Under the pieces are notes generated by a model that had not been told where the DNA came from, ran no database searches, and saw nothing but the letters and a program-made list of their open reading frames with translations. From the NCBI GenBank assembly GCA_037442885.1, contig JBBIPK010000006.1, positions 4,548-68,547 on the forward strand: DNA of 64,000 nt, written 5' to 3'. The translations under genes and the position numbers were made by a program. How positions within the stretch are numbered: the stretch's first letter is position 1; every line of letters starts with the position of its first letter. This document shows, one piece after another, positions 1-64,000 of the stretch. Origin of the DNA: Acidobacteriota bacterium (GTDB lineage Bacteria > Acidobacteriota > Terriglobia > Acidiferrales > 2-02-FULL-67-57).

Positions 1-936
1 TCCTATGACGTGAGCCGCGACGGCAAGACCATCGTCGTCACGATGAGCGACCCGCACACGCCGGTGGAGGTATATCGCCTGGCGCCCGGCAGCCCGACGG
101 CTGAACGGTTGACCTCCATCAACGCCGACTACGGCAAAGGCAAGCTCGGGCAGACGGAACTCATCGTCTACAAAGCGCACGACGGCATGGAGGTCGAAGG
201 GCTGCTGGTCAAGCCGGTGGGCTTTGAGGCGGGCAAGCGCTATCCGCTGCTCGTCATCGTGCACGGCGGGCCCTCGGGTGTGTTCGACATGAGCTTCACT
301 CCGCGCCGCGGCGTCTATCCCGTGCAGACGTTTGCCGAACAAGGGTATCTGGTCTGGCTGCCGAACCCGCGCGGCTCGGGCGGTTTCGGCTACAAATACC
401 GCCACGCCAACTACCGCGACTGGGGCTACGGCGACTACCGCGACATCATGGGCGGCGTCGACCTGCTCATCGCGCGCGGCCTGGCCGACCCCGAGCGCCT
501 GGGCGTGATGGGGTGGAGCTACGGCGGCTACATGACCTCCTGGATTGTTACCCAGACCGACCGCTTCAAGGCGGCCTCGGTCGGCGCCGGCGTCACCAAC
601 ACCTTCAGCATGTTCGGCACCACCGACATCCCCGAGTTCATGGAGGCGTACTTCGGCGGGCGGCCCTGGGAGGACTCGGAGAACTACCTGCGGCACGCCG
701 CCGTGAACTACGTGGAGAACGCCAAGACTCCCACGCTCATCCAGCACGGACAGGAAGATCGCCGCGTGCCGCTTTCGCAGGGCGAGGAGTTCTATCTGGC
801 CTTGAAGAAGGTGGGCGTGCAGGCCGAGATGGTGGTCTACCCGCGGCAACCCCACGGCATCCAGGAGCCGAAGCTGGTCGAGGATGCGATGCGGCGGAAC
901 CTCGAGTGGTTCAACAAGTGGCTGCTGGGGCAGTAG
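1..936 (+). CDS. S9-family serine peptidase (prolyl oligopeptidase / acylaminoacyl-peptidase type), C-terminal catalytic domain; 5' end outside window
   Basis: Frame is open from nt 1. GWSYGG nucleophile elbow, VHGGP, and a C-terminal acid/His region (QHGQEDRRVP, PRQPHG). Same frame as listed ORF 10..936. Confidence 0.85.
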   Translation, partial: SYDVSRDGKTIVVTMSDPHTPVEVYRLAPGSPTAERLTSINADYGKGKLGQTELIVYKAHDGMEVEGLLVKPVGFEAGKRYPLLVIVHGGPSGVFDMSFTPRRGVYPVQTFAEQGYLVWLPNPRGSGGFGYKYRHANYRDWGYGDYRDIMGGVDLLIARGLADPERLGVMGWSYGGYMTSWIVTQTDRFKAASVGAGVTNTFSMFGTTDIPEFMEAYFGGRPWEDSENYLRHAAVNYVENAKTPTLIQHGQEDRRVPLSQGEEFYLALKKVGVQAEMVVYPRQPHGIQEPKLVEDAMRRNLEWFNKWLLGQ

Positions 937-982
937 AAGAAGAAACAGAATCCTGAAACGGGAAACGAGAAAAGGCAGGGCG

Positions 983-2647
983 ATGGGTGCGCTGTCGCGA
1001 CGCAAGTTCATGCACGGCCTCACCGGGCTCGCGGGCGTGGCTTTCCTGCCCGCGCGGCGGACGGAACCTGAAACGGTTCTCTACAACGCAAACATTCTGA
1101 CTGTGGATGCGGGTCAGCCACGCGCCCAGGCGGCAGCGATTGCCGACGGGCGCTTCCTGGCCGTGGGCACGAACGACGACGTCCGGCCGCTGGCCACCCG
1201 CCGCACGCGGCAGCTCAACCTGGAAGGCAAGACGGTCGTGCCGGGATTCATTGACGCCCATTGCCATCCGGCCATCTCGGGCCGCCTCCATCTGCGCTGG
1301 GTGGACTGCGACCTGCGCTCGATCGCTGCGATTCAGGCAGCCTTGCGGGAGCGCGCGGCACAGACGCCGCCGGGCGAGTGGGTGCTGGGATTCAAATACG
1401 ACGACACCAAGACCGCTGAAGGACGGCCCCTCACGCGCGCCGACCTGGATGCAGCCTGCCCGCATCATCCGGTGTTCGTGAACCACCGCGGGGGGCACAC
1501 GGCCTACGTCAACTCGCTCGCCTTCGAGCGTGCGGGCGTGACGGAGCAGACGCCCGACCCGGCCGGCGGCCAGTTCGACCGCGAGCCCGCGACCGGGCGC
1601 TTGCAGGGTCGCATCCGCGAGCGGGCTACAGAACCCTTCTACAGCGTGATGCCCTCGACCTACTCGCCGGAGGACTACCGCGCAGGCATCAAGCTGATTG
1701 GCCGGATGATGACCCGCGCCGGCGTCACCTCGGTCCACGATGCCTACGGCTCGCCCGAAGATTTGCGCGCTTATCAGGAAGCCTATGAAGCGGGCGAGCT
1801 CTCGCTGCGCGTGTACTGCCTGATCGGGCATGCGCAGCTCGACCGGATGCTGGCCGCCGGCGTGCGCACGGGGCTGGGGAACGAATGGGTGCGGGTGGGG
1901 GCGGTGAAGCTGACCTGCGACGGCTCGATTTCGGAGCGCACGGCGCGACTCTCGCAGCCCTACGTCGGACGGCCGAATGACTACGGCATCCTGGTGATGA
2001 CGGAAGAGGAGCTCTATGCCCACTGCCGCCCGGCGCACGCGGCGGGCTGGCAACTCGGCGTCCACGCCAACGGCGACGCCGCCATTGACATCACCTTGCG
2101 GGTGTTTGAGCGGTTGCAACGCGAGCGGCCGCGGCGCGACCCGCGCTTCCGGCTGGAGCATTGCACCGTCGTCAACGACGCACTCATCCAGCGCATCCGC
2201 GCCCTGGGCGCCATCCCGAATCCCTTCTCCACCTATGTGTACTACCACGGGGAAAAGATGGCCGAGTACGGCGCCGAGCGGCTGGACTGGATGTTTGCGG
2301 TGCGCAGCTTTCTCGACGCCGGCATTCGCGTGACGTACACGTCAGATTATTTTGCCGGACCGTTTGAGCCGATGATGGCGTTGCAGTCGATGGTGACGCG
2401 CACCGATAGCCGCGGGCAGGTCTGGGGGGCGCGCCAGCGGGTGAGAGTGGAAGAGGCGCTGCGCGTCAGCACGGTGAACGGGGCGTATGCCTCCTACGAG
2501 GAACATCTGAAAGGCTCCATCGAACCCGGGAAGCTGGCTGATCTGGTGGTGCTGGGTCGCGATCCTCTGCGCGAGAATCCGTCCTCTCTGATTCAGATTC
2601 CCGTCGAGCGGACGATGGTAGGCGGCCGCTGGGTCTTCGAAGCATAA
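983..2647 (+). CDS. Metal-dependent amidohydrolase (YtcJ-like), probably exported
   Basis: FIDAHCHP HxH metal motif, HANGD, C-terminal LADLVVL. Tat-like N-terminus SRRKFMHGLTGLAGVAF. Start set at ATG 983 because the upstream part of ORF 884.. overlaps the previous gene. Confidence 0.8.
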   Translation: MGALSRRKFMHGLTGLAGVAFLPARRTEPETVLYNANILTVDAGQPRAQAAAIADGRFLAVGTNDDVRPLATRRTRQLNLEGKTVVPGFIDAHCHPAISGRLHLRWVDCDLRSIAAIQAALRERAAQTPPGEWVLGFKYDDTKTAEGRPLTRADLDAACPHHPVFVNHRGGHTAYVNSLAFERAGVTEQTPDPAGGQFDREPATGRLQGRIRERATEPFYSVMPSTYSPEDYRAGIKLIGRMMTRAGVTSVHDAYGSPEDLRAYQEAYEAGELSLRVYCLIGHAQLDRMLAAGVRTGLGNEWVRVGAVKLTCDGSISERTARLSQPYVGRPNDYGILVMTEEELYAHCRPAHAAGWQLGVHANGDAAIDITLRVFERLQRERPRRDPRFRLEHCTVVNDALIQRIRALGAIPNPFSTYVYYHGEKMAEYGAERLDWMFAVRSFLDAGIRVTYTSDYFAGPFEPMMALQSMVTRTDSRGQVWGARQRVRVEEALRVSTVNGAYASYEEHLKGSIEPGKLADLVVLGRDPLRENPSSLIQIPVERTMVGGRWVFEA

Positions 2648-2676
2648 TCTGATCTGACAGGCCGGAACGGTGCCCC

Positions 2677-3726
2677 ATGGAAGTAGTGGGGACTCTGACC
2701 CTGGCTTTCCTCTTCCTCGCAGTTGCGGGATGGGTGTGGCAGGCGGTGGAGAGCCGGAGGGATGTGCGGCGGAATCCGCCGCCCGGGCAGATGCTGGACG
2801 TGGAGGGTCGCCGGCTGCATCTGCGCAGCCTGGGCCAGGGTTCTCCCGTCGTGGTGCTGGAAGCGGGATTGGGAGGCTCATCGGTCGGCTGGTGTCGGGT
2901 GCAACCGGAAGTGGCGAAATTCACCCGCGTCGTCAGCTACGACCGCGCCGGGATGGGATGGAGTGAGCCCGCCTCGAACGGGCGCAGCGGCGCCGCGCTG
3001 GTTGAAGAGCTACGGATGCTGCTTCGAAAGGCTGGCATTCCGCCTCCCTACGTGCTGGTGGGGCATTCGTTCGGGGCATACGTCGTGGAGTTGTTTGCCG
3101 CCAGCTCTCCGAACGAAGTCGCCGGACTGGTGCTGGTGGATCCGCTGCCCGCGAGCGAGTGGTATCCGCTGACAGACCGACAGAAGGCGCGGCTGGCCAA
3201 AGGGGTGCGGCTGGCCGGCTATGCGGCCGCGCTGGCGCGGTTCGGCGTGGCGCGACTGTTCCTGGCGCTGGTGATGGGGCCCCGCTGGGCGACGCGCCTG
3301 TTCATGCTGGTGGTGGGCGTGTGCACGCTGGCGGCGGCACGAATCAATCTGCGGGCGGTGGGCGGCGGGTTGCGCGGGGCGGAGCGGATGCGGGCGGGGT
3401 TGGAGAAGCTGCCGGCGGAGGCCGTGGCACAGTTGCGAGCGCTGTGGTCACGGCCAACATACTTTCAGGCCTGGGCGCAGGAGTTGGAAAACCTGCCGGA
3501 GAGTGCGGCGCAAGTGGCAACAAGAAAGATTCCCAGGGAAATCCCGCTGACGGTGATGTCAGCGGGCAGCTCGTCGCCTGGACGGCTACGGGAGCACGAG
3601 CGTCTGGCCGGGCTTTCTGCCCGTGGCCGTCACCTGATGGTTCTGGGCAGCGGTCACCTGATTCAGTTGAACGCGCCGGCGATCGTGGTCGAGGCCATTC
3701 GGAACCTTATAATTGGTGAGGAATGA
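2677..3726 (+). CDS. Alpha/beta-fold hydrolase
   Basis: Hydrophobic N-terminus, GHSFG nucleophile elbow, C-terminal GSGHL histidine motif. Confidence 0.8.
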   Translation: MEVVGTLTLAFLFLAVAGWVWQAVESRRDVRRNPPPGQMLDVEGRRLHLRSLGQGSPVVVLEAGLGGSSVGWCRVQPEVAKFTRVVSYDRAGMGWSEPASNGRSGAALVEELRMLLRKAGIPPPYVLVGHSFGAYVVELFAASSPNEVAGLVLVDPLPASEWYPLTDRQKARLAKGVRLAGYAAALARFGVARLFLALVMGPRWATRLFMLVVGVCTLAAARINLRAVGGGLRGAERMRAGLEKLPAEAVAQLRALWSRPTYFQAWAQELENLPESAAQVATRKIPREIPLTVMSAGSSSPGRLREHERLAGLSARGRHLMVLGSGHLIQLNAPAIVVEAIRNLIIGEE

Positions 3727-3742
3727 CAGGGGCCGAGAACTG

Positions 3743-4321
3743 CTAGCGGGGTTTTTCGCCCTCTTCTTTTTCCTTCTGCTTGCGCCGTTCTTCTTCCTCC
3801 CACTGCTGCAACTCTTCCTCGGTGTAGTCGAAGGCCGGATCGCGGCGGGCAAACATCTGGCCACTGCCGGCCGAGTCAACGCGGGCAGCAGCGGCGCGAG
3901 GCGTGGCCGCCGGCCCCTGCCTACCGAGGAGCGGCTCACGGATGAGGCCGGCAGCGAGCAGCAGGTCGCTGACCTGCTCGAGAAAGTTGTGCATGTGGAT
4001 GGGCTTGGCGGCGTAGGGAAGCTTGAGCGCCTCGAGGCGCTGGCGGACGAAAAGGTCGGCGTCGGGGGGAACGAGGAAGAGCACGCGCAGGGGAGCCGGG
4101 CCCTGATCCAGCTCTTTCAGCAGGTCGAAGAAGGAGCCGGTCAGAGGGGTGAGGTTGACGTTGGTGACCAGCAGGTGCCAGCCGCCCAGCCGCAGGCGGT
4201 CGAGGCCTTCCTGGGGCTGGGAAACCTGCTCGATCTGCCAGCCCTCGCTGCCCAACACGGAGGCGAGGGCAGCCCGGCCGGCCGGGTCGCCGTCAATGAT
4301 GAGGACGCGAACCGGTTCCAT
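3743..4321 (-). CDS. Receiver (REC)-like domain protein with non-canonical phospho-acceptor position and a charged C-terminal tail
   Basis: N-terminal VLIIDGD acidic pocket and a conserved K-P (AAKPI). The position aligned to the acceptor Asp reads LLVTNVNL (Asn). Tail is EEELQQWEEEERRKQKEKEEGEKPR. Confidence 0.65.
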   Translation of the reverse strand: MEPVRVLIIDGDPAGRAALASVLGSEGWQIEQVSQPQEGLDRLRLGGWHLLVTNVNLTPLTGSFFDLLKELDQGPAPLRVLFLVPPDADLFVRQRLEALKLPYAAKPIHMHNFLEQVSDLLLAAGLIREPLLGRQGPAATPRAAAARVDSAGSGQMFARRDPAFDYTEEELQQWEEEERRKQKEKEEGEKPR

Positions 4322-4427
4322 CCTAGAACCCTGAGTCGTGCTCAGTCTAACACGAAGGGCTCCAGAAGTGCCTCCTCATGCTCGCCGCCACGAGCTGCGG
4401 GCGTGACCCCCACTTCCGCCCCTCACG

Positions 4428-4456
4428 TTGACAGTGCCGAGCGGCATCCCTATAAT
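4428..4456 (+). promoter_or_regulatory. Consensus sigma70-type promoter for rplU-rpmA
   Basis: TTGACA (4428-4433), 17 nt spacer, TATAAT (4451-4456), 30 nt upstream of the rplU start. Confidence 0.6.
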
Positions 4457-4486
4457 CAGTGGCTTACGAACAGCCGAGGAAAGGCA

Positions 4487-4801
4487 GTGTACGCAGTCAT
4501 CCGAAGCGGAAACAGGCAATACCGGGTTGAACCGGGCAGTATTGTTCGAGTGGAGTCGCTTCCGGGGAAGGTGGGCGCGAAGGTCAGCTTCAAGGAAGTG
4601 CTTGCCGTGAAGGACGAGTCGGGCCTGCAAGTCGGTGCCCCCACACTGGCAAAGGCCAAAGTGACGGGCACGATTGTCGAGCAAAGCCGCCACCCGAAGA
4701 TTCGGGTGATGAAGTACAAGAAGACGAAGCAGTACAAGATTGTGCGCGGGCACCGCCAAGCCTACACGGCAGTACAGGTGAACGAGATTTCCGCCGAGTG
4801 A
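4487..4801 (+). CDS. rplU: 50S ribosomal protein L21
   Basis: VYAVIRSGNRQYRVEPGS... KIRVMKYKKTKQYKIVRGHRQ is a typical L21. GTG start at 4487; the long upstream part of ORF 3713..4801 is antisense to the receiver gene and not credible. Confidence 0.9.
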   Translation: MYAVIRSGNRQYRVEPGSIVRVESLPGKVGAKVSFKEVLAVKDESGLQVGAPTLAKAKVTGTIVEQSRHPKIRVMKYKKTKQYKIVRGHRQAYTAVQVNEISAE

Positions 4802-4813
4802 GGCACTGAGAAC

Positions 4814-5131
4814 ATGGCACACAAGAAGGGACAGGGCAGCAGTACCAACGGTCGCGATTCGGGCGCGAAGCGGCTGGGGGTGAAGCGCTTTGCCGGACAG
4901 TGGGTGCATGCCGGCTCGATCTTGATTCGGCAGCGCGGCACGCCCATCAAACCCGGAGCCAATGTGGGGCGGGGCCGCGACGATACCCTGTTTGCCCTCA
5001 CGAACGGCACCGTCGAGTTTACCGACAAGGGCGGCCACGGCCGCTACGTCCATGTGCGACCCGCCTCCGCGCCAAACCCCGCGGCGGTGACCGCCCCCGA
5101 ACCCAGCGAAGTCGCAGCCACTGCTGATTAA
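4814..5131 (+). CDS. rpmA: 50S ribosomal protein L27
   Basis: [29 protein letters not shown]... is the canonical L27 N-terminus. Confidence 0.95.
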
Positions 5132-5182
5132 CCTCTGCGCTTTTTTCCAGCCCTCGCTTTCGCTATCCTCATTCCCATCTGA

Positions 5183-6857
<1,675 letters not shown>

Positions 6858-6861
<4 letters not shown>

Positions 6862-7241
6862 ACAAGAACGACCTCCGGCAGGCGCTCGAGCTGGCTGTCC
6901 GCGCGGTGCAGGACAAGAAGGCCGCCGACATTGTCTTGCTCGACCTGCGAACCGCAGCTTCCTTTACCGACTACTTCCTGCTCTGTTCGGGCGCCTCCCG
7001 TCGCCAGGTGCAGGCGATTGCGGATGCGCTGGAAGAGCAGCTCGGGCGGATCGGTGTGCCCCCGCTGCACGTGGAAGGGTATGAATCGGCTGAGTGGGTG
7101 CTGCTCGACTACCTCGACTTCGTCGTCCATATCTTCAGCGAACGCGCCCGCGCCTACTACGATCTGGAGCGGCTCTGGCGCAGCGCGCAGCGCCTGCCGA
7201 TTCCTGCCGACGAGGAACCGCGGCGAGCCCAGCGCTCCTGA
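6858..7241 (+). CDS. rsfS: Ribosome silencing factor RsfS
   Basis: KKAADIVLLDLRTAASFTDYFLLCSGASRRQVQAIAD...WVLLDYLDFVVHIF. ATGA overlap with nadD. Confidence 0.9.
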
Positions 7242-7255
7242 TCACTTCGCTCCGT

Positions 7256-7324
7256 CCTGCGGGAGGGCACGGCTTTAGCCGTGCCGAAAAAGCTTCAAAA
7301 ACACCAGGCTTTAGCCACTGAGGT
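7256..7324. repeat. Dispersed two-hairpin repeat element, copy A
   Basis: TGCGGGAGGGCACGGCTTTAGCCGTGCCGAA, spacer, GGCTTTAGCCACTGAGGT. A second copy with the same architecture lies at 38011-38081. Confidence 0.7.
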
Positions 7325-7444
7325 CGCGTGGCTGCCTCGTCTTCGACCGTTGGGCACAGTCATGCAATGCGCTCCAGAGGCGTTCGGGACAATGCTGATG
7401 AAAAATCAGTGTGAATCTGTGTGCATCCGTGGTTTCATTCGGCT

Positions 7445-7861
7445 GTGAAGATTCGGCTGGTCTTTCTCGGCAAGACCCGCGACCCGCGCCTGCGCGCGCT
7501 CATCGAGGAGTACCGGAAGCGCATCCGCCGCTTCACGCCGATTGAAATCCTCGAGCCGCGCGCGGCTGAACCGGAGCGGCTGGCACAAGATGGCCTGCTC
7601 GTCCTGCTCGATCCCGCAGGCAAGGAGCTGGCTTCGGAGGAGTTGGCGCGCTGGCTCAATCGCCAGCAGGCCTCCGGCCAGCGCACGTTGACGTTCGTGC
7701 TGGGTGAGGCGGAAGGGTTCTCGCAACCGGCGCGGCGGTCGGCCCACCTGTTGCTTTCGCTCTCGAAGCTCACGTTCCCGCACGAGCTGGCACGCCTGGT
7801 GCTCGTCGAGCAACTCTACCGCGCCTTCGCGAGCTTGCACGGCCACCCCTACCCCAAGTAG
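7445..7861 (+). CDS. rlmH: 23S rRNA (pseudouridine1915-N3)-methyltransferase RlmH (SPOUT)
   Basis: VKIRLVFLGKTRDP..., C-terminal GEAEGF...LSLSKLTFPHELARLVLVEQLYRA...GHPY. Start at GTG 7445 preferred over ATG 7421. Confidence 0.8.
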   Translation: MKIRLVFLGKTRDPRLRALIEEYRKRIRRFTPIEILEPRAAEPERLAQDGLLVLLDPAGKELASEELARWLNRQQASGQRTLTFVLGEAEGFSQPARRSAHLLLSLSKLTFPHELARLVLVEQLYRAFASLHGHPYPK

Positions 7862-7865
7862 CAGC

Positions 7866-7895
7866 GGGCTATTGGTTGATTGGTTCATCGGTCAC
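7866..7895. repeat. Short tandem 7-8 nt repeat array (TTGGTTGA type)
   Basis: TATTGGTTGATTGGTTCATCGGTCACTCAGG, immediately after the rlmH stop. Related to the arrays at 8562-8662. Confidence 0.7.
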
Positions 7896-8016
7896 TCAGG
7901 AGGTAGCTTGCAGGTTGCTGCTTCTCAAAGTAGAGTGGCTCGTCTTGGGCGGGGAGGGACAGAGAAGCCATTGTCCCCGGTGGCAGGAGCCACCGGGCTC
8001 GGTGCGAACGGGCTAG

Positions 8017-8556
8017 ATGGGTCAAGAGAAGAAAAAGGGATTGATTATTGTGCACACGGGGCCGGGCAAAGGGAAGACCACGGCCGCGCTGGGACTGGCC
8101 TTCCGCGCCGTCGGCAGCGGGCTGCGCGTGCTGATGGTGCAGTTCATCAAAGGCTCGTGGCACTATGGGGAGCTCGATGCCGCGAAGATGCTGGGCGCGG
8201 ACAAGTTCGTCATCCGGCCGATGGGGCGCGGCTTCGTCAAGCTGGGCGGGGAACTGGATCCGGCCGACAAGAAAGCGGCCGAGGAGGCCTGGACATTTGC
8301 CCGCGAGAAGATTTTCTCCGGCGAGTACGATATGATTATCCTGGACGAAATCAACTACGCCATCAGCTACGGGCTGCTGGGTGTCGCGCCCGTGGTGGAA
8401 GCCCTCGAGCAGAAGCCGGACAGCTTGCACGTGGTGCTGACGGGGCGGAACGCCGCGCCGGAAATTGTCGAGATGGCCGACCTGGTGACGGAGATGCGCG
8501 AGATCAAGCATCCCTACCAGAAAGGGTTTGATGCCCAGCGCGGCATCGAATACTGA
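8017..8556 (+). CDS. cobO: Cob(I)yrinic acid a,c-diamide adenosyltransferase (CobA/CobO/BtuR family)
   Basis: GLIIVHTGPGKGKTTAALGLAFRAVGSGLRVLMVQFIKG, ...DMIILDEINYA..., VLTGRNAP. Confidence 0.9.
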   Translation: MGQEKKKGLIIVHTGPGKGKTTAALGLAFRAVGSGLRVLMVQFIKGSWHYGELDAAKMLGADKFVIRPMGRGFVKLGGELDPADKKAAEEAWTFAREKIFSGEYDMIILDEINYAISYGLLGVAPVVEALEQKPDSLHVVLTGRNAAPEIVEMADLVTEMREIKHPYQKGFDAQRGIEY

Positions 8557-8561
8557 AGGAC

Positions 8562-8662
8562 GGTTGATTGGTTTATTGGTTGATTGGTTGATCAGGGGAA
8601 AGCAGATGCGCGCTGGCGACTCACTGAGCCGATCAACCGATAAACCGATTAACCAATAAACC
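8562..8662. repeat. Inverted pair of octamer arrays forming a long imperfect hairpin
   Basis: Left arm 8562-8592 is (GGTTNATY)x4 and right arm 8631-8662 is (GATNAACC)x4. The two arms are approximately reverse-complementary, with a 38 nt loop. Confidence 0.8.
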
Positions 8663-8665
8663 ACA

Positions 8666-9577
8666 ATGGCTTGGTTCCGCCGCGAAAAGAAGCCGCTGGA
8701 GACGCCGCCGCCCGAGGCGCGTCCGGTGAAGACCGAAGGGCTGTGGGTCAAGTGCGAGGGCTGCGCGCAGATTATCTGGAAGAAGGACCTGGAAGCCAAC
8801 CTGAACGTCTGCCCGCGCTGCCAGTACCACTACCGCATCAGCGCCGTGCAACGCCTGGAGTTGCTCTTCGACGAGGGGCGCTGGACGGAGCACGATGCGA
8901 ATCTGGCCTCGAATGACCCGCTGCGGTTCGTGGACACCAAGCCCTACAAGGAGCGCCTGGGAAGCGCGCGCGACGCCACCGGATTGAAGGACGCCATCAT
9001 CTTTGCCGAGGGCACGCTCGCCGGACGGTCGGTGCAGATCGGGGCGATGGAATTCGGCTTTATCGGCGGCTCGATGGGGGCGGTGGTGGGGGAGAAAGTG
9101 ACGCGGGCGATTGAGCGCTCGCGGGAACGCCACCTGCCGCTCATTATCGTCTCCTGCTCGGGCGGGGCGCGGATGATGGAGGGCGTAATCAGTCTGATGC
9201 AGATGGCGAAGATTTCGGCGGCGCTGGCGCGGCTGGACGACGCGCGCGTCCCCTACCTCAGCGTCCTCACCGACCCCACCACGGGCGGCGTCACCGCCTG
9301 CTACGCGATGCTCGGCGACCTGAACATCGCCGAACCGGGCGCTCTTATCGGCTTTGCCGGCCCGCGCGTCATCGAGCAGACCATTCGCCAGAAGCTGCCC
9401 GAAGGGTTCCAGCGCGCCGAGTTCTTGCTCGAGCACGGCTTTCTCGATGCGGTGGTGCACCGCAAGGATTTGAAGAACTATCTCGCGCAGGCGCTGGAAT
9501 TCTGCGCCCCGCCCCCACCCCCGGAGCCGACCCGGCCGCGGCTGGAGCCGCCACCCACCGCCTCCATCCTCCCCTGA
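8666..9577 (+). CDS. accD: Acetyl-CoA carboxylase carboxyltransferase beta subunit
   Basis: N-terminal Zn ribbon CEGC...CPRC, GGSMG, carboxyltransferase core. Confidence 0.95.
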
Positions 9578-9588
9578 CGGCATCGCTC

Positions 9589-10956
9589 ATGTCCTTGACT
9601 TACCAGGAAGCGGTCCAACGGCTCGCGTGGCTCGGGCACGAAGGCCGTGCGCTGAAGTGGGACCTGAAGAACATGCGCGCGGTGCTGGCCGCGCTGGGGA
9701 ATCCCGAACAGGCCTGGCGGAGTGTCCATATCGCCGGGACGAACGGCAAAGGTTCGGTGGCGGCCCTGCTCGACTCCATCCTGCGCGCGGCGGACTACCG
9801 CACAGGCCTTTACACGTCGCCACACTTGGTGCGCATCAACGAGCGCATCCGCGTCGAAGGGGCGGAGATCAGCGACCGCGAGTTCGCCGCGGCCTTCACC
9901 GCCGTGGAAGGCATCGTCGAGGCTTTGCTCGCCCGCGGCGACCTGCGCGACCATCCCAGCTTCTTTGAAACGCTCACCGCCATGGCCCTCTGGCACTTCC
10001 GCGAAGCGGGCGTGGAGGTTGCCGTGCTGGAAGTGGGCATGGGCGGGCGGCTCGATGCCACCAACGTCATCACCCCGCTTGTCTCCGTTATCACGCAGGT
10101 CGAGTTCGACCATGAACGCTACCTCGGCTCTTCGCTCGAGCAGATTGCAGGAGAGAAAGCGGGTATCTTGAAGCCAGGTGTGCCGGCGGTGATTGCGGCT
10201 GGGCATCCGGCAGCCCTGCGGGTCATCCGCGAGCGGGCCACGGCAGTGGGCGCGCCCCTGGTGGAGCTGGATGCCGACTATCGCGTGGAATCGCTCCGCC
10301 ACAACGGCGATGGCTACTACGAAGCTGAGCTAATGGCTGCGGACGGTTTCCAGCTGCGGCTGGCCCCGGCGTTGCGCGGAGCGGTGCAGGTGCGGAATGC
10401 GGCCACGGCGGCAGTGGCAGCCCAGCAACTGGTTCGAGCAGGGCTTCCCCTGCCGGCGGAGGCTGTTGCCCGCGGAATGGCAGAAGTGAACTGGCCGGGG
10501 AGACTGGAACGGGCAGGCGAGTCGCCTGACATTTATCTCGACGGGGCACACAACCCGGCGGCAGCGCGCGAGCTGCTGCGCTTCTGGGAGGAGGGGTGTC
10601 GCGGGCGCGCCCTCCACCTCGTCTTCGGCGCGATGCGGGACAAAGCCATTGCCGAGATGGCTGACCTGCTCTTTCATCAGCCCGCCTCCGTCATCGTCAC
10701 GCAAGCCGACTCGCCGCGGGCGGCCAGCGCCGAGGCACTGGCAGCCCTTGCGCGCACCCTGAATGCGAATGTGTTCGTGGAACCTGACCCGGTGCGGGCG
10801 TTGACTCGTGCGCGCGCCCTGGCTGCGCCCCAAGACGTCATCTGTGTGGCCGGATCGTTCTATCTGGTCGGCGCGGTGAAGAAGGCGCTCCGTGCGCAGC
10901 CCGAGCGGGCGGAGAGTTTCCCGCTGGCAGCCTCCCGGCCCGGGGCGCCGGTCTAG
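9589..10956 (+). CDS. folC: Folylpolyglutamate synthase / dihydrofolate synthase
   Basis: HIAGTNGKGS P-loop, Mur-ligase-like organisation, DGAHNP. Classic accD-folC adjacency. Confidence 0.9.
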   Translation: MSLTYQEAVQRLAWLGHEGRALKWDLKNMRAVLAALGNPEQAWRSVHIAGTNGKGSVAALLDSILRAADYRTGLYTSPHLVRINERIRVEGAEISDREFAAAFTAVEGIVEALLARGDLRDHPSFFETLTAMALWHFREAGVEVAVLEVGMGGRLDATNVITPLVSVITQVEFDHERYLGSSLEQIAGEKAGILKPGVPAVIAAGHPAALRVIRERATAVGAPLVELDADYRVESLRHNGDGYYEAELMAADGFQLRLAPALRGAVQVRNAATAAVAAQQLVRAGLPLPAEAVARGMAEVNWPGRLERAGESPDIYLDGAHNPAAARELLRFWEEGCRGRALHLVFGAMRDKAIAEMADLLFHQPASVIVTQADSPRAASAEALAALARTLNANVFVEPDPVRALTRARALAAPQDVICVAGSFYLVGAVKKALRAQPERAESFPLAASRPGAPV

Positions 10957-10958
10957 CC

Positions 10959-11699
10959 ATGGCGAGTTTGTGGCGGCGCGTAGCCGACCCCATCAGTTTC
11001 CTGCGCTCGCTGGTCTTTACGATTCCGCTCATCTACGTGCACACGATTCTGCTGGGATTCATCTCGTTCGTGCTGTCGCCCTTTGACCGCGGCGCGCGGC
11101 TGCAGCACGGTTGCGCGCGGCTCTGGGCGCGGATGATTCTCTGGACCAGCTTTGTCCGTCTGCGCGTGCGCGGCGCCGAGAACATCGATCCGGACCGCCC
11201 CTACGTCTACGTGTCCAACCACCAGAGCTACATTGACACCCCGATTGTGTTCGCGGCCTTGCCCGCGCGCTTCTGCATCATGGCCAAAGCCTCGGTCTTC
11301 CACATCCCGTTTCTGGGCTGGCACCTCCAGCGGACGGGAAACCTGCCCATCCCGCGCAACAGCCCGCTCACCTCAGCGCGGCGCCTGCTCGAAGCCACCT
11401 CCGCGATTCGCCAGGGGCGCTCGCTCTTCGTTTTCCCCGAGGGCGGGCGCAACCTCGAACCGGCCGTGGGTGAGTTTCGGCACGGAATTTTCATGGCGGC
11501 CATTCAGGCCGGCGTGCCGGTGGTGCCGATCACGATTCGCGGCTCGCGACCCGTGCTCGATTACCACTCGTGGACGATTCGCCCCGGCACGGTCGAAGTG
11601 ATTATTGATGCACCGCTTGAGACCGCCGGGATGGACAAGAGCCAGGCGGAGGAGTTGCGCGACACAGTGCGGAGCCTCATCGCGGCGCGCTTTGGCTGA
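10959..11699 (+). CDS. plsC: 1-acyl-sn-glycerol-3-phosphate acyltransferase
   Basis: NHQSYIDT (HX4D) and FPEGGR acyltransferase motifs; N-terminal TM segment. Confidence 0.85.
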   Translation: MASLWRRVADPISFLRSLVFTIPLIYVHTILLGFISFVLSPFDRGARLQHGCARLWARMILWTSFVRLRVRGAENIDPDRPYVYVSNHQSYIDTPIVFAALPARFCIMAKASVFHIPFLGWHLQRTGNLPIPRNSPLTSARRLLEATSAIRQGRSLFVFPEGGRNLEPAVGEFRHGIFMAAIQAGVPVVPITIRGSRPVLDYHSWTIRPGTVEVIIDAPLETAGMDKSQAEELRDTVRSLIAARFG

Positions 11700-11765
11700 T
11701 CCAGTCCCCGCTGGAAATGCAATGGTCAAATCGGGAAAATTGCTGTTTCGCTCGCGGAGGGCAGG

Positions 11766-12545
11766 GTGATCAGTCTTTCGAACCGGGTGGCCGTGGTCAC
11801 GGGCGGGTCGCGGGGCATCGGGGCGGCGACGGTGAAGCTGTTGGCCGCGGCGGGAGCACATCTGGTGTTCAGCTACCGCCGGCAGCGCCGCGCGGCCGAG
11901 CAGGTGGCCCGCGCGGCGCGCCGCTACGGCGTAGAGGCGGTGCCTGTGCGCGCGGACTTGGTGCGGATGGCCGATGCGCAGCGGTTGATTCAAGCTGCTG
12001 TCGACCGCTTCCGCCGGCTGGACATCCTGGTGGCCAACGCGGGCATCTGGAACGTCGAAGACATCCCGATTGAGAAGTTGAGCGAGCGGGACTGGGATGA
12101 GATGATGGCGGTGAATCTGAAATCGGTGTACGGCGTCGTGCACTATGCGGTGCCGGTAATGAAAAGACAGTTTGCGCGTTTCGGGCGACCCGCGCGCATC
12201 ATCGCCTTGTCTTCGACCGCCGGCCAGCGGGGCGAGGCGTTCCACGACCACTATGCGGCGACCAAGGGCGCCATCATCAGTTTCGTCAAGGGACTCTCCA
12301 CGGAATTGGCGCCGCACAATATCCTGGTGAACTGCGTGGCGCCGGGCTGGGTGGATACGCAAATGTCGCGACCCGTGCTGCGCACGCCGGCGCAGCGGCG
12401 CTGGGTGTTGCGGCAGATACCGCTCGGGCGGGTGGCGACGGCGGAGGAGATTGCCGGGCCGATTCTGTTTCTCGCGTCCGACCTGGCCACATTCATGACG
12501 GGCGAGATCGTCAACGTGAACGGCGGCGCGGTACTGGTGGGGTAA
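11766..12545 (+). CDS. SDR-family oxidoreductase (FabG-like)
   Basis: VTGGSRGIGAA cofactor motif, NAG, YAATKGA catalytic YxxxK. GTG start. Confidence 0.8.
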   Translation: MISLSNRVAVVTGGSRGIGAATVKLLAAAGAHLVFSYRRQRRAAEQVARAARRYGVEAVPVRADLVRMADAQRLIQAAVDRFRRLDILVANAGIWNVEDIPIEKLSERDWDEMMAVNLKSVYGVVHYAVPVMKRQFARFGRPARIIALSSTAGQRGEAFHDHYAATKGAIISFVKGLSTELAPHNILVNCVAPGWVDTQMSRPVLRTPAQRRWVLRQIPLGRVATAEEIAGPILFLASDLATFMTGEIVNVNGGAVLVG

Positions 12546-12548
12546 GCG

Positions 12549-13364
12549 ATGAGAATCGTGCTCGCCCTCTTGCTGCTGCTCGTGGCCATACCCGGGTTCG
12601 CCCAAGAGGCGAAGACACCACCGAACAAGGCGCAGGAACTGGTCGAGCAGGCCGTGGCCGCGCTGGGCGGCGAGGCGTACTTGAACGTCACGGGCTACAT
12701 CCGCACGGGCAGGATCTACAGCTTCAGCCGCGGGGAGTTGGCGAGCCCAGGCACGGTGTTCACCGAATACGCCAAGTATCCCGACAAGTCGCGGGTCGAG
12801 TATTACAAGAATCGCAGCATCATCCAGGTCAATAACGGCGATGAAGGCTGGGAGCTGGATACCCAGGGAGTGCGCGAGCAGACGCCGGAATCGATTCGCG
12901 ACTTCAAAGAGAGTGTGAAGCGCGATCTTGATTTTCTCCTCCGCGCTCGCCGCACCGAGCCCGGGATGCAGTTCTACTATCTGGGCTCACAGTTCTTGGA
13001 CAACCGACGGGTGGAAGTGGTGGAGATGGTGGACGCGGAGAACGAAAGCTATGTGCTCTACCTGGACGCGGAGACGCACCTGCCGCTGCGGTTGCGCTAT
13101 CGGGAGCAGGACGAGCTGACGCGGGAGATGGTGGAGGTAGTGGAGTATTACGGCATCTATATCGACTTTGGCGGCGTGCGCTCGCCGCGCCAGATTACGC
13201 GGGAACGGGCCCGACTGCGCGTGTTTGAAGCCACCGAGCTGAAAGTGGACTTCAAGAGCCCGATCGCCGACGAGTTGTTCACGCGCGCGTCGCTGGAAGC
13301 GCGCTGGCAGGAAATCGGCAAGAAACAGAAAAAGAAGAAAAAGAAGGAAGAGGAAGAGCCCTAG
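12549..13364 (+). CDS. Exported hypothetical protein (possibly LolA-like fold), Lys/Glu-rich C-terminal tail
   Basis: Signal peptide MRIVLALLLLLVAIPGFAQE. No catalytic motif recognised. Tail is KKQKKKKKKEEEEP. Confidence 0.5.
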   Translation: MRIVLALLLLLVAIPGFAQEAKTPPNKAQELVEQAVAALGGEAYLNVTGYIRTGRIYSFSRGELASPGTVFTEYAKYPDKSRVEYYKNRSIIQVNNGDEGWELDTQGVREQTPESIRDFKESVKRDLDFLLRARRTEPGMQFYYLGSQFLDNRRVEVVEMVDAENESYVLYLDAETHLPLRLRYREQDELTREMVEVVEYYGIYIDFGGVRSPRQITRERARLRVFEATELKVDFKSPIADELFTRASLEARWQEIGKKQKKKKKKEEEEP

Positions 13365-13452
13365 GGGTCGGTGGTTGCGAATGAGGGAAAACGCTCCCCT
13401 GGCTCTCGGGCGCAGGTGTCGCCGCCGCAGGTCCGTTGCGGTGCAGGCAGAA

Positions 13453-13461
13453 TGCTATAAT
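13453..13461 (+). promoter_or_regulatory. Extended -10 promoter element (TGCTATAAT) upstream of hslV
   Basis: TGCTATAAT lies 20 nt upstream of the hslV GTG. The same 9-mer recurs upstream of hslU and tal. Confidence 0.5.
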
Positions 13462-13481
13462 CCGCGCTGGGAGTAGGAAGA

Positions 13482-14027
13482 GTGAAGAAACCAGCTCAAC
13501 GCCCGCACGGCACCACCGTGCTCTGCGTGCGGCGCGACGCCAAGGTCGTGTTTGCGGGCGACGGCCAGGTCAGCATCGGCGACACCATCTTCAAACAAGG
13601 GGCGAAGAAAATTCGCCGGCTCTACAACGACAAGGTGCTGGCGGGATTTGCGGGCGCGACCGCCGACGCGCTCTCCCTGTTTGCGCGCTTTGAGGCCAAA
13701 TTGCAGGAGCATGCCGGCAACCTGCCGCGGGCGGCGGTGGAGCTGGCCAAGGAGTGGCGCACGGACCGCGCTCTGCGGCATCTGGACGCGTTGCTGCTGG
13801 TGGCCGACGCCAAGAGCACCTTCCTGCTCTCCGGCAACGGCGACATCATCGAACCCGACGACGGCCTGGCCGCCATCGGTTCGGGCGGCCCCTACGCGCT
13901 GGCGGCCGCGCGGGCCTTGACCAAGCACACGAAACTCTCCGCGCGCGAGGTTGCGCAGGAGGCGATGCAGGTCGCAGCCGGCATCTGCGTCTTCACCAAC
14001 ACCAACTTCGTCTTCGAGGAACTCTGA
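13482..14027 (+). CDS. hslV: ATP-dependent protease subunit HslV
   Basis: [11 protein letters not shown] (N-terminal Thr nucleophile after a short propeptide), [20 protein letters not shown]. Confidence 0.95.
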
Positions 14028-14030
14028 GCC

Positions 14031-14411
14031 GTGCTGAGCGCGGCAGGCGTTCAACCCGCGCGGCGCGGGCGGGGAGCGGGCCTGCTCCAGGTCGTGCTCG
14101 CCCTGGTGGTGGCTCTCGCGCTGGTCTGGCTGGCGCTGAAGATGTTCGAACGGCAGCGCTCGGTTCCCACTGGCCGCGGCGTGCCGCCGGCGCGGGCAGT
14201 CCTGGACAGCGTCGAGTTGCAGATCGGCGGGATTGAATCACCCACAGATGCGCTCACCGTCCAGGCGGCCTTGCAGCGAACTCCGGGGGTGGCGGGCGTG
14301 CAGGTTGACCCGTCGTCCGGCCGCGCGCGCATCACCTACGACCCCAACCGCACCCATCCTGACCAGCTCATCGCCGTCGTCCGCCAGGCCGGCTTTCAGG
14401 CCAGCCGGTAG
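14031..14411 (+). CDS. Membrane-anchored HMA-like (ferredoxin-fold) domain protein lacking the CxxC metal site
   Basis: One TM helix (LLQVVLALVVALALVWLAL) followed by an HMA-like domain. GMxCxxC is replaced by GIESPTD. C-terminus QLIAVVRQAGFQASR is paralogous to the MerT-HMA protein C-terminus. Confidence 0.6.
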   Translation: MLSAAGVQPARRGRGAGLLQVVLALVVALALVWLALKMFERQRSVPTGRGVPPARAVLDSVELQIGGIESPTDALTVQAALQRTPGVAGVQVDPSSGRARITYDPNRTHPDQLIAVVRQAGFQASR

Positions 14412-14466
14412 GGTCGCAGCTCCCCAAGAAAGATTTGCTTGCAACCGTTGGCCGTTCCATGCATCC

Positions 14467-14485
14467 TATCCCTGAGGAGGGGATA
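14467..14485. promoter_or_regulatory. Candidate CsoR-type operator palindrome
   Basis: TATCCC-N7-GGGATA overlaps the RBS and ATG of the CsoR-like gene. Confidence 0.3.
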
Positions 14486-14793
14486 TGCCGAAGGCGTTGC
14501 CTGTCGTCAAGGACATCTATCTCGATGCCGAGGTCGAGCAGGAGCTGCAGAACCGTCTGAGCCGGATCGAGGGGCACGTGCGGGGGGTGAAGCGGATGTT
14601 GGCCGAGCATGCCTCCTGTGAAGACCTATTGCTGCAGCTCACCGCCATCCGCTCGGCCCTGAATCAGGTCGCCGCTCGGCTGCTCGAGAATCATATGGAT
14701 ACCTGCGTGGCCGACGCCGTACGAGCTGGTGGGGGCCAGAAGGCACTGGCTCACCTCAAAGGCGCCTTAGCTCAGGTATTGAAGAACCAATAA
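14485..14793 (+). CDS. CsoR/RcnR/FrmR-family metal-sensing transcriptional repressor (Cu(I)-type C-H-C signature)
   Basis: Cys45, His70 and Cys74 show the same 25/4 spacing as the characterised CsoR ligands (..HASCEDLL.., ..ENHMDTC..). All-helical, about 100 aa. Confidence 0.85.
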   Translation: MPKALPVVKDIYLDAEVEQELQNRLSRIEGHVRGVKRMLAEHASCEDLLLQLTAIRSALNQVAARLLENHMDTCVADAVRAGGGQKALAHLKGALAQVLKNQ

Positions 14794-14813
14794 GCAGGAA
14801 AGGAAGAAACTCA

Positions 14814-15410
14814 ATGAATGAGAAATCTGTTGTTGTCGCCTCTGGTATTACCGCCTTTCTCGCTTCTCTCTGCTGCCTCGGACCGTTGCTGTTAGGAGGG
14901 ATCGGCTTAGGGGTGGCGCTTTCGGCCGCGTTTGAATCACTGCGGCCCTACTTCCTGGGTCTAACCGCCGTGCTGCTGCCTCTGGGGTTCTATCTGGCCT
15001 ACCGCAAGCCGAAGGCGGTCGCATGCGCCGACCAAAGCTGTGCGCCTGCGGCTAGCCGTAGGCAGAGGTTCGTCCGGCCTTTCCTCTGGATCGCAGCCTT
15101 GGCGGTGCTCGCCTTGGCACTTTTCCCCGTCTATGGCGCCCGGCTGGTGCCTTCAGTGAAGCACTCGGGTCAATCCCCTGCCCCGATGAAGGAGGCGAAT
15201 TCAGCTCACCTGATCCTCAAGGTCAGCGGGATGAGTTGCGAAGCCTGCGCTGTCTCTGTGCGCACGGCTCTGCTGAAATTTTCCGGTGTGGCGGAAGCGC
15301 GTGTGGACGTCGGTGGTGCAGCTGCCTACGTGCGCTATGATCCAGACCAGGTCAAGCCCGAGCAACTCATCGCAGCCGTCAACCGCACTGGGTTCAAGGC
15401 CTCCCGTTGA
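14814..15410 (+). CDS. merT: MerT-like metal transporter fused to a C-terminal HMA (MerP-like) domain
   Basis: TM1 LASLCCLGPLLL matches the MerT CC motif, and a second Cys pair follows (ACADQSCA). C-terminal HMA domain has GMSCEAC. Confidence 0.8.
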   Translation: MNEKSVVVASGITAFLASLCCLGPLLLGGIGLGVALSAAFESLRPYFLGLTAVLLPLGFYLAYRKPKAVACADQSCAPAASRRQRFVRPFLWIAALAVLALALFPVYGARLVPSVKHSGQSPAPMKEANSAHLILKVSGMSCEACAVSVRTALLKFSGVAEARVDVGGAAAYVRYDPDQVKPEQLIAAVNRTGFKASR

Positions 15411-15427
15411 GCCCAAGCGATGGAAGG

Positions 15428-15991
15428 ATGACTCTGCCTCGCAGCGTGGAGACGGTGGAAGGCCGGGTGCTGGCGATGGCTCGTGCCTGGCTAACGGCGA
15501 ACCAACCTGCTGAGATGTGTCCCGTCTCGGCCACGACTGGCCACAAGGTGAGGCAGGTCACGCTTGGCAATCATCTGCGACCGGAGCACTGGCGGTGGGC
15601 CTGGCAGGAAGAATTCTATTTCTGCTCGGCGCCCGACTGTCCAATCGTCTATTACAACAATGCGCAAGCGATCTATTTTACCCAGGAGGAAATCCGCACG
15701 CGCGTGGGCGTCAAAATCGGCCCGCCTCCTGTTCCTGTCTGCTATTGCATGAATGTGTGTGAGGCCCAAATCTTGGACGAAATTCAGGTCAAGCGCTGCT
15801 GTGACTCGCTCGAGGACATCAAGCAATATACCAAGGCCCGGACGGGCAAGCTTTGCCACGTCACCAACCCTGCCGGCAAATGCTGCGGCAAGCACCTGAT
15901 GGCAGTGGTGGAGCGCGCGCTGGCGGCCGTGCACGATCCGGCCATGGCCCGACAGGCGCGCGAAGCCTGCTGCCAGATACCGGAAGAATAA
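15428..15991 (+). CDS. Cys-rich putative metallochaperone / (2Fe-2S)-binding protein (CopZ N-terminal-domain-like)
   Basis: Many conserved-looking Cys: CPV.., FCSAPDCP, CYCMNVC, RCC, CHVTNPAGKCCGKH. Start uncertain (TTG 15407 or ATG 15428). Confidence 0.55.
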   Translation: MTLPRSVETVEGRVLAMARAWLTANQPAEMCPVSATTGHKVRQVTLGNHLRPEHWRWAWQEEFYFCSAPDCPIVYYNNAQAIYFTQEEIRTRVGVKIGPPPVPVCYCMNVCEAQILDEIQVKRCCDSLEDIKQYTKARTGKLCHVTNPAGKCCGKHLMAVVERALAAVHDPAMARQAREACCQIPEE

Positions 15992-16005
15992 AGGAGGGGC
16001 TTGCG

Positions 16006-16242
16006 ATGGCCAAGACAGTCCGTGTCTATACGCAGCCGGGGTGACTCTTCTGCGGGCAGACGAAAGAGTTTCTTTCGCAGAAGAAGATTCCCTTCGAGGA
16101 GCGAGACATCTCCAAAGACCCGGCGGCGCTGGCAGAACTGGAGAAGCTTGGCTATATGACGACACCGGTGAGCGTCATTGACGGTGAGGTCGTGGTCGGC
16201 TTCGACATCGCGAAGTTGACTCGCCTGCTGGGCCAAGGCTAG
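16006..16242 (+). CDS. Glutaredoxin-like (NrdH/YruB-type) protein with in-frame UGA at the CxxC position; probable selenoprotein (U-L-F-C)
   Basis: AAGGAGGGG RBS lies 6 nt before ATG 16006. Reading through TGA 16042-16044 gives a 78-codon frame to TAG 16240 with Grx hallmarks (VRVYT, TTPV cis-Pro, DGEVVVGFD). A SECIS-like hairpin lies directly 3' of the TGA. Confidence 0.7.
16046..16084 (+). other. SECIS-like stem-loop (candidate selenocysteine insertion element)
   Basis: 16046-16052 pairs with 16078-16084 (7 bp) and 16061-16067 pairs with 16071-16077 (7 bp). There is an 8-nt 5' bulge and an apical GUU loop. The structure starts 2 nt after the UGA. Confidence 0.55.
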
Positions 16243-16300
16243 GCCGGCAACGAAGCAAACGGCTGGAGTCGCCCTCGCGGATTTCTACCAGGGTCCGGGG

Positions 16301-16309
16301 TGCTATAAT
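16301..16309 (+). promoter_or_regulatory. Extended -10 promoter element (TGCTATAAT) upstream of hslU
   Basis: TGCTATAAT lies 46 nt upstream of the hslU ATG. A GGTTG-UCUUCGGG-CAACC hairpin sits in the leader. Confidence 0.5.
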
Positions 16310-16355
16310 CGGCAGGGTTGTCTTCGGGCAACCAGATTTCTAGCGGACAGGAAAG

Positions 16356-17759
16356 ATGGCGATTTACCTTCCCGGAAAAGTCGGCGAGCCGGCGCCGGAA
16401 ACCGAAGCGCCCGCGGCAGGACTCGACGAACTGACGCCGCGGCAGATTGTCTCGGCGCTCGACAAGTACATCATCGGGCAGCAGCAGGCCAAGCGCGCCG
16501 TCGCCATCGCCCTGCGGAACCGGATTCGTCGGCAGAAACTCGAGCCGGAGATGGCCGAAGAAGTTCTGCCGAAGAATATTCTGATGATCGGGCCGACGGG
16601 GGTCGGAAAGACGGAGATTGCGCGGCGACTGGCACGGCTGGCGAACGCGCCCTTCCTGAAGGTGGAGGCTTCGAAATACACCGAGGTGGGCTACGTGGGC
16701 CGCGACGTCGAGTCCATGATCCGCGACCTGGTGGACGTCGCCATCGAGATGGTGCGGGAGGAAAAGCTGGAAGAAGTGGCCGAGCGCGCCGAGATGAACG
16801 CGGAAGAGAGGATGCTTGACCTGCTCCTGCCGCCACCCACCGCCACGGGCCCCGAAGACACACGGCAGCGGGAGAGCTTCCAGCAGACGCGGGAGAAAAT
16901 CCGCGCCCAACTCCGCGAAGGGCGTTTGGACGAGAAGTACGTTGAGTTGGAGGTGCGGGAGCGGAGCTTTCCGGCGTTTGAGATCGTCTCCTCGAGCGGC
17001 GTGGAAGAGATGGACGTGAACATCAAGGACGTGCTGCCGGGTTTGTTCGGCCAGATGAAGAAGAAGCGGCGGATGAAGGTCTCGGAAGCCTGGGAGTACC
17101 TAGTGGAGGAGGAAGAGAACCGACTGATTGACATGGAGCAGGTGACGCGGACAGCCGTCGGCCGGGTGGAGCAATCGGGCATCATCTTCATTGACGAGAT
17201 CGACAAGATTGCGGGCCGCGAATCGGGCCACGGGCCGGACGTGAGCCGCGAAGGCGTGCAGCGGGACATCCTGCCGATCGTGGAAGGCACGACCGTGAAC
17301 ACGCGTCACGGGATGGTGCGGACCGACCACATCCTGTTCATCGCCGCCGGGGCGTTCCACGTCACCAAGCCCTCCGACCTGATTCCCGAGTTGCAGGGGC
17401 GGTTTCCTATTCGGGTGGAGCTGCATTCGCTGACCGCGGAGGATTTTGTGCGCATTCTCCGGGAGCCGAAGAATGCGCTCATCCGGCAATACACGGCGCT
17501 GCTCGACACCGAAGGCATCCACCTGACCTTCACCGATGACGCCGCCGAAGAGATTGCGCGCTATGCGGCGCGCGTGAATGAAGGGATGGAAAACATCGGG
17601 GCGCGAAGGCTCTTCACCATCATGGAGAAGCTGCTCGATGAGATTTCCTTTGAGGCGCCAGACCTGAGGAAGAAACAGGTGAAGATTGACGCCGCCTACG
17701 TGCACAAGATGTTGGCCGACATCGTCAAGGACCAAGATCTGAGCCGCTACATCCTCTAG
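16356..17759 (+). CDS. hslU: ATP-dependent protease ATPase subunit HslU
   Basis: [17 protein letters not shown], Walker [16 protein letters not shown], Walker [11 protein letters not shown]-terminal [11 protein letters not shown]. Confidence 0.95.
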
Positions 17760-18838
17760 TGCCGTTCCAGCATTTCAGTCCCTTGTCTGTTTTCCTTTTT
17801 TTTCTTTCTCTCGTCTCTCTTGCCTGCGGGGTGGTGAGGCCGCCGGTACCGCCGACTCCGAAGATTCCAGTCCCGCCGCAGGACCTCGTGGCGGAGCAAC
17901 ACGGCGAGCAGGTGGTGCTCCGCTGGACGCTGCCGGCGCTCCATACGGATGGGACGCGCGTCACGGGTAGCCAGCAGATTGAAATTCACCGTTGGTTTGC
18001 GGGAAGCTCGGAGAACCTGAGCGAGCGATTTGGCGTCGAGGCTCAACTCATCTACGTCATTCCTGCGGACGTGGCGAGCCGATTTGAGCGCGAAGGGAAG
18101 ATCGAGTTTGCCGATCCGCTTGGACCGCGGCGGCTGGCCGAGCAGGCGGGCCGCTACGCGGTCTATGGCATTAAAGTGCTGAACCGGAAGGACGAGGCAG
18201 CCGCGTTCTCGAATCTCGTCGCCGTGCGGGTCTATCCCGTGCCCACCGCCGTTGCAAAGATTGAGACAGAGGTCAGCGAACGTGCCATCCGCCTGCGCTG
18301 GACACCTCCGAGCGAGACGACAAGCCGGACGCCGGTCCCCGCGATTGCCGGCTATCGCGTCTATCGGGGGCCGGAACAGGCGGAGAAGCTGCAACCGGTA
18401 ACGACAGTCTCGACGACTGACTATACAGATACGAATTTTCGATTTGGAGAAACCATCTACTACCGGGTGCGGGCGGTGGCGCAGTACGGGGAGGAGCAGG
18501 TGGAAGGGGTGGACTCGGCCATCGTCAGCGTGACGCCGCAGGATGTGTTCGCGCCGCCGACACCGGAGAATCTGACGGCTATTGCGAGCCGCGGGCGGGT
18601 GGATTTGACCTGGGACGCCAGCCCAGCCGCTGACCTGGCCGGCTACGTTGTCTATCGCGCCGAGCAACCGGAGGATGGGTATCGGCGCCTGAATCCCGAG
18701 GCAGTTGTCGTGCAGAGTTTCGGAGACACCGGGGTGGCAGCCGGGAAGACTTACTATTACGCGGTCACCGCAGTGGATCGCAGGGGGAACGAGAGCGCGC
18801 GCTCGCAATCTGCGGTCGTGACCGTGCCGGCGGAGTAG
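17759..18838 (+). CDS. Lipoprotein with fibronectin type III-like repeats
   Basis: Lipobox-like LVSLAC|G signal. Repeated LRWTxP / LTWDAS ... Y.VYR ... YYY.V.AVD patterns typical of FN3 modules. Confidence 0.7.
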   Translation: MPFQHFSPLSVFLFFLSLVSLACGVVRPPVPPTPKIPVPPQDLVAEQHGEQVVLRWTLPALHTDGTRVTGSQQIEIHRWFAGSSENLSERFGVEAQLIYVIPADVASRFEREGKIEFADPLGPRRLAEQAGRYAVYGIKVLNRKDEAAAFSNLVAVRVYPVPTAVAKIETEVSERAIRLRWTPPSETTSRTPVPAIAGYRVYRGPEQAEKLQPVTTVSTTDYTDTNFRFGETIYYRVRAVAQYGEEQVEGVDSAIVSVTPQDVFAPPTPENLTAIASRGRVDLTWDASPAADLAGYVVYRAEQPEDGYRRLNPEAVVVQSFGDTGVAAGKTYYYAVTAVDRRGNESARSQSAVVTVPAE

Positions 18839-18840
18839 TT

Positions 18841-19611
18841 ATGGGAAAGTACTGCCGCTTTGAGGTGGAGGGCGTAACACGCTACGGCGAAGTACGGGGC
18901 GAGGATGTGAGTGCACTGAGCGCGGCCCCCTGGGCAGGTGGCGAACCGATGAGCCAGCGGTATCCGCTCAGCCAGGTGCGGCTGCAGGCACCGTGCGAGC
19001 CGTCGAAGATTGTTTGTCTGGGGCGGAACTATCGCGAGCACGCAGCGGAATTGGGACATAAGGTGCCACGCGAGCCACTGATTTTCCTGAAGGCACCCTC
19101 GGCGATCATCGGACCGGAGGAGGCAATCGTCTATCCGCCGCAGTCGCAGCGGGTGGATTACGAAGGCGAGCTGGCGGCGGTGATCGGCCGCCGCTGTCAC
19201 CGGCTCAACGCCGCGGACAATCCGCTGGACTACGTTTTCGGCTTCACCTGCCTGAATGACGTGACGGCGCGGGACTTGCAACAGGCCGACGTGCAGTTCA
19301 CGCGCGCGAAGAGCTTCGACACCTTCTGTCCGCTCGGGCCGGTGATCGCTACCGGGCTTGATCCAGGCAAGCTCGTAGTCGAGACCTATGTGAACGGGGA
19401 GCGGCGGCAGCGGGCGAGCGTGCGGGAGATGATTTTTCCGCTCGATGCTATAATACGCTTCATTGCTTCCGTGATGACGCTCGAGCCGGGCGACGTGATT
19501 GCAACGGGCACACCGGCAGGCGTGGGACCCCTGCAGGTGGGCGACGTCGTAGAAGTGAGCGTCGAGGGCATCGGGCGGTTGCGCAACCACGTGGTAGCGG
19601 CGACAACGTAA
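18841..19611 (+). CDS. Fumarylacetoacetate hydrolase (FAH) family protein
   Basis: [62 protein letters not shown]. Confidence 0.85.
19446..19454 (+). promoter_or_regulatory. Possible internal promoter (TGCTATAAT) for tal inside the FAH gene
   Basis: Third exact copy of TGCTATAAT, 174 nt upstream of the tal ATG. No convincing -35 element. Confidence 0.35.
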
Positions 19612-19627
19612 CGGGGAGGAGGGAGTG

Positions 19628-20314
19628 ATGAAGTTTTTCCTCGACACCGGCAATGCAGCGGAGGTGCGGCAAGCGGCGAGCCTGGGTGTGCTCGACGGCG
19701 TCACCACCAATCCCACGCTGCTCGCGAAAGAGGGCAAGCCCTTCCGCGAAGCGCTGCTCGAGATGTGCCAGCTGGTGGACATCGTGAACGGCGAGGTGGT
19801 GGCGACGGATGCCGAGGGGATGATCGCCGAGGGGCGCGAGCTGGCGTCGCTCCACCCGAACATCGTGGTCAAGATTCCGATGACGCCCGAAGGGTTCAAA
19901 GCCATCCGGGTGCTGCGGCGCGAAGGGATTCGGATCAACGTGACGCTGGTGTTCAGCCCGGCGCAGGCGTTGCTGGTGGCGAAAGCCGGCGCGTATTTCG
20001 TCAGTCCGTTCCTGGGGCGGCTGGATGACATCGGCAGCGACGGGATGCGGGTGCTGCGCGACATCATCGACGTATATCGTCCCTACAAGTTCGAGACGCA
20101 GGTGCTGGCTGCCAGCCTGCGGCACCCGATGCACGTGGTGGAGGCGGCCAAGCTCGGCGCTGACATCGCCACCATGCCCTATAAAGTCTTCGAGCAGCTC
20201 TTCAAGCATCCGCTGACCGACCGCGGACTGGACGCCTTCCTTAAGGATTGGGAGAAGGCGCGCGCGGTGCTGGGCGACATCCTCCCGGCGGAAGTCAAGA
20301 CAGGCAGGAAGTGA
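19628..20314 (+). CDS. tal: Transaldolase (short type 3B) / fructose-6-phosphate aldolase family
   Basis: [55 protein letters not shown]. Confidence 0.9.
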
Positions 20315-20721
20315 ACGAGCCCATCCGGCTGTTGATTATCGGTCTGATTCTGACGGCCGCTGTGCTTCTTGGCCTGTGGTTGTATCTCTGGTGGCGGGGG
20401 CGGCGGAAGGATCCGGCGGAAGTGGAGCGGCGCCGGCGTTTGCACATCAATCGCATCGGACGGATTGCGAACGGGCGCGTGACGGAGCTGCTGGATGCGC
20501 AGAACGGGGCGACGGACGGGCCGCCGCGGCTGATCGTCTATCGCTACGAGGTGCGCGGCGTGGATTATCAGGCGGCGCAGGACATCGGCTTCCTGGGCGC
20601 AGACGCGGCGCGGCTGGACTTGCGCAAGGTGGCCTCCGGACACCCGGTGAGTGTGAAGTATGATCCCAAGAACCCACCCAATTCGATTATCCTGTGTGAG
20701 GTCTGGAACGGGCTGGCGTAG
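20311..20721 (+). CDS. DUF3592-like small membrane protein
   Basis: N-terminal TM helix, then ..[11 protein letters not shown]...[18 protein letters not shown] 20311 overlaps the tal stop (GTGA). Confidence 0.55.
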
Positions 20722-20725
20722 GAAG

Positions 20726-20760
20726 CTGTACCTCGTACTCTGTACCCTGTACCTTGTGAC
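20726..20760. repeat. Tandem heptamer array (YYGTRCY)x5
   Basis: CTGTACC TCGTACT CTGTACC CTGTACC TTGTGAC, lying between the DUF3592 stop and the carboxyltransferase start. Confidence 0.8.
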
Positions 20761-20766
20761 CCAGAC

Positions 20767-22344
20767 ATGAGCGCGAGTAAGAAGCAAATACAGGAACAGA
20801 CGGAGAAGCGGCTGGAGGAACTGCGCAGGCGGGAGCAAGCCGCCGAGGCTGGGGGCGGCGCGGAGCGCCTCGCGCGGCAGCACGAGGCCGGGAAGCTGTC
20901 GGCACGTGAGCGAGTCGAGCTGCTGCTCGACCCGGGAACGTTTGAGGAGCTGGACAAGCTCGTCGTTCACCGCTGCGAGGACTTCGAGATGGACAAGCAG
21001 CGGATTGCGGGCGACGCCATTGTTTCCGGCTACGGGCGCGTGGACGGGCGGGTGGTGTATGTGTTTGCGCAGGACTTTACGGTTTTCGGCGGCTCGCTGA
21101 GCGAGGCGAATGCGGAAAAAATCTGCAAGGTGATGGATCTGGCGATGCGGCAAGGCGCGCCGATTGTCGGGCTGAACGATTCCGGCGGCGCGCGCATCCA
21201 GGAAGGGGTGATGTCGCTCAAGGGCTACGCCGACGTGTTCCTGCGGAACACGCTGGCGAGCGGAGTGATTCCGCAGATTTCAGCGGTGATGGGGCCGTGC
21301 GCGGGCGGCGCGGTTTATTCGCCAGCCATCACCGACTTCATCTTTATGACCAAGGACACGAGCTACATGTTCGTGACCGGACCGGACGTCATCAAGACGG
21401 TGACGCACGAAGAGGTGACGAAGGAGGAGCTGGGCGGGCCGGTGACGCACAACGCCACGAGCGGCGTGGCGCATTTCATTGCCGCGAACGACGCCGAGTG
21501 CCTGGCGATGATTCGCGAACTGCTCTCATTTCTCCCTTCGAACAACATGGATGACCCACCGCGGCACGCGACCGTTGACCCGGAGGACCGCGCGGAGGAG
21601 CGGCTGAACAGCATCGTGCCGGCTGACCCGATGCAGCCCTACGACATCAAGGAAGTCATCCGGCTGGTGGTGGACGAGGGCTACTTCTTCGAGGTGCAGG
21701 AGTATTTTGCCAAGAACATTGTGGTGGGGTTCGCGCGACTGGCGGGGCAGCCGGTGGGGATCGTAGCGAATCAACCGGCGGTGCTGGCGGGCGTGCTCGA
21801 CATCAACGCCTCGGACAAGGCGGGGCGGTTTGTGCGCTTCTGCGACTGCTTCAACATTCCCCTGATTACCTTCGAGGACGTGCCGGGGTTCCTGCCGGGG
21901 ACACAGCAAGAGTTCGGCGGGATTATCCGGCATGGGGCCAAGCTCCTTTATGCGTTCGCCGAGGCGACGGTGCCGAAGGTCACGGTGATCACCCGCAAGG
22001 CCTACGGCGGCGCCTACTGCGTCATGGCGTCGAAGCACATCCGCACCGACATCAACTACGCCTGGCCGACGGCCGAGATTGCGGTGATGGGGCCGGAGGG
22101 CGCCGTGAACATCGTCTATCGGCGGGAATTGGCCGCCGCCAAAGACGCCGAGCGCGAGCGGGCGCAGCGCGTGGAGGAATTCCGCGAGCGCTTCGCCAAT
22201 CCCTGGATTGCCGCCGAGCGCGGCTGGATTGACGCGGTGATTGAGCCGAAGTTCACCCGGCCGAAGCTGATTGCCGCCCTGCGCATGCTCGAAAACAAGC
22301 GCGATACCAATCCGCCTAAGAAGCACGGCAACATCCCCCTGTAA
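20767..22344 (+). CDS. Acyl-CoA carboxylase carboxyltransferase subunit (propionyl-CoA carboxylase beta / methylmalonyl-CoA carboxyltransferase family)
   Basis: About 525 aa with a tandem crotonase-like CT fold. Motifs: [43 protein letters not shown]. Confidence 0.9.
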
Positions 22345-22473
22345 AGAAGCAACCGGCGATCAGCGGCCCGCGACCAGGGAAAGACGGACGAAACTAGTTT
22401 GCTCGCATAGCCTGGTTTCTCGAAACGAGTTACGACGGGTCGGGGTGTATCCCCCGCTGCTGCGGCGCGGGTG

Positions 22474-22482
22474 TGCTAGAAT
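22474..22482 (+). promoter_or_regulatory. Extended -10 element (TGCTAGAAT) upstream of the biotin carboxylase gene
   Basis: TGCTAGAAT lies 31 nt upstream of ATG 22514. Confidence 0.4.
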
Positions 22483-22513
22483 CGGCGGGCCTTCGAGCCT
22501 GCGGTGCAGGTCA

Positions 22514-24061
22514 ATGTTCAAAAAAATTCTGATTGCCAATCGCGGGGAAATCGCCGTCCGCATCATTCGTGCCTGTCGCGAGATGGGGATCAAGGCGGTG
22601 GCGGTGTTTTCCGATGTAGATCGGGCATCGCTGCACGTGCGGCTGGCCGACGAGGCCTATCCGATCGGGCCCGCGCCTTCGACCGAAAGCTACCTGCGGA
22701 TTGACAAGCTGATGGAGGCGGCGCGCCGTTCGGGAGCGGCTGCGCTGCATCCGGGCTACGGCTTTCTGGCCGAAAACCCGGCGCTGCCGCGGGCGTGTCG
22801 CCAGGCGGGCATCGCTTTCATCGGCCCGCCGGCGGAAGCGATGGAGATGCTGGGGAGCAAGACCGAGTCGCGGCGAGCCGCCGAGCGTGTGGGCGTACCG
22901 GTGGTGCCGGGGACGCGCCAGCGGCTTACGTCATTGGAGGAAGCCGCGCGCGCGGCAGCGGAGTTCGGTTATCCGGTCATGTTCAAAGCGGTGGCCGGCG
23001 GCGGCGGCAAGGGGATGCGGCTGGTACGCGAGCCGCAGCAGTTGGCAGGCGCGTGGCGCGACGCGCAGTCGGAGGCCGAGAACGCCTTCGCCGACCCCTC
23101 GCTCTACATCGAGAAGTACCTGGAGCGGCCGCGGCACGTCGAGATTCAGATTCTCGCCGACGGGCACGGGAACGTCGTGCACCTGGGCGAGCGCGAGTGC
23201 AGCTTGCAGCGGCGGCATCAGAAGGTGGTGGAGGAGTCGCCCTCGCCGGTGATGCTGGAAGCGCCGGAGATGCGCGCGCGGATGGGCGAGGCAGCGGTGA
23301 AGATTGCGCGGGCCGGGGGCTACGTGAACGCCGGCACGATGGAATTTCTCGTTCATCGGGACAACCGCAGCCCGCTCGGCTGGAATTTCTATTTCCTGGA
23401 GGTGAATGCGCGCCTGCAGGTGGAGCATCCGGTGACGGAGCTGGTGACGGGGCTGGATCTGGTGAAGTGGCAGATCCGGATTGCCGCGGGCGAGCCGCTG
23501 AAGTTCCGGCAGCAAGACATCCAGTGGCGGGGCCACGCCATCGAGTGCCGGGTCTATGCGGAGGATCCGGAGAACAACTTCTTTCCCTCGCCGGGCAAAA
23601 TCACGCGGCTGGAGCGACCGTTTGGGCCGGGCGTGCGGATTGATGCCTACGTATACGAGGGCTGGGACGTGCCGCTCGATTACGATCCGCTGCTCGCGAA
23701 GCTCGTCTGCTGGGGCGAGGATCGGACGGAAGCGGTGGCGCGGGTGCGCCGGGCGCTGGAGGAATATTGGGTGGGCGGCGTGCGCACGAACCTCTCGTTC
23801 TTCCGCCGGCTGGTGAACCAGCCGGAGTTTCTGGCCGGTGAACTGGACACGGAGTTGATTGACCGGATGCTGGCGGAACGAACGGCGCCAGCGGTGGGGG
23901 AAGACTTGCGCGAGATGGCCGCGGTGACGGCGGCGCTGGCGGAGTGTGCGGAAACTGCTCGGAACGGCACCGCGTCGGCCGCGAGAGCGCCGCTGAGCCG
24001 CTGGAAACTCGCCGGGCGCGAGCGGCTGCTCAATCGCTCGCCTCATCGAAAAAGCAGCTGA
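22514..24061 (+). CDS. Biotin carboxylase subunit of an acyl-CoA carboxylase (ATP-grasp) with C-terminal extension
   Basis: MFKKILIANRGEIAVRIIRACREMGI, GGGGKGMR, EMNARLQVEHPVTE. Start at ATG 22514; the upstream part of ORF 22271.. overlaps the previous gene. Confidence 0.9.
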   Translation: MFKKILIANRGEIAVRIIRACREMGIKAVAVFSDVDRASLHVRLADEAYPIGPAPSTESYLRIDKLMEAARRSGAAALHPGYGFLAENPALPRACRQAGIAFIGPPAEAMEMLGSKTESRRAAERVGVPVVPGTRQRLTSLEEAARAAAEFGYPVMFKAVAGGGGKGMRLVREPQQLAGAWRDAQSEAENAFADPSLYIEKYLERPRHVEIQILADGHGNVVHLGERECSLQRRHQKVVEESPSPVMLEAPEMRARMGEAAVKIARAGGYVNAGTMEFLVHRDNRSPLGWNFYFLEVNARLQVEHPVTELVTGLDLVKWQIRIAAGEPLKFRQQDIQWRGHAIECRVYAEDPENNFFPSPGKITRLERPFGPGVRIDAYVYEGWDVPLDYDPLLAKLVCWGEDRTEAVARVRRALEEYWVGGVRTNLSFFRRLVNQPEFLAGELDTELIDRMLAERTAPAVGEDLREMAAVTAALAECAETARNGTASAARAPLSRWKLAGRERLLNRSPHRKSS

Positions 24062-24555
24062 TGCAGTTCGAAGTGACCATTGCCGGCCGCACGGAGCGCG
24101 TGGAGGTGCGGCGCGGGCCGGACGGTTGGGAGTGCCGGGTGAACGGCGAACTGCTACCCGCTGACATCGCGGAAGTGCGGCCCGGCGTTTTCTCCGTCCT
24201 GTTGGAGGGTTGCGCCTTCGAGATGCAGGTCGAGCGGGACAACGAGCACTATCGGATTCAGAGCCGCGGAGTGGAGCTGGTAGCGACGGTGGCGGATCCG
24301 CGGCGCTGGCGGCGCCGCGGGGCGGGACTGGTGGCGGCCGGCCGGCAAGAGGTGCAGGCGCCGATGCCAGGCAAGGTGATCGCGGTGCTGGTGGCCGCAG
24401 GACAACGGGTGAAGGCCGACCAGGGACTCGTGGTGGTGGAAGCGATGAAGATGCAGAACGAGATTCCGGCGCCGAAGGAAGGCGTGGTGGAGCAGGTTCT
24501 GGTTTCCGCCGGCGACACGGTGGAGCACGGACAGACGCTGGTGGTGGTGAGTTAG
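24061..24555 (+). CDS. Biotin carboxyl carrier (biotinyl/lipoyl-domain) protein
   Basis: C-terminal VVVEAMKMQNEI biotinylation motif. TGATG overlap with the biotin carboxylase gene. Confidence 0.85.
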   Translation: MQFEVTIAGRTERVEVRRGPDGWECRVNGELLPADIAEVRPGVFSVLLEGCAFEMQVERDNEHYRIQSRGVELVATVADPRRWRRRGAGLVAAGRQEVQAPMPGKVIAVLVAAGQRVKADQGLVVVEAMKMQNEIPAPKEGVVEQVLVSAGDTVEHGQTLVVVS

Positions 24556-24567
24556 CGGAGGTGGACG

Positions 24568-25173
24568 ATGGAGGCAACCAACACGCAGGCGGTAGGGGTC
24601 GAGGAGTTCGTGCGCGGGCTTGAAGAAATTCCCGCGGCGCGCTTTACGCCCGAAGCGGTTTACGACTACATCCGCGCGCACCCGATTGCGCCGGCCTCGC
24701 TCGCTCCCTATCTCTATTTCAGCCCGCACAACTACACGCGTAATTTGATTCACAAGAACGACCGCTTCGAGGTCATCGCCATTTGCTGGGAAGTCGGGCA
24801 GGTGAGCCGCATCCACAACCACCGCGACCAACACTGCTGGATGCTGGTACCCATCGGCAAACTGGAAAATCAAAATTACCGCGTCTGCGACCGCAATCCG
24901 CAGCAGCACACCTGCCGGCTCGAAGAAAGCACGACGGTGCTGATTTCACCGACAACACCCCTGGCGGTGGACCAGGACGAACCCGTGCACCAGGTGCGGA
25001 ACCGCAAGGAATACGCCGCCCGCGCCGTCAGCATCCACATCTACTCGCGGCCGTTCAACACCTGCGAGGTGTACTCGCTGGAACACGGGAAGTACTACGA
25101 CGTGGAGCTCAACTATACGAGCGAGTACGGCAAGCTCTGCGCCGGGGAAAAAGCTACGCGGGCTGAGCTCTGA
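24568..25173 (+). CDS. Cysteine dioxygenase type I-like cupin
   Basis: WEVGQVSRIHNHRDQHCW...G.L.NQNY is a cupin HxH-type metal motif resembling bacterial CDO homologues. Confidence 0.65.
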   Translation: MEATNTQAVGVEEFVRGLEEIPAARFTPEAVYDYIRAHPIAPASLAPYLYFSPHNYTRNLIHKNDRFEVIAICWEVGQVSRIHNHRDQHCWMLVPIGKLENQNYRVCDRNPQQHTCRLEESTTVLISPTTPLAVDQDEPVHQVRNRKEYAARAVSIHIYSRPFNTCEVYSLEHGKYYDVELNYTSEYGKLCAGEKATRAEL

Positions 25174-25179
25174 GCGCGG

Positions 25180-26280
25180 CTAGGGGAGGGCGCGGCCCGA
25201 TTCCAGGATCTGGCGCGCGAGGTGGTTGACGACACGGGCCTGGTTGCGCACCGCCTCAATGTAGGCAGCTTCCAGCAGCGATTGCTTTTGCTTGCGCAGG
25301 TGCTCGCGGATGGAGCGCTCGACTTCCGGTTCCGAGAGATCGCGTTGGCCGGCGGGCTGGCGGTCGAGCAGCTTGACGACCTGGTAGCCGTCGCGGCTGC
25401 GCACGACGGCCGAGACGCCGCCGACTTCCAGTTGTTTGACCACGGTGCGAAGCGCGGGATCGCTCTGCTCCAGCGCCGATTCGGGAAAGAATCCCAGGTC
25501 GCCGCCGCCGAGCGCCGTGTTGGGGTCTTCGGAAAAATTCCGCGCCAACTCGGCAAAATCCTCGCCAGCCCGCAGACGCTTGAAGATTTGCTCGATTTTC
25601 TGCCGCGCCTGGTTCTCGCCGGCCGCGTCGCTGCTCTGCAGATTGCGCACCTGTGAGTCCGTGCGGGGCGTCACCAGGATGTGGGCGACGTGGTAGAGGG
25701 TTTCCGGATGGCGAAACTGGTCGCGATGGGAGTCGAAATAGGCGGCTACTTCTTCGGCGGTGACTTCGACTTGGGCCGCCAGTTCCTTTTCGAGCAAGTT
25801 GCGGATGCTGAGTTCCCGGCGCAGCTCCTCGCGCAGCTCGGGCAGCGTCAGTCCTTGCATCTCCAGTTGGCGCTGGAACTCGGGCGCGGTGTAGGAGGTG
25901 TGAAGTTCCCGCAGGGCGGCTTCCACCTCGGCATCGCCGGCGAGCGCGCCCCGCTGCGCCGCCTTCTGGAGGAGGATTTCCTGCTGGATCAGCTCGCCGA
26001 GCAGGCGCAGGCGCTGGCTGATGGCTTCCGCCTCGCTCAGCGGCGTCGGCAAGCCCGCGGTTTGACGGCGGAATTGGCGTTCCACATCGGCACGGAAAAC
26101 CGGCTTGCCGTTGACGAGCGCCCAGACTTCACCGTCGCGGCTCTGCCGAGAGTTGCAGCTCGACAGCACCAGCAGGCAGAGGCCGAGGAGGAGCGGGAGC
26201 CAAAGCCGCCGCGCGAGCGCGCGACGAGTTGCGCGCACGGGAGGATCTGCTATACTGGTGCTTGTTAGAGCGTTTTTCAT
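25180..26280 (-). CDS. SurA/PpiD-like peptidyl-prolyl isomerase (parvulin domain) lipoprotein
   Basis: Lipobox LVLSSC. SurA-N-like helical region. Parvulin core HILV...FAELARNFSEDPNTALGGGDLGFF...GYQVVKL. Start at ATG 26280, because ORF 25180..26607 runs through rpmB. Confidence 0.8.
   Translation of the reverse strand: MKNALTSTSIADPPVRATRRALARRLWLPLLLGLCLLVLSSCNSRQSRDGEVWALVNGKPVFRADVERQFRRQTAGLPTPLSEAEAISQRLRLLGELIQQEILLQKAAQRGALAGDAEVEAALRELHTSYTAPEFQRQLEMQGLTLPELREELRRELSIRNLLEKELAAQVEVTAEEVAAYFDSHRDQFRHPETLYHVAHILVTPRTDSQVRNLQSSDAAGENQARQKIEQIFKRLRAGEDFAELARNFSEDPNTALGGGDLGFFPESALEQSDPALRTVVKQLEVGGVSAVVRSRDGYQVVKLLDRQPAGQRDLSEPEVERSIREHLRKQKQSLLEAAYIEAVRNQARVVNHLARQILESGRALP
26229..26256 (+). 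promoter_or_regulatory. Candidate promoter for rpmB
   Basis: TTGCGC, 16 nt spacer, TGC-TATACT, 45 nt upstream of the rpmB ATG. Confidence 0.4.
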
Positions 26281-26301
26281 TTCATCCTGCGAGTCCCGAC
26301 G

Positions 26302-26493
26302 ATGGCACAACGCTGCGAGCTGTGCGGAAAGGCACCGCGATTCGGCAATCGAATTTCCCACGCCCACAATGTCACGAGCCGCCGGTGGAATGTTAACCTG
26401 CGGCGGGTGCGGGTGCAAATCGGAGGCGTGCGGAAGCGGATGCGGGTGTGCACGGATTGCATCCGCAGCGGGCGCACGCGCCAACTCGCCTAG
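26302..26493 (+). CDS. rpmB: 50S ribosomal protein L28
   Basis: MAQRCELCGKAPRFGNRISHAHNVTSRRWNVNLRRVRV. Confidence 0.9.
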   Translation: MAQRCELCGKAPRFGNRISHAHNVTSRRWNVNLRRVRVQIGGVRKRMRVCTDCIRSGRTRQLA

Positions 26494-26500
26494 TCGTTCC

Positions 26501-26881
26501 CTAGCCCAACCACGCCAGCGCATCAATCTCGACGCGCGCATCGCGCGGGAGGCGTGTGCACTCGACGGTGGAGCGCGCCGGCGGCTCCTCGGGGAAAAAC
26601 CGAGCATAGACTTCGTTCATTCTGGGAAAATCGCTGATGTCGGTCAGGAAGACTGTGGTCTTCACTACCTGTCGCAAGCTGGCGCCGGCGGCCTGCAGGA
26701 TTGCCTCCAGGTTCTTGAGCACGCGCTCGGTCTGGGCGGCAACATCGCCGCTGACCAGGGTCGACGTCACGGGGTCGAGAGCGATCTGGCCGGACAGGAA
26801 GAGAAAGCCGCCCGCCAAGACAGCCTGCGCATAGGGACCGATCGGCTGGGGCGCATCCGGCGTGAGGAAGGTGTGTTTCAT
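26501..26881 (-). CDS. ridA: RidA/YjgF-family reactive intermediate deaminase
   Basis: APQPIGPYAQAV..G.LFLSGQIALDP, ...RSTVECTRLPRDARVEIDA. Confidence 0.9.
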   Translation of the reverse strand: MKHTFLTPDAPQPIGPYAQAVLAGGFLFLSGQIALDPVTSTLVSGDVAAQTERVLKNLEAILQAAGASLRQVVKTTVFLTDISDFPRMNEVYARFFPEEPPARSTVECTRLPRDARVEIDALAWLG

Positions 26882-26920
26882 TGGCCTCTCCTTGCGGGAA
26901 CGGTGAGCGCGCGACCTAGT

Positions 26921-27538
26921 CTACTCTGGCCGCGCCTGGAACAGAAGCGTTTGGGGGGCAACGTTCTTGGCGGTGATTTCGTATTCGGCGAACTCCAAGC
27001 CTGTTCGCACCCGTTTCAACTGGCTGGTGGCTTCGACGTGCCAGGTTCGCGGCAAGCGCACGCCGAGGCGAATACGCCGGAATCGCTCGAGCGCGGCCTC
27101 CTTGGGGAACGGATACCAGCCCGAGGATTCCAGGCGAGCTTCGTGCTGGTTGAGCCGGACCGCAGTCGAGTCCACCTCGTCCAGGGAAAGCTGGAACCGG
27201 ATGACCACGGTGCGGCGGGCGAGCGGCGGCAGCGGCCGGGCAAAGGTCAGCCGGAGGAGAAGCGTTTCGGATTCCATCTTTGCCGACCACGCGAGCAGCC
27301 CGGTTTCATCCCACACGTCCTCCACGCGGGCGCGGTCAGCGAAGGGCGGTGAGAGGAAGAGATCGAGTGTGTCAATGGGGAGAACGCGGCGAGAATCGAG
27401 CTCGAGGTTGGCTTTGCCCGCCAGGGTGCGCGTGGCCGGGTCGAGACGCACGTCGAGCTCCACCGTCCGCACCGAGACGATGCGAGACACGGGTGTTGCC
27501 TGGAGCAGGAGCGCGAGGAGGAGGACACCAGCCGACAC
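26921..27538 (-). CDS. Exported hypothetical protein
   Basis: Signal peptide MSAGVLLLALLLQA. No motif recognised. Codon usage is consistent with neighbouring genes. Confidence 0.5.
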   Translation of the reverse strand: MSAGVLLLALLLQATPVSRIVSVRTVELDVRLDPATRTLAGKANLELDSRRVLPIDTLDLFLSPPFADRARVEDVWDETGLLAWSAKMESETLLLRLTFARPLPPLARRTVVIRFQLSLDEVDSTAVRLNQHEARLESSGWYPFPKEAALERFRRIRLGVRLPRTWHVEATSQLKRVRTGLEFAEYEITAKNVAPQTLLFQARPE

Positions 27539-27541
27539 GGC

Positions 27542-29779
27542 TCAGAGCCGGGGCAGACGAACGACGCTGGAGACGCCGCGGACTTTTTTCAGGCCGGCCA
27601 CAATCCGTTCCAGCTGTTCGACACCGGTCACGTCGCAGGTCAGCTCGATGCGAGCCGGCTCGCCGGGTTCGCTGCGAGCTTCCGTGCGGCGGATGTTGGA
27701 TTGGTTGTCGGCGATGACGGTGGTCATTTCCTTCAGCAAGCCGGGCCGGTCGGCGGCCTGGATGGCCAAGCGCACGGAATAGCTCTCGGTGGTTTCCGGC
27801 GCCCACTCGATTTCGATGCGCCGCTCGACTTCGTAGAGCAGGTTCTGCACGTTGGGGCAGGCCTGGGCGTGGACAGCGACGCCGCGGCCACGGGTGATGT
27901 AGCCGATGATGGGCTCTCCGCGGACGGGGTTGCAGCAGCGGGCGCGGTAGATGAGGAGGTCGTGGTCGCGCAGGGCCATGGCGTCCCCGCGCAGACGGAA
28001 GACGCGGCTCACCGTGCGGCCCAGCGCCCGCCAGGCGGTGGCGACGCGCCGCTCCTCGGCCACGCGCTCGGGAAGAAGCTTCGCCAGCACCTGGCGCGGG
28101 GCAAACTTGCCGAAGCCGATGCGGGCGTAGAGCTGCTCCACGGTCGGACACGCCATCTCCTGGGCCGCGCGCAGCCACACGTCCTCGGGAATCTTCTTCA
28201 AGTTCACACCCGCGCGGCGTGCCTCCTTTTCCAGCAAGCGGCGACCGAGTTCGGTGGCCTGCTCGCGTTCGTGGACGTTGATCCAGTGCTTGATCTTGTT
28301 GCGGGCACGGGAGGTGCGGACAAAGCTGAGCCAATCGCGGCTGGGCCTGTGAGCGGTCTGGGTGAGGATTTCGACGATGTCGCCGTTCTTCAGATGCTGG
28401 CGGAGAGGGACGAGGCGACCGTTGACGCGCGCACCCACGCACTGGTGTCCCACTTCGGTGTGGATGGCGTAGGCGAAATCCACGGGCGTGGCGTCGCGCG
28501 GCAGGATGACCACTCTTCCCTTAGGCGTGAAGGTGTAGACCTCTTCGGGGTAGAGGTCGACTTTGAGGGTGGAGAGGAATTCGCTGGGATCTTCGACTTC
28601 GCGCGCCCACTCGATCAGGCTGCGCAGCCAGGCGATGCGCTGGGCGTCGGTGGGCGTGGCGTCGGCCGCGTCTTTGTACTTCCAGTGGGCGGCGATGCCC
28701 TGTTCCGCGAGTCGGTGCATCTCCTCGGTGCGGATCTGCACCTCGAAGGGCTGACCGTCGCAGAGGACAGAGGTATGGAGAGACTGATAGAGGTTGGGAC
28801 TCGGCATGGCGATGTAGTCCTTGAAGCGGCCGGGAACGGGACGCCAGAGCTGGTGGACGACGCCGAGCGCGGCGTAACAGTTCTTGACGGAGTCGGTGAT
28901 GACGCGCAAGGCCAGCAGGTCATAGATCTCATCGAGGCTCAGGTTCTGACGGATGAGCTTCTGATGGATGGAATAGAGCCGCTTGATGCGGCCTTCGACC
29001 TGGGCCGCAATGCGGTTCTTGTGCAGCTCGGCTTCGAGCAGGCTGCGCACGGTTCCGAGGAAGGTTTCGTTGAGCAGGCGCCGGCCTTCCAGTTCCTGCC
29101 GGAGCTGGCGGTAGCGGTCGGGTTCCAGCGCACGGAAGGCCAGGTCTTCCAATTCGCCGCGGATCTTGCCCATACCCAGGCGGTGGGCGATGGGGGCATA
29201 GATTTCCAAGGTTTCCCGGGCGATGCGTGCGCGGCTGTCGGGCGGGAGAAACTCGAGCGTGCGCATGTTGTGGAGGCGGTCAGCCAGCTTGATCACGACC
29301 ACGCGGACGTCGTCAATCATGGCGAGCAGCATCTTGCGCAGGCTTTCGGCCTGCTGGGCTTCGCGGCTGGAGAAGTCGAGCGTCGAGAGTTTGGTGACGC
29401 CTTCGACCAGCCGGGCCACGTCCGGTCCAAACTCGGCTGCCACCGTGGCCAGGCTGGTGCCAGTGTCTTCCACGATGTCGTGCAGGAGGGCGGAGGCGAG
29501 CGCGGTCACATCCAGGCGCATCTCAGCCAGCAGGTGAGCCACGGCGAGCGGATGAGAGAGAAACGCCTCACCGGAAGCCCGCGTCTGGGCGGCGTGTTCG
29601 CGGGCGGAGAATTCGAAGGCCCGGCGCAAGAGCTCGACGTCATCCTGGGGCCGATACTGGCGCACCTTCTCCGCCAGCGCCGCAAAGGCGGCTGCGCTGG
29701 TGGCAGGAATGGCGGCAGGGTCGGTGACCGGCATGGCAGAAGGACAGCGCGCCCCGCCACGGGGCTGCTGCCACTCCAT
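27542..29779 (-). CDS. relA: Bifunctional (p)ppGpp synthetase/hydrolase (RelA/SpoT homologue)
   Basis: HD hydrolase domain (HPLAVA..LHDIVEDT), synthetase domain (YQSLHTSV), TGS domain, ACT-like C-terminus. Start may be Met16 (29734). Confidence 0.95.
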   Translation of the reverse strand: MEWQQPRGGARCPSAMPVTDPAAIPATSAAAFAALAEKVRQYRPQDDVELLRRAFEFSAREHAAQTRASGEAFLSHPLAVAHLLAEMRLDVTALASALLHDIVEDTGTSLATVAAEFGPDVARLVEGVTKLSTLDFSSREAQQAESLRKMLLAMIDDVRVVVIKLADRLHNMRTLEFLPPDSRARIARETLEIYAPIAHRLGMGKIRGELEDLAFRALEPDRYRQLRQELEGRRLLNETFLGTVRSLLEAELHKNRIAAQVEGRIKRLYSIHQKLIRQNLSLDEIYDLLALRVITDSVKNCYAALGVVHQLWRPVPGRFKDYIAMPSPNLYQSLHTSVLCDGQPFEVQIRTEEMHRLAEQGIAAHWKYKDAADATPTDAQRIAWLRSLIEWAREVEDPSEFLSTLKVDLYPEEVYTFTPKGRVVILPRDATPVDFAYAIHTEVGHQCVGARVNGRLVPLRQHLKNGDIVEILTQTAHRPSRDWLSFVRTSRARNKIKHWINVHEREQATELGRRLLEKEARRAGVNLKKIPEDVWLRAAQEMACPTVEQLYARIGFGKFAPRQVLAKLLPERVAEERRVATAWRALGRTVSRVFRLRGDAMALRDHDLLIYRARCCNPVRGEPIIGYITRGRGVAVHAQACPNVQNLLYEVERRIEIEWAPETTESYSVRLAIQAADRPGLLKEMTTVIADNQSNIRRTEARSEPGEPARIELTCDVTGVEQLERIVAGLKKVRGVSSVVRLPRL

Positions 29780-29816
29780 TCTAGCAGATGGAACGGGAGC
29801 GTTCCGCTCCGACCGG

Positions 29817-30635
29817 TCAGCCTGTGGGGGTGGGAGCCTCCGCTTTCTTGCGCAGGATTTGCTGCGCCCGTTCGGCCAACTCGTCGGCGCGCTGCAAGAA
29901 CTGCTCGCGCTCGTTGGCGTCGGCGACCAAGTCAGCCTTCTCGCGGTACATCAGGTTCAGATAGGCCATGGCATCCGCATATTCCGGATTGAGCTGGAGT
30001 GCGCGCTCCAGCACTTCGACGCCTTCGTTCACCAACGCGTTGTTCTTCGCCGCCAACTCCTCGCGGGCGCGGCGCGGCAGCGGATCCTCCGGCTTGACGA
30101 GGCCCAGGCGATTCCTGAGCTCCATGCGGGGCTTGTAGGTCAGTGTCCAGTCAATCACCCCGATCGAGTAGTAGTGCTCGGCGTTATTGGGTTCCAGTTC
30201 AATGAGGCGGCGCCGATATTCTTTGGCCTTGTCCAAGGGGGGACGCATCGCCTCGACCTCGCGCTCGGCTCCGCCAATTCCGAAATAGAGGCTGGCGATG
30301 TAGGAGATGCTGGTGATGTTGTTGGGGTCGTACTTGAGGACATCCTCAAAGGCTTCAATGGCCGTCAGCCCGAGGCGTTTGTTGGCCTCGCTAGGCGAGC
30401 CGGGGACGAACTGGTTGGCGTAGGCGATGGCCAGGTAGACGCGGGCGTTGATGAGCTGGGGGTCGAGTTCGATGGCACGCTTGAAGTGCTCGATGGCCGC
30501 GTCGAACTGAGCCCCTTTGTAGGCGCGGACACCCTTGTTCAGCTCATCGCGCGCTCTCAGCTTCTGGCAACTGGTGAGGGAGAAAACAACGATCAGGACA
30601 GCGAGCAGGGCAGCGGTAGCACGCAGACGTGGCAT
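29817..30635 (-). CDS. Tetratricopeptide-repeat lipoprotein
   Basis: Lipobox FSLTSC. TPR-like repeats (GAQFDAAIEHFKRAIELDP, ..AMAYLNLMY). Start set at ATG 30635. Confidence 0.75.
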   Translation of the reverse strand: MPRLRATAALLAVLIVVFSLTSCQKLRARDELNKGVRAYKGAQFDAAIEHFKRAIELDPQLINARVYLAIAYANQFVPGSPSEANKRLGLTAIEAFEDVLKYDPNNITSISYIASLYFGIGGAEREVEAMRPPLDKAKEYRRRLIELEPNNAEHYYSIGVIDWTLTYKPRMELRNRLGLVKPEDPLPRRAREELAAKNNALVNEGVEVLERALQLNPEYADAMAYLNLMYREKADLVADANEREQFLQRADELAERAQQILRKKAEAPTPTG

Positions 30636-30697
30636 CAGGTGGCTCCTCCGCGGTGGCGTCCCGGATGGCATGGGACGCCGGAGTCGGGCCGAGGAAG

Positions 30698-31135
30698 CTA
30701 CTGGCCCGCCTCCACTTTGGCGGTCATCAGGCCGATCTTGTCGACCCCGGCGGCCTTGGCAATATCAATCGCCCGGGCGACCTCACCGAACTCCAACGTG
30801 TCATCACCCTTGACGAAGGCAATCTTTTCCGCGCGCGTCTTGAAGATCTCGCTCAGGCGCGGACCCAGCGTGTCCCAGGTAACCGCATCCTGGTTGATTT
30901 TGACCAGGGTGCCTGCCCCAGCGCGTTCCAGCACGATGACGATGGTGCGGGCCAGCACATCCTCCTGCGTCTGCGTACCCGGAGGCGGCGGCTGCGGCAC
31001 CAGCGCGTCCAGTCCTTTCGGGATCAGCGGCGTGATCACCATGAAGATGATGATCAGCACCAGCAGAATGTCAATGAAGGGCACGACATTGGGGTCCGAC
31101 ATCGCTCCCTTGCCTGTTCCCACCTTCATTCCCAT
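30698..31135 (-). CDS. exbD: ExbD/TolR-family biopolymer transport protein
   Basis: N-terminal PFIDILLVLIIIFMV TM helix, typical length, periplasmic domain. Confidence 0.85.
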   Translation of the reverse strand: MGMKVGTGKGAMSDPNVVPFIDILLVLIIIFMVITPLIPKGLDALVPQPPPPGTQTQEDVLARTIVIVLERAGAGTLVKINQDAVTWDTLGPRLSEIFKTRAEKIAFVKGDDTLEFGEVARAIDIAKAAGVDKIGLMTAKVEAGQ

Positions 31136-31159
31136 CGCCGTTCCTCCTCCGGCTCTCGC

Positions 31160-31636
<477 letters not shown>

Positions 31637-31645
31637 CGTCGCCTC

Positions 31646-32359
31646 CTACTTCTTGTTGCGGCGCATAATGAAGTAGTTGATCAGCTCCTTCGAGCTGTTA
31701 TCCATCTCCACGTCGAAGGCCTCGATCTTGCCGCTGAAGTAGTTGTACATCCAGACGGCCGGCACGGCCACGAACAAGCCGATGGCGGTCGCCACCAGGG
31801 CTTCGGCGATGCCGCCCGCCACCGCGGTCAGACCCGTCGCCTTCTCGGCGTGAATGCCGCGGAAGGCGTTGATGATGCCGACCACGGTGCCGAAGAGGCC
31901 GACGAAGGGCGCGGTGGCTCCGATGGTGGCCAAGCCGCTCAAGCCGCGCTTGAGTTCGGCGTGGACGATGGCCATGGCGCGCTCCAGGGCGCGCTGGCTG
32001 GCCTCAATTTCCTGGCCGGGGATTTCGGAGGCGGTTTGAAACTCCTGCAAGCCGGTGGCGACCACTTTGGCGATATGGCTCTTTTTGTTGCGCTCGGCGA
32101 TGCGGATGGCCTCATCCAGCTTGCCGTCCCGCAGGGCCCCCGAGACCGCTTGGACAAAGAGGCGCGATTGCAGGCGCGCCGCGCGATAGGTGAGCCCGCG
32201 GTCAATCATGACGCCGACCGACCAAGCCGACATCAAGAACAGAATGATGACCACAATGCGGGCGGGCCAACCCATGGCAGCCCACATACTGCGCAGGTCC
32301 CAGCCCACCACCGGTTGTTCCTGCAACCAGAACGCGATCATGTACAGAGTGGCAAGCAT
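31646..32359 (-). CDS. exbB: MotA/TolQ/ExbB proton-channel protein
   Basis: Three TM helices; LATIGATAPFVGLFGTVVGIINAF signature. Confidence 0.9.
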   Translation of the reverse strand: MLATLYMIAFWLQEQPVVGWDLRSMWAAMGWPARIVVIILFLMSAWSVGVMIDRGLTYRAARLQSRLFVQAVSGALRDGKLDEAIRIAERNKKSHIAKVVATGLQEFQTASEIPGQEIEASQRALERAMAIVHAELKRGLSGLATIGATAPFVGLFGTVVGIINAFRGIHAEKATGLTAVAGGIAEALVATAIGLFVAVPAVWMYNYFSGKIEAFDVEMDNSSKELINYFIMRRNKK

Positions 32360-32416
32360 TCTCTCTCCTCCCCGTTTTGGACTCGAATCCCGAGTGTCGG
32401 ACTTCCTTTCTCCCGT

Positions 32417-33139
32417 TCAGTTCAGACGGAATACAACGTCGATATAAGTTAGGACTTCCACCGGCTCGTTGTTGAGCAGGGTGGGCTCGTAGCGCCACTG
32501 CTGCACGGCGTCGAGCGCCGCTTGCACGAGCAAGGGGTGTCCCTGGATCACCGTCAGGTTCTGCACCGTCCCGTCCTTGCCGATGACCGCCTCGAGCTTG
32601 ACCACGCCTTGAATGCGCGCTTGCTTGGCCAGGGGCGGGTAGAGGGGCAGGACGTGGCGAATCTTCTTCGCCTCCTGCACGCCGCTCGAGACGCGGATGC
32701 GCTTGGGCGGTTCGACGGGAGGCGGTGGAGCCGGAATGCTGCCAATGACGCCCCCGATGACACCGCCGAGCTGCCCGCTGGCGATGCCGCCCGGCACGCC
32801 ACCCACCACACCCGGCATGCTGGGCATTTCCTCTTCCCGGATGATTTCGATGCGCTTAGGGATCTGGGAGGGAGCGCGCAGCTTGCCGGCTTCCATCAAG
32901 CTGACTTTCTTGATGACGCGCGGAGCTACTTTGGGGGCGGGCGGCGGGGGCGGAGGCGGCGGCGGGGGCGGCGCGGCCACCCAGCTGACAAAGGCTTGGG
33001 TCGGGAGGGCTTCCGTGTAGAGCAACGGAACCAAGATCATCACCCCGACGACCAGGATTTGGATGGCCATCGAAGCGAAGTACGCCCAGGGATTGCGACG
33101 GTGCTTCCGTGTGGAAGACACAATCATCTGGTCAAACAT
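32417..33139 (-). CDS. tonB: TonB-family energy transducer
   Basis: N-terminal TM helix, poly-Pro linker (PPPPPPPPPPPPAP), C-terminal TonB domain (YPPLAKQARIQGVVKLEAVIGKDGTV). Confidence 0.85.
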   Translation of the reverse strand: MFDQMIVSSTRKHRRNPWAYFASMAIQILVVGVMILVPLLYTEALPTQAFVSWVAAPPPPPPPPPPPAPKVAPRVIKKVSLMEAGKLRAPSQIPKRIEIIREEEMPSMPGVVGGVPGGIASGQLGGVIGGVIGSIPAPPPPVEPPKRIRVSSGVQEAKKIRHVLPLYPPLAKQARIQGVVKLEAVIGKDGTVQNLTVIQGHPLLVQAALDAVQQWRYEPTLLNNEPVEVLTYIDVVFRLN

Positions 33140-33142
33140 AGG

Positions 33143-34419
33143 CTAGCGCCCCTTTCGGCCGGCCGGCGTGGCCCCGGCCTTGGAATTCTCTGCGACGCTC
33201 ACTGGTTGGCTCCCGGTTCTTGCCTTCTCCGCCCGGGCCGGGGCGGCTGACGGCCGCGTCCCCGGCTGCTTCCGCTCCATCCATCCTATCACAATCGGGC
33301 TGGCAATAAAGAGAGTCGAATAACTTCCTACGATGAACCCGACCACCAGGGTAAAGGCGAAGCCCCGGAGAACCTCGCCCCCGAACAAGAATAACGCGAG
33401 AACGGAGATAAATGTCAAGCCGGAGGTGAGGATGGTGCGGCTGAGGGTCTGGTTGATGCTGCGGTTGACCAGTTGCGGGAAGGGCTCGCGCCGCAGCAGG
33501 CGCACGTTCTCGCGGATGCGATCGAAGATGACGATCGTGTCGTTCACCGAGAAGCCCACCAGGGTCAACAGTGCCGCCACCACGTTCAAGCTGATCTCAT
33601 AGTTGAAAAAGGAAAGGAAGCCCAGCGTCACGGCCACGTCGTGAAACACGGCAATCACCGCGGCACTCCCGTAGACCCAGTGGCGGAATCGCCAGCCGAT
33701 GTAGAAGAGGATGCCGCCGAGCGCGTAGAGAGTTGCGGCCAAGGCTTGCAGGCGGAGCTGTCGGCCCACCCGCGGCCCCACAATCTCCACGTTGCGCACC
33801 ACGAAGGGCGACAGGAAGGCGTTTTGTTCGAGGTAGGCGACGATAGCCGGGGGCACCGAGGGCAGGCTGCGCACCTCGTCCAGGCTGCGGAAGAGGCCGC
33901 CGCGCTGGGTGTCGCGGACATCGGTGAGGGCTTCGGCGATTTCGCGGTAGCGGGTGGCGGCCTGGGCGGGTTGCGAAGCCAGGCCGATGGGGTCTGCCGT
34001 CAAGAGGCGCTCGGCCAGGGTGTCGCGGCCGACTTGGTTGAGGTCGAGCTTGTCGGGCGGCGTGCCGAAGGTCGCGCGGAGAGTCTCCAAGATGGCAATC
34101 CGCCCGGTGTCGAGAGCTTCTTCTTCGGAGCCTTTCTGTTCCAGGCCGATGATGAGCTCGTTGTTTGCTTCCGGGCCGTAGCGCTGGATGGTGCTGGAGC
34201 CGAGGCCGCGCTGGCCCAGGGCGGCGCGCAGGCGATCCAGCTCGGGCGTCTGCGCGAACTTCACATAGACGAGCGTGCCACCGCGGAAATCGATGCCAAA
34301 GCGGGGGCCACCCTTGGCCACCATCGAGCCGATCCCCGCCAGGATGATGATGATGGAGAGAACGATGCAGTACCACTTCTTCCCCAGGAAGTCGTAGTTG
34401 GCGTCGCGAAAGAGTTCAA

Positions 34420-34423
<4 letters not shown>
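33143..34423 (-). CDS. secF: Protein translocase subunit SecF
   Basis: IELFRDANYDFLGKKW start, SecDF RND-like TM bundle. ATGA overlap with secD at 34420-34423. Confidence 0.9.
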
Positions 34424-36054
<1,631 letters not shown>

Positions 36055-36078
36055 CGCCGGTGGGAAGGTTGGGTCATC

Positions 36079-36426
36079 TCAGGATTTGGTTTCGGCTTCC
36101 GCCGCGGAGGGCTGAAATCCCGCGATGGCATGGCGCATGACTTCGACGCGCACCTGGTCGGCAATGCGCAGCGTGACCACGTTGTCCTTGATGCCGACAA
36201 TCGTGCCCAGAATGCCGCCGCTCGTCACCACGCGGTCGCCGGTCTTGAGCGCCGCGAGCATCTGCTGCTGGCGCTTGCGCTGCCGCTGCGCGGGAAGAAT
36301 CAGGAGGAAGTAGAAGATCACTAGGATGAAGACCAGCGGCAGAAACGCGCCCCAGGGACTTCCCTGCGGTTGCTGCAACGCCGCGAGACTCGCCAACACC
36401 CTGAGCCCTCCCACTTCAACCAGCAT
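36079..36426 (-). CDS. yajC: Preprotein translocase subunit YajC
   Basis: LVIFYFLLILPAQRQRKRQQQML..LKTGDRVVTSGGILGTIV. Conserved tgt-yajC-secDF order. Confidence 0.85.
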   Translation of the reverse strand: MLVEVGGLRVLASLAALQQPQGSPWGAFLPLVFILVIFYFLLILPAQRQRKRQQQMLAALKTGDRVVTSGGILGTIVGIKDNVVTLRIADQVRVEVMRHAIAGFQPSAAEAETKS

Positions 36427-36616
36427 GGCTGTGAGCGGACAAACTGGACAACCCGTGCCGCGCGCTCGCCGGTCTCCCCACGACTTTCCGCCTCGCCTAC
36501 AGAAGCGAGCGCCGCGTTGGCGTCAAACGCGATACTCTGCCGAATGCCTGCGACCCTGTCAAGGCAAAATCAGCGCCCAGACCCCAACTCGGCGGGAGGG
36601 GACAAAACGGTCGCAG

Positions 36617-36646
36617 CCGGACGGAACCGGGCGGAACGGGACGGAA
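36617..36646. repeat. Tandem decamer repeat x3
   Basis: CCGGACGGAA CCGGGCGGAA CGGGACGGAA, in the 296-nt tgt-yajC spacer. Confidence 0.6.
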
Positions 36647-36722
36647 AACGTCGACCCCAGACGGCAAAGAGAAGACCCGGTGGCCTGCCGTGGGCGAAGT
36701 CGAAGGGCTCCCCCCCGGGTTC

Positions 36723-37985
<1,263 letters not shown>

Positions 37986-38010
37986 TCACTATACCACCGC
38001 CCCCACGCAG

Positions 38011-38081
38011 GTGCGGGAGGGCACGACTTTAGTCGTGCCGAACGCAACAGCTAAGAAGAGGGGGGCTTTAGCCTCTGAGGT
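38011..38081. repeat. Dispersed two-hairpin repeat element, copy B
   Basis: TGCGGGAGGGCACGACTTTAGTCGTGCCGAA, spacer, GGCTTTAGCCTCTGAGGT. The stem carries a compensatory GGC/GCC to GAC/GTC change relative to copy A (7256-7324). Confidence 0.7.
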
Positions 38082-38958
38082 ACGGAGACAACCATGGCTT
38101 CCCCTTCTGGGTCGTCTTTGACGCTCAACCAGGACTGGAGCTACTATCGGCGGCGGTTTTGCATCAAACCCGCTGGGACAGGAATCACGAAAGAGCGTGG
38201 TTAGAAGATCATACGACTTGGCCCTAATCTTTTTTCTTCTAGGGGTCGTTGCCCTATCTGTCTTTGTCATTCGGAACGTATAAAGCTCATCCGAGAAGAG
38301 GAGCGAGAAAATAGGGCCGGGTGCCGGACGATCATTCCAGTGCCACAGGCAGGTTGGCCCACCCTTCGCTCTTTGAAGGGTGGGGCCGGTAGCGGCGAGG
38401 AATGCCAGCCTGGGTTCGTGGCATTCCTCGTCGGTCTGTCCAGGTCTGAGAAAAAAGCTCTTGCGGCTGGCACCCGTACGGGTGGCAATTAGGGCCTGAA
38501 CTATCGACGACGATTCGGGCAGACCGAATCGTCACCGCTACCCAAGCGGAAGGGCGCACAAGCAGATCCCTCCCCGCCCTTTCCGTGGCGGGCAGGTCTC
38601 GGCCTGTCTTGCGAATCGGCCGGAAAGGGCCGGGTCGGGATGACAGAAGCAAGAGTGCAATCGGCAGATTAGAAAGAGGATAGGGAGGAGATCCGCAAAA
38701 ACCGCACCGTCCGTACCGGCGGAGACAGGGAGGGGGAGAGGATGGTAACTGGTAACCCTTCGGCCTGCAGCCTCAGGGCAGGCTGGTGACTCGTGGCTGG
38801 TGCCTCGAGGCTTGTGCGCCGTTCGACTGCGCTCCCCCTCGACTCCGCTCAGCGCGATGATACGGGCTTCCACCGCCATGATGTCCCCATTCGGGCGCGG
38901 GCGCAGCGCGAAATCCTTGCCGCTGCCAGCCCCGCCTCGTGTAGGATAAGCAACTCCA

Positions 38959-40872
38959 ATGCGCAAGCCGCTCGACGCGTTTCGGAATCTCGGCATGGAA
39001 GAGCCGAGGGTGAACAAGACCGCAGCATTAGTCATCCTCCTCCTGCTGGTCTTGGGCGGGCTGGCTTGGTATTTCTGGCCGCGGCCGCCGCGCGTGGTCT
39101 GGGTGGGCGTGGACGCGGGCTCCAGCCATCTTCTCGAGGAGTACCTCGCCAACGGGACCTTGCCCGCAGAGGGCGGCTTCGCCCAACTCGTCCGCCGCGG
39201 CGTGCGCGCCGCTGCCCTGCCCGTGCAGATCTCGATGACCGGTCCCAGCTTCGCCTCCCTCTACACCGGCGCCCATCCCGAGCGCCACGGCTTGATGGGC
39301 AACACTTACTACCGCGTCAGCGACCCGCTGGGGAAAACTATCTCGGCCTTTGACGCTCCGCTCGCCGCCGAGCCCATCTGGCAGACGCTGCGCCGCGCCG
39401 GCAAGCGCGTCATCCTGGTCGGCCAGGACATCGGCCTGGCCACGCCCGGCCCCGGCCCCGACGCCGTCCTCGCCCTCGGCCAGAACGACGGCTCGAGCCA
39501 ACTCGTCGAGCTTACCGCCGCCGACTTCGCACCCGCCGAAGATTGGCAGTTCGGCCGCAGGCGCTTCGAACACGCCCGCGCGGCTTCCTTCCTCATCAGC
39601 ACGCGCCAGCACGGCCAGCACCGCGCAAACCTTCTGGTCGGCGACAGCAAACACGACGGCCAGGAGCGCTACGACCGCCTGCTCATTGACTTCGACCGCG
39701 ACCTCGCCAACGGCGTCGCCGCCGAACTCGCCCCCAGCCAGTGGGCGCCCGTGCGCTTGCCCATCGAGCACACCACGGCCATCGGCTCCTGGGTCAAGCT
39801 ACTGGAGGTAGCCGACGACTTGAGCCGCCTGCGCCTCTACGTCGGCGGGGCGCACTACAACCACGGCGCCCCGGTCGAGTTCCTCCAGCGCCTCGAGCGC
39901 GCTCTCGCGCGGGACAAAACCCGACCTTTCTGGCCCGGCGCCCCCGACAACCGCGCCCTCGCCCGCGGCTGGATTGACGACGACACCTGGTTCGAGCAGC
40001 AAGCGCGCGAGGCCTACTACCTGCGCGACGCCGCCGAGTGGGTGATGGAAAACGAGCGCTACGACCTGCTCATCACCTACCAACCGCAAGCCGACCAGGC
40101 CGCGCACGAGTTCTTCCTCCGCCACCCGCGCCAGCAGGGCTACGCCGACCCCGCGCTGCGCGCGCGCATGGCCAAGAATATGGTCAACGCCTGGCTGTGC
40201 GTGGACGCCAACCTCGCCGAAGTGGTCGAGGAAGCCGACCGCTGGACGACCGTCATCGTCACCGCCGATCACGGGATGATTCCTGTGCACACGCGTTTCT
40301 TTCCCAATCGCCTGCTGGCCAGCCGCGGCTTTCGCCTCGCCAGCCCCGGGGCCGAAGCGACCGCGCAGGTGCAGGTCATCCCCAGCGGCGCCCAGGCGCA
40401 CGTCTACCTCAATCTGGCGGGGCGTCAGCCGGACGGGGTCGTTCCGGCGAAGGACTATGCCCGGATTGTCTCGCGCCTGGTGAAGCTGTTTTCCGACGTG
40501 CGCGATCCGCAGAGCGGCGAACCCATCTTCGCCGTCGTTGCCCCCCGCCAGGACACCGCGCGCTTCCACATTCTGAACGAGGAAACAACCGGCGATGTCT
40601 GGCTCTCGCTCAACCCCGGCTATACCTTCGGCAGCAGCAGCGAGCCCGGCGCGCTCTTCGAGCCCGCCGGCCCCGTCGGCATGCACGGCTACCTCGCCGA
40701 CTTCCCCGAGATGCAGGCTCTATTTCTGGCGGTGGGGCCGCAGATTCGCCCCGGACAAATCGGAGTGATCAACAACGTGGACGTCGCGCCCACGGTGGCG
40801 CGCATCCTGGGTACGCCGCCGCCCAAGGACGCGCAGGGCCGCGTGCTGGAAGAAATTTTCAAGCCGAACTAG
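38959..40872 (+). CDS. Alkaline-phosphatase-superfamily protein (nucleotide pyrophosphatase/phosphodiesterase type)
   Basis: N-terminal TM helix, VGVDAG.., SMTGPSFASLYTGAHPERHG (nucleophile Thr region), TADHGM, GMHGY metal ligands. Start could be Met13. Confidence 0.8.
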   Translation: MRKPLDAFRNLGMEEPRVNKTAALVILLLLVLGGLAWYFWPRPPRVVWVGVDAGSSHLLEEYLANGTLPAEGGFAQLVRRGVRAAALPVQISMTGPSFASLYTGAHPERHGLMGNTYYRVSDPLGKTISAFDAPLAAEPIWQTLRRAGKRVILVGQDIGLATPGPGPDAVLALGQNDGSSQLVELTAADFAPAEDWQFGRRRFEHARAASFLISTRQHGQHRANLLVGDSKHDGQERYDRLLIDFDRDLANGVAAELAPSQWAPVRLPIEHTTAIGSWVKLLEVADDLSRLRLYVGGAHYNHGAPVEFLQRLERALARDKTRPFWPGAPDNRALARGWIDDDTWFEQQAREAYYLRDAAEWVMENERYDLLITYQPQADQAAHEFFLRHPRQQGYADPALRARMAKNMVNAWLCVDANLAEVVEEADRWTTVIVTADHGMIPVHTRFFPNRLLASRGFRLASPGAEATAQVQVIPSGAQAHVYLNLAGRQPDGVVPAKDYARIVSRLVKLFSDVRDPQSGEPIFAVVAPRQDTARFHILNEETTGDVWLSLNPGYTFGSSSEPGALFEPAGPVGMHGYLADFPEMQALFLAVGPQIRPGQIGVINNVDVAPTVARILGTPPPKDAQGRVLEEIFKPN

Positions 40873-40881
40873 GAGGGACGT

Positions 40882-41418
40882 ATGGACTCACTGCTGCCGG
40901 GCTTGCGGGCCATGCCGAACATCCATCCCCTGCTCGTCCATTTCCCCATCGCCTTTCTCTGGGGCGCGCTGCTGGTGGAGGCGCTGGCCGTCTGGCGCCG
41001 CCGCGACGACTGGCACCGCGCCGCCGTCGTGCTCCTCTACCTGGGCGCGGCCGGCGCCATCGCCGCCGCCACTTCCGGCTGGTTTGCCGAAGAAACCGTC
41101 GAGCACACCGAGGCCTCCCACGAAGTGCTCGAGCTGCACGAAACTATCATGCTCTGGATGACCAGCATTACGGTGGTATTGGCCGGTGTCGTCTTCTTCG
41201 GCACCGGACGACTCGAACCTCGCCGCCTGCAAACCTTCCTGCTCGCGGGGCTGCTGGTTGTCTGCCTGATGCTGCTGTTCGGCGCCGACCGCGGCGGCCA
41301 GCTCGTCTATCAATTCGGCACCGGTGTGCAGAAGCCCGCCGCCCCGCCTCCACCGCCAACGTCAGAAACCGCTCCTGCGACGCCGCAATCCCAGCACCAA
41401 CACCAGCACCAACACTGA
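40882..41418 (+). CDS. DUF2231-like integral membrane protein with C-terminal Pro-rich and (QH)n tail
   Basis: HPLLVHFPIAFL motif, four TM helices, tail PAAPPPPPTSETAPATPQSQHQHQHQH. Confidence 0.7.
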   Translation: MDSLLPGLRAMPNIHPLLVHFPIAFLWGALLVEALAVWRRRDDWHRAAVVLLYLGAAGAIAAATSGWFAEETVEHTEASHEVLELHETIMLWMTSITVVLAGVVFFGTGRLEPRRLQTFLLAGLLVVCLMLLFGADRGGQLVYQFGTGVQKPAAPPPPPTSETAPATPQSQHQHQHQH

Positions 41419-41420
41419 AG

Positions 41421-41494
41421 CAGCAGTCAGCAGTCAGCTCTCAGCTTTCAGCCCAGCCGGGCAAGCCGAGTTTCGATTCTCGAGTTTCGTTCCG
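41421..41494. repeat. Two adjacent tandem heptamer arrays between convergent genes
   Basis: (CAGCWBT)x5 at 41421-41455 and (CGAKTYT)x4 at 41467-41494. Confidence 0.8.
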
Positions 41495-41503
41495 GTCAGG
41501 TCT

Positions 41504-43342
41504 TCAGGCAGGCCTGACTTTCAGCACCACCACCGTGCGGTCGTCGGCCTGCTCGCCCTTGCGGGCAGCGTAGCTGTCGGTGGCGCGAATCAGCTCGTCA
41601 GCGATGTCGCGGGCTGAACCGCCCGCCATTTCCTCCAGCATCGCCTGCAGCCGCCCGGCGCCAAACTCCTCGGCGCGGTGGTTCATGCACTCGTGCAGGC
41701 CATCGGAGCAGAAGACCGCCACATCGCCGCCGTGCAGCGCCAGCTTCTTCTGCTCATAGGAGACTCCGGGCAGCATGCCGAGCGGCACGCCGTCCACCGC
41801 TATCTGCTCGGCGCGATCCCCGCGCACCAGCCATGGCCGGGTGAAACCTGCGTTGGCGACCGTCAGGCTCTTGCCGCGCGGGTCATAGAGACTGAACAGC
41901 AGCGCCACAAACCGGTTGTCGAGCCGTGGCTGCCGCAACTGCTCGTTCATCCGCGCCAGCATCTCCGTCGGCTCGCAGGGATGGTGGACGACGTGGCTGC
42001 GCATGATGCCGACCGCCAGCGCTCCATAGAGCGCCGCCGCCGACGCCTTCCCCGCTACATCCCCCACCGTGATTGCCCACCGCCCATCGGCGTAGGGCAG
42101 GAAATCGTAGATGTCACCGCCCAGATGCAACGCCGGCTGATAGGCAACCGCCACGTCCAGACCGGGCAGGTGCGCCGGCACTTCCGGCAGCAAGCCCTTC
42201 TGGATCTCCCGTGCCATCGAAAGGTCTTCCTCCAGCTGCTGCTCGTCCTCGCGCAGCTTCTCGTAGAGCCGCGCATTCTCCAGGGCGATGGCGATGTAGG
42301 AAGCGAGCGTGGAAAGCATCTGCTCATGCTGCTCGCTGAAGGCATTGTACTCGGTGCTCTCCAGGTCGAGTACGCCAATCAGGCGGTCCTTGAAGACCAG
42401 CGGCACGGCCAGTTCCGAGCGCACCTCTACTCCATGGCCGCAGCGGACGTAGCGCGGATCCAGATGCACGTTGGGCACGCGGATGGACTGCCGCAGCGCG
42501 GCCGCCGTCCCGCAAATGCCGTAGCCGAGCGGGAAGCCGCCCTTCTCGGTGATGCGCTCGTCGTAGCGCAGCGAGAAGGTGTGCTCCAGCCGCTGCGTCT
42601 CCTCGTCCCACAGCATCACGCAGAACAACTGGAAGTCGATCAGCCGCTTCACAATCTGGGCAATCTTGCGGAAGAGCTGCTCGCGCTCGAGGATGGACGT
42701 CAGCTCGCGGCTCACCTCGTGCAGCAGGGAGAGGGTGCGCGTCTGTTCGCGCAGGTTCTCGTAGAGGCGCGCGTTCTCGATGGCATTGGCCAGGTGCCCG
42801 GCCAGGAAGGTGAGCACGCGTTGATGGCTCGGGGTGAAGAAGTTCACGTGCCGGCTCCCGACGTCGAGCACGCCCACCGTGCGGTTCTTGACCACCAGCG
42901 GAATGGCCAGCTCCGAGCGAATGCCTTCGCCCGCGTTGATGTAGCGGGGATCGGTGCGGACATCGCCGACGCGCAGCGGCATTCCGGTCTGCGCCACCGT
43001 CCCGACGATTCCCTGCCCCAGGCCGAAGCGCCAGTGCTTGATCACTTCGGGGGGATAGCCGATGTTGAAATGGATACGCAGCTCCTGGCCGATGGAGTCG
43101 AGCAGCAGCACCCCGAAGCTGTCGTAGTCCACGTGTTGCTTGACGCCCTCGGCCACCTGACGGAGTACTTCGTTCAGTTCCAGCGTGGAGTTCAGCTCCT
43201 CGGCCATCTGCACCAGAAAACCAATGGGAATCGCCTCGTCCCCAGGCCTGCTGGCCAGCTGCCCCTCCCCGCTCGGAGGAGCCTCGGCGGGAGAAGGGTC
43301 GCCGATGAGTTCGGCCAAATTGTCTCTCAGCACTTCGTCCAT
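41504..43342 (-). CDS. GAF-GAF-PP2C (SpoIIE/RsbU-type) serine phosphatase
   Basis: Two GAF-like modules (…GIVGTVAQTG…, …GICGTAAALRQS…). C-terminal PP2C/SpoIIE domain (LGGDIYDF, GDVAGKASAAAL, FCSDGL, DDRTVVVLK). Confidence 0.85.
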   Translation of the reverse strand: MDEVLRDNLAELIGDPSPAEAPPSGEGQLASRPGDEAIPIGFLVQMAEELNSTLELNEVLRQVAEGVKQHVDYDSFGVLLLDSIGQELRIHFNIGYPPEVIKHWRFGLGQGIVGTVAQTGMPLRVGDVRTDPRYINAGEGIRSELAIPLVVKNRTVGVLDVGSRHVNFFTPSHQRVLTFLAGHLANAIENARLYENLREQTRTLSLLHEVSRELTSILEREQLFRKIAQIVKRLIDFQLFCVMLWDEETQRLEHTFSLRYDERITEKGGFPLGYGICGTAAALRQSIRVPNVHLDPRYVRCGHGVEVRSELAVPLVFKDRLIGVLDLESTEYNAFSEQHEQMLSTLASYIAIALENARLYEKLREDEQQLEEDLSMAREIQKGLLPEVPAHLPGLDVAVAYQPALHLGGDIYDFLPYADGRWAITVGDVAGKASAAALYGALAVGIMRSHVVHHPCEPTEMLARMNEQLRQPRLDNRFVALLFSLYDPRGKSLTVANAGFTRPWLVRGDRAEQIAVDGVPLGMLPGVSYEQKKLALHGGDVAVFCSDGLHECMNHRAEEFGAGRLQAMLEEMAGGSARDIADELIRATDSYAARKGEQADDRTVVVLKVRPA

Positions 43343-43440
43343 GAGCGCTCCATTCTATCCCAATTCAGCAATTGGACGGGGAAAACCGGCCGGCGGTTGT
43401 CTCGCCTGATCGGATGAAACCGCGCGGGTTCGGGATTCCC

Positions 43441-43469
43441 TTGACCGGCTGCCCGCCGGGGCGTAGGAT
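43441..43469 (+). promoter_or_regulatory. Candidate sigma70-type promoter for the REC-HATPase gene
   Basis: TTGACC, 17 nt spacer, TAGGAT, 47 nt upstream of ATG 43516. Confidence 0.45.
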
Positions 43470-43515
43470 GGCAGCCACGCAGAGCCGCAGTCTCGCCGCC
43501 GGCTTCCAGGGCCGG

Positions 43516-44379
43516 ATGCCAACCGGTGGCAAACAATTGAAACGGATTCTGGTCGTGGACGATGACCCAGACCTCTGTACTGTTCTGAACGACTTACTTT
43601 CGGCCGAATACTCTGTCACTACTCTGCAGACCGGCCTGGACGCCCTCTGGGAACTTCAGCGCCAGCCCTACGACCTCGTCCTGCTCGACATCTGGATGCC
43701 GCGGCTGAATGGCCTGGAGTTGCTGGCCGAGCTGCGCTCGCGCCAGATCCCGGTCAAGGTCATCATCATGACCGGCGACAATACCCCGGAACTGGTGCTG
43801 CGGGCGGTGCGCGAACAAGCCTTCCACTACCTCACCAAACCCTTCAAGCCCCAGGAGCTGCTCGAACTCGTCCGCGGCGCCCTCGCCGCCGCCCCCGAGC
43901 CCGCCCCCATCGAAGTCCTCTCCGCCCGGCGGGACTGGGTCGAGCTGCTGGTTCCCTGCGACTTGACTGTCGCCAACCGCCTGCAGAGCTTCCTCGAACA
44001 GCTCGAGACCGACCTCTCGCCCGACGTCCGCCAGTCTGTTGGAGAAGCCTTTCGGGAAATCCTGCTCAACGCGATCGAGTGGGGCGGAAAGCTCGAGCCG
44101 AACCGCAAGGTGCGCATCGCCTATCTGCGCGCCAAGCGCATGCTGCTCTACCGCATTGCCGACCCCGGCCCTGGCTTCCGCTTCGCAGACCTCAACCACG
44201 CCGCCCTCGCCAACCCACCCGACCAGCCCTTTCAGCACGCGGCAGCTCGCGCCGCCAAAGGCCTGCGCGACGGCGGCTTTGGCATCCTGCTGGCGCGGGC
44301 GAAGGTGGACGAGCTCCTCTACAACGAAGCGCAGAATGAAGTGGTATTGGTGAAGTACCTGGACGAGCCGCGAACCTAG
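43516..44379 (+). CDS. Response-regulator receiver domain fused to an RsbW/SpoIIAB-like HATPase (anti-sigma-type kinase) domain
   Basis: REC: [29 protein letters not shown]-terminal: [13 protein letters not shown]...[10 protein letters not shown]...GFGILLAR. Start placed at ATG 43516, downstream of the promoter. Confidence 0.75.
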
Positions 44380-46088
44380 TCGCGCTCCGGGCCTTCGAGG
44401 AAGGTGCGCAGCTTGCGGGCGCGGGAGGGGTGGCGCAGCTTCCGCAAGGCCTTGGCCTCAATCTGCCGAATGCGCTCGCGCGTCACGGTGAACGACTGCC
44501 CCACCTCTTCCAGCGTGTGCTCGGAGCCGTCGTCCAGCCCGAAGCGCATCTTGATCACCTTCTCCTCGCGCGGCGTCAGCGTCTTCAGCACCGACTCGGT
44601 CTGCTCCTTCAGGTTCAGGTTGATGACCGCATCGTCGGGCGAGATCACGGCCTTGTCTTCGATGAAATCGCCCAGGTGGGAGTCTTCCTCCTCCCCGATG
44701 GGCGTCTCCAGCGAAATCGGCTCCTGGGCGATCTTGAGCACCTTGCGCACCTTGAACACCGGCAGGTCCATCCGCTTGGCGATTTCCTCCGAGGTCGGCT
44801 CCCGCCCCAGCTCCTGCACCAGTTGCCGCTGGGTGCGCACGAGCTTGTTGATGGTTTCGATCATGTGCACGGGGATGCGGATGGTGCGCGCCTGGTCGGC
44901 GATGGCCCGCGTGATGGCCTGGCGAATCCACCAAGTGGCGTAGGTCGAGAACTTGTAGCCGCGCCGCCACTCGAACTTGTCCACCGCCTTCATCAACCCG
45001 ATGTTGCCTTCCTGGATCAGGTCGAGGAACTGCAGGCCGCGGTTCGTGTACTTCTTGGCGATGGAAACCACCAGGCGCAGGTTGGCCTCGATTAGCTCTT
45101 TCTTCGCCTGGTCGGATTCGGCTTCGCCGCGCTGGATCACCGCCAGCGTGCGGCGGAGCTCCGCCGCCGGCACCTCCGCTGCCTCCTCCAAAGCCGTCAG
45201 GCGCGCGCGCAGCTCCCGCAACTCGCGCACTGCCTCCCGGGCGCTGTCCTCGGAAGCCACCTCCACCCGCCGCTCCAGACGCGCCACCTCGCGCTCCAAG
45301 AGGTTCAACTCGTCCACCGCCTGCCAGACCTTTTCGATCAGCCGCTTGATTTCGGTGTGGCTGAACTCGAGCGTGCGCACGAGCTGGCCGGTTTTCACCC
45401 GCAGCCGCGCCAGGCGGCCGCGGGCGCGCAGGGCCGCGCGCGTCTTGCGCGCGCGGATCTTGTTCATCCGAGCGTAGGCCTTGCGCGCCTCCGCGTGCGC
45501 CTTCTCCACCCGGCCCAGCGTCCGGAGCACCTGCCGGGTCTTGGCCAGCACGCGGTCTTCGCTCAGTTCATCGTCGTCAAACTGGACGACTTCCTTGATG
45601 GAGCGGGTATCCGTGCGCAGCTCTTCGGGAAACTTGAGCAGCTCGTTGATCACGAGCGGCGAGCGCGAGAGCGCCTTCAGCACGCGCACCTGGCCGCGCT
45701 CGATGCGCTGCGCAATCGCCACCTCTCCCTCGCGCGTCAGCAGCGGCACCGTCCCCATCTCGCGCAGGTACATGCGCACGGGGTCGTTGGTCTTCTCCAG
45801 CGTGCCCGGCGTCAGGTCGAGCTCAATCTCCTCGGTCTTTTCGGCTTCGGTTTCGGCTTCCACCTCGGCCGACTCGGGACGCGAGGCGGTAGACTTCGGC
45901 ACCTCCTCCACGATTTCGATCCCGGCGTCGTCGAACACACTCAGGACGTCGTCAATCTCCTCCGAGGAGGTGAGCTCCGAGGGCAACAGTTCGTTGACCT
46001 CGTCGTAGAGCAGATAGCCGCGTGCCTTGCCCATCAGTACCAGTTGGCGAACTTGCTCGTACTTGTCTTCAATCCCCAATGGTGTCAC
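44376..46088 (-). CDS. rpoD: RNA polymerase primary sigma factor (sigma70)
   Basis: Regions 1.1 to 4.2 are present. Motifs: [59 protein letters not shown] and [30 protein letters not shown]. Confidence 0.95.
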
Positions 46089-46258
46089 ACCTCAGAAGGC
46101 AGGGATCTCGTCATCCCAGGGGCGGAAAAGCCTAAGTCATTGACTTAACGAGGGATACGTGCAACGAGCTCGCTCCGCCCGGCGCAGCCTCCCGCAGGCG
46201 TCCAACTCCGCACTCCCTTAGATGGGCCACGCGGGGCAAAGGTTTGCAAAACCAATCA

Positions 46259-46287
46259 AATCTAGCAAAAACAACCTACTGCGTCAA
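46259..46287 (-). promoter_or_regulatory. Candidate promoter for rpoD overlapping the dnaG stop
   Basis: Minus strand reads TTGACG, 17 nt spacer (ending TGC), TAGATT. This implies a 5' UTR of about 160 nt. Confidence 0.5.
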
Positions 46288-48056
46288 CTCCCTTCCGGCA
46301 CCTGCACGCGCTTCCGCAGGGTTTGTTTCCGCGCCAGCAGTTCGGTGAGCCGTGTCCGGTCGCCGCTCTGCTCGGCCTGCTGAATCTCCCGCTGCAGTTC
46401 CCTCAGCTCCGCTTCGATCCGCCGCTGCTCCAGCGCCGCCAGGCACGAGCGCGCTTCCTCCAGGCTCCCCGAGCCCGCCGAATCGAAAGCCAGCTCAAAC
46501 ACCAGCCGCCGCTCGCCCTCGGCGACGCGCTCGGCCAGCGCCGCCACGTCCACCCCCACGCCCGCCTCGTCCAGCGCCAGCACCTGCTCGAACGCTGCCT
46601 CCAGGGTCGCGCCCCGATGCACGGGGTTATCCCGCAACTCCTTCAACAGGTCGGGCCGGATGTCGGGATTCTCGAGCAGGATTTGCAGCAGCCGTCGCTC
46701 AGCCGGACGCACGTCGGGCGGGCTGAACTCCGTCTTCACCCGCATCTCGCTGCGCCGCTCGGTGGCCGCGCGCCGCAACTCCTCCCGCAACAGCGCTTCT
46801 TCGACGCCCAGCCGCTGCGCGACTTCCGCCGCCCATTCCGCCCGCTGAATCTTGTTCGGGATGCGCGCCAGGTACGGCAACAAGTAGTTGAGCGCCCCCA
46901 CGCGCCCTTCGCGATTCCCCAGGTTGAACTGCGCCCGCGCGCGCGCAATCAGAAACTCCACGTAGCTCAGCGCCCGCCCGGCTTCCGCCCGATAGGCTTC
47001 CGCACCCTTCTCCCGGACGAACTTGTCGGGATCGAAGCCCGCCGGCAGCGCCACCACCCGCGCTTCCAATCCTTGCTCGAGCAGCAGGTTCAACGACCGC
47101 TCCGTGGCCGCCTGCCCGGCCGAATCCGGGTCGTAGCTCACGACGACGCGCCGGTTGAACCGCCCCAGCAGCCGCACCTGCGTCTCGGTCAGGCTGGTGC
47201 CGCAGGTGGCGACCACGTTGGGCAGGCCGGCTTCGTGCACCGCGATGCAGTCCATATAGCCTTCCACCAGCAGCGCCGCGTCGCCCCGCCGGATGGATTC
47301 CTTGGCCCGGTCGAGGTTGTAGAGCACGCGGCTCTTGGAATAAATCGGCGTTTCGGGCGAGTTCAGATACTTGGGCGTGTCCTCGCCCATCGCTCGCCCA
47401 CCGAAGGCGACAATGCGCCCGCTCTCGGTCGCAATCGGGAACATAATGCGCCGGCGGAAGCGGTCGTAGTGCGTCCCCCGGTCGTCTTTGTTCACGAGGC
47501 CGCTTGCTTCCAGCAACTCGTTCGCGTAGCCCGCCGCCCGCAGCATCCGCACCAGCGCATCTCCGCCCGCCGGCGCATACCCGATGCCGAACTCCTCCAT
47601 CGTCTTCTCCGTCAGCCCGCGGTCGTGGAGGTAGCCGCGCACCATCTTCCCTTCTGCCGTCGTCGCCAACTGCTCGGCGAAGAACCGCGCCGCACGCGTA
47701 TGCATCTCCACCAGCCGCGTCCGCACCCGCGTCGTCTTTTCTTCCTCTGCCGTGCGCGGGCGCCGCTCTGGCAGCGCAATCCCGCACTTGGTCGCCACCA
47801 GCCGCAGCGCCTCCGGAAAGCTCACCTTCTCCATCTCCATCACGAACTTGAAGACGTCCCCACCCGCGCCGCAGCCGAAGCAGTGGTAAATCTGCTTCAC
47901 CGGATGCACCGCAAACGACGGCGTCTTCTCCGTGTGGAAGGGGCACAGCCCCAGGAAGTTCTGCCCCCCTTTCTTCAGACGGACATAGTCGCCCACCACG
48001 CGGACAATGTCCGCCTGCTGCTTGACCCGATCGGCGATGCTCCCCGGCTCCGCCAT
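46284..48056 (-). CDS. dnaG: DNA primase
   Basis: Zn ribbon CPFHTEKTPSFAVHP..YHCFGCGAGGD, TOPRIM (LLVEGYMD, VVSYDPDSAG). Start at ATG 48056; the upstream part of ORF ..48194 is repeat-derived. Confidence 0.9.
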   Translation of the reverse strand: MAEPGSIADRVKQQADIVRVVGDYVRLKKGGQNFLGLCPFHTEKTPSFAVHPVKQIYHCFGCGAGGDVFKFVMEMEKVSFPEALRLVATKCGIALPERRPRTAEEEKTTRVRTRLVEMHTRAARFFAEQLATTAEGKMVRGYLHDRGLTEKTMEEFGIGYAPAGGDALVRMLRAAGYANELLEASGLVNKDDRGTHYDRFRRRIMFPIATESGRIVAFGGRAMGEDTPKYLNSPETPIYSKSRVLYNLDRAKESIRRGDAALLVEGYMDCIAVHEAGLPNVVATCGTSLTETQVRLLGRFNRRVVVSYDPDSAGQAATERSLNLLLEQGLEARVVALPAGFDPDKFVREKGAEAYRAEAGRALSYVEFLIARARAQFNLGNREGRVGALNYLLPYLARIPNKIQRAEWAAEVAQRLGVEEALLREELRRAATERRSEMRVKTEFSPPDVRPAERRLLQILLENPDIRPDLLKELRDNPVHRGATLEAAFEQVLALDEAGVGVDVAALAERVAEGERRLVFELAFDSAGSGSLEEARSCLAALEQRRIEAELRELQREIQQAEQSGDRTRLTELLARKQTLRKRVQVPEGS

Positions 48057-48060
48057 CCTT

Positions 48061-48090
48061 CGAAACTCGAAAAGCGAAATTCGAAACTCG
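48061..48090. repeat. Tandem heptamer array (CGAAAYT type) x4
   Basis: CGAAACT CGAAAAG CGAAATT CGAAACT CG. Inverted relative to the array at 48493-48525. Confidence 0.85.
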
Positions 48091-48094
48091 CTAG

Positions 48095-48532
48095 CTACTC
48101 TTCCCTTGATCCCCGTGCCCGTTTCCCGGTAGCCCGAATGTACCCATTTAGCACCTGTATTACCCGCTGAACAAACGCATCTATCTCGCGCCATTCTCTT
48201 TCTGAGAGGTAGCCCGCGTCCAGAGCTGTGGTGAGGTGATCACGCAGTTCGTAGGCCGAACCGCGCGCTTGGCGACAGAACTGGGTGTTTTCTCGATACG
48301 AAAACCGACCGAATCCTTCCGCGATGTTGGCCGTAATTGAAATCGCCGCGCGGCGAAGCTGTGGGGTCAGAATATGTCTTTCCTCGGCAGAAACCTTCGT
48401 CGTCAACTGATGGATTTTTTGCCGTAATTCTCGTGCTAACTTCCACGCATCTAGGTCGGTGAAGTCTCTGACGCGCAGTCGTGAAGTCTGGCCGAGTTTC
48501 GAGTTTCGAGTTTCGAGTTTCGAATCAGCCAT
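48095..48532 (-). CDS. Four-helix-bundle protein (23S rRNA intervening-sequence protein family)
   Basis: DAWKLARELRQKIHQLT...LRRAAISITANIAEGFGR....F..ARGSAYELRDHL. The N-terminal SKLETRNSKLG is encoded by the heptamer array. Confidence 0.85.
   Translation of the reverse strand: MADSKLETRNSKLGQTSRLRVRDFTDLDAWKLARELRQKIHQLTTKVSAEERHILTPQLRRAAISITANIAEGFGRFSYRENTQFCRQARGSAYELRDHLTTALDAGYLSEREWREIDAFVQRVIQVLNGYIRATGKRARGSREE
48493..48525. repeat. Tandem heptamer array (CGAGTTT)x4
   Basis: Four exact CGAGTTT units followed by CGAATC. Lies within the first codons of the four-helix-bundle gene. Confidence 0.9.
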
Positions 48533-50946
48533 TACGGATTGCTCCGGAGCACAACCAGCGTGGCGCCGGGGCCGCCGTGCTCGCGGTCGGCTTCGCGCAC
48601 TGATTCGACGTGCGGGTGCGTCGCCAGAAACTCTGCCAGGGCTTGCTTCAGCTTGCCCGTGCCAATGCCGTGCACGATGCGTACTTCGCCGTGGCCCGCA
48701 AGTACGGCTTCGTCCAAGAACTTGTCCACTTTCGCCAGCGCCTCCTCCACCCGCAGCCCCCGCACATTCATCTCGGTTGGAACCGCCGCGGTTTTAGGTT
48801 TTTCTATTTTCCAATTTCTCTTTTCTGGTTTCGGTTTTTCTATGGCTACGATGTCATCCAGTGCCACGCGCATTCGCAGGCTGCCCATCTGGACTTCCGC
48901 CGTGCGCGCGTCCAGCTTCCGCAGCACCTGCCCCTTCTGTTGAATCCCGCGAACGCGTATCCACACGCCGGGCACCACTTCCTCGGGCTCCACGCGCGCT
49001 TCCGGCACCGCGTCCCGAAGCTGCGGGATTGCCGCCCTCTCGCCCAGATGCGACACGACCGCCGCATCGAAGGCCTCTTTCGCTTCTGCCTGCGCACGGC
49101 CCGCCTGCCGCGCGGCGGCTTTCTCCGCCCGGCTGCGCGCCGCCGGCTCGCGAATCCCCTCCAGCACGCCGCGTAGCTCCGCACGGAACTGCTTGAGGAG
49201 GGCTTCCAACTCGCGCTCGAGCTCGCCCAGCTTCGCCCGCTGCGCCTTCAGCCACTCCTGGCGTACCGCCTCGCGCTCGGCGCGCAGCCGCTCCAGCTCC
49301 GACCGCACTTCACCCTGCAACTGCTCCAGTTCCTGCTGGGTGCGATGGAGCGAGCGAATGAACTCCGCGTTCTCGGCGGCCTCGGCAGTAAGCTTGCGGC
49401 GGGCCTCGGCAACAATTTCTCCCGGCAGACCCAGCCGCGCCGCCATCTCAATCCCGCTCGACACGCCCGGCACACCCAACAGCAACCGATAAGTTGGCCG
49501 CAGATTCACCTCATCGAATTCCACCGCCGCGTTCAACGCGCCCGGCGTCGCAGCGGCATAGGCCTTCAGCCGCTCGTGGTGCGTCGTGGCGACGACCATC
49601 GCCCCGGCCCGCCGGAAATGCTCGAGCAGCGCAATCCCCAGCGCCGCGCCTTCCTCCGGGCTGGTGGCCGCGCCCAACTCGTCGAGCAGCACGAGCGAGT
49701 GAGCGTTGGCCTCCCTCGTCATCTCCCGCAGGTTCAGAACGTGGGCCGAAAAAGTGGACAGATTTTCCACGATGGACTGCTCATCCCCGATGTCGGCCAG
49801 CACGTGCTCAAAGATCGGCAGGCGCGCTTCCTCAGCCGCCACCGGAATCGCCGCCTGCGCCGCCAGTGCCGCCAGCCCGATGGTCTTCACTGCCACCGTC
49901 TTCCCGCCCGCGTTCGGCCCGCTGATGACCAGCACGTGCTGGTCGGATTTCAACTCGACTGAAATCGGTACGACCGCGCCGTTGACCGCAGCCGCGCGGC
50001 GGGCCGCCTCGAGCAGCGGGTGCCGCACCGCGCGCAGCGTCAACGTCGAGTCGGCGCCGAACTGTGGGATGATGCAGTGGAAATCGCGGGCAAAGCGCGC
50101 GCGGGCAAAAAGCGCATCGAGATGCCCGATGATCTCCGCCGCCCGCTGGAGCACAGCGCGCCGCGCTGCCAGCCGGCGCGTCAACTCCGCCAGGATGCGC
50201 TGGACTTCAGCCGCTTCGCGCTCGCGCAACGCCACCAGCTCATTATTCAGCGCGATGGTTTCCAGCGGCTCGAGAAAAAGGGTCTGCCCGGTGCGGCTTT
50301 CGGCGTGCACGACGCCGTCGGGACGGCTGCGGGCGTCGGTGCGGATGGGCAGCACCAGGCGGCCGCTGCGCAGCGTGATGAACTCATCCTGCAAGGCCGC
50401 GCGGGCGGCAGCTTCTTCCAGCACGCGGCGCAGCGCCCGATGGAGCTTCTGCTCGGTGCGCTGGATCTCGGCGCGAACGTCGGCCAGCTCCGGCGAGGCG
50501 TAGGTGTCCATCTCCCCGCCAGGCAGGATCTTGCGCCGGATGTCGCGCTCCAGCGCCGAATGGTCTTCCAGTTCGGCGACAAGCTGGCGCAAACCGGGAA
50601 GCAGTTGCCGGAAGCGTGGCGCACCCAGCGTCGTCCGCGCCTGCGCGGCCGCATTCAGCAACGTCGCCAGTTCGAGAATTTCCGTGGGCGCCAGCACAGC
50701 GTCGCGGACGCCCAGTCGCGCCAGCAGTGCGGCCGGATCCGCCAGACTCGCAAACCCGAGGTCGTTCCCCTGGCGGATGAATTCCCCCGCTTCGGCGACG
50801 AGAGCAAGCTCCCGCTCAATCCAGGCGCGGTCGGTGGAGGGCGCGAGCGCTTCAGCGGCCGCGCGGCCGAGCGGGCAGGTTGTCCGCGCACATACCAGCG
50901 CCCGCAATTGAGGGAATTCCAAGCGCTCGAAGGCTTCGGGATTCAT
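48532..50946 (-). CDS. mutS2: Endonuclease MutS2 (MutS domain plus C-terminal Smr)
   Basis: Walker A ISGPNAGGKT, DELGAATSPEEG, coiled-coil region, Smr domain (NVRGLRVEEA...IVHGIGTGKL). Alternative start at 50970. Confidence 0.9.
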   Translation of the reverse strand: MNPEAFERLEFPQLRALVCARTTCPLGRAAAEALAPSTDRAWIERELALVAEAGEFIRQGNDLGFASLADPAALLARLGVRDAVLAPTEILELATLLNAAAQARTTLGAPRFRQLLPGLRQLVAELEDHSALERDIRRKILPGGEMDTYASPELADVRAEIQRTEQKLHRALRRVLEEAAARAALQDEFITLRSGRLVLPIRTDARSRPDGVVHAESRTGQTLFLEPLETIALNNELVALREREAAEVQRILAELTRRLAARRAVLQRAAEIIGHLDALFARARFARDFHCIIPQFGADSTLTLRAVRHPLLEAARRAAAVNGAVVPISVELKSDQHVLVISGPNAGGKTVAVKTIGLAALAAQAAIPVAAEEARLPIFEHVLADIGDEQSIVENLSTFSAHVLNLREMTREANAHSLVLLDELGAATSPEEGAALGIALLEHFRRAGAMVVATTHHERLKAYAAATPGALNAAVEFDEVNLRPTYRLLLGVPGVSSGIEMAARLGLPGEIVAEARRKLTAEAAENAEFIRSLHRTQQELEQLQGEVRSELERLRAEREAVRQEWLKAQRAKLGELERELEALLKQFRAELRGVLEGIREPAARSRAEKAAARQAGRAQAEAKEAFDAAVVSHLGERAAIPQLRDAVPEARVEPEEVVPGVWIRVRGIQQKGQVLRKLDARTAEVQMGSLRMRVALDDIVAIEKPKPEKRNWKIEKPKTAAVPTEMNVRGLRVEEALAKVDKFLDEAVLAGHGEVRIVHGIGTGKLKQALAEFLATHPHVESVREADREHGGPGATLVVLRSNP
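48790..48843. repeat. Degenerate heptamer array embedded in mutS2 coding sequence
   Basis: GTTTTAG GTTTTTCT ATTTTCCA ATTTCTC TTTTCTG GTTTCG GTTTTTCT. Encodes IEKPKPEKRNWKIEKPKT just before the Smr domain. Confidence 0.65.
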
Positions 50947-51037
50947 GCAGGGAGCCTGCGAAGAAGCCATCCTAGGCCGCCCCCGCTAGCCTGTCAATCC
51001 GCACCGCCACCGGCGAGACGCCGATGCCACCGAATTG

Positions 51038-51553
51038 TCAAACCCTGCAGTGCTCTTGGAGCAGGGTAACTGCTTCTTGCGGGGCTCCGGCTCGGAGCAC
51101 GAAATGGCGCGCGTTCTCCTTGCGGCCCACCAGATCAAGCACGGGCTGCCAGAAGTCGCCCAAGACGACGAGGGGTTTACGGGCGAGGAAGCCTTTGTTC
51201 AGCAGTTCCCAGATGACGGCGAGTTCGGCCAGCGTGCCGGTGCCACCAGGTAGCACCACGTAGCCGTCGCCGCGGCGGATGAGCTCAAACAAGCGATCCT
51301 GCCAGGTCTTGACGCGCACTTCCTCCACCACCCAGGCATTGGCGGCCGAGCCGAAGACTTCAGCGGTGACGCCGATGGTGTGGCCGCCGGCTTCGCGCGC
51401 ACCCCGCGAGACGCCTTCCATCACGCCGCCGTAGCCACCGGTGCAGACCGTAAATCCCACGCGCGCGAGCGCCGACCCGAGTTCCCGCGCGGTCTCGTAT
51501 TCCGCCGTGCCCGGCGCCGGCTGCGAACTGCCAAAGACGGTTACAACGGTCAC
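51038..51553 (-). CDS. LOG / TIGR00725-family Rossmann-fold nucleotide-binding protein
   Basis: VTVFGSS, GGYGGVMEGVSRGA, PGGTGTLAEL motif. GTG start. Confidence 0.8.
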   Translation of the reverse strand: MTVVTVFGSSQPAPGTAEYETARELGSALARVGFTVCTGGYGGVMEGVSRGAREAGGHTIGVTAEVFGSAANAWVVEEVRVKTWQDRLFELIRRGDGYVVLPGGTGTLAELAVIWELLNKGFLARKPLVVLGDFWQPVLDLVGRKENARHFVLRAGAPQEAVTLLQEHCRV

Positions 51554-51554
51554 T

Positions 51555-51582
51555 GTTTTCTAGTTTCTCTTTTCCGGTCTCG
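51555..51582. repeat. Degenerate heptamer array at the dacB 3' end
   Basis: GTTTTCT AGTTTCT CTTTTCC GGTCTCG. Encodes the dacB C-terminal ..RPEKRN. Confidence 0.6.
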
Positions 51583-53242
51583 TTGCTGCCGGCGGCAGTT
51601 CAGCCAAGAGGGCGGCGAGCTCGTCAATCAGGTCGAGGGCGCGCTGGTTTTCGAGCGTGTGGTGATTGACGAAGATAGCGAACAGCAACGGCTCGCCGCT
51701 CTGCGTCTCGATGAACCCGGCCAGCGCGTTCACGCTGCCTAGGGTGCCGGTCTTGGCGCGCACGCGGTTGTAGGCCGGCCCCTGTTTCATCCGGTCTTTC
51801 AGCGTGCCGTCCACGCCCGCCGCTGGCAGCGCCGCCAGAAACGCTTCGCGCCAGGGCTGCGCTTGAACGAACTTCAGCCATTGCACGACCCCGTGCGGTG
51901 TGACCAGATTCCCCCGCGCAAGTCCCGAGCCGTCCTCCAGGACAACGTCGTGCGGATTCACCCCCGCATTGGCCAGCAGGGCGCGAAGCACTTCCAGGCC
52001 CGCCTCGGCGCTGCCGTTGCCCAGCCGCGGCGGGCGCTCGTCTGGCTTCAACTTGCGCGGCGGCAGAGGCGAGGCCGGCGGCAACTTCCGTCCCAGCAAG
52101 CGCAGAAGCATCTCCGCGTGCAGGTTCTGGCTCTCTTTGAGAATCACCTTGACACCTTCGCTCAGAGGCAGCGACAGATGCTCGGCGAGAACGGTACGGG
52201 CTTCGGCGGCGTCCTCAGCCCGCGTAATCTCCGGCGCCTCCACCGTGGGCGTCGCGTGGTGGACACGCAGGCTGCCTTCGACGCGCACCCCGCGGGCTTC
52301 GAGCAAGGCGCGGAAAGCAGCAGCGGCAAACTCGGCCGGCTCATCGACCGCCAGAACGAGCTCACGCGCCTTTTGATCAAGTGCGATGGTGCCGCTGAGG
52401 GTCAGCTCGCGCCCCCCCGGCTCGCGCCGCAGCGAAAGCTCCGTGCGGTCGCCGGAGGCAACGGTGGCGATGCGATTGACGGCGCGGAAATAGCCGGTCT
52501 CCGGCAGCCAACTGAGCCGCGCGGGGTCGCCTTCACGCTCGCCGGGCTCGACCCGCAGCGTGACGCTATTGTCGTTGACCGCCAGCGCCGAGACGGCCGC
52601 GCCGTAACTCCAGAGCGTATCGCCCACGGCCCAGTCGGCAGGGAAGCGTTCGGGTGCGAAGAACGAGTCGTCGGCGATGAGATCGCCGGTGATGACGCGC
52701 ACGCCGGCTGCCACCACTTGGTCGGCGAGTTTTTCGAGAACAACCAGCGGTGGCTCCCAGGTTTCGCGCTTCTGGAATTCGACCGCGTAGGGCAGGCGGC
52801 GGCCGGAAAGATTGGGATCGCCGCGCCCGACCAGGTAGAGGTCGCCAAGGAGCCGCCCGAAAGCATCCACGCGCGCGGTAGTCTCAACCGTGGTGCGGAA
52901 TTGGTAGTCCGCCCCATAGACAGCCAGGGTGGCGCCGCTCGTAAAGAGTTTGGTGACAGAAGCGGGGGTGAAGAAGCGGTGGGCATTGAGCGAGTAGAGA
53001 GTCTGGCCGCGCTGCGGGGCAAACACTTCGATGCCCCAGAAGCCGCGGTCGGCTTCCCCCCGGCCGATGACCTCTCCGATGCGCTCCGCCAGCCAGCGCT
53101 CGGCGGCAGTTGGCCGTGCCCGCCGCTGTGCCGATAGAGGCAAAGGAAGCACAAGAGGCAGAAGAAGCAGAGGAACTAGGAAAAGCGCAGAACGCAACCG
53201 GCGTTCGGTTCCCGTTTCCCAGTTCCCGATTCGGGGTGCCAT
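51560..53242 (-). CDS. dacB: D-alanyl-D-alanine carboxypeptidase/endopeptidase (PBP4, S13 family)
   Basis: SxxK (PASVTKLFT), KTGT (RAKTGTLGSVN), signal peptide, about 560 aa. Confidence 0.85.
   Translation of the reverse strand: MAPRIGNWETGTERRLRSALFLVPLLLLPLVLPLPLSAQRRARPTAAERWLAERIGEVIGRGEADRGFWGIEVFAPQRGQTLYSLNAHRFFTPASVTKLFTSGATLAVYGADYQFRTTVETTARVDAFGRLLGDLYLVGRGDPNLSGRRLPYAVEFQKRETWEPPLVVLEKLADQVVAAGVRVITGDLIADDSFFAPERFPADWAVGDTLWSYGAAVSALAVNDNSVTLRVEPGEREGDPARLSWLPETGYFRAVNRIATVASGDRTELSLRREPGGRELTLSGTIALDQKARELVLAVDEPAEFAAAAFRALLEARGVRVEGSLRVHHATPTVEAPEITRAEDAAEARTVLAEHLSLPLSEGVKVILKESQNLHAEMLLRLLGRKLPPASPLPPRKLKPDERPPRLGNGSAEAGLEVLRALLANAGVNPHDVVLEDGSGLARGNLVTPHGVVQWLKFVQAQPWREAFLAALPAAGVDGTLKDRMKQGPAYNRVRAKTGTLGSVNALAGFIETQSGEPLLFAIFVNHHTLENQRALDLIDELAALLAELPPAATRPEKRN
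53207..53236. repeat. Heptamer-like array (GTTYCCN) at the dacB 5' end
   Basis: GGTTCCC GTTTCCCA GTTCCCGA TTCGGGG. Encodes the N-terminal PRIGNWETGT. Confidence 0.6.
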
Positions 53243-54216
53243 CAGCAGGCGAGCTTGCGGGCAGCGGCTTTCGCGAAGTAGGTGAGGATGATGTCGGCGC
53301 CGGCGCGCTTGATGGCAGTGAGCGTCTCCATCATTGTGCGCTCAAGGTCAATCCAGCCGAGCCGGGCGGCGGCCTGCAGGCAGGCATACTCGCCGCTGAC
53401 CTGATAGGCGCCGAGCGGCAGGTTGAACTCCTCGCGCACGGCGCGGAGAACGTCGAGGTAGGGCAGCGCCGGCTTGACCATTACGATGTCGGCACCCTCT
53501 TCCACATCCAGTGCCACTTCGCGCAGCGCCTCGCGCACGTTGGCGGGGTCCATCTGATGGCTGCGCCGGTCGCCGAACTGTGGCGCCGACTGCGCGGCTT
53601 CGCGGAAGGGGCCGTAGAAAGCAGAGGCGTACTTGGCGGCGTAGGAGAGAATCGGTGTGTTGGTGAAGCCGTGAGCATCGAGCGCCTGGCGGATAGCAGC
53701 CACGCGCCCGTCCATCATGTCGGACGGCGCAACGATATCAGCGCCTGCACGGGCATGGCTGAGTGCGGTCTTGGCAAGCAGCTCGAGCGTGGGGTCGTTG
53801 ACGATCTCCCCGCCCTCGACTTTGCCGCAGTGGCCGTGGCTGGTGTACTCGCACAAGCAGACGTCGGTGATGACGAGCAGCTCCGGCAACGTTTCCTTGA
53901 GGGCGCGGACGGCGCGCTGAATGATGCCGCTCTCGTCGTAGGCGCCGCGGGCCAGCTCGTCCTTGCTCTCCGGGATGCCGAAGAGAATGACCGCGGGGAT
54001 TTTCAGCGCCGCGACTTCGCGGCACTCCTTCACCAACTCATCCACCGAAAGGTTGAAGACCCCCGGCATCGAGCCGACTTCCTGGCGGACACCCTCCCCG
54101 GGAACGACGAAGAGCGGATAGACGAGGCTGTCCACGTGCAAGCGCGTCTCGCGCACGAAGCGCCGCAGCGCTTCCGTGCGCCGCGTCCGCCGCAACCGTG
54201 TTGTCGGAAAGGTCAT
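53242..54216 (-). CDS. hemB: Porphobilinogen synthase (delta-aminolevulinate dehydratase), Zn-type
   Basis: RRTR..R.FVRE, Cys-rich metal site [14 protein letters not shown], active-site Lys regions ([10 protein letters not shown]). Confidence 0.95.
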
Positions 54217-54235
54217 GGGTGAAGTCCCTCGACCA

Positions 54236-54739
54236 TTATAGCGCGGCCCGACGAAACACCCGGTGCAAAAGCAGCAGCGCGAACAGGTTCAACCCGGCGA
54301 GCGCGGAGAGCATGCCCGCAAAGCCCTGGATGGGAATCAGCGGCAGGTTGACGGCCAGCAGCCAGAGCGTGGCGCGGCGCGCCTGACGGTAGGCGGAAGC
54401 CTCCCCTTGCGTCAGACCGCGCGCGTGCCTCAGGCACAGGAATCCGGGAAGCAGGATCAGCAGGCCAACCAGCACCAGCGAGTAAAAGCGGAAGTCATAG
54501 GCGAACACCTCAGCTCCGCTAAAGCCGTGGCCGGCCAGCGCGCGGCTAAGCACCACGACGAGGTGCGCGCCGCCGAGCAAGAGATTGCCGAGGCCGCACA
54601 CTACATTGACGGCAGCGACTAGAAGCAAAGGAATGGGCGCGCGGCGGCGCCAGCCCTCCCACAGTACGTGCCAGAACGCCCAGAGCAGTCCGGCGCTGAA
54701 AGCAAGGAAGAACAGCACGCGGAGCGGATTGCCGGCCAT
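54236..54739 (-). CDS. Hypothetical integral membrane protein
   Basis: Four or five predicted TM helices. Start set at ATG 54739, because the longer ORF ..55225 overlaps lptD. Confidence 0.5.
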
Positions 54740-54741
54740 TG

Positions 54742-57096
54742 TCAGAAGAGTCGCTCCGCCTTGCGCAGTGTGCCCGCGGTACCGACGTTGGCAATCAGAA
54801 AGGCAAAGCGAAACTGGTTCTCGCTGCGCACCGCACCGAGTCCGAGGCGGCGAAATTCGAGCGCGATGCCGCAGCAATCCCAGTTGTAGCTCACCTGAGC
54901 CGCCGTGCTGGGCAGAAAGTCCTGGCGGATGTTCCAGGCAGCGCTGAAGGCAGCGTTGAGACCGCGGCGATTGAGCTGCCCGTAGCTCACGAGAAAGCCG
55001 AGCTGGTGGAAACGTGGCTGCAACAGCGGGTCGTTGCGCGTAACGAAGTGGGTCAGCCACGCCCGCACATCGCGCCCAACCGCCGCGCTCACGAGCAGAC
55101 GGCTGCTGGTGAGTTTGTTCGCGCGTGTGTCGAAATCCACCCGCCACTCGGCGTCGGTGCGGCGGCCGGGCGAGATCTTGAGCGTGGAAACCAGGGGGGA
55201 GAATCGCCGCGGACCCAGCGACCACGCGAAACCGGTGAGAGAGGCCAGGGCGGTGACGACGTTGCGTTGCCCGGGCAGGAGCGCTCCGTCCAGGCCAGGG
55301 TCGAAGAAGTACTTCTGTGCCAGCCGCCAGGAAGCCACTTCGCGGATACCTTCCATACCCCCGGAAGTCTCCGGCGTCGTGGCCGGTTGGCGGCGGAAGA
55401 GGCGCTGCGTGAGCGAGTATTCGAGTTCGTTCGTATTGCTCAGGATGTCGGTTTCATCGAAGCGCAGGATCTGCTCGAAGTCGCGCACCCCATTGACATG
55501 GCGGTAGGTGATCTGGGGCTCGAGGACGTGGCGGTAGCGGGTCCCGCGCCGCTCGTAGACGCGGGCCAGCGCCGGCAGGCGCAGGTCCACAGCGACGTCG
55601 GAGGCCACGCGGTCGAGGGCGCAGTTCAGCACGCGCAGGCCACTGCGGCCGTCCGGGGGACATCCGGGCGTAGTGGCCGCATCCACCAGCCGGGCGCCAT
55701 AGCGAGTGGCACGGAAACCGAAGGTGGGTGTGAGCTGCAGCCAGGGAGTGCGCAGCAGGGGGAGGGTGACGCGCGGAGAGAGGTCAAAGCGCTGCACCAT
55801 GGCCGGGGTTTCCATCCGCCGGTCGGTGCGTCGTAGCGCCCCCGCACTCGAATCGAGACTGAAATAGAGGGGCACGCCGCGAAGGGTTGTCCACCGCGGG
55901 CGCGTGCCAAACTCAAACAGTGGCGCACCGGCGATGGTCACACTGGTTTCTTCCAACGGAGTGAAGAGACTCACCCCTTGCCGGATTTCAAAGTTGCGAT
56001 AGCGGCGAAAGAGCGCGTTGAAGTAGAAAGTGTCGGGATTGTTCGAAACGAAGGCATTGGCGTGCACTTCAGAGACCACCGCCTCGTTGAAGGTTTCGCT
56101 GAAACCGAGACGAAATCGCAGCGAGCTGAGGTAGGTGAGATCCACGACCGTGCGGAAGCCGCGACCCAGTACAGCTTCCGTGAAGATATGGGCGAATTCA
56201 CCGCTCTGGTCGAACCGCTGGCCTCCCACCGTCACCTGTCGCCAGTCGCTCACCCCCAGGTAGCTCACATCAATCGCGCTCCGTGCGGAGGGCAGAACGC
56301 GAAGCTGCACCCGCCGCGACCACCCGCGCTGGCTGAACAGCTCCGCCCCCACCAGCAGGTCGGCATGGTCATTGATGGCCCAGAAGAACGACTCGCTGAC
56401 GGTGAAACCCTTGCGCGAGTTGTTCCCGAAGTTCGGCAAGAGGAACCCGCTCTGGCGCGGGCGCTCTTGGAGCGAATGCGTGAAAAAGGGAGCTAAGAGG
56501 AGCGGGATGGGTCCGAGGTGGAAGCTCGACCCAAACAGCCTCACTCGCTCGCCCGGGCGGATGACGGCGCGGAGGGCACGGAGCTTCCACTTGGCGCTTT
56601 CCGGGGTGCAGTTGGTGATCCAGCCGTGGTGGGCGACGTAGCTGCCGTCGGGGCGCCGCTCGACCGATTCGGCTTCGAAGTAGAAGGGGTTGGGGCTGAC
56701 GAGCAGATCGGGATCCTCGCTCGGCTTGATGCGCACGATGGCGCGCACCTGCTCGAAGCGCCCGGCACCGCTGCGCAGGTTGTAGTGGCCGCGCGCGGCG
56801 CGAAGGACGTCGGTTTCCCGCTCCAACTCGACGTTGCCTTCCGCCCTCGCTTCGCCTGTGGCATCGTCGTAGGTAATCTCATGGGCCTTCAGGATGGCAC
56901 CGCGAAAACGAATCTCCACGCGCCCACGTAGAATGAACAGGTTGCCGATTTTCTCCTGCGTCTCGGCCAGGATTTCGACCTCGCGGGCCTGCTGCGCCCA
57001 CAGCAACGGTGTGGCCAGCAGTAGAAAGAGTGGACCCAGAATCGAGGCGAGCCCTGCCTTTTCCTCGCGAAACCTGTTTGCCAGTGAATCCCGCAT
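54742..57096 (-). CDS. lptD: LPS-assembly outer-membrane protein LptD (OstA family)
   Basis: Signal peptide, OstA-like N-terminal beta-jellyroll (LFILRGRVEIRF.GAILKAHEITYDDATGEARAEGNVELE), long beta-barrel-like C-terminus ending in F. Confidence 0.75.
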   Translation of the reverse strand: MRDSLANRFREEKAGLASILGPLFLLLATPLLWAQQAREVEILAETQEKIGNLFILRGRVEIRFRGAILKAHEITYDDATGEARAEGNVELERETDVLRAARGHYNLRSGAGRFEQVRAIVRIKPSEDPDLLVSPNPFYFEAESVERRPDGSYVAHHGWITNCTPESAKWKLRALRAVIRPGERVRLFGSSFHLGPIPLLLAPFFTHSLQERPRQSGFLLPNFGNNSRKGFTVSESFFWAINDHADLLVGAELFSQRGWSRRVQLRVLPSARSAIDVSYLGVSDWRQVTVGGQRFDQSGEFAHIFTEAVLGRGFRTVVDLTYLSSLRFRLGFSETFNEAVVSEVHANAFVSNNPDTFYFNALFRRYRNFEIRQGVSLFTPLEETSVTIAGAPLFEFGTRPRWTTLRGVPLYFSLDSSAGALRRTDRRMETPAMVQRFDLSPRVTLPLLRTPWLQLTPTFGFRATRYGARLVDAATTPGCPPDGRSGLRVLNCALDRVASDVAVDLRLPALARVYERRGTRYRHVLEPQITYRHVNGVRDFEQILRFDETDILSNTNELEYSLTQRLFRRQPATTPETSGGMEGIREVASWRLAQKYFFDPGLDGALLPGQRNVVTALASLTGFAWSLGPRRFSPLVSTLKISPGRRTDAEWRVDFDTRANKLTSSRLLVSAAVGRDVRAWLTHFVTRNDPLLQPRFHQLGFLVSYGQLNRRGLNAAFSAAWNIRQDFLPSTAAQVSYNWDCCGIALEFRRLGLGAVRSENQFRFAFLIANVGTAGTLRKAERLF

Positions 57097-57205
57097 CGAA
57101 TGGCCAGATGGACTGCACCTGCCGCGACGCGATCAACTCGGCTTCGGCAGCCGAAGTTCTTGGAGCACTGTGCAGCGCCCCACCAGATGAATGTTCATCA
57201 ACTCT

Positions 57206-57934
57206 TCACAGCCCCAGGAACTGGATCGCAAGGCCGCAGGCGGCGATGGTGGCGCCGGCCAGGACGTGGACGTAACGCTCAAGTACCCCGAAGGGGACGC
57301 GCTCGATGCCGGCGAGCGCCAGCAGAACCACGCCGGTCATGGTCAGGAGGGTGGTGGCGCCGAAGACGACGGCTACCAAGCCGACGCCCATCCAGCTTGC
57401 CCGCGCCGCCGGATAGAGCAGCAAGGGGATCAGCGGCTCGCAGGGCCCGAAGACGAAAATCATGAACAGCACCCACGGCGCCATGCGCGCGGGGTTGCCG
57501 TGGGGATGCGCGTGCACGCCGCTGTGCGTGTGCGGGTGAGCGTGCAAAAGGGTCTGCTGCTCTCCCCTTTCGTCCCGTGTGATGTGGATATGGACGTGCG
57601 TATGAGGCCGCCGGGACAACGCCCGCCATAGCCCCCAGCCCGCGTAGGCGAGACCAAAACCAATCAGCAACCACGCTGCCGTCTGCCCGCGCACAGACTC
57701 AATGGCTTCCAACCGCACCAGGCTGACCCCCAGCGCAATCCCCACCAGGCCGAGCACCACCGAGGCCAAGAGGTGGCCGAGTCCGCACACCAGCGTGACC
57801 GTCAAGGCTTTGGCGCGCGACCAGGCTCCCGCACGCGCCAGGGCGATGAACGGCAGGTAGTGGTCAGGGCCCAGCAGCGTGTGGACAAACCCCAGGCTCG
57901 CTGCGGTCCCGACCAGAAGCCAGGTCTCGTTCAT
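57206..57934 (-). CDS. Metal (Ni/Co-type) transporter-like membrane protein with His-rich loop
   Basis: TM helix with HTLLGPDH motif. Cytoplasmic loop RRPHTHVHIHI...LLHAHPHTHSGVHAHPHG. Six TM helices. Family assignment (NicO/RcnA-like) is tentative. Confidence 0.55.
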   Translation of the reverse strand: MNETWLLVGTAASLGFVHTLLGPDHYLPFIALARAGAWSRAKALTVTLVCGLGHLLASVVLGLVGIALGVSLVRLEAIESVRGQTAAWLLIGFGLAYAGWGLWRALSRRPHTHVHIHITRDERGEQQTLLHAHPHTHSGVHAHPHGNPARMAPWVLFMIFVFGPCEPLIPLLLYPAARASWMGVGLVAVVFGATTLLTMTGVVLLALAGIERVPFGVLERYVHVLAGATIAACGLAIQFLGL

Positions 57935-57976
57935 GGCTGCCAAGCCTACCACAGCCTGCGTCTGGGGGGAGAATGG

Positions 57977-58005
57977 TTGACGCCTGCGCAGCGCTTTGTT
58001 AGGAT
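57977..58005 (+). promoter_or_regulatory. Candidate sigma70-type promoter for the RDD gene
   Basis: TTGACG, 17 nt spacer, TAGGAT, 32 nt upstream of ATG 58038. Confidence 0.45.
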
Positions 58006-58037
58006 GCGCCTCGCCGCAGCGCTCGGAGTAGCTGTTC

Positions 58038-58937
58038 ATGCAATGCCCGACCTGCGGTGTTTCTGTTCTTGCCGATTCCGGCAACTGCCGGAGTTGCGGC
58101 TGGACGCTCTCGCGCCCGCAGAAGGCGGGCAACGGAAACGGTCGCGAACTCCGCGCCCGACCGGCTGCGCTCCCGGCCGACCCGCAATCGGAAAATCGGA
58201 GTCATCCTCGCTTTGACAACAGCCAGGATAAATCCCTCCACCGAACCTCTACCGACAAGCCCGGGCAGGCCACGCCAAAGAACGTTGGCGGGCAGGCTTC
58301 GTTCTGGGGCTCGCTCCGCTCCTATCGGCCGCGCCGCCGCGGGCGCGGGTCGCGCGGCTATCCAATCAGCGCCGATGCGCTCGCCGAGTTGGGACAGGGG
58401 GCCTACTTCGCCGAGCGCCCGCGCGCCATCGAATGCATCGAGATGCCGCTGGTGCAGACGACACTCGACTTCAATCCGGCTGACGGCGAAGAAGAAATTC
58501 CGGTGGCCCATCGAGTGGCGCCGCTGGCGCCGCGCTTCCGCGCCGGCCTCTGTGATGCCGCCCTGATACTTGGTGCCGCAGCGGTCTTCTTCGCCCTGTT
58601 TGCGGCGCTAGGCGGCCCCGAGGCCTCGGGGGCGCTCGCGCGACGCGACCTGCTCATCTATGGCATCGCCACGTTTGCCCTGACGTGCCTCTACTTGGGA
58701 CTCTTCACCTATTTCGGCGGCTCTACCCCCGGCATGCGTCGCTATGGACTCATCCCGGTCCGCTTCGACGGCCAGCCCCTGACACCCGCGGACGCGCGGC
58801 TGCGCGCGTTCGGCTACGTCGTTTCCACCGGCTCGCTCCTGCTCGGCTTCTTCTGGGCGGTGGCCGACGAAGACCATCTCACCTGGCACGACCGCATCTC
58901 CCGCACCCTGCTCACCCAAGCCACGCCCCCAGCCTGA
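58038..58937 (+). CDS. RDD-family membrane protein with N-terminal zinc ribbon
   Basis: CPTCG...CRSCG ribbon, a long disordered linker, then an RDD-like domain with three TM helices (R..AGLCDAALILG... WHDRISRT). Confidence 0.75.
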   Translation: MQCPTCGVSVLADSGNCRSCGWTLSRPQKAGNGNGRELRARPAALPADPQSENRSHPRFDNSQDKSLHRTSTDKPGQATPKNVGGQASFWGSLRSYRPRRRGRGSRGYPISADALAELGQGAYFAERPRAIECIEMPLVQTTLDFNPADGEEEIPVAHRVAPLAPRFRAGLCDAALILGAAAVFFALFAALGGPEASGALARRDLLIYGIATFALTCLYLGLFTYFGGSTPGMRRYGLIPVRFDGQPLTPADARLRAFGYVVSTGSLLLGFFWAVADEDHLTWHDRISRTLLTQATPPA

Positions 58938-58992
58938 GCCCGCTACAGGCGTCACTCTCAGGCGGGCAGACCTCGCCCTTACTTTCTCTTCG

Positions 58993-59021
58993 TTGAGTTT
59001 TTCGGGCGGGCAACGTATACT
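58993..59021 (+). promoter_or_regulatory. Candidate promoter upstream of the small ORF and S41 peptidase homologue
   Basis: TTGAGT, 17 nt spacer, TATACT. Confidence 0.4.
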
Positions 59022-59066
59022 TCTTTCCGGGGAGGAGGGTCGGGCGCAAGAGCAATCCCTACGAGC

Positions 59067-59195
59067 ATGGGAAAGTTTCGTTTCTTGAATCAGAAACTCG
59101 GCAAGCGCGTGAAACGGAAGCAAGAACTGGAGCGGCGGCGGCTCGCCGGCTTCCGCAGAGCGCCACTGCCTTCGGGCGGAAAGAGAGCACGGTGA
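59067..59195 (+). CDS. Possible small basic protein (42 aa), translationally coupled to the S41 homologue
   Basis: MGKFRFLNQKLGKRVKRKQELERRRLAGFRRAPLPSGGKRAR. Its TGA overlaps the downstream GTG (GTGA). No good RBS, and it is below the ORF-track size cutoff. Confidence 0.25.
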   Translation: MGKFRFLNQKLGKRVKRKQELERRRLAGFRRAPLPSGGKRAR

Positions 59196-60397
59196 GCGCG
59201 CGGCTGCGGACGGGACTGATCGTGGTTTCCCTGGCGGTGGCGCTCTATGTGCTCATCGGCGGACTGCTCGGACAGACCGCCGGGGAAGGCGCCTACCGCC
59301 AACTGGGCGTCTTCAGCGAAGTCCTGACCCACGTCAAGAATTTCTACGTCGAAGACCCCGACATTCCCGCCGTTACCCGCGGGGCACTGCACGGTTTGCT
59401 GGAATCGCTTGATCCCTATTCGAGCTATCTCAGCCCGGCGGAGTTCGCCGCCTACCAGCAGCGCAACCCGAATCACACCGCCGATGTGGGACTCGTGCTT
59501 TCCAAGCGCTTCGGTTTGATCAGCGTGATTGCCACGCGCCCCGACAGCCCCGCCGAACGCGCCGGCCTGCGCGTGGGCGACATCCTGGAATCCATTGCCG
59601 GTTTTTCCTCGCGGGAAATGTCCATCGAGCAGGCGAAGCTGCTGCTGGCCGGCGAGCCCGGAACCACCGTCAAAGTCAGCGTGGTGCGGGAACGGCGCAG
59701 CGAGCCGAAGGAACTTGAGCTGGTGCGGGCGGTCTGGCAGGGACGCGTAGTAATGAGCGATCTCGTGAGCAGCGATGCCGGCTACCTCCGCGTCGTGACC
59801 TTCCAGCGGGGCACGGCCGCCGAACTCCGTGAGCACTTGCAACGGCTGCAACGCCGCCGCATCCGCAAGCTCGTGCTCGACCTGCGCGGCTGTGCCGGCG
59901 GCGAGGCAACGGAGGCCGTCGAAACCGCACGCCTGGTCATCGAAAAGGGCCTGCTGGCCTATCTCGAAGGGCAACAGGTGCCGCGGCAGCAGTTCACCGC
60001 CGATCCCCGCCACACGCTCTGGCGCGGACCTCTGGCGGTTCTGATTGACTCTTCCACCGCCGGGCCGGCCGAGCTCATCGCGGCGGCCGTGCGCGAACAC
60101 GGCCGGGGCGAACTCGTCGGCGAACAAACCTACGGCGTGGGCACGGTGCAGAAAGTGATTCCTCTGGACGACGGGTCGGGACTCATCCTTTCCGTCGCCA
60201 ACTATTACACTCCTGCGGGCAAGCCCATCCAAGAAGAAGGGGTTGACCCGACCGTGGCCGTGGCCGCCGAGCCGCTCGACGAGGAAGAGTTCAGCCCCGT
60301 TCTCCGTCCCCCGTTGGAGAACGACCCGGTGGTTCTGAAAGCGCTCGAAGTCCTGCGGGCCAAGGAGCGTGTGGTGGCTGCCCCTCCGGCTGCCTGA
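59192..60397 (+). CDS. S41 (C-terminal processing peptidase) family homologue with PDZ domain; catalytic Ser and Lys apparently substituted
   Basis: N-terminal TM helix, PDZ (GLRVGDILESI), DLRGCAGGE. The expected GSASASE reads SSTAGPAE and the expected TFGKGTVQ reads TYGVGTVQ. Confidence 0.8.
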   Translation: MSARLRTGLIVVSLAVALYVLIGGLLGQTAGEGAYRQLGVFSEVLTHVKNFYVEDPDIPAVTRGALHGLLESLDPYSSYLSPAEFAAYQQRNPNHTADVGLVLSKRFGLISVIATRPDSPAERAGLRVGDILESIAGFSSREMSIEQAKLLLAGEPGTTVKVSVVRERRSEPKELELVRAVWQGRVVMSDLVSSDAGYLRVVTFQRGTAAELREHLQRLQRRRIRKLVLDLRGCAGGEATEAVETARLVIEKGLLAYLEGQQVPRQQFTADPRHTLWRGPLAVLIDSSTAGPAELIAAAVREHGRGELVGEQTYGVGTVQKVIPLDDGSGLILSVANYYTPAGKPIQEEGVDPTVAVAAEPLDEEEFSPVLRPPLENDPVVLKALEVLRAKERVVAAPPAA

Positions 60398-60449
60398 GCG
60401 CATCCCGAAACGGGGCGACCGTCGCGCGGCCGGGGGCATCCCATCGAGT

Positions 60450-61556
60450 ATGAAAGTCCGAGGGCACGTGCTGGCCTGGGGGACGCTGTGGGCAGCGTTC
60501 CTGCTTCCGGGTGCCTGGGGGCAGCAAGCAACTCCGCCACGACCCGCCCAAGAAAGTCTGCAAGAGTTTCGTCTCCGCATCCAGGTCGACCTGGTCGCGA
60601 CGCCGGTGACGGTGTTGGACAGCCGCGGAGACTTCGTCTACGGGCTCACACGCAGCGACTTTACCGTCTGGGACAACGGCGTCCCCCAGCAGATCAGCCA
60701 GTTTGAGTTCTCCGATTCGCCCATTTCCCTGGCGGTGCTGCTCAACACGTCCAACCGCGTCCAGCCACTGCTCGACCGCGTTCGCCAGATCGGGATTCTC
60801 ATCAAGAGCTACATCCTGGGCGAACGGGGCGAGGCGGCCGTCGTCACCTTCGATGACGAAATTCACGTGCGGCAGGAGTTCACGAGCGATTCCGAAGTGC
60901 TGGAGAAGGCCATCAAGGCCATCAAGCCGGGCGGTGACCGAACACGCCTGGCCGACGCCATCGACACGGCCATCCGCCTGCTCGTGCCGCGCCCGCCTGC
61001 ACACCGCAAGGCCATCCTGATTGTGAGCGAGCCCCGCGATGTGGGCAGCGAGACCCCGCTGGGCGAGGTTCTGCGCACGGCGCAACTCGCCGACATCACC
61101 ATCTACACCGTGGGGCTCTCCTACTCGGAAGCACTCTGGCGAACCAAGCCGCAAGACCGCCAGCCGCCTGCCTCGCCCTATCCGCCCGGCGTCTTTCCCA
61201 CTCCGCCCCTGCCGGGCACGCCGCAGACTCCCACCACCGAGCAACAAAACCAGGCGCGTGCCGACCTGCTGGCGCTGATTCAGGTGCTGGTCTCCACTCT
61301 CCGCGCTCCCATTCAGCAGGACGTGCTGGAGGTGCTGGCCGCAGGCACGGGCGGCGCGGCGCACGGCCAGGCGAGCGACACGGCCTTGCAGGCAGCCATC
61401 AATCGCATCGGGCAGGAGCTGCACAACCAGTACGTGCTTGCCTACCGTCCGACCAATCTCCGCGAGCAAGGCTTCCACGAAATCCGTGTCCGTGTGCGCC
61501 GCAGCGACGTCCTCGTCCGTTCCCGCCCCGGCTACTTCATCGGCCACCCCGAATAA
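60450..61556 (+). CDS. VWA-domain protein (acidobacterial VWFA-related type), secreted
   Basis: Signal peptide. Motifs: F.L.VDLV...V.V.D..G..V..L...DF.V.DNG..Q.I..F, then VWA-like (AVV.FDD...). C-terminus YVL.Y.P........H.I.V.V. Confidence 0.8.
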   Translation: MKVRGHVLAWGTLWAAFLLPGAWGQQATPPRPAQESLQEFRLRIQVDLVATPVTVLDSRGDFVYGLTRSDFTVWDNGVPQQISQFEFSDSPISLAVLLNTSNRVQPLLDRVRQIGILIKSYILGERGEAAVVTFDDEIHVRQEFTSDSEVLEKAIKAIKPGGDRTRLADAIDTAIRLLVPRPPAHRKAILIVSEPRDVGSETPLGEVLRTAQLADITIYTVGLSYSEALWRTKPQDRQPPASPYPPGVFPTPPLPGTPQTPTTEQQNQARADLLALIQVLVSTLRAPIQQDVLEVLAAGTGGAAHGQASDTALQAAINRIGQELHNQYVLAYRPTNLREQGFHEIRVRVRRSDVLVRSRPGYFIGHPE

Positions 61557-61559
61557 CGG

Positions 61560-61665
61560 CAGAAAACAGAAATCAGAAACGAGAAAACACGCGCAGTCGC
61601 TCCACTCGCAGCCCTATCCCGTCGCGTCCTGTTCTCGATTTTCTGTTTTCTATTTTCTGTTTTCG
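61560..61665. repeat. Inverted pair of heptamer arrays between convergent genes (candidate bidirectional terminator)
   Basis: Left arm CAGAAAA CAGAAAT CAGAAAC GAGAAAA (61560-61589). Right arm ATTTTCT GTTTTCT ATTTTCT GTTTTCG (61631-61665). About 40 nt spacer. Confidence 0.8.
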
Positions 61666-61668
61666 CCG

Positions 61669-63018
61669 CTACGTCCTGTCGAGGCGGAGCAACGTGCGGT
61701 AGAGGAGCTCGGCGCCGCAGGCGATCTCCTCGGGGCGGCTGTATTCTTCCGGTGAGTGGCTGATGCCGTTGCGACTGGGGACGAAAATCATCCCCATCGG
61801 ACAGAGGCGCGAGATCGCCTGGGCATCGTGGCCGGCGCCGGAGGCCATGGTCAGCGCGGGGGCGCGCATCTCGGCCACTGCCTGCTGGATGTGCCAGCGA
61901 ATCTGCGGGTCGGTCAGGGCCGGGTCGTGGCTGGAGGTTTCCTGGATCGTGATGGCCACCTTTTCGCGCTCAGCGATGGCCTGGGCGCGACGGCGGATTT
62001 CGGCCGCCAGTTCCTCGATCTTCTGCATGGAGAGATCGCGCAGTTCAATCGGCAGGGCAACCCGGCCGGGGATGACGTTGGGCGCGCCGGGAAAGACGTG
62101 GACGAAGCCGACCGTGCCCACTTGGCGCCCCGGAACGTTGCGTACCACCTCGCGCACCGTCTGAATCAGCTGCGCGGCGGCGATGAGGGCGTCGCGGCGC
62201 TGATCCATCGGGGTGGTGCCGGCGTGGTTGGCGAAACCTTCGAGGGTCACGTCGTAGCGGTTGATGCCGACGATGCCTTCGACAATCCCGAAGGACAGGC
62301 CGCGCTGCCAGAGAATGCCGCCCTGCTCGATGTGGAGTTCCAGATAGGCCTTGAAGGTTCCGGGGGGAGGCGTCATCTCCGCAATGCGCGCAGGGTCGCC
62401 GCCCGCGCGCCGCACCCAGTCGGCCAGCCGGACGCCCGCTTCGTCCACTGCGTCCAGCTCGCCGGGGTCGAGCAGCCCCGCCAGCGCCCGGCTGCCGAAG
62501 AGTCCCTTGCCGTAGTGCACGCCTTCCTCGTTCGACCACACCGCCATCTCGAAGGTATGCTCGGTAGCAATGCCCTGGTCGTTCAGCGTGCGCATCACTT
62601 CCAAGGCGCCGCAGGAGCCGACGCAGCCGTCGTAGTGGCCGCCGTTGGGAACGGTGTCAATGTGGGAGCCGAACAGCAAGGTGGGCTTGGTGGGATCCTT
62701 GCCCGCACGCCGACCGCGCAGATTGGCGGCGGCGTCAATCCAGACCTCAAGGCCCGCTTGACGCATCTGGGCGAGAAACCACTCGCGCCCGGCCAGGTCT
62801 TCCGGCGAGAAGCCTACACGGTTAGAGCCGCCCTCCGGCATCCGCCCAATCTGGCTCAGCTCGGCCAGTGTCTGGTTGATTCGCTCGGCGTTGACAAGGC
62901 TGGGGCACCACAGAATAGCCGGCTCACGCGCCTCCTGTGGCCAACCCCAGAAAGGAACGAGGTAGCTACCCGCTACGCCCGCAAGCAACCGGTGGCCGAA
63001 CTCGCGTCGGGAAAGCAA
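61669..63018 (-). CDS. M20-family amidase (allantoate amidohydrolase / N-carbamoyl-L-amino-acid hydrolase type)
   Basis: Tat-like SRREFGHRLLAG signal, GSHIDTVPNGGHYDG, WSNEEG, ..GAGHDA. Confidence 0.85.
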   Translation of the reverse strand: MLSRREFGHRLLAGVAGSYLVPFWGWPQEAREPAILWCPSLVNAERINQTLAELSQIGRMPEGGSNRVGFSPEDLAGREWFLAQMRQAGLEVWIDAAANLRGRRAGKDPTKPTLLFGSHIDTVPNGGHYDGCVGSCGALEVMRTLNDQGIATEHTFEMAVWSNEEGVHYGKGLFGSRALAGLLDPGELDAVDEAGVRLADWVRRAGGDPARIAEMTPPPGTFKAYLELHIEQGGILWQRGLSFGIVEGIVGINRYDVTLEGFANHAGTTPMDQRRDALIAAAQLIQTVREVVRNVPGRQVGTVGFVHVFPGAPNVIPGRVALPIELRDLSMQKIEELAAEIRRRAQAIAEREKVAITIQETSSHDPALTDPQIRWHIQQAVAEMRAPALTMASGAGHDAQAISRLCPMGMIFVPSRNGISHSPEEYSRPEEIACGAELLYRTLLRLDRT

Positions 63019-63324
63019 AGGGCACCCCCATAGAAGAAACTTTCGAACGGTTCAGGTCTCAGCAGGCCGAACTGAGTTGGCAGGGAAGCTTGCCGCAGGC
63101 AGTGGCCGGTGTCAAGGAACGCGCGAGGGCCACAGGTCCGAGCATATGCAACTATTTGCACACATCCCAGAGTGGTTGATTAGTCAGCGTCGGACGACCC
63201 TCCTAGGCGTGACACTCACATCTTCCATTTGTTCCTCTCTAACCCCTTCATTTCAGGAGATATTCCACATAGAGGAGAGGAAGGAAAAAGGAAAGTACTA
63301 CGCAATTAAGTGACTATCCTCCTA

Positions 63325-63353
63325 TTGTACCTGTGACCCCGCATTAGTACTCT
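63325..63353 (+). promoter_or_regulatory. Weak candidate promoter for the PilZ gene
   Basis: TTGTAC, 17 nt spacer, TACTCT, 21 nt upstream of ATG 63375, at the edge of an AT-rich spacer. Confidence 0.25.
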
Positions 63354-63374
63354 CCCCGCCCGGGGAGCCCGCCC

Positions 63375-64000
63375 ATGGGGGAGAGCATAGACCGCCAAGT
63401 CGAGGAGTCGAAGCCGGTTGCGATGGATGCTCGGCAGCACCCTCGTGTCCCCTTGCTGACTCAGGTCGAGTCGCACTCGCCGGCCCTAGCCAGTCTGGGC
63501 CGTGCTCGGAACCTGAGCGTAGGCGGCATCCTGATCGAGACCCCCGAGACCCTGCCCGAAGGCGCCGACGTCATCGTCCGCTTCTTCGTTCCGCCGGGCC
63601 AGCAACCGGTGGAAGCGGTGGGGCGCGTAGTGCGCGCCGAGCCAGGACGTTCGATGGCGATAGCGTTCCTGGGTCTGCCAGCCAGCTACCGGCAGCGCAT
63701 CCTGCACTACGTGCGGGAGGTGCAAGGGGGAAAGAACGGGCTGCACCTGCCCCATCCCGCCACTCTCGTCCCGCAGAAGCGGCGCAGTGCCCGCGTCCCC
63801 CGTCGCCTAGCCGTGATGCTCAACTGGCAGGACGAAGACGGAAAAGTGCGGCAGGAGGCGGCCGAGACCAAGCTGCTGAGCCGTTACGGGGCTCTGCTCA
63901 GCTCCTACAGCTACATGCACCTCGAAGCCGGCCGCGTGGTGCGGCTCAGCTTGCCGGACGTGAGCAGCGAAGCCCGCTCGCGGGTCGTCTACAGCACACT
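63375..64000 (+). CDS. Tandem PilZ-domain protein (c-di-GMP receptor type); 3' end outside window
   Basis: Frame is open from ATG 63375 to the window end, and is absent from the ORF track because no stop is reached. First PilZ: RQHPR...NLSVGG. Second: RRSAR...LSRYG. Confidence 0.75.
   Translation, partial: MGESIDRQVEESKPVAMDARQHPRVPLLTQVESHSPALASLGRARNLSVGGILIETPETLPEGADVIVRFFVPPGQQPVEAVGRVVRAEPGRSMAIAFLGLPASYRQRILHYVREVQGGKNGLHLPHPATLVPQKRRSARVPRRLAVMLNWQDEDGKVRQEAAETKLLSRYGALLSSYSYMHLEAGRVVRLSLPDVSSEARSRVVYST

Follow-up and report, generated by a model that had tools for sequence, protein, structure and literature searches.

Inverted tandem heptanucleotide arrays flank a four-helix-bundle gene and abut gene ends in an Acidobacteriota genome

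The STRRs of cyanobacteria such as Calothrix and Nostoc (STRR1 CCCCAGT, STRR2 TTGGTCA and STRR3 CAACAGT) are short tandem heptanucleotide arrays, dispersed and mostly intergenic, while 23S rRNA IVS elements with an S23p ORF are found in Coxiella burnetii, Leptospira and Brucella. In the Coxiella 23S IVS the S23p ORF lies within a 28-bp terminal stem whose 5' side consists of three to four GACAGAT heptamers in tandem, immediately upstream of the ATG; their copy number varies among strains, and an RNase III cut has been mapped to the first repeat (PMC4990558). Paired arrays are also described in Geobacter metallireducens, where classes 1–3 of paired 'global regulator binding sites', read by the authors as putative IHF/HU sites, comprise three to five tandem 7–9-nt repeats on opposite strands within one spacer, site A beside one gene's 3' end and site B beside the 5' end of the next (Aklujkar, 2009; PMC2700814). 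Intergenic heptamer arrays near ORF ends, often in inverted pairs, occur in Xanthomonas (65% GC) and Nostoc (PMC4692102), TAACTGA arrays occur in Beggiatoaceae and Bacteroidetes (PMC4679880), and in many prokaryotes heptanucleotide repeats were reported to be the most frequent of the long SSR classes (Mrazek, 2007, via the summary in PMC4679880). Heptamer arrays are thus already known outside the cyanobacteria, and the original prediction that they would be unexpected there is not supported by the literature on Xanthomonas, G. metallireducens, Beggiatoaceae and Bacteroidetes.

We analysed a 64-kb stretch of DNA (the window) from a member of the class Terriglobia (65% GC), most closely matched by Candidatus Acidiferrales MAGs, detecting arrays with TRF and with our own lag-autocorrelation scan (threshold 10), with 100 shuffles in 60-nt blocks as the null. 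Within the ∼7 kb of non-coding DNA, seven period-7/8 arrays were observed against about 0.4 expected (four of period 7 against 0.22, and three of period 8 against 0.20), a strong enrichment. The scan tallied as coding two more period-7 arrays (48060 and 48493), but only because the ORFs there are over-extended. Other periods that are not a multiple of 3 showed no enrichment in non-coding DNA in the same scan (none for periods 5, 11 and 13, one array for period 4 and two for period 10), and periods 6, 9, 12 and 15 appeared in coding DNA only. Array length is about 30 nt (4–5 units), and the real arrays begin or end 2–9 nt from start or stop codons, as had been proposed. The proposed hairpin-forming inverted pairs were likewise recovered: three array pairs rank above all other inverted repeats in the window (32 nt at 91%, 32 nt at 84% and 26 nt at 85%) and are predicted to fold, far better than shuffled sequence does, into 26–32-bp stems.

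Eight of the arrays listed in the original prediction are real and intergenic, with TRF scores in support (8562–8592, 8629–8662, 20726–20757, 41421–41452, 48060–48090, 48493–48523, 61560–61589 and 61632–61665), two to three are weak or degenerate but plausible (7866–7895, 41467–41494 and 53206–53232), and one (48790–48843) is in-frame coding; in all, 4 of the 12 listed loci are coding or not significant. Two candidates were rejected. The possible array at 17787–17823 encodes a lipoprotein signal peptide (VFLFFLSLVSLAC) conserved in orthologues, and 51555–51582, with no match in TRF or in our scan, is largely made up of the final codons of a peptidase S13 ORF.

The suggested likeness to STRRs holds for form (tandem 7-nt units, mostly intergenic, at gene ends, with some inverted pairs) but not for the units, which are not STRR units; the host is an acidobacterium of 65% GC, and the arrays are short and degenerate. 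Similarly, the GGGAATC, GGGGAYT and TAACTGA SSRs of Xanthomonas, Nostoc and Beggiatoaceae/Bacteroidetes, respectively, are mostly intergenic, lie within tens of nt of ORF ends and have at least four units, and those of Xanthomonas are often paired. Those genomes, however, have one dominant unit genome-wide, whereas the 64-kb window holds no fewer than five types of unit, and the G-quadruplex idea for GGGAATC is inapplicable to most of them. The paired sites of G. metallireducens have the geometry of 8562–8662 and 61560–61665, but their consensus differs (MTYCTGA, TCTCCGTS[Y]) and no enclosed gene is reported.

The best clue to the nature of the arrays is the gene enclosed by one inverted pair. 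In the operon order mutS2-4HB-dnaG-rpoD, this pair brackets, between mutS2 and dnaG, a four-helix-bundle gene (48095–48532, − strand, 145 aa) of the '23S rRNA IVS protein' or S23p family (PF05635, E = 1.3e-30; TIGR02436, E = 2.3e-28), the ATG of which overlaps the mutS2 stop (TAATG). The original prediction had overlooked this gene. The arms, both listed on the − strand, are 32 nt long, 91% complementary and 402 nt apart (inverted repeat I1). The 5' arm (48493–48524; TCGAAAC ×4.4, TRF 62, 100% matches, i.e. 4.4 perfect copies) occupies codons 3–13 of the sole in-frame ORF start, while the 3' arm (48059–48090; CGAGTTT, CGAATTT, CGCTTTT, CGAGTTT and a final CG; TRF 41) begins 4 nt past the four-helix-bundle stop and ends 2–3 nt before the dnaG ATG (48056). 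In eight Acidiferrales MAGs and at some 30 metagenome loci, gene and arms are conserved upstream of dnaG. Across proteins that share only 61–71% identity, the arms have stayed in the same place and orientation, with the unit core and a length of 4 units preserved. Across orthologues of the 5' arm the CGAAA core is fixed, and the other two positions vary whatever their codon position.

The element resembles 23S IVSs in having an S23p ORF within terminal inverted repeats (stem about 28–32 bp), and the Coxiella IVS in particular in its heptamers at the ORF start and its protein family. It differs in lying between mutS2 and dnaG rather than in 23S helix 9, 25 or 45, in its unit, and in a 5' arm inside the only available reading frame; cleavage is known for Coxiella and would apply here by analogy.

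The pairing of four-helix-bundle gene and repeats recurs in at least four bacterial phyla. Homologous genes were almost always inside inverted 7/8-nt arrays in 80 metagenomic loci (selected by protein similarity alone), eight Acidobacteriota MAGs, one Desulfobacterales MAG and four cyanobacterial plasmids, the last representing 4/4 plasmid-borne homologues in named cyanobacteria. In the metagenome loci an array lay upstream of the gene in 65 of 79 cases and downstream in 68 of 76, and the density of period-7 arrays was 4.29/kb no more than 150 nt from the gene but 0.256/kb farther away. At GC-rich loci, an array was present in 65 of the 69 spacers touching the gene (94%) and in 22 of 172 others (13%). 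Each of the 32 distinct gene contexts had an array on one side or both, with both sides occupied in 24. Arm length across cassettes is 30–37 nt, with a median duplex energy of −32 kcal/mol versus −16 kcal/mol for the same-orientation control. The unit varies by lineage (CGAAACT, GAAAATG, GAAACTG, GGTCATT, AGTTGAGT and others), even within the mutS2-dnaG context, and the change is always concerted, both arms switching together. Two metagenome loci (L068 and L075) carry GGTCATT/AATGACC arms around the gene, the TTGGTCA unit of STRR2; we found no published link between STRRs and the S23p/four-helix-bundle family in the literature. In Xanthomonas a GGGAATC ×4 array overlaps the start codon of XCC0516 (PMC4692102 supplement). 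The published Coxiella and Xanthomonas data fit the association, which appears to be undescribed beyond one species and makes the gene-plus-repeat pairing a testable lead on the role of short tandem repeats.

Our preferred reading, to which we assign a rough probability of 0.45, is that the arrays are the arms of stem-loop insertions in formerly very short spacers, or half-arms that are either remnants or just emerging, and that the insertions are probable RNase III substrates. Each arm would be made up of 4–5 units of 7 or 8 nt and run to about 30 nt, and two inverted arms would pair in the transcript as a 26–32-bp stem. One such stem encloses the S23p/TIGR02436 gene in the layout of a 23S rRNA IVS, but in an mRNA operon, and two gene-less hairpins would be ORF-less versions of the element. 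Because the stem would leave no more than about 10 nt between the upstream stop and the start or stop on its far side, insertion would be structurally almost silent, and this could be why arrays abut gene ends. We infer that the arms are transcribed and, after Coxiella, that RNase III would cleave them, the stem probably being its processing site; no rnc gene is in view. Against this reading, the gene occurs in only one of about eight array-bearing spacers of the window, and four to five arrays there are solo and without a fold; nor does it explain the arm period of 7.

Covariation between the arms is weak, which also counts against the preferred reading. In the orthologous CGAAA family 89.1% of cells are paired against 88.1% when shuffled (57/500 shuffles reach the observed value), five pairs have changed on both sides against 3.1 expected (31/500), and own arms pair slightly better than non-own arms (−36.0 versus −34.5 kcal/mol, p = 0.024). 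Each unit's two variable positions are often unpaired, and the stem is therefore one of 5-bp blocks with bulges. A fixed core with two free positions and no clear compensation would also suit a somewhat unlikely alternative, in which the arrays would be multivalent sites for a ring-shaped protein, as for TRAP, with one 7-nt unit (a 5-nt conserved core plus two free positions) per subunit of a pentameric four-helix-bundle protein, the gene being autoregulated through its flanking sites and the genome's other arrays serving as regulon or decoys. The 4–5 units per arm match the sole solved homologue, XCC0516, a homopentamer (PDB 2GSC, five chains, E = 8e-20 to our protein; PMC4990558); unit type follows protein lineage; solo arrays match the arms in length; and Xanthomonas has 186 arrays of the GGGAATC unit that lies on the XCC0516 start codon. 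The arms, however, being complementary, differ in RNA, and a protein that binds single strands would not be able to recognize the two of them; five or more types of unit accompany a single four-helix-bundle gene in 64 kb; in Coxiella S23p is seemingly not made and the ORF is decaying, yet the element persists (PMC4990558); and at one locus (L011) the gene is frameshifted but the arms are retained.

The cobO-accD spacer is filled by a gene-less hairpin (8562–8662, + strand), with a 5' arm of GGTTGATT ×4 (8562–8593; TRF 55; inverted repeat I3) and a 3' arm of AATCAACC-type ×4 (8631–8662, TRF from 8629; TRF 47/54) that ends 3 nt before the accD ATG (8666). It folds at −50.6 kcal/mol (z = −8.2) on the + strand and at −37.2 kcal/mol on the − strand, which marks its mismatches as G.U wobbles in the strand that is transcribed. 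Across 72 cassettes there was no such sense/antisense asymmetry (p = 0.55), which confines the RNA-specific signal to this one hairpin.

The orthologous cobO-accD spacer measures only 9–10 nt in L003 and L094, in keeping with insertion into a very short spacer, and holds different arrays in L001, L002, L093 and L095; among relatives with 85–94% protein identity it takes four states (no array, NNGCTGA ×3–4, TACNNNG ×4 and AACC-type). Turnover of the solo arrays is rapid; by their appearance they may stem from local 7-nt slippage and be mostly transient. That all arrays are non-functional by-products of a 7-nt slippage or duplication bias, tolerated where frameshifts are harmless, with pairing and gene link secondary, is nevertheless unlikely. 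It would accord with the first unit in L093/L001 and L002, a heptamer holding the cobO stop (ATACTGA, TACTGAG) as in-situ duplication predicts, with the copy-number differences among Coxiella strains, and with the widespread heptanucleotide SSR excess that has been ascribed to polymerase slippage (PMC4679880, PMC4692102). But it does not account for the conservation of the four-helix-bundle arms across divergent proteins, for the 94% versus 13% occupancy of gene-adjacent and other spacers, or for unit types that are shared between genomes and loci (GTACC, GCTGA, CGAAA and GAAAA); moreover, the arrays are degenerate rather than perfect and hence not recent slippage products.

The second gene-less hairpin (61560–61665, + strand) lies between convergent genes. 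Its 5' arm (61560–61589; CAGAAAA-type ×4, TRF 39; inverted repeat I6) starts 3 nt past the stop of a VWA gene, its 3' arm (61632–61665; TTTTCTG-type ×4, TRF 45 and 60) ends 3 nt before the stop of an M20 peptidase gene on the − strand, and it folds on both strands (z = −4.9 on +, −5.5 on −). On either strand its 5' arm is A-rich and its 3' arm U-rich, around a GC-rich centre, the form expected if the inverted pairs were terminators or insulators, bidirectional between convergent genes, in which such arms would extend a central hairpin; and canonical terminator-like sites are at chance in the window (21 versus 15.6 and 17 versus 14.1), so that another signal must end transcripts. As a general explanation this is most improbable: the cobO-accD and mutS2-4HB-dnaG pairs sit inside co-directional operon-like strings with conserved synteny, where termination would do harm, polarity is reversed in the cobO-accD pair (U/G-rich 5' arm), and no terminator-like call coincides with the arrays.

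The GAAA-rich 54-nt stretch at 48790–48843 (− strand; TRF 33, own score 16), listed originally among the arrays, has real periodicity but is coding, in frame between the SH3 and Smr domains of mutS2 (Pfam limits). Orthologues L004, L005, L007 and L010 have unrelated, ordinary GC-rich sequence in the alignment, and the stretch is an in-frame array-like replacement of the linker.

Among the solo arrays, that of CTGTACC type at 20726–20757 (+ strand; TRF 31–40, own score 13) fills the 45 nt that separate a DUF3592 gene from a carboxyltransferase gene, with no fold (z = +0.28) and no inverted partner within the window, and the CAGCAGT/CAGCTNT array at 41421–41452 (+ strand; TRF 36 and 31, own score 19) lies in a convergent spacer, 2 nt past a DUF2231 gene stop, and has no significant fold. 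The weak GGGAAMN-type array at 53206–53232 (− strand; own score 10; no fold) is ambiguous: either it is a spacer array, flanked on one side by the hemB stop (53242) and on the other by what is probably the start of the signal peptide of the peptidase S13 ORF, or it falls in an N-terminal extension of that ORF, for which a TTG 45 nt beyond the ATG offers an alternative start. An array absent from the original list, (NNNNGAA) ×5–6 at 937–982 (+ strand; own scan period 7, score 10), has no structure as RNA (z = +0.83) and occupies the whole 46-nt gap that separates a peptidase S9 stop (936) from a Tat-signal amidohydrolase start (983; neighbours by Pfam). The weak TTGGTTGA-type array at 7866–7895 (+ strand; own scan period 8, score 10), 5 nt past the rlmH stop, shares unit and orientation with 8562–8592 (79% identical, at 8570) and is 79% complementary to 8635. 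Finally, the degenerate CGAGTTT-type array at 41467–41494 (+ strand), missed by TRF and by our scan at threshold 10, is 79% identical to the 48493 array (at 48500) and carries the unit of the arms flanking the four-helix-bundle gene.

The window has a GC content of 65%, its CobO (8017-8556) shares 80-94% identity with proteins of Terriglobia / Candidatus Acidiferrales MAGs, and its synteny is kept with three contigs of the same group. It was scanned for tandem repeats, as the original prediction had called for, with TRF (reporting threshold, score >=30) and by lag-autocorrelation against 100 shuffles made in 60-nt blocks that retain local composition; the outcome was an excess of periods 7 and 8 in non-coding DNA. 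TRF reported arrays of these periods at 8562, 8629, 20726, 41421, 41434, 48060, 48493, 48800, 61560 and 61639. Within the ~7 kb of non-coding DNA the second scan found four period-7 arrays (0.22 expected) and three of period 8 (0.20 expected), compared with none for control periods 5, 11 and 13, one for period 4 and two for period 10; periods 6, 9, 12 and 15 appeared in coding DNA only. When 12 related loci are added, the non-coding total comes to 25 arrays of period 7 and 9 of period 8, while the remaining non-triplet periods in the range 4-13 yield 0-4; the bulk of the 25 and 9 is one orthologous locus sampled repeatedly.

Among the loci originally listed, arrays were confirmed by TRF or our own scan at 8562-8592, 8629-8662, 20726-20757, 41421-41452, 48060-48090, 48493-48523, 61560-61589 and 61632-61665, and weak ones lie at 7866-7895, 41467-41494 and 53206-53232. 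Two entries had to be dropped: 17787-17823 encodes a lipoprotein signal peptide kept in orthologues, and 51555-51582, mostly terminal codons, passes neither scan. The list was also incomplete, since our scan recovered a solo period-7 array (one without an inverted partner; NNNNGAA, five to six copies) at 937-982, filling the intergenic gap from a peptidase S9 stop to an amidohydrolase Tat-signal start. As had been proposed, the real arrays adjoin gene ends, their beginning or end lying 2-9 nt away from the start or stop codon of a Pfam-assigned gene. Their units are GGTTGATT, CTGTACC, CAGCAGT/CAGCTNT, CGAAACT, CAGAAAA and GGGAAMN, and by TRF the copies at 48493-48523 are perfect (100%), those of the remaining arrays matching at 75-91%. 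A further listed stretch, 48790-48843 (- strand), is periodic but coding: it lies in frame in mutS2, where codons ~708-726 form an AT-rich period-7 GAAA-type stretch, IEKPKPEKRNWKIEKPKT, in the linker that joins the SH3 domain to the Smr domain. Four mutS2 orthologues carry unrelated, ordinary GC-rich sequence at this linker, and the stretch looks like an array taken into coding sequence, an example of a coding linker taking up an array.

The expectation that inverted pairs form long hairpins was borne out, in that the three best inverted repeats of the window are array pairs: 48059-48090 / 48493-48524 (32 nt, 91% complementary, 402 nt between them), 8562-8593 / 8631-8662 (32 nt, 84%) and 61562-61587 / 61639-61664 (26 nt, 85%). 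The arms of the first form a duplex of -41.9 and -47.8 kcal/mol. The second, in the cobO-accD spacer, folds at -50.6 kcal/mol (z = -8.2 vs shuffles) on the transcribed strand and at -37.2 kcal/mol on the opposite strand, so its non-Watson-Crick positions are G.U wobbles in the mRNA sense; the hairpin at 61560-61665 gives z = -4.9 and -5.5 vs shuffles, and RNA folding found no fold for the solo arrays of the window. Separately, cobO has the weak array 7866-7895 before it and the 3' arm 8631-8662 after it, and the two are 79% complementary, which makes an alternative long-range pairing around the whole of cobO possible besides the local hairpin. That the arrays act as terminators or insulators is very improbable: terminator-like calls miss every array and occur at shuffle level, and scans of the window for promoter and terminator consensus gave chance-level counts that left the arrays untouched. 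The two gene-less hairpins (8562-8593/8631-8662 and 61560-61589/61632-61665) have the geometry of the Geobacter paired sites, in which a spacer holds two opposite-strand sites of 3-5 tandem 7-9-nt repeats by gene ends (PMC2700814).

The 402 nt between the first pair of arms are a gene for a 145-aa protein, which matches PF05635 ("23S rRNA-intervening sequence protein", E = 1.3e-30) and TIGR02436 ("four helix bundle protein", E = 2.3e-28) and whose sole solved homologue is 2GSC (Xanthomonas XCC0516, five chains; E = 8e-20). This four-helix-bundle (4HB) gene lies between mutS2 and dnaG, its ATG overlapping the mutS2 stop and the 3' arm stopping 2-3 nt short of the dnaG ATG. The 5' arm falls within the only in-frame start of the ORF (48493-48532, - strand; M-A-K-V-E-T-R-N-S-K-L), and across the window and loci L004-L010 from Acidobacteriota MAGs (around 10000-10035) its variation tracks the heptamer, not the codon. 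Arms of this kind overlap start codons and give spurious N-terminal extensions; an RNase III cut inside the 5' arm would take away the 4HB start codon. A genome scan with the window protein found homologues of 61-71% identity in eight Acidobacteriota MAGs, most of which carry the label Acidiferrales; six of the eight share the mutS2-dnaG location and have kept both arms. Locus L011 keeps dnaG and both arms beside a different upstream gene, and L009 has a 4HB paralogue at another place, where the array lies upstream of the Shine-Dalgarno sequence and ATG. A Desulfobacterales homologue of 40% identity is bracketed by inverted arrays of unit TTTGTTA/TTGGTTA. As side observations, in Candidatus Acidiferrum typicum UBA7541 (L011, 9998-10288) the 4HB gene shows a frameshift or truncation, which could be an assembly error, with both arrays kept, and the Desulfobacterales contig (L012) holds long CYTCTGA-type heptamer arrays at 6297-6520, which match the MTYCTGA consensus of class 3 paired sites in Geobacter metallireducens.

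The closest parallel to this cassette is the 23S rRNA intervening sequence (IVS), which likewise has an S23p / PF05635 / TIGR02436 ORF inside the element and terminal inverted repeats around it (a ~28-bp stem, compared with window arms of 32 nt at 91%). The Coxiella 23S IVS consists of an S23p ORF within a 28-bp terminal stem, with three GACAGAT heptamers and one degenerate copy directly before the ATG; the heptamer copy number varies between strains, RNase III cleavage in the IVS stem is known for Coxiella and others, and the 5' cut in Coxiella was mapped at the first repeat (PMC4990558). Set against the window arms, this gives the cassette the anatomy of an experimentally processed IVS, in an mRNA operon. 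An IVS is inserted in a 23S rRNA helix, whereas the window element lies between mutS2 and dnaG, and Rfam at the gathering threshold returned no rRNA or other match in the window. We consider it most plausible, at a probability of roughly 45%, that the arrays are IVS-like stem-loop insertions into very short spacers. The stem would return the flanking stop and start codons to proximity, which would account for arrays abutting gene ends, and by analogy with Coxiella it is a likely RNase III substrate. Counting against this reading, most arrays of the window are gene-less and several are unpaired, and the period of 7 itself is left unexplained by it.

Searching metagenomes with an alignment of the 4HB proteins above yielded 80 loci (locus GC 33-67%); their density of period-7 arrays is 4.29/kb up to 150 nt from the 4HB gene vs 0.256/kb elsewhere, a comparison that mixes non-coding and coding DNA. 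A spacer-level control was therefore added for GC-rich sources: spacers touching the 4HB gene carry an array in 65 of 69 cases, other spacers of at least 25 nt in 22 of 172, some of the 22 being mis-assigned gene flanks. Across the loci an array lies upstream of the gene in 65/79, downstream in 68/76 and on both sides in 53/75. About 30 metagenome loci have the mutS2-4HB-dnaG context and the remainder fall into 30 or more different contexts; where both flanks were available, 32/32 contexts carry an array on one side or both, 24 of them on both. All 12 plasmid hits of the 4HB protein are cyanobacterial, and in the four plasmids inspected (Nostoc punctiforme, Calothrix brevissima, Nostoc sp. ATCC 53789 and Geminocystis) inverted arrays bracket the gene annotated "four helix bundle protein / S23 ribosomal protein" every time; a scan of viral contigs with the protein alignment found no relatives. 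The survey shows that TIGR02436/S23p genes are almost always bracketed by inverted arrays, in at least four phyla. The open-access literature yielded no published report of such family-wide bracketing beyond the remark on Coxiella heptamers, the Coxiella paper being the only one found to link S23p / four-helix-bundle genes to tandem repeats, and an older description is possible.

The gene-flanking arms are 30-37 nt long, equal to 4-5 units, with every unit made up of a fixed 5-nt core plus two variable positions. By lineage the units include CGAAACT, GAAAATG, GAAACTG, GGTCATT (the STRR2 unit), AGTTGAGT, CGTTAAA and GGATAGA, and they vary even within the dnaG context, both arms always changing together. 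Duplex energies on 245 x 290-nt flanks are uninformative (-60 to -200 kcal/mol, even for shuffles); for arm-only duplexes the median is -32 kcal/mol vs -16 for the same-orientation control, and the own vs non-own arm test gives p = 0.024. Covariation within the family, taken over just 11 distinct arm pairs of four units, falls short of significance both as cells paired (89.1% vs 88.1% in shuffles; 57/500) and as double changes (5 pairs vs 3.1 expected; 31/500), and sense/antisense energies show no asymmetry across 72 cassettes (p = 0.55); both results are weak points of the IVS-like reading. A TRAP-like model, which we hold to be rather unlikely, would have a pentamer read the 4-5 units; XCC0516 is described as a homopentameric toroid (PMC4990558). 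Very long arrays of the unit types of gene-flanking arms occur in the metagenome loci L033 (4585-4783), L066 (3554-3661 and 4516-4907), L076 (2384-2604) and L064 (several), among them a 199-nt run of TCGAAAR and a 392-nt one with a period-8 unit; arms can thus expand massively.

Arrays in ordinary spacers behave differently from these arms, which are conserved across the order. Among related genomes (not strains within a species), the cobO-accD spacer has four different states besides the full 109-nt hairpin of the window: 9-10 nt without an array (L003, L094), NNGCTGA x3-4 (L001 and L093, the latter with 94% protein identity), TACNNNG x4 (L002) and two AACC-type units (L095). Such polymorphism of presence or copy number between close relatives is that of prokaryotic heptanucleotide SSRs. 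The cobO stop codon lies within the first heptamer unit in L093/L001 and in L002, as local tandem duplication predicts, and these varied states suggest that solo arrays in ordinary spacers are short-lived and probably born by slippage. That the arrays as a whole are neutral slippage products is nevertheless unlikely: slippage suits the solo arrays, whereas the conserved arms do not agree with it. The readings are partly compatible: slippage could give rise to arrays that are then kept as paired stems.

Several other classes were rejected. MITE/REP elements would not fit, as the window has no near-identical copies (arms are 71-82% identical and have no more than the unit type in common) and the cobO-accD insertion lacks a target-site duplication; CRISPR is excluded by head-to-tail arrays without spacers, and a G-quadruplex role by most units having no G-runs. 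A stop-codon trap is only partly tenable, since some units hold TGA but CGAAACT, CTGTACC and CAGAAAA have no stop in either orientation; nor can a translation-initiation leader be the general role, given that arrays also follow the stops of convergent genes.

Cyanobacterial STRR arrays have the units CCCCAGT (STRR1), TTGGTCA (STRR2) and CAACAGT (STRR3). The window arrays share their form, being tandem units of period 7/8, dispersed, non-coding and 2-9 nt from gene ends, as originally suggested; as for the proposed similarity of units, no window unit equals STRR1, 2 or 3, and the host is a member of Terriglobia / Candidatus Acidiferrales, not a (heterocystous) cyanobacterium. Nor are such arrays unexpected outside cyanobacteria, where intergenic heptamer arrays near gene ends, often as inverted pairs, have already been described; for Acidobacteriota our literature search found no report. 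The published table of Xanthomonas repeats places repeat 15 (GGGAATC x4) at a distance of 6 nt from bccP and across the XCC0516 start codon (PMC4692102 supplement). It is possible, though we think it doubtful, that the STRR-type arrays of 7- or 8-nt units in cyanobacteria, Xanthomonas, Geobacter/Desulfobacterota and Acidobacteriota belong to one ancient, undescribed class of element, comprising a 4HB gene with inverted ~30-nt arms and its ORF-less derivatives, of which the IVS would be the case that landed in rRNA; the pentamer may recognise 4-5 units and RNase III would process the stem. If true, this would give a mechanistic handle on STRR function. The S23p / TIGR02436 family is large and, to our knowledge, has no known function, and that of intergenic heptamer arrays, although these are catalogued for several phyla, remains unknown in published accounts (PMC4692102, PMC4679880). 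The association ties these two unknowns together in a form testable in Xanthomonas, Nostoc, Geobacter and Coxiella strains. The arrays are also likely breakpoints for metagenome assembly.

Three features apart from the arrays were seen. Several gene ends carry the motif TAGTGCCGTTCCA(A/G)C (window 17757-17771; the cobO-accD relatives L003, 2459-2529, and L001, 8084-8094), which overlaps the hslU stop in the window and forms a perfect 17-nt inverted repeat directly after the rlmH stop in L003; it may be a separate small repeat family. About 1 kb at 37956-38958 has no convincing ORF in a GC3-based map and no Rfam match, with a perfect 13-nt x2.3 repeat at its edge (37876-37905) and a 14-nt x2.7 repeat inside it (38780-38817). 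Finally, a perfect sigma-70 consensus promoter (TTGACA, 17 nt, TATAAT) lies at 4428-4456, within 490 nt without a called gene and upstream of rplU (4814-5131).

Follow-up and report, generated by a model that had tools for sequence, protein, structure and literature searches.

We found that in the window analysed here (a 64 kb stretch of DNA) hslV is not directly followed by hslU, as it is in the usual HslVU operon: a gap of 2328 bp holding five + strand genes lies between them. We explain this arrangement, with moderate confidence, by the insertion, long ago and in one lineage, of a soft-metal operon (csoR-merTP-copZN-grxU), accompanied by a local gene, ORF1; the metal would most likely be Hg(II) or an ion of comparable softness. 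The insert, which occurs in a small group of Acidobacteria from soil, is made of already known gene families. Few bacterial two-gene operons are as conserved as hslVU, and its disruption here is rare and can be dated. The two-, five- and eight-gene variants of the insert, set beside the uninterrupted state in relatives, illustrate how an operon can take up foreign genes: the gene downstream gains an internal promoter, a paralogue is born locally, and genes are later gained and lost. A literature search for interrupted hslVU or for CsoR-regulated mer operons returned generic papers only.

Both flanking genes are intact and their products align full-length to the orthologues of 80 relatives: hslV (protease subunit, 13482..14027; NF003964, 275.8 bits, cutoff 137; dN/dS 0.075 vs L081) and hslU (AAA+ ATPase subunit, 16356..17759; TIGR00390, 658.3 bits, cutoff 362; dN/dS 0.017). 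These genes and all features located below are on the + strand. The five same-strand ORFs described between hslV and hslU in the earlier note, made from the letters of this DNA, are present with all features claimed for the locus, and since each of the five is under purifying selection (dN/dS 0.11–0.32 against the sister contig) they are regarded as real genes. The neighbours of the insert in the window are housekeeping genes.

In all 80 related Terriglobales genomes compared, hslV adjoins hslU (spacers of 3–631 bp), and cassette proteins were detected in none of the 80. Because hslV abuts hslU with no trace of the cassette in 80/80 relatives, we conclude that an insertion has split an otherwise contiguous hslVU, as the earlier note had proposed. 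Its further claim, recent acquisition by this genome, fails: variants of the insert occur in four related metagenome lineages, the five-gene form of the window among them. An eight-gene variant (L081-83) has the same genes plus genes for a DUF302 protein, a 205-aa protein and a patatin-like protein; a two-gene variant has the order hslV-ORF1-grxU-hslU (L176 and L178-180), grxU being kept beside hslU although the other module genes are gone; in L177, the most distant lineage, hslV-ORF1 is followed by the csoR operator (hslV-ORF1-csoR). The dS tree has the form ((L081, L176), window), L177, and lineages with the insert at the identical site differ at dS 0.3–1.0. As variant forms are common to L081-83, L176-180 and L177, the insert is older than the split of these lineages. 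It appears to be old, having arisen at the root of a small subclade of Terriglobales, and the locus seems to have been remodelled since, three genes being gained in one lineage and three lost in another.

Composition sets the module apart from its surroundings. GC3 of csoR..grx is 0.721 vs 0.816 ± 0.043 for the 48 other window genes, and no coding window of the same length has GC3 as low (0/1687). The strongest outlier is merTP, with the lowest GC3 in the window (0.68; z = −3.2) and a synonymous codon log-likelihood z of −4.1. Atypical codon usage, claimed earlier for csoR-merT, is thus confirmed over csoR..grx. This low GC3, together with the absence of the cassette from the 80 relatives, would suit an island that this strain alone gained by recent horizontal transfer and that split its hslVU. 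We consider such an island very improbable, and L081, L176 and L177 largely refute it: the insert stands at the same site in lineages at dS 0.3–1.0, and ORF1 is host-like in composition and confined to the clade. Repeats that would mark a mobile element, direct or inverted, were looked for on both sides of the insert and not found; no integrase, transposase or tRNA/att site was found at the insert, which therefore lacks the marks of a mobile island. At the DNA level the cassette has no match among plasmids, and protein matches in plasmids are only 25–34% identical.

ORF1 (14031..14411) starts 3 nt past the hslV stop codon and encodes an N-terminal membrane anchor, a single hydrophobic helix, followed by an HMA-like domain (Pfam HMA, 34.3 bits, cutoff 24.8; dN/dS 0.32). 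The domain has no Cys, with GIESPTDA in place of GMxCxxC, and is 40.6% identical to the HMA domain of MerTP. Among 5.8 billion proteins only nine homologues were found, all Cys-less. The earlier note had included ORF1 in the cassette. Imported cargo was rejected as an explanation for it, because its GC3 is host-like (0.84) and its family of nine is confined to the clade. ORF1 appears to be a clade-restricted, Cys-less and compositionally native paralogue of the MerTP/MerP-type periplasmic HMA domain.

The four other genes appear to form a self-contained module; its autonomy is indicated by the conservation of a promoter-like element and operator and by recurrence of csoR-merTP-copZN-grxU away from hslVU (L089/90, L091/92 and L102). 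The first gene, csoR (14485..14793), encodes a CsoR/RcnR-family repressor (PF02583, 87.4 bits, cutoff 22.8; dN/dS 0.11) whose helix 1 bears an RLSR motif. Its triad Cys45-His70-Cys74 is kept in all orthologues, in a spacing identical to that of C36/H61/C65 in Mtb CsoR; there is no N-terminal His or Cys. Ser44 precedes Cys45 at the place of Tyr35, the second-shell Tyr of the M. tuberculosis protein. Matches in the PDB are InrS (5FMN) and CsoR (4M1P, 2HH7, 4ADZ), the nearest solved relatives being Ni and Cu sensors. The NCBIfam RicR model scores 67.4 bits, below its equivalog cutoff of 175, and FrmR is also among the NCBIfam matches.

Upstream of csoR, the element at 14439..14467 consists of TTGCAA (14439-14444), a 17 nt spacer and CATCCT (14462-14467). 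From the conservation of TTGCAa-17/18-CATCCT in the window, L081 and L091 we infer that it is the csoR promoter. The putative operator TATCCCTGAGGAGGGGATA (14467..14485), a C/G-tract pseudopalindrome, overlaps the Shine-Dalgarno sequence and start codon of csoR. The same coordinates had been proposed as a CsoR site, and the G-tract palindrome (TATCCC-N-GGGGATA) is indeed conserved in five independent loci (window, L081, L089, L091 and L177), in L177 as the perfect palindrome ATCCTATCCCCCCAGGGGGGATAGGAT. CsoR operators are G-tract pseudopalindromes (PMC3902906). CsoR-regulated copper operons (csoR-copZ-copA in M. tuberculosis, B. subtilis and Streptomyces) have in common with this locus the PF02583 repressor, the x-C-H-C signature, the RLXR motif and an autoregulatory G-tract pseudopalindromic operator (putative here), with half-sites TACCCC/GGGGTA vs TATCCCC/GGGGATA in the window. 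However, the window cassette has neither a CopA ATPase nor an HMA-type CopZ chaperone, its cargo is an importer-type MerT protein, and the second-shell Tyr is replaced by Ser.

The importer gene, merTP (14814..15410), encodes a MerT-like three-helix transporter (43 bits, cutoff 32.9) with a C-terminal HMA domain (50.1 bits). Its Cys residues form a helix-1 CC pair (LCCLGP), a C-x4-C pair in the loop that links helices 2 and 3 (CADQSC) and the HMA motif GMSCEAC; against NF033556 MerTP_fusion the protein scores 110.6 bits, below the equivalog cutoff of 180. The mer operons with MerTP are alike in the MerT three-helix core, the helix-1 CC pair, the cytoplasmic Cys pair and the GMxCxxC HMA domain, and likewise have a metal-responsive repressor gene at the operon head (the metal response is putative in the window); MerA, MerB and MerE occur in homologous modules elsewhere. 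Unlike mer operons, the window has no merA in the cassette or elsewhere in the 64 kb, its regulator belongs to the CsoR family and not to MerR/ArsR, and the CopZ-N-terminal-like Fe-S protein and Sec-glutaredoxin are non-canonical for mer. The absence of merA and copA partners had been stated before and is correct within the 64 kb, where searches for a MerA homologue and for the DKTGT motif of P-type ATPases found neither.

The copZN gene (15428..15991; dN/dS 0.24) encodes a stand-alone CopZ-N-terminal-like Zn/[2Fe-2S] domain protein (zf_CopZ PF18423, 57 bits, cutoff 28.4). The ORF is open from TTG at 15407; the start is probably the ATG at 15428, homologues being 187 aa long. In the family alignment nine Cys, including two CC pairs, are invariant, and the C-terminal CCQIPE tail is largely conserved. 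Residues 30–158 align to PDB 2HU9, the N-terminal Zn/[2Fe-2S] domain of A. fulgidus CopZ, with E = 1.1e-23 and the Cys ligand pattern kept. The A. fulgidus protein has a C-terminal HMA domain, whereas copZN has none and is further set apart from Archaeoglobus fulgidus CopZ by its CCQIPE tail. Sazinsky and colleagues reportedly found in 2007 that the N-terminal domain of A. fulgidus CopZ reduces Cu(II). Scores against NCBIfam CopZ_Nterm_CC (87.7 bits, cutoff 100) and Pfam Fer2_BFD (20.7 bits, cutoff 26) are below cutoff; within the CopZ_Nterm_CC/CopZ_Nterm_CU (seleno)proteins of NCBIfam the window's copZN is the Cys form, not the Sec form.

The last gene, grxU (16006..16242), encodes a glutaredoxin-like selenoprotein whose active site is U-L-F-C; when U is taken as C, the Glutaredoxin model scores 59.9 bits. 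Its ATG is at 16006, which corrects the start assigned earlier, and the in-frame Sec UGA is at 16042-16044. The UGA occupies the same codon in L081, L089/90 and L176-180; seven full-length homologues have Cys at this position, and about 104 homologous gene calls are truncated exactly there, starting right after it. Coding conservation continues past the UGA (dN/dS 0.22 over the whole ORF). All this points to a genuine Sec codon of the known UxxC family. A stem-loop at 16046..16084, starting 2 nt past the UGA, is a candidate bacterial SECIS element. It is kept in three lineages (only three sequences were compared) with one compensatory change from C-G to G-C. Its folding energy, −23.5 kcal/mol, has a z of only −1.1, not stronger than shuffled sequence, an observation that counts against the overall explanation; as the energy is not significant alone, comparative evidence was relied on. 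Rfam (gathering threshold) gave no match and ARAGORN no tRNA genes over the 64 kb, which therefore hold no catalogued SECIS and no tRNA-Sec; selA, selB and selD are likewise absent from the window, its large ORFs being housekeeping genes. The UxxC glutaredoxin selenoproteins tabulated in PMC9312934 are like grxU in fold, in having Sec for the first Cys of CxxC, in having Cys homologues and in a stem-loop after the UGA, a candidate SECIS in grxU; there is no essential difference from them, except that grxU belongs to a metal module. MerT-family selenoproteins appear in Haft's selenoprotein preprint, the csoR-merTP-copZN-grxU module does not.

Homologous modules bear on the metal. The order csoR-merTP-MerA-abrB-copZN was found in L129 and L152, with a C-H-C regulator and a MerA scoring 600 bits on TIGR02053 (cutoff 454). 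Other loci have merA-merB-..-merE-..-copZN (L085-88, L112-114, L116, L118, L119 without merB, and L124) or copZN-HMA-merA (L109, L172 and L174), and a MerR-family regulator gene adjoins the zf_CopZ gene in L084 and L108-111. A P-type ATPase motif occurs in only two of the 80 loci with copZN relatives, distant from the gene in both. A cluster on Stanieria cyanosphaera plasmid pSTA7437.03 combines a thioredoxin-family protein, a metal-responsive regulator, a Mer-type importer and CopZ-NT, again with no merA; the regulator there is MerR-like and the importer MerF, and protein identity to the window is about 34%. We found in the literature no experimental characterization of merA-less clusters of a regulator, Mer transporter, CopZ-NT and thioredoxin-fold protein. 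Taken together, the loci suggest a recurrent, uncharacterized four-part module (metal sensor, MerT/F-type importer, CopZ-N-terminal-like Fe-S protein and thioredoxin-fold (seleno)protein), found with or without MerA in several phyla.

P-type ATPases are nearly absent from homologous modules, whereas MerA, MerB, MerE or a MerR-family regulator turns up in them repeatedly. We therefore favour the handling of soft metals of the Hg(II) type over copper, and the module of the window appears to be a merA-less relative of CsoR-headed mer operons. Several observations tell against this explanation. The x-C-H-C signature of the regulator is of the canonical Cu(I) type, and Ni/Cu sensors are its nearest solved relatives; the closest module relatives (64–83% identity: L081, L089, L091 and L102) all lack merA, modules with merA being only 34–53% identical; MerTP and copZN fall below NCBIfam equivalog cutoffs; and Hg(II) import without a reductase would be expected to sensitize the cell. 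One homologue lies beside a bufferin operon, and bufferin operons are copper-linked.

Copper homeostasis is possible, though doubtful. CsoR would sense Cu(I), MerTP would import periplasmic Cu(I), the Fe-S protein would reduce Cu(II) and chaperone Cu(I) to a CopA whose gene lies elsewhere, and Grx would repair copper-damaged thiols. The C-H-C triad with its Mtb spacing, the RLSR motif, the G-tract operator and the match of copZN to 2HU9 fit such a scheme, as do the bufferin neighbour and the merA-less closest modules. Yet Mer partners (MerA, MerB, MerE, MerR-like, MerT/F) recur in several independent architectures, a P-type ATPase motif is seen in only two of the 80 copZN loci, the second-shell Tyr is Ser here, and a copper-induced importer makes little physiological sense. 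Moreover, C-H-C regulators head the operons of L129 and L152 with true MerA, so the Cu(I) reading of C-H-C in the earlier note does not discriminate; in CsoR-headed modules, calling the metal 'copper' from this fingerprint would need a test.

An operon for thiol/persulfide or general redox stress instead of metals, with a CstR-like reactive-sulfur sensor and with Grx and the Fe-S protein as redox relays, is very improbable. The CsoR family does include non-metal sensors (FrmR is among the matches, and TTHA1953 is a sulfur-oxidation regulator of this family according to PMC10318464), and the products of the cassette include a Cys-rich Fe-S protein and a Sec-containing Grx. Against this, the His of C-H-C is kept in all orthologues, none of the four transport Cys is missing from the MerT-like transporter, its HMA domain has GMxCxxC, and the neighbours in related loci are mer genes.

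A working scheme for Hg(II)-type handling can be drawn from knowledge of the families. Apo-CsoR would bind the C/G-tract palindrome overlapping its own ribosome-binding site, and a thiophilic metal at Cys45-His70-Cys74 would free it from DNA. The periplasmic HMA domain of MerTP (GMSCEAC) would capture the metal, which would pass via the helix-1 CC pair to the cytoplasmic C-x4-C loop. In the cytosol the CopZ-N-terminal-like Zn/[2Fe-2S] protein, in which CC pairs are conserved, would then accept it. The UxxC glutaredoxin would keep thiols reduced or resolve metal-thiolate adducts; the metal's final fate could lie with a reductase encoded elsewhere, with the Fe-S protein itself or in sequestration. 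If the merA-less form does detoxify mercury, the mer paradigm would be extended; otherwise we have an ordinary accessory operon for metal handling.

The insertion also bears on the expression of hslU, which may have gained its own extended −10 promoter after the event at the subclade base. The extended −10-like element TGCTATAAT occurs upstream of hslV (13453..13461), where it is of the ancestral hslV promoter type (TGnTATAAT upstream of hslV in 59 of 76 relatives), and again 47 nt upstream of hslU (16301..16309), where it is specific to insert-carrying lineages: TGnTAnAAT is absent from the hslV-hslU spacer of all 80 relatives, and the hslU element is present in L081, L176 and L178. The hslU element reported in the earlier note is thus real and lineage-specific. 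The 'uncoupling' of hslU from hslV that it was taken to indicate is not supported, as no + strand terminator-like site lies between hslV and hslU, the cassette itself being free of + strand terminators. A broader scheme, which we judge unlikely, builds on this: the Fe-S protein and Sec-Grx would bind or reduce Hg(II)-like ions from MerTP in a MerA-independent soft-metal detoxification, the fixed position inside hslVU would be adaptive, since transcripts induced by metal at the csoR promoter would meet no terminator and run on into hslU, and ORF1 would be a new accessory of the coupling. If true, the response to thiophilic-metal proteotoxicity would be coupled to the HslVU protease, with ORF1, as a Cys-less periplasmic HMA protein co-translated with hslV, serving that coupling.

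A sigma-70 two-hexamer scan of 12.5–18 kb gave no promoter. We considered the possibility that hslU owes its promoter to a duplication of that of hslV; the two elements resemble each other only weakly beyond TGCTATAATC(C/G)GC. Over the 64 kb, TGNTATAAT has three sites vs 0.05 expected: those at 13453 before hslV and 16301 before hslU, and a third at 19446.

The gap between hslV (13482-14027, forward strand; HslV 276 bits) and hslU (16356-17759, forward strand; HslU 658 bits), each scoring above its equivalog cutoff, holds five ORFs on the same strand, as an earlier note on this DNA had described. Genes were assigned from the ORF map and sequence, each backed by Pfam and NCBIfam: ORF1 (14031-14411; a single hydrophobic helix plus an HMA domain, zero Cys), the repressor gene csoR (14485-14793; PF02583, 87 bits), a merT-HMA fusion, merTP (14814-15410; MerT 43 bits, HMA 50 bits), the Cys-rich ORF4, copZN (15407/15428-15991; zf_CopZ 57 bits) and a glutaredoxin ORF, grxU (16006-16242, UGA at 16042-16044; 60 bits with U taken as C). 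The insert's best sub-threshold NCBIfam matches were (seleno)protein metal families (UxxU_metal_bind, MerT_CopZ_Se, CopZ_Nterm_CC/CU and Uxx_star). Every part comes from a known family; the combination and the location are new variants. The dN/dS values of 0.11-0.32 (window vs the close-relative contig L081) show that all five ORFs are real genes under selection.

An HslU scan with one genome per GTDB species produced 80 loci (Acidobacteriota/Terriglobales-like, 71-76% identity). Every one of the 80 has hslV immediately before hslU, the spacer being 3-631 bp (median near 89 bp), and none encodes any of the five insert proteins. This synteny identifies the five genes as an insert relative to the wider order, in agreement with the proposal of a split hslVU operon. 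Core-chromosome genes make up the remainder of the window (L21, Obg, RelA/SpoT, SecDF, Tgt, RpoD, DnaG, MutS2, LptD and SurA); no tRNA genes, mobility genes or repeats bracketing the insert were found in the window. Upstream of hslV, a 271-aa protein (12549-13364) has a weak MucB/RseB-like match and a C-terminal lysine/glutamate run, KKQKKKKKKEEEEP. In some relatives (e.g. L076) its homologues sit immediately before hslV, in others about 2 kb away; in contigs L081 and L177-L179, a PEMT/ICMT-family gene stands between the homologue and hslV.

Metagenome contigs of close relatives, reached via homologues of ORF4 and ORF1, carry variants of the insert. Loci L081-83, with HslU 98.7% identical to that of the window, have the order hslV-ORF1-DUF302-205aa-patatin-csoR-merTP-copZN-grxU-hslU; L176 and L178-180 have hslV-ORF1-grxU-hslU; L177 (HslV 85% identical) shows hslV-ORF1, then the csoR operator and the beginning of csoR before the contig runs out. 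By synonymous distances, L081 and L176 group as sisters (dS 0.03-0.2), with the window as outgroup to the pair (dS 0.3-0.45) and L177 as the farthest lineage (dS 0.6-1.0). Given these variants and this order, parsimony places csoR to grxU at the hslVU site already in the common ancestor; csoR-merTP-copZN would then have been lost secondarily in L176, and the DUF302-205aa-patatin block would have been either gained in L081 or lost in the window. A recent acquisition does not hold: judged by the variants in L081-83, L176/L178-180 and L177, the insert is ancient at clade level and has since been remodelled.

Between window 14485-15410 and L081 9066-9984, dS is 1.16 for csoR and 0.88 for merTP, two to three times the values of their flanking genes (0.3-0.45), and both genes adjoin the 2.4 kb DUF302-205aa-patatin indel. 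Raised divergence beside an indel suggests allele replacement by recombination, not simple vertical descent. The three extra genes of L081 (DUF302, 205-aa and patatin-like, 6697-9014) turn up again close to distant mer-type modules. Patatin precedes csoR in L129 and DUF302 does so in L152; L114-118 have the 205-aa and patatin-like genes downstream.

Atypical codon usage had been noted for the stretch from csoR to merTP. GC3 of the 48 other window genes is 0.816 ± 0.043, compared with 0.757 for csoR, 0.729 for copZN, 0.759 for grxU and 0.678 for merTP, the most deviant gene (z = -3.2; codon log-likelihood z = -4.1). Concatenated, these four genes have GC3 of 0.721, below all 1687 coding windows of the same size. 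The bias thus holds from csoR through grxU but not for ORF1, which is host-like (0.843); this pattern fits a foreign, partly ameliorated origin of csoR to grxU and a local origin of ORF1. A set of 5.8 billion proteins yielded only nine homologues of ORF1; each is at least 70% identical and lacks Cys, with GM-E-S/T-x-x-D-A where GMxCxxC is expected; in every homologue with available context the gene begins a few bases past hslV. The HMA part of ORF1 is 40.6% identical to the HMA of the neighbouring MerTP, with the GF(Q/K)ASR end in common. We read ORF1 as a paralogue, born within this clade, of the periplasmic HMA domain carried by the module, and as no longer able to bind soft metals via thiolates.

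The window, L081, L089, L091 and L177 share a conserved region ahead of csoR: after a TTGCAa-17/18-CATCCT element comes a C/G-tract inverted repeat, which in the window is TATCCCTGAGGAGGGGATA (14467-14485) and in L177 a perfect palindrome, ATCCTATCCCCCCAGGGGGGATAGGAT. CsoR operators are G-tract pseudopalindromes, e.g. ATATACCCCTNAGGGGTATAT in Streptomyces (PMC3902906). Conservation thus supports the CsoR site proposed earlier at 14467-14485, a putative operator. Cys45-His70-Cys74 and, on helix 1, RLSR are present in the regulator, whose best-matching relatives of known structure are InrS (Ni) and several CsoRs. The module also occurs away from hslVU, as csoR-merTP-CMD-HMA-118aa-grxU-copZN in L089/90 and as csoR-merTP-copZN in L091/92 and L102.

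Neither MerA nor a DKTGT ATPase was found in the 64-kb window, as the earlier note had stated. The metal was approached through gene association: metagenome contigs were scanned with an ORF4 family alignment and neighbours were typed in 80 loci. Loci L129 (4151-8621) and L152 (3185-8546) carry csoR-merTP-MerA-AbrB-copZN, where a bona fide MerA scores 600 bits on TIGR02053 (cutoff 454) and the regulator is of the CsoR family with C-H-C. These are mer operons with a CsoR-type head regulator instead of a MerR-type one; our literature searches found no description of such an operon. Other architectures are merA-merB-...-merE-...-AhpC-...-copZN (L085-88, L112-114, L116, L118 and L124; also L119, there without merB) and copZN-HMA-merA (L109, L172 and L174). 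MerR-family regulators lie beside the copZN homologue in L084 and L108-111, and a Stanieria plasmid has thioredoxin, a MerR-like regulator, MerF and CopZ-NT together. A P-type ATPase motif was found in 2 of the 80 loci only, kilobases from the gene. With mer partners recurring in independent architectures and P-type ATPases rare, a mercury-type soft-metal function is the likelier one for the module. A copper function, which we consider less probable, would accord with the lack of merA in the module's nearest relatives, with the classical Cu(I) fingerprint of the sensor and with one copZN homologue that adjoins a bufferin-type operon. In the latter setting (L093-L095, about 800-7600), a second, probably copper-related context of the copZN family, the homologue is transcribed divergently from an ECF sigma/anti-sigma pair, a DUF3179 gene and a BufA1-MbnB-HvfC-DoxX operon. 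In L084 (8433-9401), a 322-aa MerTP with an N-terminal 'DF family (seleno)protein' domain (95.5 bits, cutoff 70) is encoded downstream of the MerR-family regulator and upstream of a 69-71%-identical copZN homologue.

Known selenoprotein families include UxxC glutaredoxin as well as MerT and CopZ-like Fe-S families (PMC9312934). The UGA of grxU stands where CxxC has its first Cys. The window, L081, L176-180 and the 68%-identical L089/90 all have it at one and the same codon, and in these lineages coding conservation extends downstream of it. Among the best 120 glutaredoxin homologues in public data (P0043-P0162), seven are full-length with Cys at the UGA position, eight full-length entries have W, R or L there, and ∼104 have a called start, Met-Phe-Cys, right after it. 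Gene calls starting just after the Sec position are the usual footprint of unrecognised selenoproteins; the ∼104 short homologues are likely truncated selenoprotein gene calls. A stem-loop beginning 2 nt past the UGA has been retained in three lineages, with one compensatory pair; its energy by itself is unremarkable.

The window has three copies of the promoter-like TGNTATAAT (0.05 expected). The element before hslV is ancestral, since it is present, as TGnTATAAT, in 59 of 76 relatives. The one before hslU is confined to insert-bearing lineages (L081, L176 and L178 besides the window) and absent from the spacers of all 80 relatives, which supports the idea of a gain by hslU of its own promoter after the insertion. 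No terminator-like site was found between hslV and hslU, so read-through into hslU from the hslV and csoR promoters is possible, and the suggested uncoupling of hslU from hslV is unproven. The third TGCTATAAT (19446-19454), probably an internal promoter, lies within the 3′ end of a fumarylacetoacetate-hydrolase-family gene (18841-19611). The next gene (19625-20314), which is transaldolase-like in the syntenic L081, follows ∼170 nt after this element. In L001-L080, the motif CTG(C/T)TATAATCAAGAATTGCGCTCATG is found ∼15-70 nt upstream of hslV, strongly conserved in most Terriglobales relatives; at this distance from hslV, the leader would be very short or absent. Several Acidobacteriaceae also carry, further upstream of hslV, an inverted repeat similar to CTTAGTCAC..ACTCAAC.

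Follow-up and report, generated by a model that had tools for sequence, protein, structure and literature searches.

A forward-strand gene at 16006..16242 of the window, the 64 kb stretch of DNA that was analysed, very probably encodes a functional selenocysteine (Sec)-containing glutaredoxin (Grx) whose UGA codon is decoded through a SECIS hairpin at 16061–16077, and we infer that Sec is inserted at this codon in this organism. As read from the sequence, a single frame of 78 sense codons runs from ATG 16006–16008 through an in-frame TGA at 16042–16044 to TAG 16240–16242. It is preceded by a Shine-Dalgarno-like AAGGAGG (15991..15997, same strand), which lies 8 nt 5′ of the ATG and abuts the TAA of the upstream gene. 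The TGA, putatively read as Sec, occupies residue 13, the first position of a U-L-F-C redox motif, and the TGC at 16051..16053 specifies the resolving Cys16 of this UxxC motif, in a column that does not vary among the homologues. When Cys is substituted for U, the read-through product matches the Pfam Glutaredoxin family PF00462 with an E-value of 2.7e-16 (59.9 bits, cutoff 22.9).

The part of the frame beyond the TGA has the character of coding sequence. GC content by codon position is 0.60/0.38/0.76 for the gene, with the same type of pattern on both sides of the TGA and a resemblance to the neighbouring genes, and the 65 codons 3′ of the TGA keep the frame intact with a coding-type periodicity of 0.62/0.35/0.77. 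All family-invariant residues are present in the protein, which ends in LLGQG and has no second UGA. TGA also terminates hslV, the MerT-like (MerTP) gene, yajC and secD in the window, and the standard genetic code therefore applies. The initial annotation had proposed the 78-codon read-through frame with a TGA at the first Cys position of a CxxC motif and had discounted a reassigned code; the frame proved exact to the base, its translation agrees with the protein given there, and a reassigned code is ruled out by the same four terminators. A scan of the 64 kb window for other in-frame-TGA genes with GC3 periodicity on both sides found none. One scan candidate before rpmA is an ordinary gene junction, and the yajC/secD junction, a read-through candidate of 148 + 553 aa, was rejected as two normal genes.

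The closest structural relative of the window protein is itself a selenoprotein. The top PDB match is 7c10 (E = 2.7e-16), which aligns without gaps from residues 1–76 to 1–76 at 53% identity and places its Cys13, natively Sec, opposite U13. This entry is Grx1 of Clostridium oremlandii, a native selenoprotein with a U(C)PxC motif in which Sec was replaced by Cys for crystallisation (PMC7642778). Sec-glutaredoxins with a UxxC motif are an already listed and experimentally verified family (PMC13188914, PMC9312934), and the window gene is a further member of it, less novel than first implied. C. oremlandii (Clostridium sp. OhILAs) Grx1 (PDB 7c10, 7c12 and 7c13), the representative listed as 'Glutaredoxin (Grx), PF00462, UxxC', has the same fold and length as the window protein and, in a comparison of amino acids only, also contains the K-E-F-L-S segment that holds the SECIS hairpin in the window. 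The two proteins differ in the active site, which is U-L-F-C in the window protein (mostly U-M-F-C in its clade) and U-P-H-C in C. oremlandii Grx1, and in the cis-Pro region, T-T-P-V versus A-V-P-V. They also differ in host, an Acidobacteriota-like, soil-type bacterium of 65% GC rather than a clostridium, and in their proposed surroundings: the window gene has metal-handling neighbours, whereas cGrx1 has been proposed to reduce the selenoprotein MsrA (PMC7642778).

Two other groups of redoxins resemble the window protein, although its score stays below cutoff with every NCBIfam model. YruB/NrdH/BC3987-type redoxins (TIGR02196, TIGR02194; PDB 3zij, 1r7h), likewise single thioredoxin-fold domains of ~75–80 aa, rank first among its NCBIfam matches and next after 7c10 among those in the PDB. 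The score for the YruB family TIGR02196 is 72.8 bits against a curated cutoff of 88.55 and that for the NrdH redoxin TIGR02194 is 59.5 bits against 85.75. In contrast to these proteins, the window protein has Sec in place of Cys and lacks an nrdEF context; a Pfam scan of the eight genes between 12549 and 18838 found no ribonucleotide-reductase gene. The UXX-star glutaredoxin-like (seleno)proteins (NF041212, NF041114, NF041211 and NF047338) share a Grx-like fold and are selenoproteins, for whose Sec a part in metal binding has been considered. Their profiles match the window protein weakly, all of them below cutoff (best 60.4 versus 66), with a match that ends at position 66 of 70 and leaves the C-terminus of the model unmatched. 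Unlike in the UXX-star proteins, Sec in the window protein is at the N-terminal position of the CxxC site.

The TGA codon is conserved far beyond the window. Using C-terminal peptide patterns that do not include the Sec site, we retrieved 80 related species-level loci, and in 75 of them, drawn from at least eight phyla, the aligned codon is TGA; this glutaredoxin clade thus occurs overwhelmingly in the Sec form. In the TGA loci, 'V-V-Y-S/T-Q-P-G' upstream and 'x-F-C-x-x-x-K-E-F-L-S-Q' downstream of the codon are in the same frame. Codons 5′ of the TGA show synonymous changes but specify residues that are conserved across phyla, as expected of a translated region, and synonymous variation with retained residues is seen 3′ of the TGA as well. 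Cys replaces Sec, with TGC or TGT at the codon, in the five most distant loci (L073, L076, L078, L079 and L080), and Cys is also found at the Sec site in close full-length relatives (P0002, P0003, P0009 and others), for which the DNA was checked. The alignment suggested at the outset thus finds Cys at residue 13 in orthologues, both distant and close. The nearest relatives of the window protein are 70–71% identical to it. Some relatives have CGA at the Sec site, which might itself be decoded as Sec, although a TGA-containing AhpD-like gene beside one of them favours ordinary UGA decoding there. Features by which selenoprotein genes are recognised are found together in this family, namely Cys in homologues, a TGA conserved along with the flanking protein sequence, and a conserved, covarying hairpin downstream.

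The hairpin in the window consists of an apical stem (16061–16067 paired with 16071–16077, together 16061..16077) closed by a GUU loop at 16068–16070, and a lower stem of 7 bp in the window, formed by a 5′ arm at 16046..16052 and a 3′ arm at 16078..16084, with an 8-nt bulge on the 5′ side; all of these elements are on the forward strand. Both stems, the loop and the bulge are as the initial annotation had described them. The apical element is formed by the codons for T-K-E-F-L-S; its sequence partly encodes the conserved K-E-F-L residues, so that protein constraint adds to hairpin conservation. Taken as a single sequence, the hairpin is no better than chance (z = −1.08 versus shuffles), and no Rfam family matches anywhere in the window at gathering thresholds. 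The minimum-energy fold of the free RNA is a competing extended lower stem of −17.6 kcal/mol, compared with −13.0 kcal/mol for the structure described, and because of this competition the conserved apical hairpin has a predicted occupancy of less than 1% in free RNA. Folding without nucleotides +1 to +15 makes the apical hairpin the structure of lowest energy, both for the window sequence and for 74 of 76 homologues.

The significance of the hairpin comes only from the comparison of homologues. RNAalifold found no consensus structure in the gapless alignment, and structure-given counting was used in its place. Across the 76 sequences, neither the G nor the U of the loop (alignment columns 30 and 31) varies, and 67 of the 76 form an apical stem of 7 or more contiguous bp. 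In the upper helix, 86.8–87.8% of cells are paired, compared with only 62.9–64.5% in the lower stem, which is weakly conserved across the family. Overall, 77.6% of cells are paired versus at most 61.3% in slid controls. Covariation in homologues, an early suggestion for a check, is found at pair 23/39 (AU 20, CG 16, UA 13, UG 7), which joins base 2 of a Val/Ala/Glu/Thr codon to base 3 of a Ser codon, and none of 500 shuffles reached the observed covariation score. In 14 sequences, the hairpin is retained with its pairing displaced by one base (94.6% paired), along with a replacement of Ser by His/Arg; these were analysed apart, as the covariance model did not re-register them. The hairpin sequence is also found in L074, a homologue from Anaerolineae whose active site is the classical U-P-Y-C.

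Synonymous sites within the hairpin are under strong constraint. Glu21 is GAG in 70/70 sequences, versus 51–72% at other Glu columns, and Leu23 is CTT in 70/72, versus 5–18% at other Leu columns, while Lys20 is AAA in 78%, with AAG dominant at other Lys columns. Close Cys-form relatives, which serve as a control for hairpin loss, still keep most of the hairpin. Of three such controls, the first has GAA for GAG and so no loop G, the second has ATT for CTT, which disrupts the invariant G-C pair, and the third is unaltered; this is suggestive of hairpin loss in Cys forms, but the controls are too few and too recent to decide.

A bacterial SECIS element is a stem-loop in the coding sequence just 3′ of the UGA, whose small apical loop contains a G that is suitably spaced from this codon. 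The criteria for such elements, with E. coli fdhF as the type and the consensus used by bSECISearch, are reportedly those of Zhang & Gladyshev 2005 and Liu et al. 1998. The window element is likewise a coding-sequence stem-loop 3′ of the UGA with a small loop and an invariant G then U ~23 nt on, and as in bacterial SECIS elements its upper hairpin starts beyond the ribosome-covered mRNA. In contrast to the consensus, its loop is a 3–5-nt (A)GU(U/A), its stem is 7–8 bp and A-U-rich, and there is no evident bulged U. The stem-loop expected of a bacterial SECIS is found in the window element through homologue comparison, the single-sequence fold not being significant.

We hypothesize that SelB and Sec-tRNA(Sec) decode the UGA at 16042–16044 as Sec, which would give a protein of 78 residues with the active site U13-L-F-C16. 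SelB and Sec-tRNA(Sec) would be recruited by the SECIS element within the coding sequence, the 7–8 bp hairpin at 16061–16077, whose small apical loop would present the invariant G-U ~23 nt past the UGA. With the UGA in the A site, the ribosome would unwind the first ~15 nt downstream, which would dissolve the competing lower stem and free the apical hairpin. Sec insertion, SelB binding and ribosome unwinding are all proposed here. Selenoproteins have been reported from Acidobacteria (PMC1794560, Table 2). No selA, selB, selD or tRNA-Sec gene is found within the 64 kb window by tblastn with E. coli SelA, SelB and SelD and by ARAGORN. The latter program predicts not a single tRNA gene for the window and, for the 80 loci, none for tRNA-Sec. 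Across the window and all loci, tblastn with the three E. coli proteins finds SelD only, in L010 (Acidobacteriia) and L037 (Anaerolineae). In both, selD is 4–5 kb from the Grx gene, scores 380 and 394 bits, respectively, with TIGR00476 (cutoff 125), and carries, in frame, a TGA at the codon that corresponds to Cys17.

Three other readings of the TGA have to be weighed. The gene might be a decaying relic in an organism that has lost the Sec-decoding trait, such that translation ends at 16044 and the rest is an undecayed, untranslated remnant. Sec loss and Sec-to-Cys conversion are frequent in bacteria (PMC1794560), which together with the lack of Sec machinery within the window would fit a relic, but the 65 intact codons past the TGA retain their coding-type GC periodicity and all family-invariant residues, and the SECIS hairpin has all of its parts, the invariant G-U of the loop among them. 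The ribosome-binding site is strong, and the order of the gene cassette is conserved. Moreover, the window protein is only 70–71% identical to its nearest relatives and yet the gene has acquired neither a frameshift nor another stop, an argument that purifying selection continues, and we consider a relic very unlikely. Less probable still is a decoding of the UGA at 16042 as Cys or Ser by a tRNA-Sec-like opal suppressor, such as a selC*-type tRNA-Cys or an acidobacterial allo-tRNA. A selC* tRNA-Cys that mimics tRNA-Sec and Acidobacteria allo-tRNAs that act as suppressors have been described (PMC5389517), and the window, in which no tRNA is found, gives no clue as to which tRNA reads the UGA. 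However, selC* has been reported in Firmicutes, Thermodesulfobacteria, Nitrospirae and Proteobacteria and not in Acidobacteria (PMC5389517), relatives have a Sec-type selD near the Grx gene, and the closest characterised homologue is a real selenoprotein.

The least probable reading takes the TGA as a true stop that yields a 12-residue peptide and/or a separate, downstream Grx-like part translated from an internal start. It accords with the output of gene callers, which give relatives as proteins of 63–72 aa that start right past the TGA, but the window contains no in-frame ATG, GTG or TTG between the TGA and Met51, and the annotated start of L015/L086 is an ATC codon placed just past the TGA. 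A product that starts there would be without strand β1 and the catalytic first residue of CxxC, and the 12 upstream codons are conserved as protein across phyla with variable synonymous sites. Hence, the preferred reading is that of a Sec-glutaredoxin decoded through the 16061–16077 hairpin.

This reading has consequences for annotation. The protein search gives roughly 1,700 homologues. Among the best 120 protein clusters, most are of 63–72 aa with a query cover of ~80%, and in all 13 such short clusters that were retrieved the first residue is the one next to the Sec site, so that the protein opens with M/V-F-C. Databases hold the clade mostly as N-terminally truncated proteins that are without the catalytic residue, and an easy annotation fix for the clade suggests itself. 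In the window, the gene map is corrected from a 63-aa 'ORF' that ends at the TGA, followed by apparently non-coding DNA, to what is very probably a complete 78-residue selenoprotein. What is known of how Sec is encoded is unchanged by the finding.

The Grx gene is the last of a cassette of metal-handling genes, with the genes for a CsoR, a MerT:HMA and a zf_CopZ protein directly 5′ on the same strand. These encode a CsoR/RicR-family metal-sensing repressor (14485..14793; PF02583, E = 8.7e-25), a MerT-HMA (MerTP-like) fusion membrane protein (14814..15410; PF02411 and PF00403; 110.6 bits with the MerTP model NF033556, below its cutoff of 180) and a CopZ-N-terminal-like Zn/[2Fe-2S] protein in Cys form (15407..15991; PF18423 zf_CopZ, E = 1.8e-15), whose matches to NF047645 and NF045877 at ~87 bits are below their cutoffs. 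A further gene on this strand (14031..14411) encodes a small protein with a hydrophobic N-terminus, a putative membrane anchor, and a Cys-less, degenerate HMA domain (PF00403, E = 3.2e-08). Neither MerA nor MerR has a match anywhere in the window, the regulator of the cassette being CsoR-type, and the cassette falls outside the definition of a mer operon, in which MerA and MerR occur with MerT/MerP; MerR and/or MerA are present in some homologous loci.

Across the family, the neighbours of the Grx gene include MerT/MerTP in 30 loci, MerR-type regulators in 18, CsoR in 11 and ArsR in 7. A CopZ-N-terminal-like neighbour is found immediately 5′ of the Grx gene in 10 loci, and FAD disulfide reductase neighbours are found in 10 loci. 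In Terriglobia loci, CsoR copies that are 72–79% identical adjoin the Grx gene, and the same cassette is found at unrelated genomic sites. The clade thus travels with MerT/MerTP, metal-sensing regulators and CopZ-N-terminal-like proteins, and sometimes with MerA. The MerT/CsoR context, which had been called unusual for a Sec-Grx, is instead typical of the family.

Judged from this gene neighbourhood, a metal-related role for the Grx is roughly an even bet. The protein may be a selenol/thiol oxidoreductase that probably serves the CsoR–MerT:HMA–CopZ-N-terminal-like–Grx cassette, and could either keep the metal-binding cysteines of the cassette reduced or bind and hand on a soft metal, Cu(I) or Hg(II). 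The testable hypothesis that follows is that the handling of copper or mercury may be a use to which soil bacteria put selenium. A more specific and rather doubtful proposal, also drawn from the strong neighbourhood association, is that U-x-x-C acts mainly as a selenolate/thiolate soft-metal site and not as a disulfide reductase, and passes Hg(II)/Cu(I) from MerT:HMA either to a CopZ-N-terminal-like [2Fe-2S] protein or to an NmerA-less MerA. If true, the Grx would be a selenium-based functional replacement for NmerA/MerP in soil bacteria of many phyla. Like the Grx, NmerA/MerP of mer systems is a small paired-thiol protein encoded beside MerT-type transporters, but its fold is HMA ferredoxin-like and not that of thioredoxin, and the analogy is one of gene neighbourhood only. 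As stated in a passage of PMC8261052 citing Marteyn 2013, a MerA-like enzyme of Synechocystis is controlled by, or dependent on, the glutaredoxin Grx1. In some loci of the clade, the Grx gene is directly upstream of an NmerA-less MerA, and one of the FAD disulfide reductase neighbours is a true MerA without the NmerA domain (TIGR02053, 527 bits versus a cutoff of 454).

The gene at 16006-16242 (+ strand) is very probably a functional selenocysteine-containing glutaredoxin (Sec-Grx) gene that is decoded through a hairpin at 16061-77. A single 78-codon frame can be read in the sequence from ATG 16006-08, which is preceded by AAGGAGG at 15991-97, through TGA 16042-44 (residue U13 of a U-L-F-C motif) and TGC 16051-53 to TAG 16240-42, as the initial annotation had proposed. 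GC by codon position is of the coding type both 5' (0.58/0.50/0.75) and 3' (0.62/0.35/0.77) of the TGA. With C in place of U, the gene product matches the Pfam family Glutaredoxin (PF00462, E = 2.7e-16), and the best solved structure, 7c10, is matched over its full length (E = 2.7e-16; 53% identity without gaps). 7c10 is Grx1 of Clostridium oremlandii, a native selenoprotein (site U(C)PxC) that was crystallised with a Sec-to-Cys exchange (PMC7642778), and U13 aligns with its residue 13. 'Glutaredoxin (Grx), PF00462, UxxC' is also among the experimentally verified prokaryotic selenoproteins (PMC13188914; PMC9312934); this and the likeness to 7c10 place the window gene in a known family, and a UxxC glutaredoxin as such is no surprise to the specialist. 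In the NCBIfam profile search the protein reaches the cutoff of no model, and it is not a member of YruB (72.8 vs 88.55 bits), NrdH (59.5 vs 85.75 bits) or UXX-star (60.4 vs 66 bits, the match not reaching the C-terminal end of the model). Relatives are recorded short, for instance P0033 as a 64-aa 'glutaredoxin family protein' at NCBI, and the Sec-Grx clade is therefore hidden in annotations.

A protein search with the Sec-Grx product yields 1,722 relatives, and the best 120 of their clusters are mostly 63-72 aa long with about 80% query coverage. All 13 short clusters fetched start with M/V-F-C, the residue directly 3' of the Sec site, and in 16 full-length clusters the Sec site holds Cys (seven), Trp (four), Arg (four) or Leu (one). 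The Trp entries (P0008, P0012, P0014 and P0016) are probably products of a translation with table 4 (UGA=Trp), another route by which the selenoprotein is mis-recorded; P0008 equals P0006 except that the terminal stop is also translated as Trp. At the DNA level, 80 genomic loci (contigs of one genome per species) were retrieved by C-terminal peptide patterns, independently of the Sec site. At the position of 16042-44 the aligned codon is TGA in 75/80, and TGC or TGT in the remaining five, the most divergent ones. Together with the seven Cys clusters, this supports the claim that the TGA occupies the position of the first redox Cys. The TGA loci span Acidobacteriota, Chloroflexota, Methylomirabilota, Rokubacteria, Armatimonadota, Binatia, Eisenbacteria, Thermodesulfobacteriota and others, and encode in the same frame V-(V/I)-V-Y-(S/T)-Q-P-G on the 5' side of the TGA and x-F-C-x-x-x-K-E-F-L-S-Q on the 3' side; across the aligned loci, codons 5' of the TGA vary synonymously while the residues are fixed.

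Sec/Cys alternation and conservation across the TGA are the usual hallmark of selenoprotein genes, and for the family they exclude both a pseudogene and a reading as two separate ORFs. A reassigned genetic code is excluded because TGA is the ordinary stop of hslV, the MerT-like gene, yajC and secD in the window, in line with what had been noted for the neighbouring genes.

The pairing 16046-52/16078-84 (lower stem) and 16061-67/16071-77 (upper stem), with the loop GUU at 16068-70, is present base for base as described. In the single window sequence the hairpin is unremarkable against shuffles (z = -1.08), and the minimum-energy fold of the free RNA, an extended lower stem at -17.6 kcal/mol, competes with the described structure at -13.0 kcal/mol. 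When the window and the 75 TGA loci (76 sequences) are aligned without gaps over 60 columns, the loop G and U are invariant, at least 7 contiguous bp close an (A)GU(U/A/G) loop in 67/76 sequences, and 86.8% of upper-helix cells are paired when the structure is given explicitly. Columns 23/39 covary (AU 20, CG 16, UA 13, UG 7), a pairing of codon position 2 (Val/Ala/Glu/Thr) with the synonymous position 3 of a Ser codon. Pairing over the whole structure is 77.6% vs at most 61.3% in slid controls, covariation as high as that observed occurs in 0/500 shuffles, and a model-based alignment has a similar outcome for pairing and covariation. In fourteen sequences the hairpin is kept one base out of register (GUGAAGG-AGUU-CCUUCAC; 94.6% of cells paired), a shift that brings a Ser-to-His/Arg replacement. 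The lower stem is far less conserved (63-65% of cells paired); RNAalifold returns no consensus structure, and Rfam holds no matching family for the hairpin. Codon choice provides a test free of any folding model: Glu21 is GAG in 70/70 (51-72% of Glu codons elsewhere in the gene), Leu23 is CTT in 70/72 (5-18% elsewhere), Lys20 is AAA in 78% (AAG dominates elsewhere) and Phe22 is TTT in 68% (TTC accounts for 66-75% elsewhere). These constrained codons are exactly those forming GAAAGAGUUUCUUUC. Covariation at 23/39, the invariant loop G-U and the codon constraint argue for the SECIS identity suggested initially. When the first 15 nt 3' of the UGA are deleted, mimicking their cover by the ribosome, both the window and 74/76 homologues have the apical hairpin as their minimum-energy fold; by analogy with known SECIS geometry, ribosome unwinding would free it.

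The 64-kb window contains no tRNA gene of any type, no SelA, SelB or SelD, and no other in-frame-TGA candidate. In two relatives, an Acidobacteriia locus with the same cassette (L010) and an Anaerolineae locus (L037), selD lies 4-5 kb from the glutaredoxin (L010:8996-9955 and L037:6492-7508; TIGR00476, 380 and 394 bits, cutoff 125). Both genes have an in-frame TGA (at 9035 and 6543) where E. coli SelD has Cys17 and represent SelD in its Sec form, so both organisms read UGA as Sec; in L010 selD a strong hairpin with a loop that is also GUU follows the TGA. Selenoproteins have already been reported from Acidobacteria (PMC1794560). We infer that UGA 16042-44 is decoded as Sec in the source organism as well. 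The initial observation is confirmed and its interpretation supported; the gain is useful but incremental and lies in the predominance of the Sec form, the systematic database truncation and the consistent metal-operon context.

The Sec-Grx gene closes a five-gene metal cassette (14031-16242) between hslV (13482-14027) and hslU (16356-17759), genes that are normally neighbours. All genes are on the + strand, in the order hslV, a Cys-less HMA protein, a CsoR-family repressor, a MerT:HMA fusion, a zf_CopZ/BFD-like gene, Sec-Grx and hslU. The 126-aa HMA-domain protein (14031-14411; HMA E = 3.2e-08) has a hydrophobic N-terminus, a predicted membrane anchor, and its HMA domain is without a CxxC metal site, there being no Cys in the entire protein. 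A search of 13300-16500 found no promoter-like site, and the two terminator-like sites lie inside hslV on the opposite strand. NCBIfam relatives of the MerT:HMA and CopZ-like genes, all below cutoff, are MerTP, the MerT/CopZ fusion selenoprotein, the UxxU metal-binding selenoprotein and the Csac_0668 2Fe-2S selenoprotein; the window copies are Cys forms. No MerA or MerR is found in the window. This placement of the cassette between hslV and hslU recurs in none of the 80 related loci; an hslV lies close by only in L057, where it is on the opposite strand.

The MerT/CsoR setting had been considered unusual for a Sec-Grx, but it is a recurrent one in the family. About 15 Terriglobia loci share the CsoR - MerT:HMA - (zf_CopZ) - Grx cassette, at chromosomal sites unrelated to one another. 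When every ORF up to about 3.5 kb from Grx is included in a clustering, recurrent same-strand neighbours in the 80 loci are MerT/MerTP (30), MerR-family regulators (18), CsoR (11), CopZ-N-terminal-like proteins, CoA-binding-domain proteins and FAD-dependent disulfide reductases (10 each) and ArsR/SmtB regulators (7), making the soft-metal association a family property rather than a peculiarity of the window. In Dehalococcoidia loci a MerA without NmerA (the N-terminal HMA) lies directly 3' of Sec-Grx, a bona fide one in L044:1317-2762 (TIGR02053, 527 bits vs cutoff 454); L061 and L075 likewise have MerA-type C-terminal Cys-Cys pairs, and in further loci different FAD disulfide reductases take the same position. 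These enzymes may be dedicated glutaredoxin partners; as a precedent for joint action with a MerA-like enzyme, PMC8261052 cites a glutaredoxin of Synechocystis. That Sec-Grx works with the adjacent cassette has about an even chance of being correct; it may keep the cysteines of metal sites reduced, or may bind Cu(I)/Hg(II) via its selenolate-thiolate pair and then pass the metal on. In the Armatimonadota-type subgroup with the shifted register (L012, L026, L030-L032, L039, L045, L051, L052, L062), a 137-aa protein is always encoded about 200 nt 3' of Grx on the same strand; the only match of this protein is weak and covers just the CoA-binding portion of acyl-CoA ligases.

Arg at the Sec site is found in four homologue clusters (P0007, P0010, P0015 and P0027). 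The DNA of two Arg-type homologues has CGA at this codon (L088:985-987 and L089:545-547), with a fully intact SECIS hairpin in both and, in L088, the usual HMA - zf_CopZ - Grx context. The CGA may stem from a recent loss of function by T-to-C change, define an R-x-x-C variant or have another explanation. L089 also has an AhpD/CMD-like ORF (1012-1557) about 270 nt 3' of its CGA-type glutaredoxin, split into two short genes in its database record and carrying an in-frame TGA (1264-66) in a C-E-Y-U-x-x-x-H motif; it looks like a second selenoprotein gene, of a known type. On an NC10 contig (L060), the UGA-plus-hairpin model matches at two separate places (1652-1711 and 6649-6708), which suggests two Sec-glutaredoxin paralogues.
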